This document shows positions 1 to 64,000 of a stretch of DNA of 64,000 bases, piece after piece. Source of the DNA: an uncultured Chloroflexia bacterium (GTDB lineage: Bacteria; Chloroflexota; Chloroflexia; QHBQ01; JADMIH01). Numbering within the stretch: position 1 is the first letter of the stretch; each line of letters starts with the position of its first letter. Under the pieces are notes generated by a model, which saw only the letters and a list, made by a program, of their open reading frames with translations, searched no databases and was not told the origin of the DNA. The stretch spans positions 864,001 through 928,000 of the forward strand of contig CAWCNY010000003.1 of assembly GCA_963797095.1 (NCBI GenBank). Reading direction: 5' to 3'. The translations under genes and the position numbers were made by a program.

Positions 1-1
1 A

Positions 2-655
2 AGTGCGGGCCGAGCGCCTCGCCGCTATCGAGGCAAAGATACCTTCGAGTGGCTGATCCTGATACACTTCCTCGACATCACGCCCGACAAACTGCCCATG
101 CCACGGGAGCATTTTGCGGCCCCGCATATCTCCGGCACAAAAGGCGGGCATACACTGAACCTGCACCGCTTCGCCCGCGACGGCGTGAAGCTCCTGGGCC
201 ACCTGCGAGGTGCCGACAACAACAAGCTCACATTCGCGCCCGATCTGAAAGAGAACCTGGCGAAATCTGATGGGTTCGAGATGCAGGTTCGCAAAATGGT
301 GGACGAATACATCCAGGCGAACGGCCTCGACTTGCCGCCGGACGAGCTACCTCAACTGCGCGACGGCTACGAGCAACCGATCATCGAAGAGCTTGATCTG
401 GCGGAGGCAGGCATCAGCACCATCATCTGGGCCACCGGCTACACCTTCGACTTCAGCCTGGTGAAGCTCCCCGTCTGCGACGCGGATGGCTTCCCCATAC
501 AGACGAGAGGCGTAACCAACTATGAGGGGCTTTACTTCGTAGGTATGCCCTGGATGCCCTCCCTGAAAACAGGCATCCTGGTGGGCGTTGGCGAATCCGC
601 CCGGCACATCGCCTCCAACATAGTGGAGACCTACGCATACGCGAACAGGCGATAA
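2..655 (+). CDS. Flavin-dependent oxidoreductase/monooxygenase (MSMEG_0569/CzcO-like), 5' truncated by window edge
   Basis: Frame open from position 2 (SAGRAPRRYRGKDTFEWL); 'IIWATGY' and 'GLYFVG' FAD-oxidoreductase motifs. Confidence 0.8.
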   Translation, partial: SAGRAPRRYRGKDTFEWLILIHFLDITPDKLPMPREHFAAPHISGTKGGHTLNLHRFARDGVKLLGHLRGADNNKLTFAPDLKENLAKSDGFEMQVRKMVDEYIQANGLDLPPDELPQLRDGYEQPIIEELDLAEAGISTIIWATGYTFDFSLVKLPVCDADGFPIQTRGVTNYEGLYFVGMPWMPSLKTGILVGVGESARHIASNIVETYAYANRR

Positions 656-686
656 GGCGGGTCACTTCAGCCACGAGGTAACAAAG

Positions 687-1505
687 CTACACAGAATAGA
701 AATACCAGGGGATCCCCAGCAGGGCCTCACCGCCAAGCATCAACCCAAGCCCTATCAGAAACACGCCCAGCGGCACCACCAGCCGCCTGCCCCACGACGC
801 GTTCTTCTCGGCCCACATCACCATCCCAAGCACCAGCATCCCGCCTATGCTACCCGCCACCCCAACGAGCATCAGCAGCATCATGGCCCAGCAGCACCCG
901 ACGCACGCGATCCCCTCGCGCACCCCCAGCAGCAAGGGCCATCTTCGCCACCTTCGCTCGTCCTCCACAGGGGCAAGCGAAGGTGGCGAGCACACACTGT
1001 GTATGGACAGGCGCTTCAGGGGCATGAACTGGTAGATCCCGGCAAGAACCAGCGCCATCGGACCGATCAGGCCACTTGCTTCCAGCGCCAACCCGAACGC
1101 CTGGAGGAGAGCTTGCAGAGCCAGGTGCGCGCCAATGCCGAAGGCCGTCCACACCAATACATAACCACCAAGCAGCAGGAAGATCGATCTCGCACGCGCT
1201 CCGGGGCCAGCTATCGCACCGGAGAATCGCCCCACGAGGGGCAGCACAGTTGGCAGCATCATAGCCACCACCATAAGAGCCCAACCCCCGGCGAAAAACG
1301 CCAGCGCCAACACACCGCTCTCTTGCGTACCCGCCGGACCTGCTACTGACGCGTGCCCTGCGTGGCCCATAGAGTGCCCAAGGGGCGACTGCTCCAGCGC
1401 GAACAACGAGAGCCAAGCCGCTATTATCAACCCGACCAGTACGATCAGCACCGGCCTTTGTGCGATACTATTCAGCTGGATAGCTCTCAATTGCCTCAAT
1501 TGCAT
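687..1505 (-). CDS. DUF2182-type predicted metal-binding integral membrane protein
   Basis: Multiple TM helices, 'W.LMVVAMMLP', 'YQF.PLK', 'CVGCCW' motifs. Confidence 0.8.
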   Translation of the reverse strand: MQLRQLRAIQLNSIAQRPVLIVLVGLIIAAWLSLFALEQSPLGHSMGHAGHASVAGPAGTQESGVLALAFFAGGWALMVVAMMLPTVLPLVGRFSGAIAGPGARARSIFLLLGGYVLVWTAFGIGAHLALQALLQAFGLALEASGLIGPMALVLAGIYQFMPLKRLSIHSVCSPPSLAPVEDERRWRRWPLLLGVREGIACVGCCWAMMLLMLVGVAGSIGGMLVLGMVMWAEKNASWGRRLVVPLGVFLIGLGLMLGGEALLGIPWYFYSV

Positions 1506-1567
1506 GGTACCTGCAACCTTTTCCCTATTATACCCGGGTACCCTGCATGACGGCTACAGCCACTCTC

Positions 1568-2620
1568 TCAGGCCGACGAGCGCGGGATGAAGTGGCAGGC
1601 GATCTTATGCTGCACCGGCTCGGTCTCGTATCCGTTCTCGCTGTGGTCGAGCAAATATTGCACCGCCCATTGGCCCATCTGGTAGTGCGGTAGCTCCATT
1701 GTCGAGAGCGGCGGGTAGAGCTGCGCCGCGATCAGCTCCAGGTTATCGAAGCCGATCACCGCCACGTCATCCGGGATCGACATTCCCAGCTTGCGCAGCG
1801 CATCGTACACGCCCATCGCCGTCAGATCGTTGAAGCAAAAGAGAGCGGTAGGCGGCTCCGCGAGGTGCATAAGCTCCATTGCGCAGCGATACCCGCCGCT
1901 GCTCTGGGTGGTCGCTCCATACTGGATAAGGCGGCTGTCGAATGGCACGTTGTAGGCTGCCAGCGCTCGCTTGTAACCCTCCAGGCGCTCCTGTTGCGCT
2001 GGCATGGGGTCCACATTGTTGATGAAACCGATCCGGCGGTGGCCTTTCTGCAGCAGCACCTCGGTGGCTGTCCTGGCACCCTGCACTTCGTCCGGCACCA
2101 CCGATGGCAGCGAGCGGTCATCCACGTAGCAGTCAAGCAGCACTACCGGTGCCTGAGAGATCGACTGCGGCGGGGTGACGCTGTGATGGAACATTGTCGA
2201 GTAAATGATCCCCTCGACCTGCCGCGCCAGCAGCATCTCGATAGCGTCGCGCTCGATCTTGCTGTTGCGGCCCGTATTGAACAGCAGCACCATCTTATCG
2301 TTGGCCCAGGCCGCATCCTGCGCCCCTTTGACACTCTTCCAGGCAAGGGGAGTCGACACGAGCTCGTCCGAGACAAATCCATCGGAGATGAAGCCGATGG
2401 TGTGAGAGCGCCGAGAAATAAGCCCGCGAGCCATCGCGTTAGGTCGCCAGTTCAGTTCCCTTATGGCTACCCACACGCGATCCTTGGTCTCCTGCGGGAT
2501 GCTGGTGTCCTGCACATCGTTCACGACGAACGACACAGTGGTTGGCGATACACCCGCCAGCCGGGCAACGTCCTGTATGGAAGGCTTCTTCAGCTTTGAG
2601 CGCCCCGGTTTGTCCGACAT
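1568..2620 (-). CDS. LacI-family transcriptional regulator
   Basis: 'SIQDVARLAGVSPTTVSFV' HTH; 'PDDVAVIGFDN', 'PPLST' sugar-binding domain; divergent from sugar ABC operon. Confidence 0.95.
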   Translation of the reverse strand: MSDKPGRSKLKKPSIQDVARLAGVSPTTVSFVVNDVQDTSIPQETKDRVWVAIRELNWRPNAMARGLISRRSHTIGFISDGFVSDELVSTPLAWKSVKGAQDAAWANDKMVLLFNTGRNSKIERDAIEMLLARQVEGIIYSTMFHHSVTPPQSISQAPVVLLDCYVDDRSLPSVVPDEVQGARTATEVLLQKGHRRIGFINNVDPMPAQQERLEGYKRALAAYNVPFDSRLIQYGATTQSSGGYRCAMELMHLAEPPTALFCFNDLTAMGVYDALRKLGMSIPDDVAVIGFDNLELIAAQLYPPLSTMELPHYQMGQWAVQYLLDHSENGYETEPVQHKIACHFIPRSSA

Positions 2621-2716
2621 AACTATGTCTCAGGCGTGTCAGGAGGTCGGCCCGCAGGGCCTTCACGCCCACGCTGGCCTCAATCAATCTCCGTAACTAA
2701 CTGGTTTGAACTCGCT

Positions 2717-2745
2717 AGCATAGCTCTAGCACGCCGCTTTGTCAA
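2717..2745 (-). promoter_or_regulatory. Sigma70-type promoter for the LacI gene
   Basis: Minus strand TTGACA (2745-2740), 17 bp, TATGCT (2722-2717). Confidence 0.7.
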
Positions 2746-2928
2746 GTAGGCTTAAGAGTGTAAATAGGGCTTATGCGTGCTAATTCGCTGCCCCTCGCTA
2801 GTGAAGTGGCCACGCACGAAGAGTTGCCCGCCCGAGCTACAGCTACAGCCCGGCTACGCATGCGAACCTGATCTCGTTGGCCGTTCTGATTTAGCATGCA
2901 TAAGCCCTAATTTACTCCTGATAACCTA

Positions 2929-2972
2929 TTGACAAGACACTCCTCTGGTAGTATCATCCTAAAACGATTTAC
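2929..2972 (+). promoter_or_regulatory. Sigma70-type promoter with overlapping LacI-type operator for the maltodextrin ABC operon
   Basis: TTGACA 2929-2934, 17 bp, TATCAT 2952-2957; CTAAAACGATTTAC (2959-2972) is an imperfect palindrome with a central CG; similar site GCAAAACGCTTAGC at 3373-3386. Confidence 0.7.
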
Positions 2973-3510
2973 CAAACCCATCAGGGTCAACCCGTTGGTT
3001 GCAGGCGCAGTTGGGTAAGAGGGCTCTACCGTACTGCGACTTCCCTTGTTCGTGGTTGCTGAACGTTACCAGGATTGTCGCGTTGTGCCAGGCCATCTGC
3101 GTACCGGCCTATTGACGAGCCTGGTAGCACGATTCCGGCACACTACAGAGAAATAACGGTTGCGGCTGTCGCACACAGCGCACCTCCACTGGCAGCACTT
3201 GCGCATTATCGAATACAATACACGCTACCACGCGCGCGTGGCTCCATGCGGTCACCGTGCGGTTGTGGGCAGCCACCTTTCATAACTCATAGCCTGCCAA
3301 CCACCAACCCGAATATGTGGCCCTAACGCAACCCAAAAGGAGGTGATTCTCGGCGAAGCTCTCAAGCATTCTGCAAAACGCTTAGCCACGCCTGATTTCG
3401 CGATCTGCAACTGAACTATTCGACAGGCCGCCGCCCGGACGCGGCGCATTCATGGGCAAAGTCCGGGCCCAGTATTGTGCAACGTAGTAAGTTGAACAGG
3501 AGGAAAGTCA

Positions 3511-4902
3511 ATGAAGTCTACCAAGTATAGCTGGTTGGTAATCGTGATGATCTTTGCGACGCTCTTGCTGAGCGCCTGCGGCGGCGATGCTACCCCAACC
3601 ACGGGCACGGCAGCAAACCCCACCGATACAGCGGGCTCCGTACAGGCAGCCGCCACGGATACGCCTGCCGCAGCCGCAGTACCGACCGATACGCCCGCTG
3701 CGGCTGCCGCGGGACCGACCGATACGGTCGAACCAACCGCCGTCTCCCTGGGCGATCCGAGTACGGCCAAAACCACAATTACCATCTGGCACTCGTGGGC
3801 CTCTGACTATCTCAGCCCCAAAGAGGCCATTTTCGCCGCATATGTACAGCAGCACCCGGATGTTGCCATCAAGCTGCTCAATGTATCTGACATCAGCACA
3901 AAAGCCCAGAACGCCGTACCCGCTGGCGTCGGCCCCGATATCATCGCCTGGGTAGACGACCAGATCGGCTCGAACGCGCTGGTAGGCGTGATCGATCCGC
4001 TCGACGGCATAGATGGCATCGACCAGGATTACTTGAAAGCCAACTATCCGGAAGTGGCCGTCAACGCCATGACCTATGACGGCAAGATTTACGGCCTGCC
4101 CGAAACGATGGAGGCGATCACCTTCATCTACAACAAGAAGCTGATCTCCGAAGACCAGCTGCCCAAGACCACCACCGAGCTGAAGCAGAAGATGGCCGAT
4201 TACAACAACGCGAACGCCGGTATGTACTTCGCCGTGTGGGATCCCAACAACGCCTACTCCAACGCTCCCTGGTTCTACGGCGCTGGCGGTCAGTATGTGG
4301 ACGACCAGGGTAACGCTCACCTCAATTCTTCCCAGGCCCTCGCTACGGCCCAGTTCATACGCAGCCTGCAAGGCCTTATGCCCAAGGATATCGACGGCAA
4401 CACCGCGGACGCTCTGTTCAACGATGGCAAGGCAGCTATTGAGCTGACAGGCCCATGGCGCATCGCCGACCTGAAGAGCTCCGGCATGGACTTTGGGCTG
4501 GCTAAGATACCGATGGTTGACTTCGGTGACACCGGCCCGGCCCGCCCGTTCGTCGGCGTCAAGTGCCTCATGCTTGCCCACGGCAGCAAGAACGCCGACG
4601 TGGCCGCCGACATCATGAAGTTCTACACCTCCAGCGAGGAGTTGGAGACTATGGCCAAGGGCACAGGCGAGGTGCCGGCCGCCACCCAAGCCGCCAATGA
4701 CCTCAGCAGCAATCCGGTGGTGGCAGGTTTCAACGCCCAGGCAGTAGACGGCGTGCCCCTGCCCAACACCCCCTTCATGGGTGCCCTCTGGGACCCGGCG
4801 GCCAAGGCCTACTCGGCCCTCTGGTCCGGCACGGACGATCCCCAGACTATCATGACAGCATCTCAGCAAGCAGCGACCTCCGCTCTTGCGAAGATGAAGT
4901 AG
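3511..4902 (+). CDS. Maltodextrin/oligosaccharide ABC transporter substrate-binding lipoprotein (MalE-like)
   Basis: AGGAGG RBS, lipobox LSAC, Thr/Pro/Ala linker, 'GPDI', 'YGLP', 'IYNKKL', 'TGPW' motifs. Confidence 0.9.
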   Translation: MKSTKYSWLVIVMIFATLLLSACGGDATPTTGTAANPTDTAGSVQAAATDTPAAAAVPTDTPAAAAAGPTDTVEPTAVSLGDPSTAKTTITIWHSWASDYLSPKEAIFAAYVQQHPDVAIKLLNVSDISTKAQNAVPAGVGPDIIAWVDDQIGSNALVGVIDPLDGIDGIDQDYLKANYPEVAVNAMTYDGKIYGLPETMEAITFIYNKKLISEDQLPKTTTELKQKMADYNNANAGMYFAVWDPNNAYSNAPWFYGAGGQYVDDQGNAHLNSSQALATAQFIRSLQGLMPKDIDGNTADALFNDGKAAIELTGPWRIADLKSSGMDFGLAKIPMVDFGDTGPARPFVGVKCLMLAHGSKNADVAADIMKFYTSSEELETMAKGTGEVPAATQAANDLSSNPVVAGFNAQAVDGVPLPNTPFMGALWDPAAKAYSALWSGTDDPQTIMTASQQAATSALAKMK

Positions 4903-4912
4903 GTTGGTTATC

Positions 4913-4945
4913 GAAGGCAAGGATGCTGAACGCATCCTTGCCTTC
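4913..4945 (+). terminator. Intra-operon stem-loop after the SBP gene
   Basis: GAAGGCAAGGATGC-TGAAC-GCATCCTTGCCTTC, perfect 14-bp stem. Confidence 0.75.
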
Positions 4946-4989
4946 CCTCTCATTCACATCACCGACTGTCCAATTTCGGAGGTAATGTT

Positions 4990-6009
4990 ATGGCACGTGG
5001 CACTCCTGTTGTCGCTGCGGCGGTCGTAGCGCAAACGCAAGGCGTTAACCGCGAGAGGCGTAGGCTCTATACTATCTCCGCGGCCTACATCGGCCCTGCT
5101 ATGCTCGGGATCTTTATTTTCAGTGTCATCCCGATCCTCTACACCCTCTTCACCTCGTTCACCAACCGCAACACCTTCCATTTCCCGGCGGCCCCCGATT
5201 TATTCGGCCCCCCCAAGACTGGGGCTTACACATTTATTGGCCTACAAAACTATGCCACCCTTTTCTGGGACTCCACCACCAGCACCTTCAACACCGATAT
5301 TTTCTCGGTGCTGGCCAACACCGTCCTGTACGCCGTGGTGTGCGTGGGGCTCTTCTTCGCCGTTGGGCTTGGCCTGGCGCTCCTCCTGAGCAGCCCCTAT
5401 GTTAAGCTCACCAGCCTCTTCCGCACGCTGATCATCGTGCCCTGGGCCGCGCCCGCGGTGCTCACCGCCCCCATCTGGAGGTTCTTTTTCAACAGCAACT
5501 TCGGCCCTATCGACCAGATTTTGCGCTCGATAGGCGTCGCCAACCCCCCTAACTGGCTGAGCGATCCCATATGGGCCTGGATCGGCGTTGTGCTCGTGAA
5601 CCTCTGGCTGAGCTACCCCTTCTTCATGTTCGTCATCATGGGCGCCCTCACCACTGTGCCCGCCGACCTCTATGAAGCGGCTCGCATTGATGGCGCGGGC
5701 TGGTGGACCCAACTCTTCCGGATCACGCTGCCGATGATTCGTCCGGCGGTGGTCCCCGTTATCATTCTCAGCCTGATAACGACCTTCCAAATGTTCAACA
5801 CAGTGTGGATCATCACTGCCGGAGGACCGTTCACGGCCATAGGCAAACCCGGCACCACGGAGTTCGTAATGCTCTATTCGTACCATTACGGCATTCAGCA
5901 GAATAACTTCGGCCTGATGAGCGCCTTCGCCGTGGTCCTGTTCATCCTACTATTTGCGATTACTATGTTGAACCTGCGCCTGACCAGTGCAAACAAAGGA
6001 GTGTCATAG
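4990..6009 (+). CDS. Carbohydrate ABC transporter permease (MalF-like)
   Basis: EAA loop 'LYEAARIDGA'; TM helices. Confidence 0.92.
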   Translation: MARGTPVVAAAVVAQTQGVNRERRRLYTISAAYIGPAMLGIFIFSVIPILYTLFTSFTNRNTFHFPAAPDLFGPPKTGAYTFIGLQNYATLFWDSTTSTFNTDIFSVLANTVLYAVVCVGLFFAVGLGLALLLSSPYVKLTSLFRTLIIVPWAAPAVLTAPIWRFFFNSNFGPIDQILRSIGVANPPNWLSDPIWAWIGVVLVNLWLSYPFFMFVIMGALTTVPADLYEAARIDGAGWWTQLFRITLPMIRPAVVPVIILSLITTFQMFNTVWIITAGGPFTAIGKPGTTEFVMLYSYHYGIQQNNFGLMSAFAVVLFILLFAITMLNLRLTSANKGVS

Positions 6010-6010
6010 C

Positions 6011-6937
6011 ATGAGCAGCATCGAATCCACGCAAGCAGCAGCCAGGCCCACACCTACCCATTTAGCCAGCGTGCAAGCACAGGCTGATGCGCTACGGCGC
6101 AAGCAGCGCCAGCAGTTCGTCTGGAAAAGCATCCTGGCGCACATCGCCGTGGTGATCTTCCTGATCTTTGCGATCTTTCCGATCTACTTCCTTGTCACGG
6201 CTGCCTTCCGCCCCGGCCAGGGGTTGTACAGCACCAACCTTGAGCTGATCCCAAGCACCGTCACCCTCGACAACTTCGACTACATGCTCAACCACACTGC
6301 CATGCTCACCTGGCTGAAGAACAGCGTTATCGTGGCCAGCGCTACCACCGTGCTGAGCGTCTGCCTCGCCACCCCGGCCGCCTACGCCTTCTCGCGCTGG
6401 AACTTCCCCGGTCGGGGCGCGATCCTGAGCGTCATGCTTGCCCTACAGGCCTTCCCCGCGATCCTCGCCCTGATCGCCATCTTCGTTATCTTCAAAGAGT
6501 TCCACATGCTCGATACCCTGTGGGGGCTGGTGATCGCCTACGCCTCAGGAGGTCTCGTCTTCGCGATCTGGAACACCAAAGGCTACTTCGACACTATCCC
6601 AGTCGAGTTGGAGGAATCGGCCCGCGTGGATGGCGCGACCGCCACGCAAACCTTCCTGCGGGTTATCCTGCCTCTGGCCCGCCCCGTGATCGCCGTCACC
6701 GCCCTCCTCGGTTTCATGGCCGGGTGGGGCGAGTACATCACCGCTCAGACCGTGCTCTTCAACGAGGACAACTACACCTCGATGGTCGGCCTGATCGGCC
6801 TGCAAACGGACTACAGCAAACCGTGGGGCTGGTTTGCGGTTGGCGCGATTTTTGCTATGGTGCCTGTGATGGCCGTCTTCATGGCGCTCCAGAAGAACCT
6901 GGTTGGAGGGCTAACAGCGGGCGGCGTAAAAGGCTAA
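6011..6937 (+). CDS. Carbohydrate ABC transporter permease (MalG-like)
   Basis: 'LEESARVDGA', C-terminal 'GGLTAGGVKG'; start taken at ATG 6011. Confidence 0.92.
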   Translation: MSSIESTQAAARPTPTHLASVQAQADALRRKQRQQFVWKSILAHIAVVIFLIFAIFPIYFLVTAAFRPGQGLYSTNLELIPSTVTLDNFDYMLNHTAMLTWLKNSVIVASATTVLSVCLATPAAYAFSRWNFPGRGAILSVMLALQAFPAILALIAIFVIFKEFHMLDTLWGLVIAYASGGLVFAIWNTKGYFDTIPVELEESARVDGATATQTFLRVILPLARPVIAVTALLGFMAGWGEYITAQTVLFNEDNYTSMVGLIGLQTDYSKPWGWFAVGAIFAMVPVMAVFMALQKNLVGGLTAGGVKG

Positions 6938-6959
6938 ACCCAGGCCCAAAATCGTAGTT

Positions 6960-6984
6960 GTAGGGGCGAGGCATGCCTCGCCCT
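6960..6984 (+). repeat. GTAG-family REP-like palindrome
   Basis: GTAG followed by GGGCGAGGCA-TGCCTCGCCC inverted repeat in an intergenic gap. Confidence 0.55.
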
Positions 6985-7053
6985 TTGCATGATCACCTGC
7001 TTTGAAATAAGCACCAACCCACAGCAGCAGACCCGGATAACCAGAGAGCATAA

Positions 7054-8544
7054 GTGAAGAACACCTCATTCCCCCCACGGCGCGGGCCGATCTCTATAAT
7101 TCTATTGCTAATGGCGCTGTTGCTCGCCATGTTGCTCGCCGCGTGCGATAGCTCCACCGCCACGCCCACTCTCGTTCCTGCGCCTCCCACCGCCACCTTA
7201 CCGCCCGTCGCGACGGTCCGACCATCCCCCACTTCCCCACCCGAGTTTGACCTGTTCCCAGGCGCTACGCCCACCGCCCCACCGGATAAAGCGGTCGCGC
7301 CACTGTGGGCGCGTGACGCCGTGCTCTACCAGATTTTCGTGCGCAACTTCACGCCCGAAGGCACCCTGGCGGCGGCCCAGAAGCGACTGCCCGACCTGAA
7401 AGATATGGGCATCAACCTTATATACCTGATGCCGATCCAGCCCACGGGCGAGGTGAATCGCAAAGGCAGCCTGGGCAGCCCTTACAGTATCGCCGACTAC
7501 TACGCCATCGACCCGGCCCAGGGCACCGAGGCCGACCTGAAAGCCTTCGTTGACGCCGCACACGGCCTGGGCATGAAAGTGATCATGGACCTGGTCGCCA
7601 ACCACACCGCCTGGGACAGCGTGCTGGCTAAAGAGCACCCCGACTGGTTCAAGCACGACGATGCGGGCAATTTCGTGTCGCCACAACCCGATTGGACCGA
7701 CGTGATCCAGATCGACCACAGCAAGCCTGAGGTGCTTCAATACTTCATCGACATGACCACCCACTACGTGCAGGCCGAGGGCATCGATGGCTTCCGCTGC
7801 GACTACAGCACGGGGGTTCCCCTCGAATTCTGGGAGGCATGGCGGGCCGCCCTCAAGAGGGTCAACCCCGATCTCTTCCTTCTCTCGGAGAACGACGACG
7901 CGTCCCTTACGAAGGCGTTTGACGCCACCTACGACCAGGGTCTCTATAAGGATGTCGTGCCTGCGGTGCTGGGCAACAACCCCCACCGCCTGATGATCGA
8001 CGCTGCCGCCAATTATGCCTCCAGCGGGCCGTACCTGCTGCAAACCCGCTTCTATGAAAACCACGACCACGACCGGGTGGCCGTCCCCTTCGAGCAGATG
8101 CCAATCGAGGCCCTGGAGGCCGCGAGCACCTACCTGCTGACCACCGATGGCATCCCCTTTATCGAAAACGGGCAGGAGGTTGGCATCACCCACACCATTT
8201 CCCTCTTCGATCCCGACCCTATCCAGTGGCAGCTTGGCAACCCCGACCTGCGCGAGCACTTCAAGAGCATCCTCGCCATCCGCAACGCCAACCCCGCCCT
8301 CCAACACGGCGACATAGTGGACGTTGGCACGATCGTGCCAGGTGTGGCTGCTTTCGTGCGCCGCACCGCCGACCAGCAGGTGCTGGTGGTGCTCAGCTTT
8401 GCCAAGGCCGACGCCCACGCGACGCTCGACCCCTCGCTGGCCCGGCACAAAGGCAAAGACCTCGTAACAGGAGATACGGTCGATCTGAGCGCCGGTCTCG
8501 ATATGACCCCCTGGTCATGGCGCATTATCGAGCTTCTTAAGTAA
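7054..8544 (+). CDS. GH13 alpha-amylase-family lipoprotein
   Basis: Lipobox LAAC; GH13 regions 'DLVANH', 'GFRCD', 'LLSE', 'YENHD'. Confidence 0.9.
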   Translation: MKNTSFPPRRGPISIILLLMALLLAMLLAACDSSTATPTLVPAPPTATLPPVATVRPSPTSPPEFDLFPGATPTAPPDKAVAPLWARDAVLYQIFVRNFTPEGTLAAAQKRLPDLKDMGINLIYLMPIQPTGEVNRKGSLGSPYSIADYYAIDPAQGTEADLKAFVDAAHGLGMKVIMDLVANHTAWDSVLAKEHPDWFKHDDAGNFVSPQPDWTDVIQIDHSKPEVLQYFIDMTTHYVQAEGIDGFRCDYSTGVPLEFWEAWRAALKRVNPDLFLLSENDDASLTKAFDATYDQGLYKDVVPAVLGNNPHRLMIDAAANYASSGPYLLQTRFYENHDHDRVAVPFEQMPIEALEAASTYLLTTDGIPFIENGQEVGITHTISLFDPDPIQWQLGNPDLREHFKSILAIRNANPALQHGDIVDVGTIVPGVAAFVRRTADQQVLVVLSFAKADAHATLDPSLARHKGKDLVTGDTVDLSAGLDMTPWSWRIIELLK

Positions 8545-8589
8545 CATTCAGCTATTCAGCCTGCCCACCACAAACCAGGAGCGCCGCCA

Positions 8590-10392
8590 ATGAGCACCGG
8601 CAACCTCAGCCTCGAAGCCGCTCGCCGCCTGCGCGGCGGCAATCTGCCTCACGTCCCGCCACCCTCCTCCCCCATTTCCACACGGGTGCGCCTCACCCTC
8701 GATGCCCCTTCGGACGCTGCCCCTGAGGTCATCGTCACCGACCCGCGCCGCGAGCACGGCTGGAGGGTGGCCCTCTCGTGGAGCCAGGATCGATGGCTGG
8801 CAGACATCTTGCTACCGCAAGAGCCTACCGTGATCACCTACTATTTCGTATTGCGCGACGGCTCGACAATCCGCGAGCGCCATCAGGTCGAGGGGGAGGT
8901 CGAAATGCTCTACCGCGTCTGGGCGGAGCGCGATTTCCAGATCGCCGTGTACGATCCGAACAACACCGTGCCCTCCTGGCTCCCCGGCACCATCTTCTAC
9001 GAGATATTCCCCGATCGTTTCGCGAAGGGCGACCCCGGCACCGCTAAAGGCGTCGATGCCGAGGGGAACGAGGTTCCTTACATCGACTGGAACGAGCAGC
9101 CACACCACCCGCCCAGGGGCACCGATTTCTTCGGCGGAGACCTGCGCGGCGTCATCAACAAGCTCGACTACATAGCTGATCTGGGCATGACCTGCATCTA
9201 CTTCACCCCCATCTTCGCCTCCCCCAGCAACCACCGCTACGACGCCATAGATTACACCCTGATAGACCCGCGCCTCGGCACGGAAGACGACCTGCGTGAG
9301 CTGATCCGAGAAGCAGACAGGCGCGGCATCCGCGTGCTGCTGGACGGAGTCTTCAACCATTGCTCCGACCGCAGCGTCTACTTCAAGGAAGCCCAGCGCA
9401 GCAAAGAATCGCCCTATTACCGCTGGTTCGACTTTCTGCACTGGCCCGACAGGTGGGTCGGCTGGCTGGGCTCGCGCAACAGGCTCAGCATACCCGGCCT
9501 ACCCCACATGCCTGAGTTCGTCGAATGCCCGGAGGTCGAGCACTTCTTCTACGGCGAAGGGGGCATCGCCCAGCGCTGGCTGGCTCTCGGCACGGCGGGC
9601 TGGCGCACGGACGTCACACCATGGATCACCGACGAGTTCTGGAGGCGCTTCCGCCGGGCCGTGCGCCGCGCCCACCCCCAAGCCTACCTGGTGGCCGAGG
9701 ACTGGGCCAACGCCCCCCAGCGCCTGGTAGGCGACAGCTTCGACGCGGTCATGAACTATCGCTTCGGCTACAGCGTGCTCGGCTTCGCGAACGGCAAGTT
9801 GAGCCCCGCCGAACTTGACGACCGCCTCGAAACGCGCCGCCGCAACTCGCCGCCCGCTTCATTCCACGCCCAGATGAACATCCTCGGCTCGCATGACACG
9901 CCCCGCATCCTCAACAGGCTTGAGGGCCACAAAGAGCGCGTGATCTTCGCCGCTGCCCTCCAGATGGCCTACCCTGGCGCGCCCATGATCTACTACGGCG
10001 ACGAGGCAGGTATTGATGGCTCCTACGCCGAAGATGGCCGCCGCCCATACCCCTGGGGCCATGAAGACCTCGAACTCCTGGACTTCTACCGTACGGCTGC
10101 CAACGCCCGCCGCCACAGCCCCGCCCTCAGCAAGGGCGATGTTACTACCGCCTGGATCGACGACCTGGGCGGCTACGGCTTCGTACGCTCCTACGAGGGC
10201 GAGCGTGTGCTCGCCCTATTCAATAACGGCAGCCGCCCATTAATGGCCGCGATCCCGGTTGGCGCGGAGATCGAGGAAGGCGAATCGCCCGACCTCCTGT
10301 CGCACCTGCCCACCGCGCATGTAGCCGGCGGAGTGCTCCAGGCGACCATCCCACCCCTGGGCGCAGGCTGGTTCCAACTCTCAAAATCGTGA
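8590..10392 (+). CDS. GH13 cyclomaltodextrinase/neopullulanase-like
   Basis: 'FYEIFPDRF', 'DGVFNH', 'GWRTDV', 'VAED', 'LGSHD' motifs. Confidence 0.92.
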   Translation: MSTGNLSLEAARRLRGGNLPHVPPPSSPISTRVRLTLDAPSDAAPEVIVTDPRREHGWRVALSWSQDRWLADILLPQEPTVITYYFVLRDGSTIRERHQVEGEVEMLYRVWAERDFQIAVYDPNNTVPSWLPGTIFYEIFPDRFAKGDPGTAKGVDAEGNEVPYIDWNEQPHHPPRGTDFFGGDLRGVINKLDYIADLGMTCIYFTPIFASPSNHRYDAIDYTLIDPRLGTEDDLRELIREADRRGIRVLLDGVFNHCSDRSVYFKEAQRSKESPYYRWFDFLHWPDRWVGWLGSRNRLSIPGLPHMPEFVECPEVEHFFYGEGGIAQRWLALGTAGWRTDVTPWITDEFWRRFRRAVRRAHPQAYLVAEDWANAPQRLVGDSFDAVMNYRFGYSVLGFANGKLSPAELDDRLETRRRNSPPASFHAQMNILGSHDTPRILNRLEGHKERVIFAAALQMAYPGAPMIYYGDEAGIDGSYAEDGRRPYPWGHEDLELLDFYRTAANARRHSPALSKGDVTTAWIDDLGGYGFVRSYEGERVLALFNNGSRPLMAAIPVGAEIEEGESPDLLSHLPTAHVAGGVLQATIPPLGAGWFQLSKS

Positions 10393-10446
10393 CATCAAGG
10401 CTCACTGAGAGGCTTGCCGAACGGTTTTCAACTGAAGGAGAACAAC

Positions 10447-10779
10447 ATGGACGACATGAACGACAACCACAGCGCCGAATCACAAGAAGGACAACCCCAA
10501 GACAAACCTAAAGAAGACCTCCCCGCCGCCACCCTGATCGGGGCCAACATCGCAGGCATCAACGCCGGCCCCTGGGAGGGGGCAATTGCCGCGCCCGCGG
10601 CCAATGCTGCCGAGGAAGAAATCGAGCAGGCCAAAGGGGCTAGCGAAGAGGAAGAGGAAGAGGAAGACCTGGGCCCGATTGACGTGGACGCCCTCGCCCA
10701 ATTCGCGAGCGACGAAGAAAAGAGCCCCAACCAGGATATGCCCACAGGCCAGGGCGGCCCTGATCCGGCAAAAGGCTAG
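10447..10779 (+). CDS. Small acidic, probably disordered hypothetical protein
   Basis: AAGGAG RBS before ATG 10447; Glu/Asp-rich. Confidence 0.6.
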   Translation: MDDMNDNHSAESQEGQPQDKPKEDLPAATLIGANIAGINAGPWEGAIAAPAANAAEEEIEQAKGASEEEEEEEDLGPIDVDALAQFASDEEKSPNQDMPTGQGGPDPAKG

Positions 10780-10846
10780 CGCTCTATGTCCAGGAAGCGT
10801 CTGGCGCTTGGTGCGTAATCACAGCTACTAGGTCCTGGTCATATAT

Positions 10847-13800
10847 TCACGGCCGTGATCTTCCACTCCCTCCGCCACCAAAACTGCAGCCTGGAAAGAA
10901 AGAGTTAGCAACAATCTTGGAGGTCTGACCCCTGGTGGCGTTGTTGTTCGGCAGAAAGTAGGGCTTGTTGGTAGGCGGTACACACTCTCCGGCTGGTGGG
11001 GTGCTACATGCGTACCCTCCTAGCACGTTGTGTGAGTAAGCTGTCTCTACATACTCGTAGAATGTTGAGCCAACCGCCACGTCCTCGAATGTGTTGGTTG
11101 GTGGGTTCTTAAGCGTCCACCCCACAGCCTCCACAGCAGCCAGCACGTCTATCTTGGCTATCTGCCCTCTGGTAGCGTTGGAGTTGGGCCGGAAGTACGC
11201 TCGGTGCTCCTCGTCGCAAGGCTCTCCCACTCCACCGCACGCATATCCGCCTATGATCCCTCTGGAAGCCATCCTCTCCACATACTGGTAGAAGGTCGAG
11301 CCTATTGCAACATCCGTGAAGGTCTGGTTGGTATGTTCCTCAGAGAACCCCGCTGCCAGTGACACTATCTTGGATAGCTGCCCACGCGTGACGTTGGTTT
11401 GTGGGCGGAAGCAGGGATTACCCGTCTCGCACCCCTCCGAATATCCTGAAATGATACCCATACAAGCCATGCACTTGATGTAGTTGTAGAATGTCGAGCC
11501 TTCACGCACGTCCGTAAACTGGATCGCACAGGCGGTTGGCGTGGGCGTGCTGGTGATAGCAGGTATTGTAGGTGTACTGGTACCGGTCGCACTTTGGGTC
11601 CAGGTCGGAGTAGAGGTAAAAGCAGGTGTAGACGTAGACGTAGACGTAGACGTAAACGTGGCTGGGGCTGTGGGTGTTTGAGTAGGAGCGCTGGTCGCTG
11701 TTGTAGCCGAAGTGGGTACTTGGGTTGGAGAGGAAGTAATTGTAGGGGTGGTGCTTGTACACACATTTGAGTACCTCAGCACCAACGTCCCGCCCGGATC
11801 TTGATAGCCAACCGCCCATACATCCGTGGCGGATGCAACTGCGATGCCATGCAACCCATTACCCGCACTCCCTGGAGAAGGGCTGGAGGAGACTGACCAC
11901 GCGCTACCATCCCAGTGCAGGATCATGGTGCCGTAGACACTACTGCCCGTGTACTCACCCACAGCCCATATATCGGTCGCCGAAAGTGCATGCACACGAT
12001 GCAGGAAATTGTGCGTTACTCCTGGGCTGGGACTGGCGATAATCGTCCATACACTGCCATCCCAGTGCTCGACTAGGGTGCGATCCTGGTCACCGGAAAG
12101 TTCATCACCTTCGCCTACCGCCCATACGTCATCGCTCGCCACCGCGTCCACCCCCTCGAGCACGCTGGAATACCCTCCAAGGTTGGGGCTGGCCACAGCG
12201 TTCCACTGCGTCCCATCCCAGCGCATAGTAAGCGTTTGACCTGCACAACAACCCCCGTCATACGAAATACCGGCAGCCCACAAATCGTTCGACGCAATAG
12301 CCGCGACCCCAAGCAGCACGTTTTCATAATCCAAGGGGTTGGGGCTTGGCACCGTATTCCATTGGGTGCCGTCCCAGTGTATGGTGCCCGTAGCTACGAT
12401 ACCGCCTACCGCCCACACGTCGTTGCCCGAGATAGCCGCGACATCGGCAAGCGGTGGTGTTGTCTCAGGTGCAGCTACTATGCCCCAACTCGTCCCATCC
12501 CAATGCAATATCAGACCCTCCCCGTAGTCTACGATCAAGCCATGCTCTCCAACGGCCCATACGTCATTTGACGCCACGGCGGTAACCGCCCGCAGCACAT
12601 TAGTGTAGTCGGCTGTGTTAGGGCTGTCTATCGTGTTCCACTGAGCGCCGTCCCAATGAATGGTAAATGTATTATCCCCATTTAGGACCTCATAGTACCC
12701 GACAGCCCATATATCGTTCGGCGCGATCACGGCCACATCGGTTAGATTGTTAAAGGTTCCCTCATGATTTGGACTCGACACTACGCGCCAGCTAAGGCCG
12801 CAATCAGGTGTAGCTGTGGCGGGAATGACGGTAGGTGTTTGGCAATCTCCGCCATAATGTATGGTGAGCGTGTGCGTCCCGTTGATATCTTCGAATTCAC
12901 CGACGGCCCAGATATCTTGCCCATTCAGTGCGGCCACACCGAGCAATTGATTGGAGGTTGAGCCAGGCACATTGGGACTCGGAACTATTACCCACTGAGT
13001 GCCATCCCAATGCTCCACCAGGATACCAGATGAGCCGCCGCTCCCATCGTAACCTACAGCCCAGATATCTCCCGACGATACGGCGGAGAGGGATCGGAGG
13101 TCCTTGTTCGCATCATCGGGGCTTTCAACCTGGGACCATTGTGTACCATCCCAATGAATTACAAGGGCCTGGTGCGGGCTGGCCGTGTCTGAGTAATAGC
13201 CAACAGCCCAGGCGTCGTCTGCTGATATAGAGTCCACAGCATAAAGGTAGTTATGGTCGTCGCTTGTGCCGGGGGTGGGACTTGCGACATGGCTCCAAAT
13301 ACTGCCGTCCCAATGAAGGGTAGCAGTCAGATAGTTACTTTCTGTCCCACAGCAGTAGACGCCTACCGCCCACACATCCGCCGATCCTGAGGCTGACACC
13401 CCATACAGAATGCCCGCACTTTGCCCGAAGTCAGGGACAACCACATTGTTCCATTGCGAACCATCCCAATGTATCGTCAGGAAAGATTCATGACTTCCGT
13501 CCGAAGAAAAACCAACAGCCCACACATCGCTTGCTGAAATGGCTTTAACTGCCAAGAGTTGGTTCGCGTAGCTTCCAGGATTGGGGCTTGGTGTCCAACC
13601 CCAGGACGTGCCATCCCGGTGCAAAACGAGGGTCGAGCCACCCTGCAAACCGACTGCCCAGGCATCGTCGGCAGACAGAGCGCTCACTCCGCTTAGCAAG
13701 CCCGCCACTGAACCGGGAGTTATGGACCACTGAGTGCCATCCCAATGGTCTATGAGCGTGCCGCCATCGACGCCTGCGCCGTAACCTACGGCCCATACAT

Positions 13801-14062
13801 CGTCAGCCGACGTTGCAGTAACGGATTTCAGGTGATCATGGCTTGCAGTAAAATCGGGGCTGGGCACTATCGAGGCAGTGGGTGTACATGTGGCCAAAGG
13901 AATGATGTCATCGGTCCAAAGGCTTGACGAGCTGGCTTTGTTTACAGCTCCCACATCTGCCCCAGCGAGCGCCGTCCCCGCCATAACCCCATCTATAACG
14001 AATATTACGAGACAAAGAAACGCGAGCGGCTCATAGCCGCCATATTGCTTTCGATGATTCAT
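10847..14062 (-). CDS. Secreted surface protein: two blocks of 'DVWAVG...HWDG.W' repeats (probable beta-propellers), Thr/Pro linker, C-terminal SLH domains
   Basis: Signal peptide; ~14 repeats of ~49 aa; SLH motifs 'FTDV', 'TRGQLSKIV', 'ATRGQIAKI'. Confidence 0.88.
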   Translation of the reverse strand: MNHRKQYGGYEPLAFLCLVIFVIDGVMAGTALAGADVGAVNKASSSSLWTDDIIPLATCTPTASIVPSPDFTASHDHLKSVTATSADDVWAVGYGAGVDGGTLIDHWDGTQWSITPGSVAGLLSGVSALSADDAWAVGLQGGSTLVLHRDGTSWGWTPSPNPGSYANQLLAVKAISASDVWAVGFSSDGSHESFLTIHWDGSQWNNVVVPDFGQSAGILYGVSASGSADVWAVGVYCCGTESNYLTATLHWDGSIWSHVASPTPGTSDDHNYLYAVDSISADDAWAVGYYSDTASPHQALVIHWDGTQWSQVESPDDANKDLRSLSAVSSGDIWAVGYDGSGGSSGILVEHWDGTQWVIVPSPNVPGSTSNQLLGVAALNGQDIWAVGEFEDINGTHTLTIHYGGDCQTPTVIPATATPDCGLSWRVVSSPNHEGTFNNLTDVAVIAPNDIWAVGYYEVLNGDNTFTIHWDGAQWNTIDSPNTADYTNVLRAVTAVASNDVWAVGEHGLIVDYGEGLILHWDGTSWGIVAAPETTPPLADVAAISGNDVWAVGGIVATGTIHWDGTQWNTVPSPNPLDYENVLLGVAAIASNDLWAAGISYDGGCCAGQTLTMRWDGTQWNAVASPNLGGYSSVLEGVDAVASDDVWAVGEGDELSGDQDRTLVEHWDGSVWTIIASPSPGVTHNFLHRVHALSATDIWAVGEYTGSSVYGTMILHWDGSAWSVSSSPSPGSAGNGLHGIAVASATDVWAVGYQDPGGTLVLRYSNVCTSTTPTITSSPTQVPTSATTATSAPTQTPTAPATFTSTSTSTSTPAFTSTPTWTQSATGTSTPTIPAITSTPTPTACAIQFTDVREGSTFYNYIKCMACMGIISGYSEGCETGNPCFRPQTNVTRGQLSKIVSLAAGFSEEHTNQTFTDVAIGSTFYQYVERMASRGIIGGYACGGVGEPCDEEHRAYFRPNSNATRGQIAKIDVLAAVEAVGWTLKNPPTNTFEDVAVGSTFYEYVETAYSHNVLGGYACSTPPAGECVPPTNKPYFLPNNNATRGQTSKIVANSFFPGCSFGGGGSGRSRP

Positions 14063-14355
14063 AATCTTCTTCCCTAGCTCCCTTGCCAGAACGCATTACA
14101 GGACGCAAGTCATTGCTCGCCACTCGTCCTTGTAAGCACGCCATTAGAGCAGCCCTTATTGGGGCGGGTGGAAACCATAATCTCGTGGGCATTAAACCAC
14201 AAAAATATGTGATTAGCAACACATCCTGTCGAGTCTACGTGCCACATCCCCACATTGCTTTGTATACATACCTTCTGCACGTGAAATATCCTGCCAAGGG
14301 GTGTATAGTAAGGAGAACGTACTCGCATCTGAAAGGCGCACAAAGGAGAGCAACC

Positions 14356-15834
14356 ATGATAGCAGACGATGTACGAAGCTCCACACCAGACGCCCCCACA
14401 GGCCGGAACGAATACCCCTTCCTCGTAGCGGGCGAGTGGCGCACAGGCACTCCCTACACAGTGCGCTGCCCCTACGACGGCGAGCCGGTGGCAAAGGTGC
14501 ACCGCGCCGGGCCTGACGACCTGGAACAGGCCACCCAACCAGCGGTCAGCTCGTTCGCCACCACCCGCAAGATAGCCGCCCACCAGAGAGCCACCATCCT
14601 GCGCAAGGTGGCCGAAGCGATAGCAGCCGGCCAGGAAGAACTGGCCCGCACCATCGCCCTGGAAGCGGGCAAGCCTATCAAGCTGGCCCGTCTCGAAGTA
14701 AGCCGAGCGGTCGATGTGTTCGCGGTGGCCTCCGAAGAGGCGAGCCGCTTCCGGGACGAGCTATTGCATCTCGATGCCCTGCCGGGCGGCGAGAGGCGCG
14801 AGGCAATGGTCAAGCGCTTCCCGGTCGGCCCCGTGGCCGCCATCACCCCCTTCAACTTCCCCCTCCTCCTCTCGGCCCACAAGGTCGCCCCCGCAATCGC
14901 GGCGGGCTGCCCCCTGGTCCACAAACCCGCCTCCCAGACCCCCATCTCCGCCCTCAAGCTGGCCGAGATCGTGCTCGGCTGCGGCTGGCCCGTAGACGCC
15001 TTCAGCGTGCTGCCCCTGAGCAGCGCCGACGCCGCTCCCCTGGCCGAGGACGACCGCTTCAAGCTCCTCACCTTCACAGGCTCCCCAACGGTCGGCTGGG
15101 ACCTCAAGAAGCGCTCAGGGGCCAAGAAAGTCACCCTCGAACTTGGCGGCAACGCGGGCGTGATCGTCCACTCCGACGCCGACCTGGCCTATGCCGCCGA
15201 ACGCTGCTCAGCAGGCGGCTACTCCTACGCCGGGCAAAGCTGCATCAGCGTGCAGCGCATCTTCGTCCACCAGGACGTGTACGACCGCTTCCTCGCTGAG
15301 TTCGTGCCCAGGGTGCGCGCCCTCAAGGTGGGCCACCCCCTCGACGAAACCGCCGACCTCGCCTCCCTGATCACCGAGAGCGACGCCAAACGCGTGGGCG
15401 AGTGGCTGGATGAAGCGCGCTCCGCCGGGGCCGAGTGCCTGACGGGCGGCTCGTTCGAGCGCGGCGTCATGCAGCCGACCGTGGTAGCCAAAGCCGGGCC
15501 CGAGCTACGCATTAACCGCAACGAGGTCTTCGCGCCCCTGGTCACGGTCCAGCCCTACGCCGACTTCAACGAAGCGCTCAGCGCAGTCAACGACAGCAAG
15601 TACGGCTTGCAGGCTGGCCTCTTCACCAACGACGTTAAGCGCATTTTCCACGCTTACGATCAGCTTGAGGTGGGCGGCCTGATGGTCAACGAGATACCTA
15701 CCTGGCGCATCGACAGCATGCCCTACGGCGGCGTCAAGGCGTCGGGCTTCGGGCGCGAAGGCCTCAAGTACGCCATCGAAGAGATGACCGAGCCTAAGCT
15801 GATGGTGATCAACCTATACTCACCATCCAGTTAA
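14356..15834 (+). CDS. Aldehyde dehydrogenase family protein
   Basis: AAGGAG RBS before ATG 14356; 'ITPFNFP', 'FTGS', 'LELGGN', catalytic 'GQSCIS', 'PYGGVKASGFGREG'. Confidence 0.95.
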   Translation: MIADDVRSSTPDAPTGRNEYPFLVAGEWRTGTPYTVRCPYDGEPVAKVHRAGPDDLEQATQPAVSSFATTRKIAAHQRATILRKVAEAIAAGQEELARTIALEAGKPIKLARLEVSRAVDVFAVASEEASRFRDELLHLDALPGGERREAMVKRFPVGPVAAITPFNFPLLLSAHKVAPAIAAGCPLVHKPASQTPISALKLAEIVLGCGWPVDAFSVLPLSSADAAPLAEDDRFKLLTFTGSPTVGWDLKKRSGAKKVTLELGGNAGVIVHSDADLAYAAERCSAGGYSYAGQSCISVQRIFVHQDVYDRFLAEFVPRVRALKVGHPLDETADLASLITESDAKRVGEWLDEARSAGAECLTGGSFERGVMQPTVVAKAGPELRINRNEVFAPLVTVQPYADFNEALSAVNDSKYGLQAGLFTNDVKRIFHAYDQLEVGGLMVNEIPTWRIDSMPYGGVKASGFGREGLKYAIEEMTEPKLMVINLYSPSS

Positions 15835-16183
15835 TGCCGAACCTGTCCATAAGCCAGCCAACTTCGGCTCCCGACGGCTGGCTGGTCAGCGGCATCTTGA
15901 TCTTGCCTCCCTCGGCAAGGCCGTTGAAGATCTCGGTGAGCCGAGCTTTGTCCGTGCCTCCCACGGCGAGAGCCATGTTATCGCCCACCGTGGGAGGGAA
16001 GTTCGGATGGCCGTCCACGCCGATGATGAGCACCCCCGCCGCTTCGAGCCGCCAATAGACGATCCGATCCTCTGGACCCGTTTGCAGGTCGAGATTGCCA
16101 CCCAGCACTCTCTGATAAAACTCCATCGCCTCGCGGGCCTGCCCCTGAAAGTTGATATATGGGCTTACCTGAATATCGCGCAT
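15809..16183 (-). CDS. VOC/PhnB-like (glyoxalase superfamily) protein
   Basis: 'PYINFQGQAREAMEFY', 'LAEGG', 'DRFGINWMV'. Confidence 0.85.
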   Translation of the reverse strand: MRDIQVSPYINFQGQAREAMEFYQRVLGGNLDLQTGPEDRIVYWRLEAAGVLIIGVDGHPNFPPTVGDNMALAVGGTDKARLTEIFNGLAEGGKIKMPLTSQPSGAEVGWLMDRFGINWMVSIG

Positions 16184-16294
16184 TGTGTGTAGCTCCTCAA
16201 TCTATAATCTCTTGCCGGATCGAAATGCAGCCCTCCCAGGTTCCGAGGCGCTTTGCGCCTCTCCGTCTTACGTGCTGTGGGAGGAGCGCTCCCC

Positions 16295-16354
16295 GTCACA
16301 CGTGCCTGGTTTCGTCCGTCAATATTATGACGAAACATACCAAACAAATGTGAC
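16295..16354. promoter_or_regulatory. Pair of face-to-face ECF41-type promoters
   Basis: + strand GTCACA(16295-16300)-N16-CGTC(16317-16320); - strand GTCACA(16354-16349)-N16-CGTC(16332-16329); matches the ECF41 consensus TGTCACA-N16-CGTC. Confidence 0.75.
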
Positions 16355-16378
16355 TGGCAACTATGGGAGATATGACCA

Positions 16379-17293
16379 ATGCACGAGAGTGTGGACCAAC
16401 ACCAGTGGCTCGCCGAGCAATTCGAGGCCAACCGCTCCCGCCTGCGGGCCGTGGCCTACCGGATGCTCGGCTCTCTCAGCGAGGCCGACGACGCCGTGCA
16501 GGAGTCCTGGCTCCGTCTCAGCCGCGCCGGAACCGGCGAAGTCCAAAACCTGCCGGGCTGGCTGACGACGGTAGTGGCGCGGGTGTGCCTCGATATGCTC
16601 CGCTCGCGCAAGTCGCGCCGCGAAGAGCCTCTTGACGCGCACTTGCCCCGCATACCCGAGCCGATCGTGAGCCTGGTGGACCGCGAGGACGAGAGTGACC
16701 CTGAGCACCAGGTGTTGCTGGCCAACTCGGTCGGGCTGGCCCTCCTGGTGGTGCTCGAAGTGCTGGCCCCCGCCGAGCGGCTCGCCTTCGTGCTGCACGA
16801 TATGTTCGGCGTGCCTTTTGACGAGATCGCCCCCATCGTGGGGCGCTCCGCGACGGCGGCCAGGCAGCTCGCCAGCCGTGCCCGCCGCCGGGTGCGCGGC
16901 GCAGATGCCGTTCCCGATGCCGACCTCGCCCACCAGCGAAAAGTGGTCGATGCATTCCTCGCCGCCGCCCGTGGGGGCGACTTCGAGGCGCTGCTAGCGG
17001 TACTCGACCCCAACGTCCTCGTGCGTGCCGACCGTAGCGCAGGGCCGGCGGGCACGTACAGGGAAATACGCGGCGCGCAGGCCGTGGCGAAAGAGGCGCT
17101 CAGCTTCTCGCGCTTTGCCCCCTTCGCGCAGCCTGCCCTCGTAAACGGGGCGGCAGGCGTGGTGGCCTCTGCCAACGGGCGCATCTACTCGGTGATGGGC
17201 TTCACGATCAGGCAGGGTAAGATCGTCGAAATCGACATCCTCGCGGACCCCGACCGCCTTCGCCGTCTTGCCCTGGAGATCCTCAACGAGTGA
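16379..17293 (+). CDS. sigJ: ECF41 (SigJ-like) sigma factor with C-terminal SnoaL-like extension
   Basis: 'LRAVAYRMLGSLSEADDAVQE', 'IPEP' linker, 'RQLASRARRRV', 'VVDAFLAA..GDFEALLAVLDP'. Confidence 0.9.
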   Translation: MHESVDQHQWLAEQFEANRSRLRAVAYRMLGSLSEADDAVQESWLRLSRAGTGEVQNLPGWLTTVVARVCLDMLRSRKSRREEPLDAHLPRIPEPIVSLVDREDESDPEHQVLLANSVGLALLVVLEVLAPAERLAFVLHDMFGVPFDEIAPIVGRSATAARQLASRARRRVRGADAVPDADLAHQRKVVDAFLAAARGGDFEALLAVLDPNVLVRADRSAGPAGTYREIRGAQAVAKEALSFSRFAPFAQPALVNGAAGVVASANGRIYSVMGFTIRQGKIVEIDILADPDRLRRLALEILNE

Positions 17294-17639
17294 TCCTCAC
17301 TATCCCTCTCGAACCCGATATCTTACTCTCGCTGCGGAAGCAAGTAGGAAGAGGGCAGCCAGCTGATTGGACGCAGAGAATTGACGGAAGAAGCGTGGCG
17401 CGTCATCGAGCTGCGGCTGCGCACTCCACGGGCTTCCAGGCATCCTCCTGTCTGCCGGGCAGGCTAACGGCTCGAGCAAGGATATTTTCGTGCGCTTGCA
17501 ATGTGCTATACTGGAGGTAAGGCGCCGGCTCAGATGGCCGGTGGGGTCTCATGTGAGGCAACGAGTCTGAGGATGGGTGCCGGACGAACGTAGGTAGCAC
17601 GCCTCCGTGCGAGGGCACAATTACAATAAGGAATACACC

Positions 17640-18044
17640 ATGAAGCGACCTGTTGGTGTCACCATCCTCGCGGTCATCGCCATCATCTATGGCATCTTCA
17701 GTCTGCTCCTAGCCTTCCTGGGAGTGATCGGGATAGGTCTTGAAGCCTCCGGTTTGGCTACTGCGGCTATCAAGTACGAAGTTGGGACCCTTGCATACGC
17801 GGCGATATCGGATGCCATCCTTGGCATCCTCTACCTCGTCTTCGGTATTGGCGCCTTCAGGCTGAAGGGCTGGGCCTGGACAACGGGCATCGTCGCGCTC
17901 GTGCTGGATGTTGTCCGGCACATTGTTGGGTACGTGATCTCGGGATTCGGTGCCTTCTCGATCATCACCGGCGTGATTGCCCTCCTGCTGATCTGGTATC
18001 TCTTCCGCCCGAACGTACGCGCCGCTTTCGGAGAGGCAGCCTAG
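17640..18044 (+). CDS. Small 4-TM membrane protein
   Basis: 'KRPVGVTILA' start, hydrophobic helices, 'YLFRPNVRAAF' end; AAGGA RBS. Confidence 0.75.
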   Translation: MKRPVGVTILAVIAIIYGIFSLLLAFLGVIGIGLEASGLATAAIKYEVGTLAYAAISDAILGILYLVFGIGAFRLKGWAWTTGIVALVLDVVRHIVGYVISGFGAFSIITGVIALLLIWYLFRPNVRAAFGEAA

Positions 18045-18235
18045 CCTCCTCATCTTGGCGGTGTACCACGCACATGCAGCAGCGCGGCGGACGTGGGCGA
18101 CCGCGGATGGGTCCCGAGCGCCCTGAGCGCTGCATCGAACGAGCCTGTCTTGTGAGCAGGCTTGCGTAGCTCTGCTTTACAATAGCAGGTAGGGCTATGT
18201 CAACGTTCGGAAATCGACATGGGAGGTATCCGACT

Positions 18236-18877
18236 ATGAGCCAAACCGCTCGTCCATCGACCCCCAGCCCCGTATGGGTGGCCATCCGTAAGTTTATCGT
18301 CGTCCTGGACGTAGTGGCGGGGGTGATCGTGGGGGCCCTGCTGGCATTAGTCACGGGCATTCTGCTGGTCGCCGCCCAGATCCATGCCATGCAAACGACA
18401 GTCAATGGCTGGAGTATCACCATGATCTGTGGCAAGGCCGGCAACGGTATCCTGGTGCGCGCCGCTTGCGCCCTGACCCTCCCCATGGTCAACCTGCCGG
18501 CAGAGGCGGTGTACTATACAACGACTGTGGATGGTGCCGATCATACGCTCACTGGAGCGCATGACTACCTTTTGCACTTCCCTCCGGGAGGGCTGCCGCC
18601 CAATAATGCCTTCTGGTCGCTGACCATGACCGACAGGGAGGGGCACCTGGTGGCCAATCCGTCCAACCGCTACAGCGTCGGCGACCGGTCGGGGCTGGTG
18701 CCCAATGCCGACGGCTCCATTGACATCTACATCCAGACCGCCGCCCCGGCCGATCACACGGCGAACTGGCTTCCGTCCCCGAGCGGGAACTTCAAGCTCT
18801 GGCTCCGCGTCTATCAGCCTGGCGAGGCCATCTTGAACGGCACGTACCAGGTGCCGCCTGTCGTGGAGGTGCAGTGA
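18236..18877 (+). CDS. DUF1214 domain membrane-anchored protein
   Basis: 'PP.NAFWSLTM', 'NADGSIDIYIQ', 'NWLPSP', 'LRVYQP'; N-terminal TM. Confidence 0.85.
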   Translation: MSQTARPSTPSPVWVAIRKFIVVLDVVAGVIVGALLALVTGILLVAAQIHAMQTTVNGWSITMICGKAGNGILVRAACALTLPMVNLPAEAVYYTTTVDGADHTLTGAHDYLLHFPPGGLPPNNAFWSLTMTDREGHLVANPSNRYSVGDRSGLVPNADGSIDIYIQTAAPADHTANWLPSPSGNFKLWLRVYQPGEAILNGTYQVPPVVEVQ

Positions 18878-19572
18878 TGGCGAATGGGCACAACAACGAC
18901 ACGATAAGCCAGGAGAGCGCAACAGCGTCCACTTCCTCCACTTCCTCCACTTCCTCCCCGGCAGTCAAGGCCAGAAGCAGGTGGAAGGCCCACCCCCACC
19001 TGCTCATATTCGCCGTGACCGTCCTGGTGGTATGGGGAGTCGGCGCCTACGCTTGCACCTACTTCATTCCGCGTCTCTGGTACAACGGGGTGGAGAACGC
19101 CGTCCTCGACCACGGCCTCGGCGAAACGGGCTCCCCTGGCATTCCCATCAATACGCTCTATACGATGCCGACCCTTGCCACGCCCTCGCAATCCAACTCG
19201 TTGGAGAGCACAGGCAACCGCGACACGCTCTACACCGCTGGCTTGCTCGATTTGAGCACCGGACCGGAGGTGTTGCACGTACCGGACATGGCTGGCCGCT
19301 ACTACGCCGTCCAGTTTACCGACCCGTGGGGCACTGACTTCGCCTATGTGGGCCGGCGCACTACCGGGACACAGGCCGGTGACTATCTCATTACCGGGCT
19401 GGGCTGGAAGGGCACGGTGCCGGCCGGGATCACGCAGATCGTCTCGCCGGACAACACGGTGTTGCTGATCGGGCGCACGCTCGTAGAAAGTGACAGCGAC
19501 CTCGCCACCGCCTATGGGCTGGCGAAGCAGATACAGATAACCCCACTGAGTCAGTGGCAGCCCGGCCAATAG
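18874..19572 (+). CDS. DUF1254 domain membrane-anchored protein
   Basis: 'NRDTLYT..LLDLS.GP.VL.VPD..GRYY..Q..D.W', 'GRTLV'. Confidence 0.85.
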   Translation: MMANGHNNDTISQESATASTSSTSSTSSPAVKARSRWKAHPHLLIFAVTVLVVWGVGAYACTYFIPRLWYNGVENAVLDHGLGETGSPGIPINTLYTMPTLATPSQSNSLESTGNRDTLYTAGLLDLSTGPEVLHVPDMAGRYYAVQFTDPWGTDFAYVGRRTTGTQAGDYLITGLGWKGTVPAGITQIVSPDNTVLLIGRTLVESDSDLATAYGLAKQIQITPLSQWQPGQ

Positions 19573-19696
19573 CACGCCACCGGCATGGCGTCTCTCGCTG
19601 ACGCCGTATGAACTGCCTGAGGGCGTGTCCTAGGCTGGTCGCGTTTGGTCCTCGCCCACGCCTGAGAGGGGTGGAGTTATGAAACGCGCTCTCTCC

Positions 19697-19743
19697 CTCA
19701 AAAAGGCAAAATGGCGGCAGAACCGCCATTTTGCCTTTTTGAG
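19697..19743. terminator. Bidirectional intrinsic terminator
   Basis: 21-bp perfect inverted repeat CTCAAAAAGGCAAAATGGCGG/CCGCCATTTTGCCTTTTTGAG between convergent genes. Confidence 0.85.
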
Positions 19744-19756
19744 AAAGCCCTTACTC

Positions 19757-21622
19757 TTACTTGAGTGTGTCGTTAGAGTCGTTTTGTGCGTCTGCGAGGG
19801 CGTCGTTGACACTCTTGGTGCCGGTGATCGCTGCCTGTAGGTCCTGGTAGATGATGTCGCGCACCTGCTGGTACGATCCCACTTTCGGCTCGGCGGCTGT
19901 GGCGTATTGCAGGTTATCGAACGAAGCCTTAAGGCGAGGCTCTTCGGTCCACGTATCCTTCAAGGCCTGGTTGTTCGCCGCCGATTTGTTCAGAGGGAGA
20001 TAGCCGCTGATCGCGGCCCAGCGCGCGCTCTGGTCGGGCGATGTAAACCACTTGACGAACGACCATGCCGCTTGCTCGCGCTCAGGCGTAGTCTTGTACA
20101 TCAGGATATTCCCGCCGTACAGCGTCGTCACGGGGGTGCTCACATCCGAGCCGTGCGGGATCACGGTGCCCGTCCAGTTGAAGTCGTAGTCGGGGTTGTC
20201 CTTCGGATAGTAGCTCTTGATGTAGGACACCGAGGTGCTGGACGATATGATGAAGGCGCACTTCTGGTTGGCAAAGTCGATCTCGTACTGGAACTTGCCC
20301 GGCTCGGTGGCGAGGAAGGACCCATCGTTCACCCCGTCGGCCAGCATCTGAAGCTGTGCCTGGGCCTGTGGGTTATTGAAGGTGAAGGTCAACTCCTTGG
20401 GGTCCATGATCGTGCCGCCACGGCTGTAGACGCCCGCTATGAACTCGGACGTGCCTGCCTCAAACTCGTAACCGTAGATCCCATCGTCGGGTTTGGCGAC
20501 TGCTTTGGAGTCGGCCACAAACTCGTCCCAGGTTGCGGGAGGCTTGTCGATGCCAGCTGCCTTCAGCAGGTCCGCGTTGTACCAGAGCATAGGCATGCTC
20601 TTGGTGAACGGGAAGCTCCACATCTTGTTGTCGAGGGCCGGGTACATATTGGTCTTGATGAAGGCCGGGAAGAAGTCGGCCAGTTGGCTGTCGGTGAAGC
20701 CGTTGGGGCTGTTCAGGAAGTCGTCGAACGGCACGCTGAGGCCAGAATTGACGAAACCGGGCAGCCAGTTCTCATAGCCAACCGTCAGGTCGGGCAGCTC
20801 CCCTCCCGCGCCCGCCGCCTGCACCGCCTTCAACAGGTCGTCGTAGTTGTTCTTGAACTCAGGTATGACCGTGATGCCTGGGTGAGTACTGTTGAACTCG
20901 TCCACCAGAGCGTTGAGAGCATCCTGGTTGGCGCGGCTCTGGGTGTGCCAGAAGTGGACCTCGACGTTGTTGAAGGTCTTGTACTTTTCCTTCGCCTGGA
21001 ATGTGCCAAGCTGGCTCAGAAGCACATCGTAGGGGGCATCGTTCTCAGGGTGAAGCTCGAACACCGCCCGCTCGAAATACTGCACTGTATAGGTCTTGCC
21101 ATCCAGGTCGCTCTTCTCCTGGAACTCGTCGGAGATTGGGTAGCCCTGCTGCGCCAGCCCTCCCTGGCTGTTCCAGTAGTCAAGGAACTTGCCGCCCACC
21201 GTGTGGCCCGTCTGGTCGAATTTCTGAGCGTTGGCATCGGTGTTCACCTTCTGGTCGGGAGCGCCGTCGGGGTATTTCGCCTTGTAGCGATAGGTGCCAA
21301 GCTGGCTTAGAAGCACGTCGTTCGGAGGCGTGTTCTCAGGGTGTTTCTCGAACACGGCCCTCTCGAAATACTGGACTGTGTACGACTTGCCATCCAGGTC
21401 CGACACCTCGTTGAACTCGTCGGAGATCGGGTAGCCCTGCTGCGCCAGCCCGCCGTGCTCCTGCCAGTAGGTGTAAAAAGCACCGCTGACCGTGTGGTCG
21501 GTCTCGGTAAAGAGATGGGAATCATCGGCTGCACGACTCGGCCTGGATGTCCCGCCGATCAAGCCCAATAGCGTCAGGACAATGACCAGGCTGGTCGTGA
21601 CTCGTAGCATATTGCGTTTCAT
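19757..21622 (-). CDS. UgpB-like ABC substrate-binding protein with two N-terminal Chloroflexi-type 'GGLAQQGYP/YFERA' domains
   Basis: Signal peptide without lipobox; two YFERA repeats; family-1 SBP motifs 'FWHT', 'WYNADLL', 'PPATWDE', 'SGYLP'. Confidence 0.88.
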   Translation of the reverse strand: MKRNMLRVTTSLVIVLTLLGLIGGTSRPSRAADDSHLFTETDHTVSGAFYTYWQEHGGLAQQGYPISDEFNEVSDLDGKSYTVQYFERAVFEKHPENTPPNDVLLSQLGTYRYKAKYPDGAPDQKVNTDANAQKFDQTGHTVGGKFLDYWNSQGGLAQQGYPISDEFQEKSDLDGKTYTVQYFERAVFELHPENDAPYDVLLSQLGTFQAKEKYKTFNNVEVHFWHTQSRANQDALNALVDEFNSTHPGITVIPEFKNNYDDLLKAVQAAGAGGELPDLTVGYENWLPGFVNSGLSVPFDDFLNSPNGFTDSQLADFFPAFIKTNMYPALDNKMWSFPFTKSMPMLWYNADLLKAAGIDKPPATWDEFVADSKAVAKPDDGIYGYEFEAGTSEFIAGVYSRGGTIMDPKELTFTFNNPQAQAQLQMLADGVNDGSFLATEPGKFQYEIDFANQKCAFIISSSTSVSYIKSYYPKDNPDYDFNWTGTVIPHGSDVSTPVTTLYGGNILMYKTTPEREQAAWSFVKWFTSPDQSARWAAISGYLPLNKSAANNQALKDTWTEEPRLKASFDNLQYATAAEPKVGSYQQVRDIIYQDLQAAITGTKSVNDALADAQNDSNDTLK

Positions 21623-21720
21623 CTTTGTTTGCTTCCTCCTCAATTTGAACTAACAAATAGTGGTTTCAGGTTGACCCTTGGTTCATGGCGGGGGTGTCCC
21701 AAGCGTTGTTTTCCTCCTTT

Positions 21721-21793
21721 CACGTATCACGTATCACGTATCACGTATCACGTATCACGTATCACGTATCACGTATCACGTATCACGTATCAC
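21721..21793. repeat. Heptamer tandem repeat (CACGTAT) x10
   Basis: Ten perfect copies plus a partial copy in the gap between the permease and SBP genes. Confidence 0.95.
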
Positions 21794-21798
21794 AAACG

Positions 21799-22737
21799 TC
21801 AGCCGCGGATGCCACTGCGGGCTATGCCCTCCACGAAATAGCGTTGGGCCATGATATAGATCGCGACAATAGGGAGAGCAGTGAAGGCCGAGGCTGCCAT
21901 AAGCAGGTGCCAATCGGTGGGCCTATCGGCGGAAACGAAGTTGGAGAGACCAACCTGCACTACCTGCATATCGGGGTTCTGAATGACGATGAGAGGCCAT
22001 AGCAGCGCGTTCCAGCTTCCCACGAAGCTGAACAGCCCCGCGGTGATCAGGGCTGGCCGGGCAAGTGGCATGGCGATGCGCCACAGGTAGCGCAACCGCC
22101 CCGCCCCGTCCAGTTGCGCCGACTCCCAGAGGTCGCTGGGGAGCGAGGCGAAGAACTGGCGCAGGAGAAAGATGTTGAACGCGCTGGCGGTCCAGGGCAC
22201 GATGAGGGCGGGATATTGGTTGTACCAGTTCAGGTTCTTGACGATCACGAAGTTGGGTATATAGCCCGCCTCATACGGGATCATCATAGTGGCAAGGATC
22301 AGGATGAAGATGACGTTTTTGCCGGGGAAATCGATGGTGGCGAAGGCGTAGCCCGCCAGCACGGAGGTGATCAGCACGCCCAGCGTGACGGCGCTCGCCA
22401 CCAGTATGGTGTTGAGGAAATAGCGGGCAAAAGGCGCGCTATTCCACGCCTCAACGTAATTGCCGAACTGCCAGGAGGGGATCAGAGTTTTCCAGATCTC
22501 GGTGCCCGTCGGGTAGCCGGAGGCTTCCTGCAACGTCTTGAGCGAGGTGATTATCATCCATAAGAACGGGAATACCACCACGATAGCCCCGATGCTCAGG
22601 ATGACGTAGGTGAGCCAGTCGCCGCGCGGCGGCGCGCCACCTGCGTATTCCTCGCGCTCGCGAATCTCACGGGCGGTGCGGCCTCGCACCTCCAACTCTT
22701 CGGCCATATTGGTTGCGTTAGTGCCAATTGCTTCCAA
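21799..22737 (-). CDS. Carbohydrate ABC permease (UgpE-like)
   Basis: 'LWESAQLDGA', 'WNALLWPL', 'QRYFVEGI'. Confidence 0.92.
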   Translation of the reverse strand: MEAIGTNATNMAEELEVRGRTAREIREREEYAGGAPPRGDWLTYVILSIGAIVVVFPFLWMIITSLKTLQEASGYPTGTEIWKTLIPSWQFGNYVEAWNSAPFARYFLNTILVASAVTLGVLITSVLAGYAFATIDFPGKNVIFILILATMMIPYEAGYIPNFVIVKNLNWYNQYPALIVPWTASAFNIFLLRQFFASLPSDLWESAQLDGAGRLRYLWRIAMPLARPALITAGLFSFVGSWNALLWPLIVIQNPDMQVVQVGLSNFVSADRPTDWHLLMAASAFTALPIVAIYIMAQRYFVEGIARSGIRG

Positions 22738-22770
22738 AACCTTGATTGCCTCCGGAAAAAGTTAGTAGAC

Positions 22771-23814
22771 CTAATAATGCACGCGGCTGCCAAGCAGGCG
22801 TGTTTGCGCTACAGTGAGCACCAGTATCATCACGAAAAGTACAATCGCTATAGTGGAGGCGTAGCCGAGGCCGAGATTGCTGTAGGAGAAGGCAGCTTTG
22901 TAGAAGTAGAGTGTAAGCACAGATGTAGTGTTCTGTGGCCCTCCCGACCCGATCGGGATGCTCGTGCTGAATATCGGAGTGAACGATTGAAACGCGCCGA
23001 TAGTGCTGACGATCAGCAGGAAGTAGGTGGTGGGGCTGAGCAGGGGCCAGGTGATGTTGCGGAACGTTTGCCACGCCCCGGCTCCATCCACGCGGGCCGC
23101 CTCGTAAAGCTCGCGCGGGATGTTGTTGAGGCCCGCGAGGAAGACCACGCTGTTGAACCCAACCAGGCTCCAGACGGCCAGGGTGATGATCGTGACGAGG
23201 GAGAGGCTGGGGCCGGTCGCCCAGGCGGGCCAGACCGGCCCGTGGGGCGCGAATATAAGCTGGAATATACCCCTCGGTTCTTCGAGCCATCGCACGCTTC
23301 CCAGACCTACGCTGTTCAGGAGGGCATTGGCGAGGCCGCCGGGGGTCTTGCCCAGAGGAGAGCGAAAGATCCACTGCCACACCGTGCCAGCCACCACCAG
23401 GGAAGTGATGTAAGGGAGAAAATAGATGGTGCGGAAGAATGTGCGCCGCTTGGTTATGCGCTGCAACAGCAAGGCTATCACCAGTGAGATGCCCAGCCCG
23501 AAGATTATCGTGCCGCCCGCATACCAGAGCGTGTTGGCTAATGACTGCCAGAAAACACGGTCGTGTATCAGCCGGTCGTAATTTTGCCCACCGACATACC
23601 ATTGTGGCAGGGGCATCAGGCCCACTGGCACCGAAAATTTAAAGAAGCTCAGAAGCAGCGCGTAAATTATCGGGAAGAAGTGGAAGACGGCCAGTATGAC
23701 CACTGCCGGAAGTATAAAGATATATCCGGTTAGTGCCTCACGCAATCGTTTCGTGCTTCGTTTTTGCTTCGGTAGAGTGTCTCGCTGCGAGGTGGCAGAA
23801 TAGGGTATGTTCAT
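22771..23814 (-). CDS. Carbohydrate ABC permease (UgpA-like)
   Basis: 'LYEAARVDGA', 'ITWPLLSPT', 'GYAS'. Confidence 0.92.
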   Translation of the reverse strand: MNIPYSATSQRDTLPKQKRSTKRLREALTGYIFILPAVVILAVFHFFPIIYALLLSFFKFSVPVGLMPLPQWYVGGQNYDRLIHDRVFWQSLANTLWYAGGTIIFGLGISLVIALLLQRITKRRTFFRTIYFLPYITSLVVAGTVWQWIFRSPLGKTPGGLANALLNSVGLGSVRWLEEPRGIFQLIFAPHGPVWPAWATGPSLSLVTIITLAVWSLVGFNSVVFLAGLNNIPRELYEAARVDGAGAWQTFRNITWPLLSPTTYFLLIVSTIGAFQSFTPIFSTSIPIGSGGPQNTTSVLTLYFYKAAFSYSNLGLGYASTIAIVLFVMILVLTVAQTRLLGSRVHY

Positions 23815-24100
23815 AACAGAACAAGGGTCCTCAATTTTCCATGCCCCAAAGCATATCTTTCGGCCTTTTCCAGGGTATTATGGACTTGTTAACAGCGTGT
23901 TAACGATTTAAGTTAGACGTTTATTATAGTAATCGATCTGTTTGCCGTATCATACAGGCGAAAGTCCATAATTCGGGAATCCAGAGACCCAAAACCAACG
24001 ATACAGGTCTCTATTACCCTGGACGGCAGGCCCATTGACCGCATTTTGCAGGGTACACTCTAGCACAAGAGCACAAACCTGTCAATGAAACATCGGAATG

Positions 24101-25567
24101 GTAAGTGTTCAGACTTGAGGTGGAGCAATTTCCACTATATGCTATGGGCATGACTGTTGAAGAAGAAGTTGCCCAGCTGAGGGAAGAGAATAGGCAGCTA
24201 CGTGAACAGCTTGAGCAAGCATTGGCTGTGATTGCTCAACTACGTGCAGAACTGGACAAGTACAGAGAGAACAAGAGCAAACCACCTTCCTTCGTCAAGC
24301 CCAACAGTGCTAAACCCAAAGACAAAGCCCAAAAGCAGCCCCGCCGCAAACGAGCCAAAGACCAAAACGGTGCTCGTCGTCGGGAGCAAAACCCCCCCCA
24401 AACGATACAGCATACAGTGCAGCAGTGTCCCACCTGCGCCTACCCTCTGCAACACCCCCAAATCGCCCAGCGCCGTCAGGTGATAGAACTGCCTCCTCCC
24501 CTTCCTGTAGAAGTTACCGAGCACCAGTTGTACAAGAGTTGGTGCCCTCGTTGTGAGAAGTGGCATCAGGCGCACGTTGACCTGAGCACACAGGTAATCG
24601 GACAAAGCAGAATGGGAGTACGCATTGCCTCCCTCATAGCTTACCTACGTACCACATTGAGAATGCCGGTCCGCCTCATCAGGGAGTACCTGTTGAGCCT
24701 GCACAATCTGACCATCTCCACTGGAGAGATAGTGGAGTTGCTGCATCGAGTGGCAGGGGCTGAAAAGGTGCAAGCGGCTACCCAGTCAATCAAGGAACGG
24801 GTGAGAAAGAGTGCTATCGTGCATGGCGATGAAACAGGGTGGCGAGAAGGGGGACACAACGGCTACATCTGGTGCTTTTGTACACCCGATGGTGAGCGAT
24901 ACTACGAGTATGACCACTCACGAGCAGGGGCTGTAGTCAAACGGATACTCGGCTCAGAGTTCAAAGGCACCCTTGTGACCGACTTCTATGTAGCGTACAA
25001 CGACTTGCCATGTGAGCACCAACGCTGCTGGGTGCATCTGCTGAGAGACTTGCATAAGCTGAAAGAAGAGCACAAAGAGGGTCCGGATAACGAGGCAGTG
25101 CTGGGTTGGGCTGCTCAGTTACGCAAGCTGTACGACCAGGCTCAAAACGCCTTGAAAGGTAAGGGTCGTTGGGGACGATGGCCTCCCACCCAGCAACAAC
25201 GAGAAGTGCTCTACATAGAACTGGTTGAAGGTGTGGCACAACTGGCAGGGCGGTACTCAAATGCCAAAGAACATGGTGCTCACCCATGCCACACATTGTC
25301 CAAACGATTGATGCTGCACCAGGACAGCCTGTTTCAGTTCGTGCTACAAGAGGGCTTGTCGGCTGACAACAACCTGGCCGAGCGCTCGGTACGTCCTGTG
25401 GTGGTGATGCGTAAGGTATCAGGCGGCTCTCAATCCGAGCGCGGCTCACGCACTCGCATGACGTTGGCCTCCTTGTTTGGCACCTGGCGTGCTAAGGGTC
25501 TCAATCCCTTCTCAGAATGTATGCTCCTCTTGGTTCAACCCTCTACACCATTAGTCTGAACACTTAC
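24101..25567 (+). mobile_element. IS66-family insertion sequence (single-ORF, ISBst12-like), 1467 bp
   Basis: TIRs GTAAGTGTTCAGACT (24101-24115 / 25553-25567); 8-bp target duplication TCGGAATG (24093-24100 and 25568-25575). Confidence 0.95.
24144..25559 (+). CDS. IS66-family transposase
   Basis: Coiled coil, Zn finger (CPTC...CPRC), 'HGDETGW', 'QRCWVHLLR', 'DNNLAERSVR' motifs. Confidence 0.95.
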   Translation: MGMTVEEEVAQLREENRQLREQLEQALAVIAQLRAELDKYRENKSKPPSFVKPNSAKPKDKAQKQPRRKRAKDQNGARRREQNPPQTIQHTVQQCPTCAYPLQHPQIAQRRQVIELPPPLPVEVTEHQLYKSWCPRCEKWHQAHVDLSTQVIGQSRMGVRIASLIAYLRTTLRMPVRLIREYLLSLHNLTISTGEIVELLHRVAGAEKVQAATQSIKERVRKSAIVHGDETGWREGGHNGYIWCFCTPDGERYYEYDHSRAGAVVKRILGSEFKGTLVTDFYVAYNDLPCEHQRCWVHLLRDLHKLKEEHKEGPDNEAVLGWAAQLRKLYDQAQNALKGKGRWGRWPPTQQQREVLYIELVEGVAQLAGRYSNAKEHGAHPCHTLSKRLMLHQDSLFQFVLQEGLSADNNLAERSVRPVVVMRKVSGGSQSERGSRTRMTLASLFGTWRAKGLNPFSECMLLLVQPSTPLV

Positions 25568-25620
25568 TCGGAATGTTCCCAGGGCAAACGCATCTAAGTC
25601 GGTTGGGGGCTGAGAAGCAC

Positions 25621-25749
25621 CTTGAGGAGGTTTAGAGCCATGTAGCCCAACACCGAGAAGTTCTCGGCAGAGTGGTCTTTACGGGTGCGATTGTGGTCCT
25701 CTTGGAAAGCTACGTCCAGCACCCAGTACAACTTGTTCTCTATGCTCCG
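25621..25749 (-). pseudogene. ISAs1-family transposase C-terminal fragment
   Basis: Manual translation RSIENKLYWVLDVAFQEDHNRTRKDHSAENFSVLGYMALNLLK matches the ISAs1 motif 'IEN.LHW.LDV.F.ED'. Confidence 0.85.
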
Positions 25750-25809
25750 AGGGATCTCCTTGCTCTGAGACCTGACACTCCCGGATCTGACACTTCCCTT
25801 TGCGACAGG

Positions 25810-26427
25810 TCACTTTGCGTCGAATACATCGCCAGCTCTCAGATCGAGATCGGCTAATAGTGCAGACGTTACCTGCTGGCCTCGGCGAAAGACACCGTGT
25901 TCGACGTAGGTTGTGCCATGCAATGTCAACACGGTGAAGGTTTCCTCCAGGGGGTTCACGATCCAGTATTCGCGGATCCCTGCCTCTGCGTATTCGCCAC
26001 GTTTGGTCTGAGTATCACGCTTTGGGTCGTCTGGGCTTACCACCTCGATGACCAGATCAGCACCCAGCCAAAAGGAGTCCTGGAAGCGAGAGTCGTTGCG
26101 ATCGAGCAATAGGAGAATATCTGGCTCGCGGTACTTACCGGGGCGGAGTTGTAACGGGAGTGCAGCGAACGCCACTATTCCCCCATACTGCTCCAGCAAT
26201 GTGTACAGCACCCGATAGAGAAACCCGATAATCAATTGATGCTTGCTGCTGGGCATTGGTAGGACCTCGAGAACACCGTCGGTAAACTCAATGAGCCGGT
26301 TGGTCTGCTCGCCTAACCGGATGTATTGCTGCTCAGTCCACAGCCCCTGGAGCGCACCAAGATCGATTTCAATCTGCTGATCGTCCGAGACCAGATGCAT
26401 ACCCGGAGCCACCCTACCCGTAACCAT
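25810..26427 (-). CDS. Uma2 (DUF820) family PD-(D/E)xK endonuclease-like protein
   Basis: 'REPDI', 'ADLVIEVVSP', 'K..EYA.AGIREYWIV.P'. Confidence 0.9.
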   Translation of the reverse strand: MVTGRVAPGMHLVSDDQQIEIDLGALQGLWTEQQYIRLGEQTNRLIEFTDGVLEVLPMPSSKHQLIIGFLYRVLYTLLEQYGGIVAFAALPLQLRPGKYREPDILLLLDRNDSRFQDSFWLGADLVIEVVSPDDPKRDTQTKRGEYAEAGIREYWIVNPLEETFTVLTLHGTTYVEHGVFRRGQQVTSALLADLDLRAGDVFDAK

Positions 26428-26546
26428 AATCGGATCCCCTTATCTGCTGTTTCGATTGTTACGATAGACAAGTTTGCTTCAGTATACTCGTCACAAGTGT
26501 GGCACACAACCTCAGCCGAAGCCGCAAATTCGGCATCCAAATATAA

Positions 26547-26740
26547 TGGGCTTCCCCTATGGAAGTAGCAGACAGGACCAGCAAGACCAACGATGCCACC
26601 GAGGAAAGTATACAGCCGAGAGTTAAAGCTGGGAGCTTTGCGATTGTGCGCCATTCAGCAATCGGGTACGTCAGTCCAGACGCATTCGAGAAGAGACATT
26701 TCGAATCGAATCGCGAGTCATTCGTATCGGGGCAAGCTCA
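26547..26740 (+). mobile_element. Internally deleted IS3-family relic (194 bp)
   Basis: Ends TGGGCTTCCCC / GGGGCAAGCTCA; OrfA-like start MPPRKVYSRELKLGALRL joined to OrfB-like C-terminal RHSAIGYVSPDAFE. Confidence 0.7.
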
Positions 26741-26750
26741 CTAGGCCCCT

Positions 26751-26797
26751 TTGACAATCCTCTCCTCCCTGAGCTATAATCTAGACAGACTAGACAG
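26751..26797 (+). promoter_or_regulatory. Consensus sigma70 promoter and likely operator of vapBC
   Basis: TTGACA-N18-TATAAT (26751-26780) followed by CTAGACAG direct repeats (26781-26797). Confidence 0.8.
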
Positions 26798-26818
26798 CAC
26801 ACTGAAGGAGGAGTTATT

Positions 26819-27073
26819 ATGGTACGCCGCTGGCAGCTTCAGGAGGCTAAAAACCGGTTCAGCCAAGTCATCGAGGAGGCCCTGAAGGACGGACCGCAAC
26901 TTATTACCCGGCGCGGCGTTGAGACCGCGGTTGTTCTGTCGTTTGCAGATTATCGGAAGATGCTTCTTGGCCGCAAAAGGCTGTCCGAGTTCTTCCGGGA
27001 TTCCCCCCTCGCTGGCCTTGATCTCGATCTGAGGCGCGATACCAGCCCCGCACGTGACGGGGTTGCCTTGTGA
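26819..27073 (+). CDS. vapB: Phd/YefM-family antitoxin
   Basis: 'WQLQEAKNRFSQVI..A..DGPQLITRRG'; directly upstream of a PIN toxin. Confidence 0.9.
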   Translation: MVRRWQLQEAKNRFSQVIEEALKDGPQLITRRGVETAVVLSFADYRKMLLGRKRLSEFFRDSPLAGLDLDLRRDTSPARDGVAL

Positions 27074-27074
27074 A

Positions 27075-27494
27075 GTGAAATACCTTCTTGATACCAACGT
27101 CATCTCGGAGCTTATTACCAGACAACCGAACCAGCAAGTAGTCCGGTGGATCGATACCTTGGACACGAACAGTGTCTACCTCAGCGTTATCACTATAGGT
27201 GAACTCCGCAAAGGTATTGAGAAGTTGGCGGACTCGCCGCGCAAGGATACCCTTAGTGCCTGGCTCACTGACGATCTGCTAGTTCGCTTTAGTGGTCGAG
27301 TGTTGCCTGTGGATGTAGATGTGATGCTGACTTGGGGCGAACTAACAGGGAGGTTGGAACGCGCCGGTCGGCCGCTCCCAGCTATCAACTCATTTATCTC
27401 TGCTCTCGCAATTCATCACAGATGTAGCTTGGTGACGCGCAACGAAGACGACTTCAAGGATACGGGTGTAACAGTCCTCAATCCATGGAAGTAG
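27075..27494 (+). CDS. vapC: VapC PIN-domain toxin
   Basis: 'YLLDTNVISE', 'LSVITIGEL..G', 'LVTRN..DF', 'NPW'; GTG start; usual 'D.LIAA' reads 'NSFISA'. Confidence 0.9.
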   Translation: MKYLLDTNVISELITRQPNQQVVRWIDTLDTNSVYLSVITIGELRKGIEKLADSPRKDTLSAWLTDDLLVRFSGRVLPVDVDVMLTWGELTGRLERAGRPLPAINSFISALAIHHRCSLVTRNEDDFKDTGVTVLNPWK

Positions 27495-27627
27495 CGAACC
27501 TTGTGCTGGCTACCCAACACATCCAGGCCCTGGGAATGTTCCCCAGAACACGTAATTGAGGCCTGAACGCTGCGGTGCTCTAGCGGTCTATATAGGGAGG
27601 GATATGTCGCTCACTGTGGGGGTTAGA

Positions 27628-27645
27628 TTTTTGTCGCGACAAAAA
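27628..27645. promoter_or_regulatory. Candidate parS (copy 1) TTTTTGTCGCGACAAAAA
   Basis: Perfect 18-bp palindrome 30 bp downstream of parB; identical copies at 33923 and 49492. Confidence 0.7.
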
Positions 27646-27675
27646 AATGCGCGACCTCCACGTGTAAAATGGGGG

Positions 27676-28812
27676 TCACCGCGCGCCCGGAACGTCGCCG
27701 CCGGGGTTCTCGATCTCTCTCTCCAACCCCAGCATAATAGCCAGCCTCCGGACCATGATCGTGATGGTGGCGAGGTCCAGCTTCTCTTCCATCGATAGCT
27801 CGGTGGTGCTGTCGATGCTGTCGGTGTAGTTCTGCAACAGGGCAGCGATGCGGGCCAACTTGCTCCTGCGCGCGCGCTGCTGGAAGCGCACCTCGACCCA
27901 GTCGCGCTTCGCTTCCTCCCTGCTGGATGTCTGCGTGGGCCTGTCGCGCTCGACCGGTATCTCTACGCCATCCACAAGCACAGTCTCGACGGGGGCCGCG
28001 CCTTTCCCCTCTCCCACCTCAGGCTCGCTGAGGGAGGTTGGCACAGGGGGCGCGCTTTCCTCCTGCGTGGCCTGCTCTGCCGCCCCGGCAACCGCCTTGC
28101 GCTCCTCCCGGATCTCTTTCACATAGGCGAGGATGTCGTCGGTGGTGATAGCGCCTCTCAGCAGGGAATCTATTATCATGGCGCGGTCCTGCTCGGATTC
28201 GACCCGCACCAGGTTGGCGACCGCCCGCAGGCTGTCGGGCTTCTGCTCGACCAGCGCCTGAATGTCGGGCGGGGCCTTGGCTACCCTCACCCTGTTGTAG
28301 ACATACCCAAGCTTCTTGCCCACCTCTTTGGCGATCTGCTCAAGCGTATAGCCCATCTCCTCCTGCATCAGCACGTAGATCTTGCCCTCTTCCAGGGGCG
28401 TGAGGTCCTCGCGCTGGATGTTCTCGGTGATGGCAAGCATCGCCATCTCCTCGTCGCTAAGCTCGCGCACGATCACCGGCAGCGAGGCGATCCCGACCAG
28501 CCGCGAGGCGTCCCTGCGCCTGTGCCCCGCCGTAAGCTGGTAGTGCCCGCGCTGCTCAGGGTGGGGCCGCGCCAGCAGCACGCCCTGGAAGCCCTGCCCC
28601 CTGATTACCGAGGCCAGTTCCTCAAGCGCCTCCGCGTTCACAGCAGCGCGGGGCTGGTAGGGGTTATCGAGCAGCCGCTCGATGGGGAGCGCGGTCGCCT
28701 GGCTGGCATCGGGCTGCCCACCGCCAAGGCTTGTCGTGAAGAGCCTGCTCATGTCCTTGCCAGGCGCATCGAGGTCCAATTCCACCGGTTTGAGATTTCG
28801 CTTGCGGGTCAT
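27676..28812 (-). CDS. parB: ParB/Spo0J-family CTPase partition protein
   Basis: 'NPYQPR', 'AGHRR', 'ENIQREDL.PLEE', HTH 'TLEQIAKEVGKK'; GGAGG RBS before ATG 28812. Confidence 0.93.
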   Translation of the reverse strand: MTRKRNLKPVELDLDAPGKDMSRLFTTSLGGGQPDASQATALPIERLLDNPYQPRAAVNAEALEELASVIRGQGFQGVLLARPHPEQRGHYQLTAGHRRRDASRLVGIASLPVIVRELSDEEMAMLAITENIQREDLTPLEEGKIYVLMQEEMGYTLEQIAKEVGKKLGYVYNRVRVAKAPPDIQALVEQKPDSLRAVANLVRVESEQDRAMIIDSLLRGAITTDDILAYVKEIREERKAVAGAAEQATQEESAPPVPTSLSEPEVGEGKGAAPVETVLVDGVEIPVERDRPTQTSSREEAKRDWVEVRFQQRARRSKLARIAALLQNYTDSIDSTTELSMEEKLDLATITIMVRRLAIMLGLEREIENPGGDVPGAR

Positions 28813-28843
28813 CTTTGCTCCATCCTCCAACCCCATACTCGCA

Positions 28844-28897
28844 ACTCGTCACTCGTCACTCGTCACTCGTCACTCGTCACTCGTCACTCGTCACTCG
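28844..28897. repeat. Heptamer tandem repeat (ACTCGTC) x7.7
   Basis: Perfect copies filling the gap upstream of parB and overlapping the stop codon of the preceding gene. Confidence 0.95.
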
Positions 28898-37000: not shown

Positions 37001-38095
37001 GAGCAGAAAGCCGAATGCGCGACCTCCATCCCGCCTACCAATGCCGACAATCTGGCCCGCATCGTTCAGCCCGACGTAGGGGATACCGGAGCAGCCCAGG
37101 TCTTCCCAACCGAGGTTGGGGTCGATCAGGTCCTTCAAGATCTTTACTTCGCCGTTCGACCAGATAAGATACGAATAGAAGCTTGGGGTACTTGGATTAG
37201 TTACATATCCCGCTATAAGCCCGGAATCGTTGATGCGCAACGATGATGGAAACCCATCTGTGTACATGCCAGGTGGCAATTCCAGAGGGGTCATTACCCC
37301 GTTCTGCCAGTGGAACGGCACTTTATCGGCGGGATCATAGTCTACGGTGGAGGAATATCCAACTATCTCCCCTGCGTTGTTGATGTCGAAAGCATAGGAA
37401 TTTATGCCGCCAAGCGTACCGAGGTTGGTCGCGGAGAGCGAGCCTGCGCTCCAGAGTGTGGCTGCTATATCATCGGGGCCGATGTCATAATAGCTAGCAC
37501 CCGCGATGTCACCCGCATCGTTTATCGCCCAGCCTTCGCTGAGGCAGTAGCCTCCATTCAAACCCGGTAGGTCAATGTATTGGCCGTCGTGAAGCAGGAA
37601 ACCACCACAGCCTACGAGGTCTTCACCTGGCTCCCCCACTATGTCCCCGTCGTCGTTGATCGCTTGCGGGACGAAGAACTGGCCGTCCGGTAGTTCGGGG
37701 AGCTCGCTTAAGGTGCCGTTGTCCCAGAGCATGCCCATATAAGTAGTATCAGGCAAGGTGATGTGACCTACTATCTGGCCGACGTTATTGAAGGCTACAG
37801 GCTCGAAAGTGTGGTCATCCGGATCAAGGTCGATGAATTCGCCGTTGCGCCAGAGGAAGGGGAAATCATCGGCAAGGTATCGATGGTAGACACCGATGAT
37901 CTCACCTTTGTTGTTGATCGCATAAGGGATTACATCTTCTCCGAGGTTAACGATGTCGTAAGGTGCGTTTGATGCCGCGTGCGCTACCGACCGGTCCGGC
38001 CCTGACCAGGGCTTGCTGAGAGAGAGGGGCAGTAGCGCCGACAGCAGCGCTACCAGGAGTGAAACCCTGCGAAAGAGCGAGCGAGACTTTTCCAT
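34019..38095 (-). CDS. Large secreted protein: HAF-type repeats, alpha/beta-hydrolase (lipase/acyltransferase-like), Thr/Pro linker, choice-of-anchor-A-like C-terminal domain
   Basis: Signal peptide; 'AIN..G.IVG' repeats; 'VLIVPG', 'NYDWR', nucleophile 'AHSTGG'; C-terminal 'EGRVAAGGN', 'LYNFP.A', 'GSLLAP.A'. Confidence 0.82.
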
Positions 38096-38261
38096 TTGAT
38101 CCTTCCTTTGGTGATTGCTTTGGGATAGCACCGGTTACCGGGCCAGCGCCGGTTACTGGTATATAACCTACCAAGCGTTCCCAGATCGTTCCCACGTCGT
38201 TGGGCCCGGGATGTTCTTCACCCCAAATCCCCCTATATAAATAGCGGGGGCATTCGAAGAA

Positions 38262-38294
38262 AGCCAAAATCGCGGCCAGGCCGCGATTTTGGCT
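38262..38294. terminator. Stem-loop terminator after the mscS-like gene
   Basis: AGCCAAAATCGCGGCC-A-GGCCGCGATTTTGGCT with T-rich flanks. Confidence 0.7.
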
Positions 38295-38328
38295 GTTTTA
38301 GGGGCAGATTGCACCCGCCTGGTCCGAA

Positions 38329-39333
38329 CTAAGGCTGGTGCGACCCTCCCAGGATGCTGTCTCCTGCGTTTTGTATATTCCCGGTTGGGATGGTGCCCGG
38401 CTTGCCCTCGTTGGGGTTGTAGTAAATGCGGGTGGTGGGGTAGGCGAAATCGATGTCGTCGTGTTCGGCGAACGCCCCAAGAATGTCCTCCCAGATGGCG
38501 TGCAGGGTGCTGCGGCGCGTCTTCGGCTCGCACAGGTAGCGCAGGGTGAGGAGGATGCCGTACTCCCTGGTGCTGGTGTAGATGGCGGGATCGGTGTCCA
38601 GGTTCTGGATGAAGAGCTTGCGTGCCGCGTCCTGCAACCGCTGCTGCGCCGCTTTCACTATGTGGGCCGAGTGTTTGTCGGCGATGCCTTGAAGGATCTG
38701 TTTGGCCTTAATCCAATCGCTCTCGAAGGTCACGACCACAGGCACTTCATTCCAGATGTAGTGGAAGGTGCGCCCGTAGTTGGCAAGCGGTTCGCGAAAT
38801 ACCCGGCTGTTGGGCACGTAGATGAGCCTGCCTGTGCTCTGGTCGGCGTCAACCCAGTTGCCGATCTCCATGATGAGAAACTGGAAAATCCTGATGTCGG
38901 CAACATCGCCCGCATGGTCGCCTATCTGTATCCTGTCGCCGATGCGGAACGGCCTGCGGGCCACTATGAAGAGCCATGCCGCGAAATCGAGCACCACCTC
39001 GCCGAGCGCCACCACCAAGCCCGCCGCCAGCAGGCCCAGGAAGGTGAGTATCGACTGGAAACCCTCGAACCAGAGTCGAGCCAGGATGAGCAGGCCGAGA
39101 AATACGACTACATAGAGCGAGCCTCGCCGCCACTGGTAGCGCGCCTGCGAGTTCTTGACGCCTCGATCCACTACCAGCAGAAGCATCAGGCGCAGGATAA
39201 GGAGCACCAGGATTACTACCAGTGTGGCGACCAGCTGGCCCTGCACGGTAGCATCTATTCCCAGCGTCTTATCCAACCACGCGCCGAAATCCTGCATCAG
39301 TACCGTAACCTTCGCTATCCTGGAGTGGCCCAA
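38329..39333 (-). CDS. MscS-family mechanosensitive channel
   Basis: 'RPFRIGDRIQIG...GDV.DI', 'VPNS', 'IDFAYPT'. Confidence 0.9.
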   Translation of the reverse strand: MGHSRIAKVTVLMQDFGAWLDKTLGIDATVQGQLVATLVVILVLLILRLMLLLVVDRGVKNSQARYQWRRGSLYVVVFLGLLILARLWFEGFQSILTFLGLLAAGLVVALGEVVLDFAAWLFIVARRPFRIGDRIQIGDHAGDVADIRIFQFLIMEIGNWVDADQSTGRLIYVPNSRVFREPLANYGRTFHYIWNEVPVVVTFESDWIKAKQILQGIADKHSAHIVKAAQQRLQDAARKLFIQNLDTDPAIYTSTREYGILLTLRYLCEPKTRRSTLHAIWEDILGAFAEHDDIDFAYPTTRIYYNPNEGKPGTIPTGNIQNAGDSILGGSHQP

Positions 39334-39381
39334 CCGAGACCAGTTTACAGGCTTGAGGATATGATTACAAGCCTGCTAAGC

Positions 39382-40365
39382 TCAGTCGGGGAGCGCGTTG
39401 TCGGAGGCGGGGCGAACGGCTGGGCGTGCAAGCTTTGTCCTCTGCCCAGGGCGGCGGATGATCACCAACCCGGCGAGCACGCAGGCCGCACCCAGCAGCT
39501 TGATGGGGCCGAAATCCTCGCTGAAAAGGAGCGCGGATAGTATGCCGCTCAGGATGGGTACGAGGAGCGAAAAGCTGGTGGCCGTGGCCGCACCGCGCCG
39601 AGCGATGGCCCAGTTCCAGAGCATGTAGGCCACGTAGACGGGCAGCACTACCATGTAGAGGATGCCCACCCAGCCCCAGAACGAGATCGCCCCCCACTGC
39701 TGGTCCAGGGCCGCTGGTGTTGAGACGGCCAGCAGCGGGATCGCGCCCGCCAGGAGGGCGTAGGCGGTGTACGTTTCGGGCGGGTAGTCGCGCACCAGCG
39801 GGCGGTTGACCAGCCCGTAGAGGGCGAAGGAGACCGCAGCGCCGAGGCTGAGGGCGTCGCCAAGCAGCGAGCCTGGGCTGCCCTGCTTATCCGACAGGAA
39901 GAGCACAACCCCCACGATACCCACCGCAAGGCCAATCCAGGCGAGGCGGGGCGGGTACTCGCCGCGCAGGGCGAGGAATACCATCGTGAAGAAGGGCACC
40001 ATCGCGATCAGAAGCGAGCTTGAGAAGGGTGAAGTGCGGTCGAGACCAAGCACAAAGCCCAACTGGTAGAGGGTGTAGCCAGTCAGCCCGGCCATGAGGA
40101 AGCGGGGCAGGTCGGCGCGGCGGATTGGGTGGAAGCGTCCGCGGCGGCGCGCCAACATTACGCCGAACGCCAGGGCGGTCATTAGGGCAAAGCGCACGAA
40201 GGCGAAAGCGAGAGGGGAAACCTCGGTGAAAGCGGCCTTGGTGACCACGAAGGTGGAGGCCCACATGCTGACCACGATGAACTGCGCCACTTCAGGCCCG
40301 AAGGCCGATAGGGAGGCCGGGGGAAGGCGCCTGGCCCCCGGCTTTTGCTCGATCAGGTTCGACAT
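39382..40365 (-). CDS. DMT/EamA-family transporter
   Basis: Two EamA repeats, ~10 TM. Confidence 0.88.
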   Translation of the reverse strand: MSNLIEQKPGARRLPPASLSAFGPEVAQFIVVSMWASTFVVTKAAFTEVSPLAFAFVRFALMTALAFGVMLARRRGRFHPIRRADLPRFLMAGLTGYTLYQLGFVLGLDRTSPFSSSLLIAMVPFFTMVFLALRGEYPPRLAWIGLAVGIVGVVLFLSDKQGSPGSLLGDALSLGAAVSFALYGLVNRPLVRDYPPETYTAYALLAGAIPLLAVSTPAALDQQWGAISFWGWVGILYMVVLPVYVAYMLWNWAIARRGAATATSFSLLVPILSGILSALLFSEDFGPIKLLGAACVLAGLVIIRRPGQRTKLARPAVRPASDNALPD

Positions 40366-40586
40366 TGAGTTAACATATCCCCTAAAGAAGAGTAATGAAC
40401 AGCCCTATTCTATTGTATCACGCGAACAGTTCGTGGGGGGCCGAAGTGTGCCAGCGATTTTGCCGGGGCAACTGCGTGCAATTGAGGCAGAACGCGTTTC
40501 TTGCATCCTGTTACGCGATCCGCAATAATCGATAATATCAGCATTTCGCGTTCCCCGTTCCGCAATCGAAAGAGACCCACCCTTTT

Positions 40587-42110
40587 ATGACCGTTCAAAC
40601 GCAGCCGACGCCTCTGGGAGAGAGATCACAGGTACAAGAGGTACAAAGCCCCACAAACGAGCAAGAACGGGCCGGAAAATGGGTTGTACTGGGAATCGTG
40701 GCAATTGGCGTGTTCATGGCAACCCTCAACTCGTCAATCGTCAACATCAGTCTCCCGACTATAGCCCTCTACTTCGGAATACCCCTGAGCGGGGCTATCG
40801 AGTGGGTGGTGATCGCGTACCTGATGGCGACCGCCGCTATCTTATTGACGGCGGGCCGGCTGGCCGATATGGTCGGCAAGAAGGCGGTGTGGGCTGCGGG
40901 GCTGGTGGTCTTCACGGGCGGGTCGGCGCTGTGCGGTGCCGCACCCACGCTCTGGTTCCTCATCGCGGCCCGCGCGGTGCAGGGGCTTGGCGGGGCGCTG
41001 CTGATGGCTGTGGCTCCGGCTATGCTCTCCACGGCGTTCCCGAAGGGGGAGCGTGGGCGCGCCCTCGGCCTCAACGCGGTGATCGTGTCACTCGGAATCT
41101 CGGTCGGGCCGACCCTCGGCGGCTTCATCACCGAATACTTCACGTGGCGCTGGATCTTCTACGTCAACTTGCCCGTTGGCATCGTGGGCCTTGCCCTGAC
41201 GCTGAAAGTACTTACAGAGCCGTTGCGGCGCGACCGGGGGCGCTTCGACCCGCTTGGCGCTGCTCTGCTCGCGGTGGGGCTTGCCTGCCTGACGGGGGCG
41301 CTATCGTTCGGAGAGGAACTGGGCTGGGCTTCGGTGCCGATCATGGTGAGCCTGGCGGTGGGCGTGGTGGCCCTGGCTGTTCTGCCCTTCATAGAGTTGC
41401 GGGTCCCAAACCCGATCATCGTGTTCACCATGCTGAGAAACCGCGTGTTCGCATCGGCCATAGTAAGCCTGGTGCTCAGCTTCCTGGCGCTGTTCGCCGT
41501 GAGCTTTATGATGCCGTTCTACCTGGAGGAACTGCATGGCTTCCAGACCGAGGAAGCGGGGCTGCTGCTCACGCCTCTGCCGATCATGCTGGCGCTGGTG
41601 GCCCCGCTGAGCGGTTTCCTGGCCGACCGCATAGGCACGCGCTGGCTGGCGGCGAGCGGGCTTACCGTCGGCTGCCTTGGGCTGGTGCTGATCAGCACGC
41701 TGGACGCGCATAGCTCTATATGGGACATCGTATGGCGGCTCGCGCTGATAGGAGTGGGGCAGGGGCTATTCCAATCGCCCAACAACAGCGCCCTGCTTGG
41801 CGCGGCCCCGCCCAAGCAGGAGGGGAGCGCATCGGGCTTCCTGGCGACCGCGCGCGTGATGGGACAGAGCCTGAGCATCGCGCTGGCGGGGGCGATCTTC
41901 ACCGGGCTGGGTGGCGCTTCCGCCGGGCAGGCGCTCGTGAGTATGCAGCAGGGAGCATCCACATCTCAAGGTGGGCCGGCAGGCGCGCAAGCCTTGCAAG
42001 ATACGTTCGTGAACAGTTTCCACGTGACTTTCCTGGTGTGCGCGGGAATTGCCGCTATAGGTATCTTCACGGCGCTTGTGCGCGGGCGAGAGAACACAGG
42101 GCGGGGCTAG
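40587..42110 (+). CDS. MFS DHA2 (EmrB/QacA-type) transporter
   Basis: 'SSIVNISLP', 'GRLADMVG', 'RAVQGLGG', 'WRWIFYVNLPVG'; 14 TM. Confidence 0.92.
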   Translation: MTVQTQPTPLGERSQVQEVQSPTNEQERAGKWVVLGIVAIGVFMATLNSSIVNISLPTIALYFGIPLSGAIEWVVIAYLMATAAILLTAGRLADMVGKKAVWAAGLVVFTGGSALCGAAPTLWFLIAARAVQGLGGALLMAVAPAMLSTAFPKGERGRALGLNAVIVSLGISVGPTLGGFITEYFTWRWIFYVNLPVGIVGLALTLKVLTEPLRRDRGRFDPLGAALLAVGLACLTGALSFGEELGWASVPIMVSLAVGVVALAVLPFIELRVPNPIIVFTMLRNRVFASAIVSLVLSFLALFAVSFMMPFYLEELHGFQTEEAGLLLTPLPIMLALVAPLSGFLADRIGTRWLAASGLTVGCLGLVLISTLDAHSSIWDIVWRLALIGVGQGLFQSPNNSALLGAAPPKQEGSASGFLATARVMGQSLSIALAGAIFTGLGGASAGQALVSMQQGASTSQGGPAGAQALQDTFVNSFHVTFLVCAGIAAIGIFTALVRGRENTGRG

Positions 42111-43072
42111 CCGAGCCTGGGCAGCAAGTCCTCGGCGTACTGGCGCAGCCCGTCTATATCCTCGGTGTGGTACCACTGGGACATGACCTCTTCCACCCCG
42201 GCCTCGATGTATGGTCTTATCTGGGCCGCGATCTCCTCGCCGTTGCCGATCAGGACGTGGCGTTCATCTCGCCAGAAGGCGATCTTCTCGTCGAACGATT
42301 TGCCCGCCACGCGCGGGCCGTTGAAGGGGGGCTTTTCGAGCCTGGCTTGCAGGGCTTCTCGCGTGCGCCCGAATATCGTCAACATCATGATCGAGCGCTT
42401 GACATCGGCGGGTTGGCGTCCCTCCTGGCGGAGCAAATCGTCCAGGTAGGTTGACATATCCCTGTAATGCTCAGCAGAGGGATTGACCGAGTTCCACTGC
42501 CCCGCGTAGCGGGCTACCAGGGGTAGGGTGCGTTTCGGGCCGCTGCCGCCGATCTGGATGGGCGGGCCACCCCTGCGATGCGGGCGCGGCAGGAGGATGG
42601 CGTCGCGCAATTGGAAGTAGCGGCCTTCGAAGCTGACCGGCTCGTCGCTGTTGAGGAGCAGGCTTGCCACCTGCGCGCCTTCCTCGAAGCGGTCCATGCG
42701 CTCCTTCATGCTCCCCAGGTGGTGGCCGAACACGGTGTGCTCGCGCTCCTGCCAGCCAGCGCCAAGCCCCAGCAGCATGCGCCCGCCGCTGAGGTCATCG
42801 AGGGCCGCAGCCTGGCGGGCCAGCATGGTCGGGTCGCGGAAGGAGAGGGGCGAGACCAGGGGGCCGAAGTGTACGCGCCGGGTGTGGTCGGCGAGATAGG
42901 CGAGCGACACCACCATCTCCAGCGAGTCCTTCTCGGGGGGTGAAGGGTTGGTGTAGTGGTCGGACCTGAAGAGGCCCGCGAAGCCAAGCGCCTCCACTTC
43001 CTCTACCAGCCTCTTCCATATAGGCCAGTTTACGCCGTCCTGCCCCTCGATCATTATTGAAAGCTCTGTCAT
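42107..43072 (-). CDS. LLM-class, probably F420-dependent oxidoreductase
   Basis: 'GF.GLFRSDH', 'LSGGR..LGLGAGW', 'PPIQIGGSG.KRTL.LVARYA'. Confidence 0.9.
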   Translation of the reverse strand: MTELSIMIEGQDGVNWPIWKRLVEEVEALGFAGLFRSDHYTNPSPPEKDSLEMVVSLAYLADHTRRVHFGPLVSPLSFRDPTMLARQAAALDDLSGGRMLLGLGAGWQEREHTVFGHHLGSMKERMDRFEEGAQVASLLLNSDEPVSFEGRYFQLRDAILLPRPHRRGGPPIQIGGSGPKRTLPLVARYAGQWNSVNPSAEHYRDMSTYLDDLLRQEGRQPADVKRSIMMLTIFGRTREALQARLEKPPFNGPRVAGKSFDEKIAFWRDERHVLIGNGEEIAAQIRPYIEAGVEEVMSQWYHTEDIDGLRQYAEDLLPRLG

Positions 43073-43235
43073 GTCAGCTTTTGCCCTCCCGTATCTTCTC
43101 TTGTGCTTTGTCAGATAAGTAGAATCTCCAACGGATGATAGCGGATGTGGCGCTGGCCGGGCAAGGCGGGCCGTACATGCCGGGCCTGTTCGTGCGCTTC
43201 CTCAAGTCCAAAACGAGGCGCACAGGCGCAGGGAA

Positions 43236-45215
43236 CTATTTACCCGGATACAGGTCGTTGTACCTGAAGGCGCCAAGCAGCGACAGCAGCACCTCGTTTG
43301 GTGTGCCCTTGTACTCAGGGTGGTACTCGAACACCGCTCGCTGGAAGTACTGTACACTGTACACCTTGCCATCGGTGGCCGACTTCTCCTCAAACTCGTT
43401 GGAGATGGGATAGCCCTGCTGCGCCAGCCCGCCATGCGCCTTCCAGTAATCGAGGAACCCCCCTGCTATCCACTTGCCCGTCTCCGGGAAAAGCATGGCA
43501 CCTGCCGGTGGGCTGTTGTTCTGGTATGGAGCACCTTCCGGTCCAGGGTACTTCTGCTTATAGGTGTAGTAGCCCAGGAGGGAGAGGAGCACGTCGTTGG
43601 GAGGGGCATTCTCAGGGTGGTACTCGAACACGGCTCGCTCGAAGTACTGCACAGTGTACACCTTACCGTTGAGATCGGAAACCTCGCCGAACATGTCGGA
43701 GATGGGATAACCCTGTTGGGCGAGCCCGCCATGGGTGTTCCAGTAGTCGAGGAAGATACCTCTGACGGTCTTGCCTGTTTGGGGGAAGAAGCGGCTATCC
43801 AAGCCAGGGATGTCGGCGGGTGGGTAGATGGGTGCCGAGGTGGGTGCTGAGGTGGGTAGTGGTGGTGAAGTTGCGGTCTGCGTGGCAGGTGGAGTGGTAG
43901 TGGCAGTGTCAGTGGACGCGGTAGTGGGAGTAGAGTTGGCAGTGGGCGTGGGCGTAGGAGTGGCGGGACACGGGTTCAACCGCAACACGAGTTCCTGGAA
44001 CGAAGTATCGCTCCCAGTGTCCCCGACGGCCCACACATCGTTGGCCGAATCGGCTGACACTCCGTACAGCTCGTTTGTATCAGTCCCTCGATTAGGGCTG
44101 GACACCTCACTCCAATGGGAGCCGTCCCAGTGCTCCACAAGTGTCTGGCCCGAGGTGCCGTTATAGTAATAACCCACAGCCCACACGTCGTTAGCCGATA
44201 CTGCCGATACAGCGTAGAGAATCCCCACTGGATCAGGGTTGGGAAAGTCTACGCTCCATTGAGAGCCATCCCAGTGCTCTGTCAGGGCGCTGGCTGAGGT
44301 GCTGCCATAGTAATAACCCACAGCCCACACATCGTTGGCCGATATTGCAGTCACGCCAGTCAGAACGTTCTTACCAGCCTCCAAAGAAAAACTGGGCACT
44401 ATGCTCCATTGAGAGCCATCCCAGTGCTCTATCAACGTCTCAGAGCTCTCAGGCATCCGAGATTCACCCACAGCCCATACGTCGTTGGCCGATGAGGCAG
44501 CTACGCCATAAAGGATATTGTCGTTCGTACCTCTATTGGGGCTGGGCACTATGCTCCATTGAGAGCCATCCCAGTGCTCTAGCAAGGTCTGAAGTGTGGT
44601 GCCGTTATGGTACTGACCCACAGCCCACACATCATCTGCTGATGAGGCAGCTACTCCGGCAAGTTCATTGTCAACGGGTTGCACTGATGTGTCGGCATTA
44701 GGGCTGGGCACTATGCTCCATTGAGAGCCATCCCAGTGCTCTATCAACGTGTGAGGGCCACTAGGCGGCTGGTAATAACCCACAGCCCACACGTCGTTAG
44801 CCGATACAGCCGACACAGCGGACAATTTGATGCCAGTATTAGGGCTGGGCACTATGCTCCATTGAGAGCCATCCCAGTGCTCTATTAGCGTTTGGAACAT
44901 ATCCGACAGGCTATAACCCACAGCCCACACGTCATCAGGAGCGAGTGCCGACAAGGCGTTAAGCTGAGAGTTACCCGGTGGGGCTGATGTATTGAGGATT
45001 TGCCAATCGGGGCTGCATCCTTCCGTGGTTCTCTGGACCGCCGAAGCAGCCGAAACAGCCGAAGCAGCCGAAACAGTTGTGCCAGCGGCGGACATGCTCC
45101 CTTGCTGAGATAGCTCGGCCTCTGCATTGCTTGAGGCAGACGCCGCGAAGAGAATGAGCATTGCCAGTATCGATACCGGTATGAGAGCTATCAATCGTCG
45201 TGAATTAGTTGCCAT
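43236..45215 (-). CDS. Secreted HWDG-repeat propeller protein with C-terminal YFERA domains
   Basis: Signal peptide; 7 'DVWAVG..EHWDG' repeats; Thr/Pro linker; 2 'GGLAQQGYP..QYFERA' domains. Confidence 0.85.
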   Translation of the reverse strand: MATNSRRLIALIPVSILAMLILFAASASSNAEAELSQQGSMSAAGTTVSAASAVSAASAVQRTTEGCSPDWQILNTSAPPGNSQLNALSALAPDDVWAVGYSLSDMFQTLIEHWDGSQWSIVPSPNTGIKLSAVSAVSANDVWAVGYYQPPSGPHTLIEHWDGSQWSIVPSPNADTSVQPVDNELAGVAASSADDVWAVGQYHNGTTLQTLLEHWDGSQWSIVPSPNRGTNDNILYGVAASSANDVWAVGESRMPESSETLIEHWDGSQWSIVPSFSLEAGKNVLTGVTAISANDVWAVGYYYGSTSASALTEHWDGSQWSVDFPNPDPVGILYAVSAVSANDVWAVGYYYNGTSGQTLVEHWDGSHWSEVSSPNRGTDTNELYGVSADSANDVWAVGDTGSDTSFQELVLRLNPCPATPTPTPTANSTPTTASTDTATTTPPATQTATSPPLPTSAPTSAPIYPPADIPGLDSRFFPQTGKTVRGIFLDYWNTHGGLAQQGYPISDMFGEVSDLNGKVYTVQYFERAVFEYHPENAPPNDVLLSLLGYYTYKQKYPGPEGAPYQNNSPPAGAMLFPETGKWIAGGFLDYWKAHGGLAQQGYPISNEFEEKSATDGKVYSVQYFQRAVFEYHPEYKGTPNEVLLSLLGAFRYNDLYPGK

Positions 45216-45377
45216 CCCCCATGCTCCTTTCCCTTTTCCATCACCCCATCAAGTTATGTTGGTGTCCAGGGGCGATAAGCGTAGGCTTTCACCGAACCGC
45301 CGTAGTTATGCCTGTACCGGAATAACCCTAACTGCGGCGGACCCTAGCGCGGTGCCGGGCGCAGGTTAGCACTGTCT

Positions 45378-47318
45378 CTATTTACCCGGATACAGGTCGT
45401 TGTACCTGAAGGCGCCAAGCAGCGACAGCAGCACCTCGTTTGGTGTGCCCTTGTACTCAGGGTGGTACTCGAACACCGCTCGCTGGAAGTACTGTACACT
45501 GTACACCTTGCCATCGGTGGCCGACTTCTCCTCAAACTCGTTGGAGATGGGATAGCCCTGCTGCGCCAGCCCGCCATGTGATTTCCAGTAATCGAGGAAC
45601 CCCCCTGCTATCCACTTGCCCGTCTCCGGGAAAAGCATGGCACCTGCCGGTGGGCTGTTGTTCTGGTATGGAGCACCTTCCGGTCCAGGGTACTTCTGCT
45701 TGTAGGTGTAGTAGCCCAGGAGGGAGAGGAGCACGTCATTGGGAGGGGCATTCTCAGGGTGGTACTCGAACACGGCTCGCTCGAAGTACTGCACAGTGTA
45801 CACTTGTCCGTTGAGATCGGAAACCTCGCCGAACATGTCGGAGATGGGATAACCCTGTTGGGCGAGCCCGCCATGGGTGTTCCAGTAGTCGAGGAAGATA
45901 CCTCTGACGGTCTTGCCTGTTTGGGGGAAGAAGCGGCTATCCAAGCCAGGGATGTCGGCGGGTGGGTAGGTGGGTGCCGAGGCCGGTGTCTGTGCCGGTG
46001 CCGGCGGTACGCTCTGCGTGGCGGGTGGGGGGAGAGGGGAGGTGGGGGTGGGAGTGGAAGTGGACGTGGAAGTGGACGCGGAGGTGGGAGTGGAGGTGGG
46101 AGTAGCAGTAGGGACGCAAGGGTTGTATCGCTCCACCAGCGTCAGGTCTGCGGTGCCGTTGGAGTAATAACCAACAGCCCACACACCGTTGGCGGATGTT
46201 GCTGCCACTCCAACGAGGTTGTTGCCATGAGTACTCCCATTGGGGCTATAGACTATGCCCCATGAGTTGCCGTCCCAGTGTTCCACCAGCGTCTGGTATG
46301 AGGTGCCGTTCTCGTAATAACCAACAGCCCACATATCGTTGGCGGATGTTGCTGCCACTCCAGCGAGGTTGTTCCCCCCCGTGCCGGCATTGGGGCTATT
46401 GACCACACTCCATGAGTTGCCGTCCCAATGCTCCACCAGCGTCTGGTGTATGTCGCCGTTGGAGTAATCCCCCACAGCCCACACATCGTTGGCGGATATT
46501 GCTGCTACTCCAACGAGGTTGTTGTCGTGTGTACCCACATTGGGACTATTGGCCACACTCCATGAGTTGCCGTCCCAGTGTTCCACCAGCGTCTGCGATG
46601 TGGTGCCGTTGCCGTTATCGTAATAACCAACAGCCCATACATCGTTGGCCGATATTGCTGCTACTCCATAGAGGTAGTTGTCGTGTGTACCCGTATTGGG
46701 GCTATTGGCCACACTCCATGAGTTGCCGTCCCAGTGTTCCACCAGCGTCAAGAATGCAGGGCCGTTATCGTAAAAGCCCACGGCCCACACATCGTTGGCG
46801 GATATTGCTGCTACTCTAGAGAGGAAGCTACTGTGAGTGCCCACACTAGGGCTATGGACGATAGCCCAAGCAGTGCCGTCCCAGTGTTCCACCAGCGTCT
46901 GGTATGAGGTGCCGTTATCGTAATAACCAACAGCCCACATATCGTTGGCGGATATTGCTGCTACTCCAATAAAGTTGTTCCCCCCCGTGCCGGCATTGGG
47001 GCTATTGACCACACTCCATGAGTTGCCGTCCCAATGCTCCACCAGCGTCTGGTGTATGTCGCCGTTGGAGTAATCCCCCACAGCCCACACATCGTTGGCG
47101 GATATTGCTGCCACTGCAGGGAGCTCGTTATGCTCCGTGTCCGCATTGGGGCTTGAGATCACGCTCCAGTTGGGGCCACAGAGCGGAGCAACTGGAGTAG
47201 TAGCCCCTATGGCAGGCACCGCCACGACCAGTGTCCACACGCCAGTGGCTGCTATACACAGGACAAACAGGGTGATGAAGGCAAGACTTGCATGCTCTGT
47301 CACGGCCTGTGATCTCAT
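45378..47318 (-). CDS. Paralogous secreted HWDG-repeat protein with C-terminal YFERA domains
   Basis: GGAGG RBS before ATG 47318; same architecture; 3' ~600 bp nearly identical to 43236-43840. Confidence 0.85.
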   Translation of the reverse strand: MRSQAVTEHASLAFITLFVLCIAATGVWTLVVAVPAIGATTPVAPLCGPNWSVISSPNADTEHNELPAVAAISANDVWAVGDYSNGDIHQTLVEHWDGNSWSVVNSPNAGTGGNNFIGVAAISANDMWAVGYYDNGTSYQTLVEHWDGTAWAIVHSPSVGTHSSFLSRVAAISANDVWAVGFYDNGPAFLTLVEHWDGNSWSVANSPNTGTHDNYLYGVAAISANDVWAVGYYDNGNGTTSQTLVEHWDGNSWSVANSPNVGTHDNNLVGVAAISANDVWAVGDYSNGDIHQTLVEHWDGNSWSVVNSPNAGTGGNNLAGVAATSANDMWAVGYYENGTSYQTLVEHWDGNSWGIVYSPNGSTHGNNLVGVAATSANGVWAVGYYSNGTADLTLVERYNPCVPTATPTSTPTSASTSTSTSTPTPTSPLPPPATQSVPPAPAQTPASAPTYPPADIPGLDSRFFPQTGKTVRGIFLDYWNTHGGLAQQGYPISDMFGEVSDLNGQVYTVQYFERAVFEYHPENAPPNDVLLSLLGYYTYKQKYPGPEGAPYQNNSPPAGAMLFPETGKWIAGGFLDYWKSHGGLAQQGYPISNEFEEKSATDGKVYSVQYFQRAVFEYHPEYKGTPNEVLLSLLGAFRYNDLYPGK

Positions 47319-47624
47319 TTCCGAATCCCTCCCTGTTATTCTTGGCCCTAGCTTCGCATCTCCAGGATCGAAGCGTTTCAGCGAACACGATCGCGAGACG
47401 AGGCAAGGCAAGTGAGAGCTATCAATCGTCGTGAATCAGTTGCCATCCCCATGCTCCTTCCCCGTTTTGGGCCTACATCGATTAAGTTGACACCAGATTC
47501 GATTCGAAATCTCTCTTTTCGAAAGTTTCTGGGCTGGCACAGCCGAGGGCCGGGTGCCTCCACTGTGCATTGTATCACACCTCCACGTATTGAAAGATAG
47601 ACCGGTGACTGTTCCCGCTTCGCC

Positions 47625-47655
47625 AGTAGCGAGTAGCGAGTAGCGAGTAGCGAGT
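47625..47655. repeat. Heptamer tandem repeat (AGTAGCG) x4
   Basis: Intergenic perfect copies. Confidence 0.85.
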
Positions 47656-47809
47656 TGTAAATACCAGTAGTGCATTGAGCCTTGAGATTAGCCCGGCAGC
47701 TGTCCATTACAGTGTTGTGATATTATGACTGAGAGTCAGGGCCGTCCCGTCCTCGCAAGTTAGTTCCCAATGCAGATCATGGGTGCTACATAACAGGAGT
47801 TGCATTGTA

Positions 47810-48760
47810 ATGCCGGAGCCTATCATTCACACAGAACACCTTTCCCGTTTTTTTGGCAAGGTCAAAGCGGTGGATGATCTCACATTGGAGGTGCCTGCCG
47901 GCATAGTGTTTGGGTTCCTGGGACCGAATGGCGCGGGCAAGACAACCACCATCCATTTACTGCTTGGCCTGCTGGAACCAACCAGGGGCAAGGCCAGTGT
48001 GCTCGGCTTTGATACCCGCATCCACGCTGATAACATTCGCGCCCGCTGTGGGACGCTGCTGGAATTCGCGGGACTCTACGAGCGCATGAGCGCCGAGGAC
48101 AATCTCGACTTCTACGGGCGCATCTACCATATGAGCGCTCCTGATCGCCGGGCGCGCATCAAAGAACTGCTCGCCCACCTCGATCTATGGGACCGCCGCA
48201 AGGACCAGGTAGGCAAGTGGAGCCGCGGTATGAAACAGAAGCTCGCCGTTGCGCGGGCGCTCTTTCACCGCCCGCCGTTGATATTCCTGGACGAGCCGAC
48301 AGCAGGGTTTGACCCGGTGGCGGCCGCGGCATTGCGTGATGACCTGGCCGGCCTGGTGGCGCGGGAAGGGGTGACGGTCTTCCTGAACACGCACAATCTG
48401 ACCGAGGCCGAAAAGCTGTGTGCCCAGGTAGGAGTGATACGCCAGGGGAAGCTGCTCGTTGTGGGCAGCCCTGATGAATTGCGGGTGCGGGAGGGCGGCC
48501 CACAGGCAGAGATCGTGGGGTGCGGCTTCAGCGAGCAAATGGTGTCATTGCTGCGCGCGCGACCGGAGGTGGCGAAGGCCGAACTGCATGGAGGTAGCAG
48601 TCATTTGATCATCGAGCTGCGCGGAGAGGAGAAGATCGCCCCTCTGGTCAACTTGATCGTGCAATCGGGCGGGGAGATCGAGGAAATACGCAGGGGCAAG
48701 GCCAGCCTGGAAGATGTTTTCCTGACCCTGATGGAGGAACAGGAGGAAGCAAGTAAATGA
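47810..48760 (+). CDS. ABC-2-type exporter ATP-binding protein
   Basis: 'GPNGAGKTT', 'SRGMKQK', 'IFLDEPT'. Confidence 0.93.
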   Translation: MPEPIIHTEHLSRFFGKVKAVDDLTLEVPAGIVFGFLGPNGAGKTTTIHLLLGLLEPTRGKASVLGFDTRIHADNIRARCGTLLEFAGLYERMSAEDNLDFYGRIYHMSAPDRRARIKELLAHLDLWDRRKDQVGKWSRGMKQKLAVARALFHRPPLIFLDEPTAGFDPVAAAALRDDLAGLVAREGVTVFLNTHNLTEAEKLCAQVGVIRQGKLLVVGSPDELRVREGGPQAEIVGCGFSEQMVSLLRARPEVAKAELHGGSSHLIIELRGEEKIAPLVNLIVQSGGEIEEIRRGKASLEDVFLTLMEEQEEASK

Positions 48761-49476
48761 GCGACATGTGGACTATGATATGGAAAGAGTGGAAGGAGCA
48801 AATCTTGCAGGCTGGCCGGGCGCAAGCGATACGTGCTCTGATCGTGATCGGCATTGGGGGTGTGGCTCTGCCGCTGCGAGTCGGGCTTCCGTGGCTTGAG
48901 CTTTCGCTTCCCATCATGCTGATACTGGTATGGGTCCCTTATATATACATCATTAGCTTCATTGGCGATGCCGTTGCGGGAGAGCGTGAGCGACATACAT
49001 TGGAAACGTTGCTGGCGAGTCGCATGCCCGATCGTGCCATTCTGCTGGGTAAGGTAATTGTCACTGTCGGATATGCCTGGGGAATGGCCCTTGTCAGCCT
49101 GCTGCTCGGCCCGGTTATGGCAAATCTGTCTGCTGGGAGTGGCGATAGCAGCTGGGTCTTCTACCATCCTTTCGAGTTGTTCCTCGAAGCGCTTGCTTTG
49201 ACGCTTCTGGTCAGCCTGCTGGCAGCGAGTGCCGGAGTGCTCATATCGCTACGAGTAGCAACGGTGCGGCAGGCGCAGCAAGTCTTGATCGTTGGCACCC
49301 TGGTGCTCACATTCGGAGCACTCCTGGTGATAAGCGCCTTGCCTGGGGATCTTTTCTCGTCGTTGAGCTATCCCCAGCTTTTGCTGATTGCTATAGCTGT
49401 ACTTGTCGTACTGGATGCGGTGTTGCTTGGGTTGTCGCTGGTGAGCTTCAGACGCTCGCGCTTGATCTTGAGCTAG
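48757..49476 (+). CDS. ABC-2-type exporter permease
   Basis: 'AGERERHTLETLLAS', 'ILLGK'; coupled to the ATPase. Confidence 0.88.
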   Translation: MSDMWTMIWKEWKEQILQAGRAQAIRALIVIGIGGVALPLRVGLPWLELSLPIMLILVWVPYIYIISFIGDAVAGERERHTLETLLASRMPDRAILLGKVIVTVGYAWGMALVSLLLGPVMANLSAGSGDSSWVFYHPFELFLEALALTLLVSLLAASAGVLISLRVATVRQAQQVLIVGTLVLTFGALLVISALPGDLFSSLSYPQLLLIAIAVLVVLDAVLLGLSLVSFRRSRLILS

Positions 49477-49489
49477 CAAAGCATGTAAA

Positions 49490-49511
49490 GATTTTTGTCG
49501 CGACAAAAATC
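49490..49511. promoter_or_regulatory. Candidate parS (copy 3)
   Basis: 22-bp perfect palindrome GATTTTTGTCGCGACAAAAATC between convergent genes. Confidence 0.65.
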
Positions 49512-49518
49512 CTGGGTC

Positions 49519-50079
49519 TCATTTTGTGCCTGTCGAGGCGTAGGCGGCGCTCGCGACGTATGTTGCGGCGAGGAGATCGTACAGGCTCCGGTGCTGGTTC
49601 GTGAGAAAGAGGGTGGCTATATAGATCCCGACGATTACCCACACGGATATCAACCCAACAACGATCAGAGGGGGAATATCCACTACACTCAAGGGCCAGC
49701 CCGGTATGTTCCAGAGGCAGGCGTGAGTCAGTTCCCAGGGGATGAACTTGAGCAACGACCTGGCCAGAGACCGTGGGACGGTCAACCTGCGGCCCTGTGC
49801 GTCTGTCACTTTGAGGCCGAGGCGCTGCTTGCCCCAGGTGCCCTGGCGCTCCGACGCTTCAAACAGTGCAAAGTAGAGAACCACGGGCAGCACGAGGAGG
49901 ACGAACGCGCTCAACTCGGCGCTGAGCGGGTTGGCGAAGAGGCCACCAAAAGGCTCAGCTAGAGGGGTGAGGCGAATCACGAAGGCAAAGGCCACGAGCA
50001 CGACGAGGTAGGCCGAGATGACAAGGTAATCGAGAGCGAAGGCGATAAGCCTGCGCCACGGGCTTGCGCTTGAATTCAT
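49519..50079 (-). CDS. RDD-family membrane protein
   Basis: 'WRRLIAFALD', 'GTWGK..LGLKV', 'RSLYDLLA.TYV'. Confidence 0.88.
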   Translation of the reverse strand: MNSSASPWRRLIAFALDYLVISAYLVVLVAFAFVIRLTPLAEPFGGLFANPLSAELSAFVLLVLPVVLYFALFEASERQGTWGKQRLGLKVTDAQGRRLTVPRSLARSLLKFIPWELTHACLWNIPGWPLSVVDIPPLIVVGLISVWVIVGIYIATLFLTNQHRSLYDLLAATYVASAAYASTGTK

Positions 50080-50348
50080 ACTGTTTCCGTTTTCTTCAGA
50101 TAGCAGCTTCGGGCCTGTCGATGTAACTCCTCAGTTGGGCGACCGCCGGGGTGGCCCAGGGGGTGGGCCAGCTTGAAAAGGTCCACGCCCAGACGTGGCA
50201 AGCATGAAATTTGCCACCCGTATAATAGAAATGGCGAGCATAATCCGTGCCATAGTGCGCAATGCACAGACGAACTTGACGATGGTTTCGCCGGTGACTT
50301 CAGGCCATTGACCGGTCTCATCTACGTCAACGGCGAGCGCTAAAGAGG

Positions 50349-52334
50349 ATGCCAGCATCTATGGAAAGAGTTGAGCTAAAAGCGAGTAGAGGGCGCGATT
50401 ACCCGGTGAAGCCGGTGCCTTTCACGGCTGTGGAATGCAACGACGCTTTCTGGGCGCCGCGCATCGAGACCAACAGGGCGGTTACTATACCGTTCGCCTT
50501 CGGGCAGTGCGAGAGTGCGGGGCGCGTCGAGTTGTTCAGGCGGGCTGCCGCCTCAATGCGCGGCGACCCGGATGTGGATCGGACTCCACCCGGCTACGTG
50601 TTCGACGACACCGATGTGTATAAGGTTATCGAGGGTGCTGCCTACACTCTGCGGGTGCACGCCGATCCGATGCTTGAGGTGTACGTGGATGGACTGGTGA
50701 AGGTGATCGCCGATGCACAGGAGCCGGATGGCTATCTCTATACGGCGCGCAACGTTGACCCTGAGCACCCGCACCCGGCGGCCAAAGCGCATCGCTGGGA
50801 GGGAGAGCGGGCGCACAGCCACGAACTGTACAACCTGGGGCACCTATACGAAGCGGCGGTGGCCTATGAGCAGGCGACCGGCAAACGAGAGTTGCTGGAC
50901 GTGGCGCTGAGGGCCGCCGACTTGCTTGACCGCACCTTCGGGCCGGGTAAGGAGGTTATCTGGCCGGGCCACCAGATCACCGAACTGGCGCTTGTCAAGC
51001 TGGCACGCGCCACCGGCAATAAAAGATACCTGGAGCTGGCGAGATTCTTACTCGACAGCCGAGGGCCGGACGGTTGGGAGGGGAGCGGCATCGAATACAA
51101 CCAGTCGCATGCGGGGGTGCTTGAGCAGACCGAGGCGGTGGGGCATGCGGTGCGAGCCACGTATATGTATTCGGGGATGGCCGATGTGGCCGCCATGCTG
51201 GACGACCCCAGGTATGTGGAGGCGCTCGACCGTATATGGGAGGATGTGGTCGCGAGGAAGCTATATATCACGGGCGGCATCGGCTCGACCTCGGAGGGAG
51301 AGGCATTCGGCGCCCCGTACGAGTTGCCCAACGTGACCGCTTACAGCGAGACGTGCGCCGCTATCGGTAACGTCTTCTGGAACCAGCGCATGTTCCTGCT
51401 GCACGGTGACTCGCGATATATCGACGTACTTGAGCGGTCGCTGTACAACGCCCTTATGGCTGGGGTGTCGTTGGATGGGATGGCCTTCTTTTACGACAAC
51501 CCGCTGGAGTCGGACGGGCAGCACGAGCGAAGCCCGTGGTTCGGGTGCGCGTGCTGCCCCAGCAACGTGTCGCGATTTCTCCCTTCAATACCGGGCCATG
51601 TCTACGCGCAGCGAGACGATGCGATCTACGTTGATCTTTTTGTGAATAGCACCGCCGAGATCGCGCTTGATGGTGGGGTGGTTGTGAGGGTGGAACAGCA
51701 GACCCGCTACCCATGGGATGGCGCGGTCAGGCTGATGGTCAGTCCCGATAGGCCGCGCACGCTGGCGGTAAAAGTGCGAATCCCCGGCTGGGCGCGGAGC
51801 GAGGTGGTGCCGAGCGATCTTTACAGGTTTGTGGATGGTGAGAATGAGGATATAACGCTCAAGGTCAATGGCGAAGCGGTTGCGCTGGATGTGGAGCAGG
51901 GTTACGCTGCGCTGCAGCGGGAATGGCGTGCGGGTGATGAGGTCGAGTTGGACCTGCCGATGCCGGTGCGTCGCGTGGCGGCTAACGAGCGTGTGGAAGC
52001 TGACGAAGGGAGGGTGGCATTGCAGCGCGGCCCTCTTGTGTATTGCCTGGAATGGGCCGACAATCGTGGCGTGAAATTGCACGAACTTGCGCTTCCAGGC
52101 GATGTGCTGTTGAGTGCCGAATTTGCACCAGAATTGCTGGGCGGGGTGGTTGTGATCAAGGGCCTCGCCACCAGCGTGTCGCAGGATGACGATGGGCTTC
52201 AAATAAAGACCGAACAGCCCTTTACAGCGATACCGTACTACTCGTGGGCGAACCGGGGGTCCGGCGAGATGATGGTTTGGATCCCGACCGGTCAGGCCGC
52301 CGGGGTGAGCGGTGCGGCATCAAAGAAGAACTAA
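50349..52334 (+). CDS. GH127 beta-L-arabinofuranosidase-like glycoside hydrolase
   Basis: 'D.DVYK.IE', 'HELYNLGH', 'GHAVR', 'YSETCA', 'WFGCACCP.N', 'PYYSWANR'. Confidence 0.93.
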   Translation: MPASMERVELKASRGRDYPVKPVPFTAVECNDAFWAPRIETNRAVTIPFAFGQCESAGRVELFRRAAASMRGDPDVDRTPPGYVFDDTDVYKVIEGAAYTLRVHADPMLEVYVDGLVKVIADAQEPDGYLYTARNVDPEHPHPAAKAHRWEGERAHSHELYNLGHLYEAAVAYEQATGKRELLDVALRAADLLDRTFGPGKEVIWPGHQITELALVKLARATGNKRYLELARFLLDSRGPDGWEGSGIEYNQSHAGVLEQTEAVGHAVRATYMYSGMADVAAMLDDPRYVEALDRIWEDVVARKLYITGGIGSTSEGEAFGAPYELPNVTAYSETCAAIGNVFWNQRMFLLHGDSRYIDVLERSLYNALMAGVSLDGMAFFYDNPLESDGQHERSPWFGCACCPSNVSRFLPSIPGHVYAQRDDAIYVDLFVNSTAEIALDGGVVVRVEQQTRYPWDGAVRLMVSPDRPRTLAVKVRIPGWARSEVVPSDLYRFVDGENEDITLKVNGEAVALDVEQGYAALQREWRAGDEVELDLPMPVRRVAANERVEADEGRVALQRGPLVYCLEWADNRGVKLHELALPGDVLLSAEFAPELLGGVVVIKGLATSVSQDDDGLQIKTEQPFTAIPYYSWANRGSGEMMVWIPTGQAAGVSGAASKKN

Positions 52335-52373
52335 ACTACCTTTACGCGCAGACGCAGCAGGGACGACACAGCT

Positions 52374-52445
52374 ATGCAAAGCGCGAAAATCGTGGCAGAC
52401 CCAGACTTCAGGATCGGCACAATCGACCCGCGTCTGTTTGGAACG
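52374..52445 (+). pseudogene. N-terminal stub of a GH51 alpha-L-arabinofuranosidase
   Basis: MQSAKIVADPDFRIGTIDPRLFGT matches the AbfA N-terminus ('DF.I..ID.R.YGS'), then similarity stops. Confidence 0.65.
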
Positions 52446-52573
52446 TCGCCGTTTCGGATGCGCCGTGCCGTGGCGAGGCATTTACCTATGTCGGCCCCGC
52501 CGTAATAGACGTGGCTCATCGTCCGGAGTAATTGGGCATCAAACACCGGATCTTCAAATATGATCCTGGTCAT
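52445..52573 (-). pseudogene. N-terminal stub of an alpha/beta-hydrolase
   Basis: AAGGAG RBS; MTRIIFEDPVFDAQLLRTMSHVYYGGADIGKCLATARRIRNGD, truncated where it meets the GH51 stub. Confidence 0.6.
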
Positions 52574-52734
52574 ATTCCGGCTCCTTGAAAGTGCACCGAT
52601 TATGCAAAGTGTCTTCCATCCCCCGCATCCCCCGCATCCCCACGCATCGATCCTCCAGCCTTGCTACCATCTCAAGCCGGCCAGCAAGCAGGTGGCCTGT
52701 CGTCTATCGTCCTATCTCCGCCACTCCTTACGCT

Positions 52735-54168
52735 TCACTCGTAGAGGAGATAGTCGATATCGAGGATCTTGCAAGCCCAGATCAGTTCCTGCGTGTAGTT
52801 TCCGTAAACGCCATGTATATGGTTGCTCGAATAGGTGTCTATGAAGGTGTCGGGGGATACTTTGATGCGGGCGAAGGCGTGGGGCCATTCGGGAGTGGTG
52901 GCCGCGGCCTTGCGTTCGGCTATATCGGACGGCAACTCTATGAACTCGGCGGGAAGGATAGCCATCCAGTATTTGCCGTCTTTACGGGTGAGCCTGCCGA
53001 GTGTAACCTCCCCTGGCCGAGCAATGTGGAATACGCTGGCCCCACCCGCCGGGAAGTAGAAGATCTCAGGCAGGAGCTTGACGTGAGGCATATTGTCGTG
53101 GGGATTGAACGACCTGGCGGCGAAGTAGGTGGCGTGCTGGCCGCTGTTCACCAGATCCCAGAAATTGTACTCGGCATCGTAGTGCCGCACGTCGGCGAAG
53201 AGGACGGGAGTGCCGGCGATGTGCTTGAAGATCTCCATAGTAAGGGCGGCGTCGCTGTCGGCCTCGGTGGCGCAGACGATAGGCTCGTGGGGGCCATCCC
53301 AGTCATAAGGATCGTTCAGGAAGGCTTCGGTTATATCCATGGTGGCGAAGTTGTTGGTCATCTCAGGTTGGCCTTTGATACCGACGAAGTCGAGGTCCCA
53401 CCGGTCGATCAGTTGGCGCACGGCGTAGTAAGAGCGTATCTGCGTCTCCAGCTTCTCCGGAGTGAGAGCCTTGCCGTCGTAGCGCACCTCGCCCGCCATC
53501 TTCTCCAGCCACCGGCGGGCGCGTGTGACTTTATCGGCGGGAATGCCCGCGCTCAGGCGCACGATCTCACCCTGGTCGATATGCTCGATGTCGATGCCGA
53601 ATTGTCTCCGCCATTGTGCGAGGTCGACTGCTGCCGTGTACATACCCATTGAGCGCCCGCCGAATACGCCATAGGTTTCGCCCTTAAGTCGATGGACGGC
53701 GCTTGCCCCTCGTACGAACTTCATGACCCTTTGGAGGGTGGCCTTATCGTCGATGTCGCCGGAGACGCGCGTGTGGAATACTCCCACCTGGTTTAGAGAG
53801 CCTGCCGCGGCCAACATGGCTACCAGGCCGGGGTATTGGGGGTTGATGTTGGAGAAGCAGAGGAAGGGGCCGGGAGCGAACTCGGTGGCAATAGAGGTGA
53901 AGTGTGGGAAGGCCCAGATAGCGTAGTTGAGGATTGTGCATTCGACGTCTGCATCACGCAGTTTTATGCTCTCACTGCGGGCCATCTCGGTGGTCCAGAT
54001 CAATTCGCAGGGCACAGGCTCAATCTCGCCAGTGGCCTCCAGAGCGCGAACCAGGCGGTCCTGGAACTCCATGTTCATGTCGTACTGGAGCTTGTGCGCG
54101 AAATCTCGCCCGTCGGAAAAGGTCAGGATGCCTACTTTGCGCTTGATCATGGTTGTTCCCTGGTACAT
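52735..54168 (-). CDS. L-fucose/D-arabinose isomerase family protein
   Basis: 'GILTFSDGR', 'PGLVAMLAA', 'GGRSMG', 'CATEAD', 'FADVR', 'NHIH..YG'. Confidence 0.88.
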   Translation of the reverse strand: MYQGTTMIKRKVGILTFSDGRDFAHKLQYDMNMEFQDRLVRALEATGEIEPVPCELIWTTEMARSESIKLRDADVECTILNYAIWAFPHFTSIATEFAPGPFLCFSNINPQYPGLVAMLAAAGSLNQVGVFHTRVSGDIDDKATLQRVMKFVRGASAVHRLKGETYGVFGGRSMGMYTAAVDLAQWRRQFGIDIEHIDQGEIVRLSAGIPADKVTRARRWLEKMAGEVRYDGKALTPEKLETQIRSYYAVRQLIDRWDLDFVGIKGQPEMTNNFATMDITEAFLNDPYDWDGPHEPIVCATEADSDAALTMEIFKHIAGTPVLFADVRHYDAEYNFWDLVNSGQHATYFAARSFNPHDNMPHVKLLPEIFYFPAGGASVFHIARPGEVTLGRLTRKDGKYWMAILPAEFIELPSDIAERKAAATTPEWPHAFARIKVSPDTFIDTYSSNHIHGVYGNYTQELIWACKILDIDYLLYE

Positions 54169-54247
54169 GGTTGTTCCCTGGTAGTCGTGGGGTTTGTGAC
54201 GAGTGACGAGTAACAGAGATCGCTTCTCACGACGGGCCCAGCCTGGG

Positions 54248-55142
54248 TTATTCAGGGCGACTTGATGGAGTTGGCGCTGGTTGGGGCGGCAGCGGACCGA
54301 GGAGGAAGCGGAGGGCCGCGGGGAGCCTACGTGCCCAGGCCAATTCGTGGTGCGTGCCGCCGGGCTCGACGATGAAGAGGAGGTCGTCTGCCGGGTAGCC
54401 TTTGGAGCGCAACAAGGCTGCCATGCCGGTAGCGTCGTTCAGATATTCCTCGCGGCGACCGGGTATCTCCGGGTTTTCGTTGTCACCGACATCCATGTAG
54501 ATACGCCCACCGACGAAGGGAGTGGCGGCGACGAAGGGGTCGAAGGTGCCTTCGCTCCACCAGAACGCCGGAACTCATTACCCCCGCGAAGCCGAACATG
54601 TCGGGTCGCGTGAGCATGGCGTAGAGGCTGATCGACCCGCCCATAGACGACCCCATCAGCCCCGTGTGAGGGCGCCCTGGCAGGGTGCGGAACAATTCAT
54701 CAACCAGAGGCTTGACCTTGTTCACCATGAAATCGATGTAGGCGTCGGCCCCGCCCCCACCGTAAAGGCTGTTTATATGTGCCGAGTAGTCGATAGCGCG
54801 CCTGCTGCCGGAACTGGCTATACCCACTACAATCGCCTCGATGCCCTCGCTGCTCAAGGCTTCCATTGTTTCGTCTACCTGCCACTCGCCGGAGTAGCTG
54901 CCCAGGGCATCAAATAGGTTTTGTCCGTCGTGCATATAGAGGATCGGGTAGCGCAGGTTTTGGTGCGCGTAGGAGGGAGGTAGGTAGACCAGCAGACGGC
55001 GGCGCACTCCCTCCTGTGGGCCGTACAAGCGCCGCGAAACTTTGATTGTGCCCACCACAGTATGCCCATCGCCGTGTGGGTAGTCTTGCCACGCTTCATC
55101 GCTCTGTGCGAACGCGCTATCATCCCAACCTGCATGGTCCAA
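54248..55142 (-). pseudogene. Alpha/beta-hydrolase esterase split by a +1 frameshift (or sequencing error)
   Basis: 'YMHDGQNLF', 'GSSMGG'; removing one base at ~54572 restores ...GVMSPAFWW...IYMDVG...HHELAWARR. Confidence 0.8.
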
Positions 55143-55153
55143 AGTGCGACTCC

Positions 55154-57088
55154 TTACTTTAGGCGTCCGCTGCCTGGGGGGTGGAGAGATGAGTCGTAGA
55201 TGTAGGGGACGTTGGATTCAAGTGGGAGGTCGAGCTGGCCGTTGTAGAGGCGAACGCGGATGCCGTCTCCCGATAGATAGGTGAACATGGAGGGTCCGAA
55301 GCTCTCGTTGCCATCGCTGAGATGATCGGCAGCCCCGGCTGCGATTGTCGCGCTGTAGATCGTCTTCGGACGCTCTCTCTGGGTGCCGAAACGGGCGACC
55401 GGGAAGGAAAAGACCGAGGTAGTGGGCTGGCCGGTGCAGCAGAGGAAGGTGCTGAAGAGCAATTGGCCGCCGGTGATGGTGGCGGAGTTGAGGCTCGTAT
55501 GGTAGAAGTCCCAGTCTACGATGAGGTCGGTAATGGTGGGTGGGGTACTGGGGACAAGGGGAACGAATCTTAGCTCGGCATTGAGGATGTGGTTGAGATT
55601 GTCGTCTCCGAAGTAATCCTCGCGGGCCAGCAGCAGGGGTGCTCCATCAACCCCTTGAAAGACGGACCATATAAGGGGATTGCCGCTTGGCACGTCCACG
55701 GCGGCAAGGGTGGCATCGGCACCGGAAGGATCGATCAGGCGCAAGGTGTAGTGGTCTATGGAGCGCTCGGCCACGACTAGGTCGCCTGCATAGCGCCCGT
55801 TGTAGAGGAAGGCGGCGGTAAGCCAGAAGAAGATGGAGAGGTCGTTGGTTGTGCGGGTAGTTGTTTGGGTGATCGTTCGGGGTGGGGAGGTGTTGTCGAG
55901 AGTGATGAGGATGACAGCTTGCTTCTCGGTGCGGTCGTCGAGGGGAGTAAAGGTGCTGAGGAGAGCGTGGCGTCCATCGGGGCTGAACTGCGCTCCCATA
56001 AAACTGCCTCCGGAGATCGCATAGAGTGGGAGGCGGTCGTTGCTGCCTGCGTTCCCCAGGTAGAGCGTGGTGGCGGTGCTGCTTATGACGCCGCCGAGTA
56101 CATCCTCGCCGGACCATGAGGCAATGAGATAGCGGTTGCTGTTGGGGTCGAGGTCCATGATCACTGTTTTGTCTTTGGAGCCGTTGAGTTGGACCGTGGC
56201 GATCTGTGGGCTCTTGTAGCTCTGGTAGGTGACGGTGGTATCCTGGAGGGCTGAGAGGCTGCGGATGGGGGCTCGATTGCTGAGATAGCCCTCGGCGTAG
56301 CTTATCGCCCACACGCCATCGCTGCCCCACAGGAAGTTATCGTAGCTGTATGGGTCGATGGAGATGGCGGCTTGTTGCGAGAGATGGGACAGGTTGACGG
56401 CCATCAGGCGACGCCCCATCAACTGTGGGGAGCCTCGGAACGAGCCTGTGGGGGTGGGGGTCGGCAGGACGACCGAGCGCGAGTCGGGGACGTCATAGAG
56501 AAGCCAGTCGCCTGTGCCTGTGCCCTGCACTCTGCTGGAGGGGTCGCTGTTCGGAAGCAAGGCCCAGCCGCCATCGCCAAAGTGGTAGAGGCCGGGCGGG
56601 GCGGCATCCTGGCGGAGGACCACGCTGCCGGTCAACGTGCCGCGATATATCTGGCCTGTGGCCTCCTCCTCGATCAGGGCGGAATCTCTGTAGGTTGGCT
56701 GTATATAGCGCACCTGACGGATGGTATTGAGGCAAGAGAGCCAGTTGCCGGCATCCTGGTAAGCGAGGGCCGTCTTGTAGAGGGTGTCACGCTGGGCTAT
56801 GGCGGTAGCCGCTTCCTTAGCTCGCGAATCGGCGTCGAGATAGCCGGAAGCCGAGGAGTAGTGAGACAGGGCGGAATCCCAGTCCTGGCTGGCAGCAGAT
56901 TCCGAGCCTGCCTGGTAGTCGCTCTGCTGGCGAACCTGGCCGAGCCACTGCCAGCCGGCGAAACCGAGCACGCCGAGGAGCACCAGCAGGCCAAGCGCGA
57001 CCTCCCAGGCCCGCCGCCCGCCTCCGGGGGAAGGCGGCTCAGGGTCGAGGTCTTCGATGGTTGAGATGGGGCCGTCCGAGTAGGCCAT
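55154..57088 (-). CDS. Membrane-anchored hypothetical protein (TM, TPR-like helices, beta-rich domain)
   Basis: AGGAG-like context and long ORF; N-terminal TM, 'Y..G..A....DWD.AL..Y' helical repeats, 'FSPDGR'. Confidence 0.65.
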   Translation of the reverse strand: MAYSDGPISTIEDLDPEPPSPGGGRRAWEVALGLLVLLGVLGFAGWQWLGQVRQQSDYQAGSESAASQDWDSALSHYSSASGYLDADSRAKEAATAIAQRDTLYKTALAYQDAGNWLSCLNTIRQVRYIQPTYRDSALIEEEATGQIYRGTLTGSVVLRQDAAPPGLYHFGDGGWALLPNSDPSSRVQGTGTGDWLLYDVPDSRSVVLPTPTPTGSFRGSPQLMGRRLMAVNLSHLSQQAAISIDPYSYDNFLWGSDGVWAISYAEGYLSNRAPIRSLSALQDTTVTYQSYKSPQIATVQLNGSKDKTVIMDLDPNSNRYLIASWSGEDVLGGVISSTATTLYLGNAGSNDRLPLYAISGGSFMGAQFSPDGRHALLSTFTPLDDRTEKQAVILITLDNTSPPRTITQTTTRTTNDLSIFFWLTAAFLYNGRYAGDLVVAERSIDHYTLRLIDPSGADATLAAVDVPSGNPLIWSVFQGVDGAPLLLAREDYFGDDNLNHILNAELRFVPLVPSTPPTITDLIVDWDFYHTSLNSATITGGQLLFSTFLCCTGQPTTSVFSFPVARFGTQRERPKTIYSATIAAGAADHLSDGNESFGPSMFTYLSGDGIRVRLYNGQLDLPLESNVPYIYDSSLHPPGSGRLK

Positions 57089-57500
57089 TCAGGAGCACCT
57101 GGGTCCGGGTTCGCACCGCCAGTACGGTGGGTGCTTTGTCCGGTGGAGTTATCGAGCCTGGGGAGGAGCGTGTTGGTGGGGAGGTTACCGGGGAGGTTAC
57201 AGGGGTTGCAAAGGTAGGTTACATCATGCCCAGGGGTCGCGTCAACTGAATCGTGCTGCAGGGCGCGGCCAATGATACGGTGGTGATGATGCAAGAGGTC
57301 GGGAAAGGGGGATCTACCGGCAAATTTACCCATTTGTTACCGGCGTTTACCAGCGCCTCCACTTTGGCGCGCTAGCATTATGATCAGGACGCGGGCGGCA
57401 AGGCAGGATGCCCGGTAGATGCTATACCGTTATTTGCGGTTCGCCGACCCTTCTGATCAACGTATTGATCAAAATGAACAACGAAGTTCAGCATTACCTC

Positions 57501-57557
57501 TTGACAATAGCAAGCAAAAGTTGTTTACTACAAGGTAAGAGGCTGGGAGCGCTCCCA
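57501..57557 (+). promoter_or_regulatory. Promoter and perfect CelR/CebR-type operator TGGGAGCGCTCCCA (57544-57557)
   Basis: TTGACA at 57501; 14-bp palindrome identical to the actinobacterial CelR/CebR box, just upstream of a LacI gene. Confidence 0.85.
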
Positions 57558-57569
57558 ATGGAGGCATAG

Positions 57570-58568
57570 ATGCCTATAACCCTCGAGGACATTGGCCGTA
57601 TGAGCGGAGTATCACGCTCCACGGTCTCGCGTGTCATAAACGAGGATCCCAATGTCAGTGAGAAAACTCGCAGCAGGGTGCAGGACGTTATTCGAAGCGT
57701 CAACTACCACCCGAATCTTGCGGCACGGGGGCTGGCGGCTGGCCGGACTAAAGTGGTCGGCCTGGTCATCCCACGCGGGGTAACGGCTCTCTTCTCAGAT
57801 CCTTATTTCCCGCTGGTTATACAGGGGGTGGCTTCGGCGTGCGCACCGCTCGACTTTTCGGTAATGCTGTGGCTGTCGGAGCCTGAGCACGAGCGCAAGG
57901 CTATCGGCCAGATCCTCCACAACGGATTGCTCGAAGGCGTGATCATAACCGCAATGCTGATCGATGATCCGCTGATTCAAAGCCTTTCAGAGAGCAAAAG
58001 GCCATTCATTACAATTGGCCGCCACCCCAACGACGAGACGCACAGCTATGTGGACGTCGATAATCGGGCAGGCGCGTACGAAGCGGTGTCGCATATCGTG
58101 CGCACGGGACACCGCAGGGTGGCGGTGATCAACGGCCCGGAAAACACAGCCCACAGTTGGGAGCGCTACCACGGCTATCAGAAAGCGCTGCGCGACCGTG
58201 GCTTGCCGCTGGTGCCTGCGTTGATTGCGGCGGGCGATTTCTCGGAGGCGGGTGGCTACCTGGCGGCGAAGCGCCTTCTTGTGGAAAAGCCGGACGCGGT
58301 GTTTGCTTGCTCAGATGCGATGGCATTTGGCTGCATGCGCGCCATACGGGAAGCTGGCCTGCGTATTCCGGAGGATGTGGCAGTGGTTGGTTTTGACGAT
58401 ATTCCCACCGCGGCCAACAGCAAACCGCCGCTCACCACCGTGAGGCAGCCTATACAGCGCATAGGTAGCCTCGCCGCTGAAATGCTAATCGAAATGATCG
58501 AACACCCAGACCCGCAACCTCGGCGCGTAGTATTGCCTACCGAACTGATTGTTCGCTCTTCTTGTTAA
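57570..58568 (+). CDS. LacI-family regulator (CelR/CebR-like)
   Basis: 'TLEDIGRMSGVSRSTVSRVIN', 'LFSDPYF', 'VVGFDD', 'PPLTTVRQP'. Confidence 0.93.
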   Translation: MPITLEDIGRMSGVSRSTVSRVINEDPNVSEKTRSRVQDVIRSVNYHPNLAARGLAAGRTKVVGLVIPRGVTALFSDPYFPLVIQGVASACAPLDFSVMLWLSEPEHERKAIGQILHNGLLEGVIITAMLIDDPLIQSLSESKRPFITIGRHPNDETHSYVDVDNRAGAYEAVSHIVRTGHRRVAVINGPENTAHSWERYHGYQKALRDRGLPLVPALIAAGDFSEAGGYLAAKRLLVEKPDAVFACSDAMAFGCMRAIREAGLRIPEDVAVVGFDDIPTAANSKPPLTTVRQPIQRIGSLAAEMLIEMIEHPDPQPRRVVLPTELIVRSSC

Positions 58569-58689
58569 GCCCGTTCTATGTTTGGAAGGAGGTGATGAAG
58601 GATGCAAAAGAAGGTGCATGACAACTGCAAGCAGAAGTCTTGTAGTTGGTTTGCACAGATTGGCCGTTAGATCACCAAGGAGGAAAAGA

Positions 58690-60519
58690 ATGCGTAAGTC
58701 AAAATTAATAACATTGGTCGCGGTCCTAACGATCATGACCATGGTTTTGAGCTCTTGCGGCGAGGGAGCCAGTACAGCGACGCCCGTTCCCCCTGCCGCC
58801 ACGGATACCACGGCTCCGGCTCAGGCCACCGAGGCACCCCAGGCTACTGAAGCCCCCCAGGCCACCGAGGCCGCTGCACCCGATCAGCTTCCACGCAACG
58901 AGACTCTGTATGTGGGTGGCTTCCAGTGGCAGCCGCCAGCCACCTTCAACATATTGAACAACAACCCGGACTGGCCGGCGCAGGGCGGTTTCATGGAACT
59001 CTATGAAGCCCTGTTTGCTTACAACCAGTTGTCCGGCAACCTCGACCCGCTGCTGGCTAAGAGCCTCACGACTTCTGCCGATGGCGCTACCATGGACATC
59101 ACTTTGCAGGATGGCACCATGTGGCAGGACGGCCAGCCGCTAACCACCGATGATGTGATTTACACCTACGAGCTCGCCAAGTCGCAGTCGGACGTCAACT
59201 ACAGCACGCTGTTCAACTACATCAACAGCATCACCGCCACCGGCGACCGCACCCTCGAAATCAAGCTCAATACGGATGCGCTCAACCCCGGCTTCGTGAA
59301 GAACTTCCTGACCACAATCAGGATCCTGCCCAAGCATATCTGGCAGGCACGCGAAGCGAGCGGCAAGCTATCCGGAGTGGTTGACACGTCGCCGGTAGGC
59401 TCCGGGCCTTATAAGGTGCTCGACTTCTCGCCGCAGCGCGTGGCCCTCGTGCGCGATGACAATTACTGGGGCAAGACCGTTTTCGGTGGCCTCCCCGCGC
59501 CCAAGTACATCGTGCACCCTATCTTCAAGAGCAATGACGACGGTAACCTGGCCTTCCAGAACGGCTCCGTAGATGTAATGCAGCAGTTCACCCCTCAGAT
59601 CTGGAAGATGTGGGAAGATGCCGGCGCCCCCGTGGGCACCTGGTTTGACGCCCCGCCGTACTACGTGGCAGGCTCCATCCCGATGCTGATCATCAATACC
59701 ACCAAGAAGGGCCTCGACAACCCGCTGGTGCGACGCGCTCTCGCCTACTCGATCAACTATCCTCTTATCGCCGAGACCGCTATGTCCCAGTACTCGGTGC
59801 CGGCCAACTCCAGCTTGATTATCCCCGGCGGTGGCGAAGACATGTTCTTCAACGCCGACCAGGTCAAATCGGACGGCTGGACGTACGATCCTGCCAAGGC
59901 CAAGGACATCCTTGAGAACCAACTCAAGGCCATCAAAGGCTCCGATGGCGTGTACACTCTGCCCGACGGCACCCGCCTCGGCCCCTGGAGCGCCCGTACC
60001 CCTCAAGGCTGGACTGACTGGCAGACCGCTATCAACATCGTGGTCCAGAGCGCCAAGGAAGCCGGTTTCGACCTGCAGGAAGATTATCCCGATGCACCTG
60101 TCGTGACCAGCAAGATCCAGTCCGGTGACTTCGACCTCAACCTGTGGTACATCGCAGGCCAGAGTCCTTCCACCCCGTGGCAGCGCTTCCGCGATATGCT
60201 CGACAACCGGGGCGTACCTGGCATAGGCGAGAATGCTTTCTGGGATTACAACCGCTTGTCCGAGCCTGATGCCCTGCCTCTTCTTGACAAGGCGGCTGCG
60301 ACCACCGATCCTGCTGAGGCTAAGACGTACTACGATCAGCTCGATGCCCTCTTCATGAAAGACATCCCGGGCATCCCTCTGATGTACCGCCCGAACGAGT
60401 TCTACGAGTTCAACACAAGCGTCTGGAGCGGCTTCCCGACGGCGAAAGCGCCCAATGGCGGCACGCCGCAGTTCGCGCAGGCCGGAATCGAGTGGCTCTA
60501 CAAGATCACGGCCAAGTAA
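58690..60519 (+). CDS. Family-5 (OppA-type) ABC substrate-binding lipoprotein, probably for cello-/beta-glucan oligosaccharides
   Basis: AAGGAGG RBS before ATG 58690; lipobox LSSC; 'LPRNETLY', 'GSGPY', 'GWTDW'; controlled by a CelR box. Confidence 0.88.
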   Translation: MRKSKLITLVAVLTIMTMVLSSCGEGASTATPVPPAATDTTAPAQATEAPQATEAPQATEAAAPDQLPRNETLYVGGFQWQPPATFNILNNNPDWPAQGGFMELYEALFAYNQLSGNLDPLLAKSLTTSADGATMDITLQDGTMWQDGQPLTTDDVIYTYELAKSQSDVNYSTLFNYINSITATGDRTLEIKLNTDALNPGFVKNFLTTIRILPKHIWQAREASGKLSGVVDTSPVGSGPYKVLDFSPQRVALVRDDNYWGKTVFGGLPAPKYIVHPIFKSNDDGNLAFQNGSVDVMQQFTPQIWKMWEDAGAPVGTWFDAPPYYVAGSIPMLIINTTKKGLDNPLVRRALAYSINYPLIAETAMSQYSVPANSSLIIPGGGEDMFFNADQVKSDGWTYDPAKAKDILENQLKAIKGSDGVYTLPDGTRLGPWSARTPQGWTDWQTAINIVVQSAKEAGFDLQEDYPDAPVVTSKIQSGDFDLNLWYIAGQSPSTPWQRFRDMLDNRGVPGIGENAFWDYNRLSEPDALPLLDKAAATTDPAEAKTYYDQLDALFMKDIPGIPLMYRPNEFYEFNTSVWSGFPTAKAPNGGTPQFAQAGIEWLYKITAK

Positions 60520-60564
60520 AGTAATAGCCCAACACTAGCCGGAGCGACCGGTTAGCTAATGGGG

Positions 60565-60600
60565 GCAGCCGTTCAAGCAATTATCTGCTTGAACGGCTGC
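60565..60600 (+). terminator. Stem-loop after the SBP gene
   Basis: GCAGCCGTTCAAGCA...TGCTTGAACGGCTGC, 15-bp stem. Confidence 0.75.
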
Positions 60601-60795
60601 TCTCCCAACAAAGTGATCCCACATCTGTGCGGTCATAATTAGATGAAAACAGTTGAAACCGCGCATAAAATGCGGTAAAATTGTCTAATTAAGGTATCCT
60701 TCAGAAGCTTGCTCTCTGGTGATAGCTTTCGATGAATGATAACCTTAGGGTTGATGGGTCGCCGGCGACCTTTCAGCCAACAACGGGGTAAGTAT

Positions 60796-61809
60796 ATGAG
60801 CAAGTTTAGCCGCTATTTGCTTAACAAATTCGTCTGGTTCCTTGTCGCATTTGCCCTGGCCCTTATCTTCAATTTTCTGCTGATCCGCCTGATCCCCGGT
60901 AATCCTGTGGATACCATGATGGCCCGGATGAGCGCCGGAGGCTCGGCTGCCGGCCCTCAACAGCAGAAGATCTACATGGATTACATTGCGCAATTCGGGC
61001 TTGACAAACCGCTCTGGGAGCAGTTCTTTGTTTATTTAGGCAATCTCGCGCACGGCGACCTCGGCAAGTCGTTCGCGCAGTATCCAACGCCCGTCACCAC
61101 CCTGATCTCACAGGCCCTCCCGTGGACCATTGCCCTCCAATTGCCTGCCATCCTGATAGGGTGGATTGTAGGCAACGTGCTCGGCGTCCTTACCGCCTAT
61201 CGTAAGGGCGTGCTGGATAAGGTGGGCTTCCCCGTCGCGCTCTTTATCTCCAACATGCCGTTTTATTGCCTCTCTATTTTGCTGCTTTATGTCTTCGCGG
61301 TGGTCTGGCGTCTCCTACCTCCTGTTGGTGGTTACGCCTTCTCGATGAGTCCGAACTGGAGCTGGCAATTTATCGGGAGTGCCGCCCAGCACTACATCCT
61401 GCCCTTCCTGTCGCTTGTACTGGTGTTCATCGGCGGGCAGGCTATCGGTATGCGCTCGATGTCTATTTACGAGTTGGATACCGATTATGTTCGCTATTCG
61501 CGCAGCCTGGGCGTATCGGATAATCGCATCGTCCGCTACATATTCCGCAACGCCATGCTCCCGCAGATTACAGGCCTGGCCCTCTCAATCGGCGGCCTGG
61601 TCAGCGGCGCGCTCATCACCGAAATTGTCTTTTCTTACCCAGGCATCGGCACCCAGCTCTTTTCGTCGATCCGGCAACAGGACTATCCTACTGTACAGGG
61701 GATAACGCTGATAATCATGATCGCGGTCTTAGTGTCGAACTTCGCGGTTGAGATCGCGTACGGCTTTATAGATCCTCGTATTCGCGCTTCGCAAAGCGGC
61801 GACCGCTAG
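60796..61809 (+). CDS. OppB/DppB-type permease
   Basis: 'PGNPV', 'GDLGKS', 'RNAMLP', 'E.VFSYPGIG', 'IDPR'. Confidence 0.92.
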   Translation: MSKFSRYLLNKFVWFLVAFALALIFNFLLIRLIPGNPVDTMMARMSAGGSAAGPQQQKIYMDYIAQFGLDKPLWEQFFVYLGNLAHGDLGKSFAQYPTPVTTLISQALPWTIALQLPAILIGWIVGNVLGVLTAYRKGVLDKVGFPVALFISNMPFYCLSILLLYVFAVVWRLLPPVGGYAFSMSPNWSWQFIGSAAQHYILPFLSLVLVFIGGQAIGMRSMSIYELDTDYVRYSRSLGVSDNRIVRYIFRNAMLPQITGLALSIGGLVSGALITEIVFSYPGIGTQLFSSIRQQDYPTVQGITLIIMIAVLVSNFAVEIAYGFIDPRIRASQSGDR

Positions 61810-61824
61810 CAGAAGGAGGGCACA

Positions 61825-62739
61825 GTGGCAACTATTTCGCAAGCACGAAACGCTGCCGGACCGGGTCCTAATCCGATCCCATTGACCGGAATGAGGCGTA
61901 GCATCGCACGTATCGGTACGGTGCTCAATGGGCGATTCTTGTTCAGCCTGATAGTCATTCTGCTGGTGATCGGTTTTGGCTTCTTGGGGCCGATCGTTTT
62001 CAACAGGCCAAACGCCCTGGTCACGGTCGGCGGTCTCTACGACGCGCCCTCGTCAACGGCCTGGCTTGGCACCGACAACTTTGGTCGCGATGTGTTCACA
62101 CAGTTGATGTACGGCGTGCGTACGTCGCTTACCATAGGGGTTATCGCGGGCGTGGTGGCAATAGCGATCGGGCTGGTGGTCGGCACCATCGCCGGCTATG
62201 TGGGAGGGGTCCTTGAGGAGATCCTGATGGCCTTGACCAACGTGGTGATCACCATCCCCTCCATTGTTATCCTGATCCTCCTGTCGATTGCTATCGGCAC
62301 TCGCTCCATCGAGGTAATGGGCGTGATCATCGGCATCACAAGCTGGCCCTGGACCGCACGCGCCTTGCGCGCACAGGCGAGCAGCCTGCGCAACCGCGAG
62401 CACGTTGATATCGCCCGCCTGTCGGGGGCGGGCACCGCATCGCTCATCTTCTGGGAGATAGTGCCGTTCATGCTTTCGTATGTGGTTATGGCCTTTGTGT
62501 TGCAGCTCAGCAGCGGCATTTTGACCGAGGCAACGCTCAGTATGCTGGGGCTTGGGCCTAGCGGGAGCGTTTCGCTGGGGATCATGTTGCAGTGGGCGCT
62601 GCTCTGGGAATCGGTACGCACGGGGGCGTGGTGGGCATTCGTACCGCCGGCTTTGCTGCTGACGCTGATCGCCTTTTCGCTGTTGCTGCTGCAATCGAGC
62701 ATCGACGAGATATTCAATCCGCGCCTGAGAAAGGTATGA
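61825..62739 (+). CDS. OppC/DppC-type permease
   Basis: 'WLGTDNFGRD', 'EATLS.LGLG', 'FNPR'. Confidence 0.92.
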   Translation: MATISQARNAAGPGPNPIPLTGMRRSIARIGTVLNGRFLFSLIVILLVIGFGFLGPIVFNRPNALVTVGGLYDAPSSTAWLGTDNFGRDVFTQLMYGVRTSLTIGVIAGVVAIAIGLVVGTIAGYVGGVLEEILMALTNVVITIPSIVILILLSIAIGTRSIEVMGVIIGITSWPWTARALRAQASSLRNREHVDIARLSGAGTASLIFWEIVPFMLSYVVMAFVLQLSSGILTEATLSMLGLGPSGSVSLGIMLQWALLWESVRTGAWWAFVPPALLLTLIAFSLLLLQSSIDEIFNPRLRKV

Positions 62740-62746
62740 CGATGGT

Positions 62747-62871
62747 GTCGGTAGTCGGTAGTCGGAGGTCGGAGGTCGGAGGTCGGAGGACGACAACCCA
62801 CAGACAACCAGGAACTTGGAACTTGGAACCAGAAGCTTCCGACTACTGACTACCGACTACTGACTACCGAC
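62747..62871. repeat. Inverted arrays of heptamer repeats (GTCGGTA/GTCGGAG ... GGAACTT ... CCGACTA/CTGACTA)
   Basis: Left array complementary to right array; intergenic between oppC and oppD. Confidence 0.85.
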
Positions 62872-62891
62872 AACTAGAAGGATAAGCCTAG

Positions 62892-63896
62892 ATGAAGATA
62901 AAGAATGTCCGAGCTTATTACGCGGTGGCTCCTGACCCGGATGTCAGGGCAGTAGATGATGTGTCGCTCTCCATTGGCGAGGGGGAGGTGCTCGGCATCG
63001 CGGGGGAGTCGGGGTGCGGCAAATCGACGCTGGCGTCGGTGATCGCGCTGACGGCGCGCCCGCCTCTGTATGTCAAGAGCGGTGAAATGGAGATCGATGG
63101 GGAAATCATTCAATTGACCGATCAGACCAAGGCCCCCGCATACTGGCATGGGATCAAGGTGGCTTTGCTTCCCCAACGCGCTCTCAACTCGCTGAATCCG
63201 ACGGCGCGCGTGCGTGATTTTGTGGTGGATGTGGTGCGCGCCCACGACAACAGCATAAGCCCGAAACAGGCGGTTGAGAGGGCGCGGGAGCGGCTGGAGC
63301 AGCTTTCGCTGCCGCCGAGAGTGCTCGACAGCTATCCCCACCAGTTGAGCGGCGGGATGCGCCAGCGGGTGGTGGCGGTGATTTCCACCCTGCTTGATCC
63401 GAACCTGCTGATCGCGGACGAGCCTACTTCGGCACTGGACGTGTCCTCGCAGAAACAACTGGTGCTGTTGCTGAGGCTGCTTCTGGACCGTGGGTTCATC
63501 AAGCGCGTCGCTTATATCACCCACGACCTGCCGATGTTGAGCAATATCGCCGACAGGATCGCGGTGATGTACGCGGGCAAGCTCGTTGAGATCGGCACCA
63601 CCAAGCAGATGGTCGAAAACCCGCAGCACCCATACACACATGCCTTGATCACGTCCACGTTGGACCCTGAGCCCGAGGTGCGGCACCACAGGCTGGAAGG
63701 GATAGTGGGCGCGCCGCCCGACTTGAGCTTCCCTCCAAGCGGCTGCCGGTTCCACCCGCGATGTCCTCTCGCGATGGACATCTGCTCGGAAGAGGATCCG
63801 CCCATGGTCGGACAGCCCGACCGATTTGCTGTCTGCTGGTGGCTCAAGAAAGAGGCCGGTAGTGGTAATAAGATACTAGAGGAAGCGAATAGATGA
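62892..63896 (+). CDS. OppD/DppD-type ABC ATPase
   Basis: 'GESGCGKST', 'LSGGMRQR', 'IADEPT', 'GCRFHPRCP'. Confidence 0.95.
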   Translation: MKIKNVRAYYAVAPDPDVRAVDDVSLSIGEGEVLGIAGESGCGKSTLASVIALTARPPLYVKSGEMEIDGEIIQLTDQTKAPAYWHGIKVALLPQRALNSLNPTARVRDFVVDVVRAHDNSISPKQAVERARERLEQLSLPPRVLDSYPHQLSGGMRQRVVAVISTLLDPNLLIADEPTSALDVSSQKQLVLLLRLLLDRGFIKRVAYITHDLPMLSNIADRIAVMYAGKLVEIGTTKQMVENPQHPYTHALITSTLDPEPEVRHHRLEGIVGAPPDLSFPPSGCRFHPRCPLAMDICSEEDPPMVGQPDRFAVCWWLKKEAGSGNKILEEANR

Positions 63897-64000
63897 GCGT
63901 ACAACCGACTCCGACGACCAAAGATGGGATCGAGAAGCCAGTAAGCCTGAATGCGAAGCATAACAGCCACAAGGAGGATGCTTCTCAATCCCCGATGCCC
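63893..64000 (+). CDS. Probable start of the second (OppF-type) ATPase, cut by window end
   Basis: ATG overlaps the oppD stop (ATGA) and the frame is open to the end; identity from operon context only. Confidence 0.5.
   Translation, partial: MSVQPTPTTKDGIEKPVSLNAKHNSHKEDASQSPMP

What the first reader, a model, noticed from the sequence alone, without database searches (positions are those of the whole stretch)
1..64000. Apparent GC-skew inversion near the rep gene
Seen (hand counts on a few chosen 60-nt lines only): on the left the + strand is C-rich whatever the gene orientation (721-780, minus gene: C27/G11; 9181-9240, plus gene: C29/G8). On the right it is G-rich (32101-32160, minus gene: G31/C11; 51121-51180, plus gene: G26/C11; 55861-55920, minus gene: G27/C5). 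The SBP genes at 19757 and 58690 are exceptions, probably from codon bias. Established: a C-to-G switch on the + strand marks a bidirectional origin. Inference: this origin has been active long enough to shape composition over tens of kb.
Basis: partly seen in the sequence, partly recalled or inferred. Interest (0 to 1): 0.75.

Follow-up and report, generated by a model that had tools for sequence, protein, structure and literature searches.

The report
Replication origin of Chloroflexia secondary replicon
The DNA switches from C-rich to G-rich around a plasmid-type replication-and-partition gene cluster, which most likely marks the start point of two-way copying of a large extra replicon in a soil-type Chloroflexia bacterium and points to a previously undescribed variant of starter protein that carries its own binding sites inside its gene.

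Summary
The C-to-G switch is real and not a gene-orientation effect (37 of 44 genes agree; both strands; permutation p=0.001). After removing codon-position orientation bias the minimum moves to 31,884, inside the rep-like gene; gene-level support interval about 19.7-33 kb. The gene heads a cassette rep-parA-antirepressor-like-parB with three parS-like palindromes, a conserved antisense promoter/terminator in the rep leader, and a 24-bp repeat array in the rep linker (31,565-31,732) that is constrained at DNA level and periodic in 102 of 102 aligned homologues. Rep has two duplicated DnaD-like winged helices, a linker and a helical C-domain: it works like pSK41 RepA_N but is not a RepA_N, RepC or Rep_3 member. 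No dnaA, tRNA or rRNA in the window; contig 1.15 Mb. Best reading: bidirectional origin of a Chloroflexia megaplasmid/chromid (0.7). Against: two related loci show no switch within 10 kb of rep, a second paralogue probably shares the contig, and whole-contig skew could not be computed.

The parts
1..19325 (.). C-rich arm on + strand (minus strand = inferred leading strand of leftward fork)
   Evidence: cumulative G-C falls to -1075; both gene orientations C-rich on + at 4-fold sites
19326..33999 (.). flat trough; contains the corrected minimum (31,884) and the rival raw minimum (19,325)
34000..58768 (.). G-rich arm on + strand (inferred leading strand of rightward fork)
   Evidence: cumulative rises to +415 at 58,768; both orientations G-rich
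31154..32818 (-). candidate replication initiator, 554 aa: wH1 (about 5-130) and wH2 (about 168-290), 45% identical to each other, disordered linker, 4-helix C-domain (about 470-554)
   Evidence: HTH_36; PHROG replication-initiation/O-like families; DnaD_N in 106 of 120 listed homologues, DnaA_N fusion in 10 of 120; model wH1 to DnaD-NTD Z 9.7, rmsd 4.5, 109 aligned; duplication 48 of 106 identical
31565..31732 (-). 7 x 24-bp repeat array in the rep linker, core RTGACA-N3-RGTATA: candidate iterons / oriV
   Evidence: PWM from L001+L002 alone ranks six array units as the top 6 hits of the whole window and the seventh 10th; Tyr codons TAT 15:TAC 1 in arrays vs 11:57 in the rest of three rep genes, Fisher p=7e-9; 8-residue period best in 102 of 102 linkers, significant in 99
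31526..31540 (-). eighth copy of the motif read in a different frame (DNA-level, not peptide-level, repeat)
   Evidence: PWM rank 9 in window; same frame-shifted copy in L001 (11,228) and L002 (11,216)
32839..32867 (+). sigma70-type promoter (11 of 12, extended -10) firing antisense to the rep leader
   Evidence: hexamers and spacing conserved in L001/L002
32874..32966 (+). candidate ~90-nt counter-transcribed RNA: stem-loop plus intrinsic terminator (32,931-32,961)
   Evidence: terminator; fold z -3.1, 0 of 200 shuffles as good; conserved in 3 of 3 loci but only 1 of 29 pairs covaries
33114..33260 (+). second antisense promoter (33,114-33,143) followed by a conserved ~110-nt non-coding block
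   Evidence: fold z only -1.7
33486..33719 (-). 77-aa Phd/YefM-like DNA-binding protein upstream of rep, no toxin partner; candidate Cop-type repressor
   Evidence: TIGR01552 above cut-off, Pfam PF02604 E 3e-5 below cut-off; conserved in L001/L002
33780..33890 (-). conserved promoter-like block (33,861-33,832) with a short direct repeat; candidate promoter of the orf-rep transcript
29876..30976 (-). ParA with N-terminal HTH_17 (type Ia-like)
   Evidence: best plasmid hit 62.6% on Ca. Chlorohelix chromid NZ_CP128401.1
28884..29816 (-). P22_AR_N / ORF6C antirepressor-like protein; Bro-N, DinD-like or Ant genes sit at the analogous place in related cassettes
27676..28812 (-). ParB (ParB_N + HTH_ParB)
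   Evidence: 54.7% to the Chlorohelix chromid ParB
27628..27645 (.). parS-like perfect palindrome, copy 1 (just past parB)
   Evidence: 3 exact copies in window vs 0.10 expected with up to 3 mismatches; related palindrome with the same TCGCGA core occurs 3 times around the orthologous Chlorohelix parAB
33923..33940 (.). parS-like palindrome, copy 2 (upstream end of cassette; same position in L001, degenerate in L002)
49490..49511 (.). parS-like palindrome, copy 3, 16 kb out on the right arm

Best explanation
The window straddles the origin of a large plasmid-type replicon (megaplasmid or chromid; contig 1.15 Mb) of a Chloroflexia bacterium. The 554-aa Rep binds, through its two winged helices, the 24-bp repeats encoded in the linker of its own gene, oligomerises along them and opens the DNA nearby; its C-terminal helical domain (in some relatives extended by a DnaA domain I) recruits the host helicase/primase. 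Two forks leave in opposite directions, and long-term leading/lagging mutation bias has made the + strand C-rich to the left and G-rich to the right. Rep supply is limited by a ~90-nt antisense RNA in the leader and probably the small Phd-like protein; ParA/ParB with the palindromic parS sites segregate the origin. Shown: the skew, its independence from orientation, the cassette, the repeats and their DNA-level constraint, conservation of the non-coding signals. Inferred: Rep binding, initiation, bidirectionality, RNA expression, replicon status.
For: Orientation-independent switch; corrected minimum 31,884, about 150 bp from the array; ML change point between parA and rep, and simulation gives an estimate in 28.8-33.5 kb in 89% of runs if the truth is 31 kb but 1% if it is 19.7 kb; intergenic side effect 0.024+-0.008 for a 31.65-kb split vs 0.010 for 19.3 kb; equal strength of the far arms (0.114 vs 0.099). 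Origin anatomy. Co-resident paralogues keep 44-69% identity in domains but 11-18% in the array, as expected of incompatibility sites. No dnaA, tRNA, rRNA or DnaA-box excess. Control: in the three closed Ca. Chlorohelix replicons the all-site corrected minimum lies within 1 kb of a single-wH rep-like gene next to parA in 2 of 3 (NZ_CP128402.1 69,820; NZ_CP128403.1 25,070) and 6 kb from a CyRepA1 gene in the third. Precedent for the layout: pSK41 RepA_N (PMC5703833, passages).
Against: Raw minimum is 19.3 kb and the corrected advantage of 31.9 kb is only 35-90 counts, with a coefficient fitted from the same data. Related loci: L001 third-position skew on the rep-sense strand is -0.009 upstream and -0.092+-0.015 downstream (no C-to-G switch; wrong sign downstream), L002 -0.029 and +0.005 (flat), though the window itself is flat 10 kb downstream (+0.015). 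Skew is weak near rep (0.07 within 8 kb, 0.22 beyond 16 kb) and this is not explained by foreign codon composition (Spearman with GC4 0.03). Rep/par cassettes are not one-to-one with origins: a 40% paralogue (P0087) has the same longest-contig length, Chlorohelix replicons carry several cassettes, the closest ParA sits at that chromid's skew maximum without a rep, two wH rep-like genes there are far from the minimum, and for NZ_CP128402.1 the raw (129 kb) and third-position (107 kb) minima miss the rep. The Chlorohelix wH genes are not significant relatives (E 0.02-0.5) and lack a clear 24-nt array. No marked AT-rich unwinding element next to the array (50-59% GC).
Confidence: 0.7

Rival explanations
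1. The compositional switch is really near 19.5 kb (an older origin position or a rearrangement point) and the rep cassette has arrived or taken over more recently, leaving 19.5-31 kb half-ameliorated.
For: Raw and raw third-position minima at 19.3-19.4 kb; 19,664 is within 1 log-likelihood unit of the best point; genes at 19.7-27.5 kb are near zero; IS66 and TA/Uma2 genes lie in the trough.
Against: No origin-like feature at 19.1-19.9 kb, only a convergent intergene with a terminator-like hairpin; parB, ant-like and parA all carry left-arm polarity (-0.08 to -0.13) and rep right-arm polarity (+0.15); simulation gives an estimate at 28.8-33.5 kb in only 1% of runs for a true 19.7-kb switch.
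Confidence: 0.1
2. The V is a junction, not an active origin: an inversion breakpoint, a cointegrate of two replicons (or of a plasmid with the chromosome) or a chimeric assembly, with a silent rep cassette near the joint.
For: Probable second paralogue on the same contig; several cassettes per Chlorohelix replicon; L001 and L002 without a switch; parS-like copies only from 27.6 kb rightwards; IS66 at 24.1-25.6 kb.
Against: The corrected switch falls inside the intact rep gene, not at a cassette edge or the IS; rep, array, antisense signals and parS sites are all intact; both arms have similar gene content and GC.
Confidence: 0.13
3. Gene-by-gene codon preferences (expression level, recent acquisition) happen to line up into a V; no replication signal.
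For: Between-gene scatter is large (random-effect sd about 0.14 against an effect of 0.14); 7 of 44 genes disagree, including two in one operon at 58.7-61.8 kb.
Against: Opposite-strand genes on one side agree on the + strand, which codon preference cannot produce; permutation p=0.001, block shuffles p<=0.005.
Confidence: 0.04
4. The window lies at the chromosomal oriC, unlinked from dnaA, and the cassette is an integrated passenger or prophage remnant.
For: dnaA-type genes are dispersed in Thermomicrobium roseum (PMC2615216, passage); Rep hits phage O-like families and sits beside an antirepressor-like gene.
Against: 3 DnaA-box matches vs 2.0 expected, none clustered; canonical chromosomal parS not enriched (1 vs 1.0); no core genes, tRNA or rRNA; no phage structural or integrase genes; no tblastn match in 50,697 phage records.
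Confidence: 0.03

Closest known systems
RepA_N replicons (pSK41; and the pPR9 hybrid whose N-domain is HTH_36/PF13730), per PMC5703833 passages
   Same: DnaD-like N-terminal winged helix, origin repeats inside the gene encoding a dispensable linker, helical C-domain, ~83-90-nt two-stem antisense RNA in the rep leader
   Different: No PF06970 match; two duplicated wH domains instead of one; 7-8 repeats at a fixed 24-bp period instead of four boxes; Chloroflexia host; linked parA/parB/parS; DnaA_N fusions in some members
Double-wH iteron initiators (Rep_3: pi, RepE, pPS10 RepA)
   Same: two wH domains in tandem (model aligns to 2nra over 192 residues, Z 6.2, rmsd 5.3); regularly spaced direct repeats
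   Different: no Rep_3 Pfam match; the two wH here are a recent-looking duplication (45% identical) of DnaD_N type; repeats lie inside the gene; extra C-domain
repABC replicons of Alphaproteobacteria
   Same: initiator, ParA-with-HTH and ParB in one cassette, origin inside the initiator gene, counter-transcribed RNA, several compatible paralogues per genome, megaplasmid/chromid scale
   Different: order is rep-parA-ant-parB, not repA-repB-repC; initiator is not RepC (RP-C only E 4e-5, below cut-off, in 1 of 6 family members scanned)
Chloroflexota secondary replicons with mirrored GC skew (T. roseum 920-kb megaplasmid, PMC2615216; Ktedonobacteria 1.6-3.5-Mb elements, PMC13289182; Ca. Chlorohelix chromid and plasmids, PMC10972752)
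   Same: V-shaped skew with parA near the minimum; accessory transport/carbohydrate gene content
   Different: no initiator was identified in the passages read (PMC13289182 states that no canonical Rep family and no parB were detected); whether this Rep family occurs there was not shown
Phage lambda-O-like / replisome-organiser proteins
   Same: wH - origin-bearing linker - helical C-domain; PHROG hits
   Different: no phage context; duplicated wH; coupled to ParABS and antisense control

Membership tests
Bidirectional replication origin (skew criterion) | C-to-G switch on both gene orientations | tested here: met
   37 of 44 genes, all four side/strand classes agree; p=0.001
Bidirectional replication origin (skew criterion) | raw cumulative minimum at 31-33 kb | tested here: not met
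   raw minimum 19,325; 31,884 only after orientation correction
Bidirectional replication origin (skew criterion) | global minimum of the whole replicon with a terminus opposite | not testable with these tools
   only 64 kb of a 1,147,721-bp contig is available
RepA_N (pSK41) replicon | RepA_N domain PF06970 | tested here: not met
   no match in Pfam scans of P0001 and five homologues at E<=0.1
RepA_N (pSK41) replicon | N-terminal winged helix structurally like DnaD-NTD | tested here: met
   Z 9.7 to 2vn2 and 8ojj, top of 48,161 chains; Foldseek top hit 2v79, E 0.009
RepA_N (pSK41) replicon | direct repeats (origin) in the DNA encoding the central linker | tested here: met
   (sequence only; binding untested)
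RepA_N (pSK41) replicon | DnaD-like C-terminal domain | tested here: inconclusive
   2i5u Z 6.8, rmsd 2.2, 69 of 77 aligned, tied with unrelated helical bundles; Foldseek nothing
RepA_N (pSK41) replicon | antisense RNA against the rep leader | tested here: inconclusive
   conserved promoter, hairpins and terminator; expression not testable; no Rfam match
Rep_3 / double-wH iteron initiators | Rep_3 Pfam domains | tested here: not met
Rep_3 / double-wH iteron initiators | tandem wH pair arranged as in pi/RepE | tested here: inconclusive
   2nra Z 6.2, rmsd 5.3, 192 aligned
repABC | RepC initiator | tested here: not met
   no RP-C match for P0001; sub-threshold in P0012 only
repABC | gene order repA-repB-repC in one operon (recalled) | tested here: not met
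   order rep, parA, ant-like, parB; loose in L001/L002
ParABS partition system | ParA, HTH-ParB and repeated palindromic parS nearby | tested here: met
   related palindrome three times around orthologous parAB in NZ_CP128401.1; binding untested
Chromosomal oriC | dnaA/dnaN linkage or DnaA-box cluster | tested here: not met
Chromid (as opposed to megaplasmid) | core genes on the replicon; composition matching the chromosome | not testable with these tools
   none in the 64-kb window; rest of genome unavailable
Prophage replication module | phage structural, integrase or helicase-loader genes in context | tested here: not met
   (47 proteins scanned)

The most novel reading that the evidence does not exclude
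This is the founding example of an undescribed, Chloroflexia-wide family of multi-replicon origins: a duplicated DnaD-type winged-helix initiator that reads an invariant-period (24-bp) but sequence-variable iteron array inside its own gene, drives bidirectional replication of Mb-scale chromids, and diversifies into several compatible paralogues per genome (a Chloroflexota counterpart of repABC); single-wH relatives would supply the initiators missing from other Chloroflexota secondary replicons.
Probability: 0.45. Interest if true: 0.72.

Novelty: new variant of a known kind. Interest (0 to 1): 0.55.

Why it matters
A skew inversion at a secondary-replicon origin is ordinary. Its value here is as a pointer: it places an origin on a gene family that databases call 'hypothetical' or 'HTH protein' and gives concrete, testable parts (Rep, 24-bp array, antisense RNA, parS). 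A 2026 study of Ktedonobacteria chromid-like elements reported no canonical initiator (PMC13289182, passage), so how large Chloroflexota secondary replicons start replication is open. If right, the family offers a marker for typing and binning such replicons in metagenomes and a set of compatible origins for vectors in a phylum with few genetic tools. I found no description of it in six library searches; the library lacks most subscription journals, and the bioRxiv RIP-phylogeny supplements (10.1101/2024.09.03.610885) could not be seen and might list members.

Tried and rejected
Raw cumulative skew as the locator: biased by runs of same-strand genes (coding strand is +0.115, -0.07, about -0.09 at codon positions 1-3). 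TA skew: follows gene orientation, not side. Related-locus scan used a single protein and returned only 2 loci with 10-kb flanks, too short to resolve a trough as wide as the window's; they do not show the switch (L002 downstream figures included one mis-stranded gene and one search stopped on it; one search supersedes both). Weak skew near rep due to unameliorated genes: not supported (rho 0.03). Full-length Rep relatives on closed plasmids or phages: none; only 25-38% wH-domain matches on 64 plasmid records, 40 listed, none for the C-domain, none in phages; of two distant hits inspected one is the sole annotated gene of a 2.4-kb plasmid, the other a small HTH gene with no rep context. NCBIfam names nothing for Rep. 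Foldseek gave no match at E<=0.001 for either model. ESM Atlas neighbours are HTH_36/RP-C/DnaD_N/Phage_rep_O clusters at 0.93-0.95 with under 170 shared features: a lead only. Tree of 26 homologues was the quick method only; it shows the three paralogues of one MAG on separate branches, weakly resolved. The 8-residue repeat as a folded protein solenoid: disfavoured (pLDDT<50; synonymous constraint and a frame-shifted copy), but DNA was available for only 3 of 102 members. Named hosts of the unnamed single-wH relatives and the metagenome and viral contig collections stayed unchecked.

Full report
Observation. The five hand counts are exact but are tail lines (percentiles 0.4-2.0 and 96.4-99.3). 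The underlying pattern is nevertheless real: cumulative G-C falls to -1075 at 19,325, stays between about -910 and -1050 until 34 kb, and rises to +415 at 58,768. Shuffling blocks of 0.5-4 kb gives p of 0.0002-0.005. At four-fold degenerate sites, adjusted for codon family, 37 of 44 non-rep genes have the sign expected from a switch at 31.65 kb, in all four side-by-strand classes; shuffling gene values over the fixed gene map never reached the observed fit in 1000 trials.

Where the switch is. Coding strands here are C-rich at third positions, so the run of minus-strand genes at 19.7-24 kb lifts the raw curve. Removing the per-codon-position orientation effect moves the minimum to 31,884 (all sites) and 31,889 (third positions). 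The coefficient is fitted from the same data; with the value fitted under the rival 19.3-kb split the all-site minimum stays at 31,884 but the third-position minimum returns to 19,395, and the margin is 35-90 counts. A gene-level random-effects model is best with the switch between parA and rep (31,065), with 19.7-31 kb inside the 1.92-unit interval and 33.4 kb just outside; simulation shows such an estimate arises in 89% of runs for a true 31-kb switch, 7% for 25.7 kb and 1% for 19.7 kb. Skew strength rises with distance from rep (0.07, 0.09, 0.22 for 0-8, 8-16, >16 kb; rho 0.40) and this is unexplained: it does not track GC at four-fold sites.

What lies there. On the minus strand: a 77-aa Phd-like ORF, a 554-aa wH protein, HTH-ParA, an antirepressor-like gene and ParB. 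The rest of the window is sugar transporters, glycosidases and secreted repeat proteins; no dnaA, tRNA, rRNA or Rfam RNA, no DnaA-box or canonical parS excess (both motifs recalled). The protein is seen on a 1,147,721-bp contig; 155 homologues passed E<=0.001, 120 listed, the named ones Chloroflexia/Chloroflexota; 106 of 120 carry DnaD_N and 10 of 120 a DnaA_N domain. A profile finds 2,997 representatives at E<=0.001, including single-wH forms. The model (mean pLDDT 72; linker <50) has two wH domains, 48 of 106 residues identical to each other, and a four-helix C-domain. wH1 matches DnaD-NTD best (Z 9.7); the C-domain matches a DnaD C-domain (Z 6.8, rmsd 2.2, 69 of 77) but tied with unrelated bundles. 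PHROGs gives replication-initiation and O-like families.

The intragenic array. Codons 363-418 are seven 24-bp units (31,565-31,732) with core RTGACA-N3-RGTATA. A matrix built only from L001 and L002 ranks six of them as the top six hits on both strands of the window. Three facts point to DNA rather than peptide constraint: TAT outnumbers TAC 15:1 in the arrays against 11:57 in the rest of the three rep genes (p=7e-9) and 174:429 in other window genes; an eighth copy follows in a different reading frame in 3 of 3 loci; and an 8-residue period is the best period in 102 of 102 aligned linkers (99 significant) although the peptides differ freely.

Control and partition signals. An 11-of-12 promoter at 32,839-32,867 and a terminator at 32,931-32,961 define a ~90-nt RNA antisense to the rep leader, folding better than 200 of 200 shuffles and conserved in both related loci, with almost no covariation among three sequences. 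A second antisense promoter and conserved block lie at 33,114-33,260. An 18-22-bp perfect palindrome occurs three times (27.6, 33.9, 49.5 kb; 0.10 expected), at the same place in L001; a related palindrome with the same central hexamer occurs three times around the orthologous parAB (62.6% and 54.7% identity) on the Ca. Chlorohelix chromid, which supports a parS role.

Comparative skew. For: in three closed Chlorohelix replicons the all-site corrected minimum lies within 1 kb of a single-wH rep-like gene beside parA in two (69,820 in NZ_CP128402.1, whose cassette order is rep-parA-parB-bro; 25,070 in NZ_CP128403.1) and near a CyRepA1 gene in the third. Against: these genes are only architectural analogues (E 0.02-0.5; no clear 24-nt array); raw and third-position minima of NZ_CP128402.1 fall elsewhere; each large replicon has several cassettes, and the closest ParA sits at the chromid's skew maximum with no rep. 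The only two true orthologous loci with DNA show no switch within 10 kb: L001 is C-rich downstream (-0.092+-0.015), L002 flat. The window too is flat for 10 kb downstream of rep, so L002 is uninformative, but L001 is contrary; it may be a silent or unidirectional copy.

Mechanism. Most likely Rep binds the array in its own gene, the two wH domains reading the two half-motifs about one turn apart (inference), oligomerises as DnaD/RepA_N do, and loads host helicase and primase through the C-domain or fused DnaA domain I; forks run both ways, giving arms of equal strength (0.114 and 0.099). Antisense RNA and the Phd-like protein would set copy number and ParABS would segregate the origin. This follows the pSK41 RepA_N layout (PMC5703833, passages: wH N-domain, origin in the linker-coding DNA, DnaD-like domains, 83-nt antisense RNA) but fails RepA_N, Rep_3 and RepC membership. 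Skew as a proxy for bidirectional replication of chromids is standard (PMC7858055, passages), and mirrored skew is reported for the T. roseum megaplasmid (PMC2615216, passages) and Ktedonobacteria elements, where no canonical Rep was found (PMC13289182, passages). PMC10972752 and PMC6497799 were read as passages only; the RIP-phylogeny preprint (10.1101/2024.09.03.610885, passages) has no occurrence of Chloroflex, HTH_36 or DnaD in its main text, and its supplements were not visible.

Verdict. Observation partly confirmed; interpretation partly supported. The skew inversion is an ordinary origin signature, but it marks what appears to be an undescribed variant of a known initiator design on a Mb-scale Chloroflexia replicon. 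Confidence in an active bidirectional origin at this cassette 0.7; interest 0.55. The whole-contig skew remains the decisive missing computation.

Noticed in passing
window 28837-28897: Tandem 7-nt repeat, about 8-9 copies, between the end of the antirepressor-like gene and the parB start; could be a slippage-prone spacer or regulatory array.
   Followed up: no
window about 31440-31460; L001 11302-11325: The nearly invariant DDS(N/S) linker motif just after the array is encoded by a DNA palindrome, perfect over 24 bp in L001 and degenerate in the window: possibly a second binding site in the origin.
   Followed up: partly
window 33114-33260: Second antisense promoter plus ~110-nt block conserved in L001/L002; possible second small RNA.
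   Followed up: partly
window 54200-55142: Putative esterase gene is frameshifted near its 3' third; the reading continues in another frame. Pseudogene or assembly indel.
   Followed up: partly
window 24147-27494: IS66 transposase, Uma2 nuclease and a Phd/PIN toxin-antitoxin pair sit in the flat trough next to parB; IS66 also flanks par cassettes on the Chlorohelix chromid.
   Followed up: no
window 10847-14062, 43236-45215, 45378-47318: Secreted proteins with HWDG-type repeats ending in SLH or LGFP-like modules; the last two share a near-identical C-terminal part; low GC at four-fold sites (0.57-0.64) and weak skew.
   Followed up: no
NZ_CP128401.1 and NZ_CP128402.1 (L003-L017): Each large Chlorohelix replicon carries two single-wH rep-like genes and 2-3 parAB sets, several with Bro-N or antirepressor genes: apparent cointegrates.
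   Followed up: partly
P0024, P0096 and 8 other listed homologues: Rep relatives with a C-terminal DnaA domain I fusion.
   Followed up: partly
window 58690-61809: Local reversal of skew in the first two genes of a peptide ABC operon while the last two follow the arm.
   Followed up: partly
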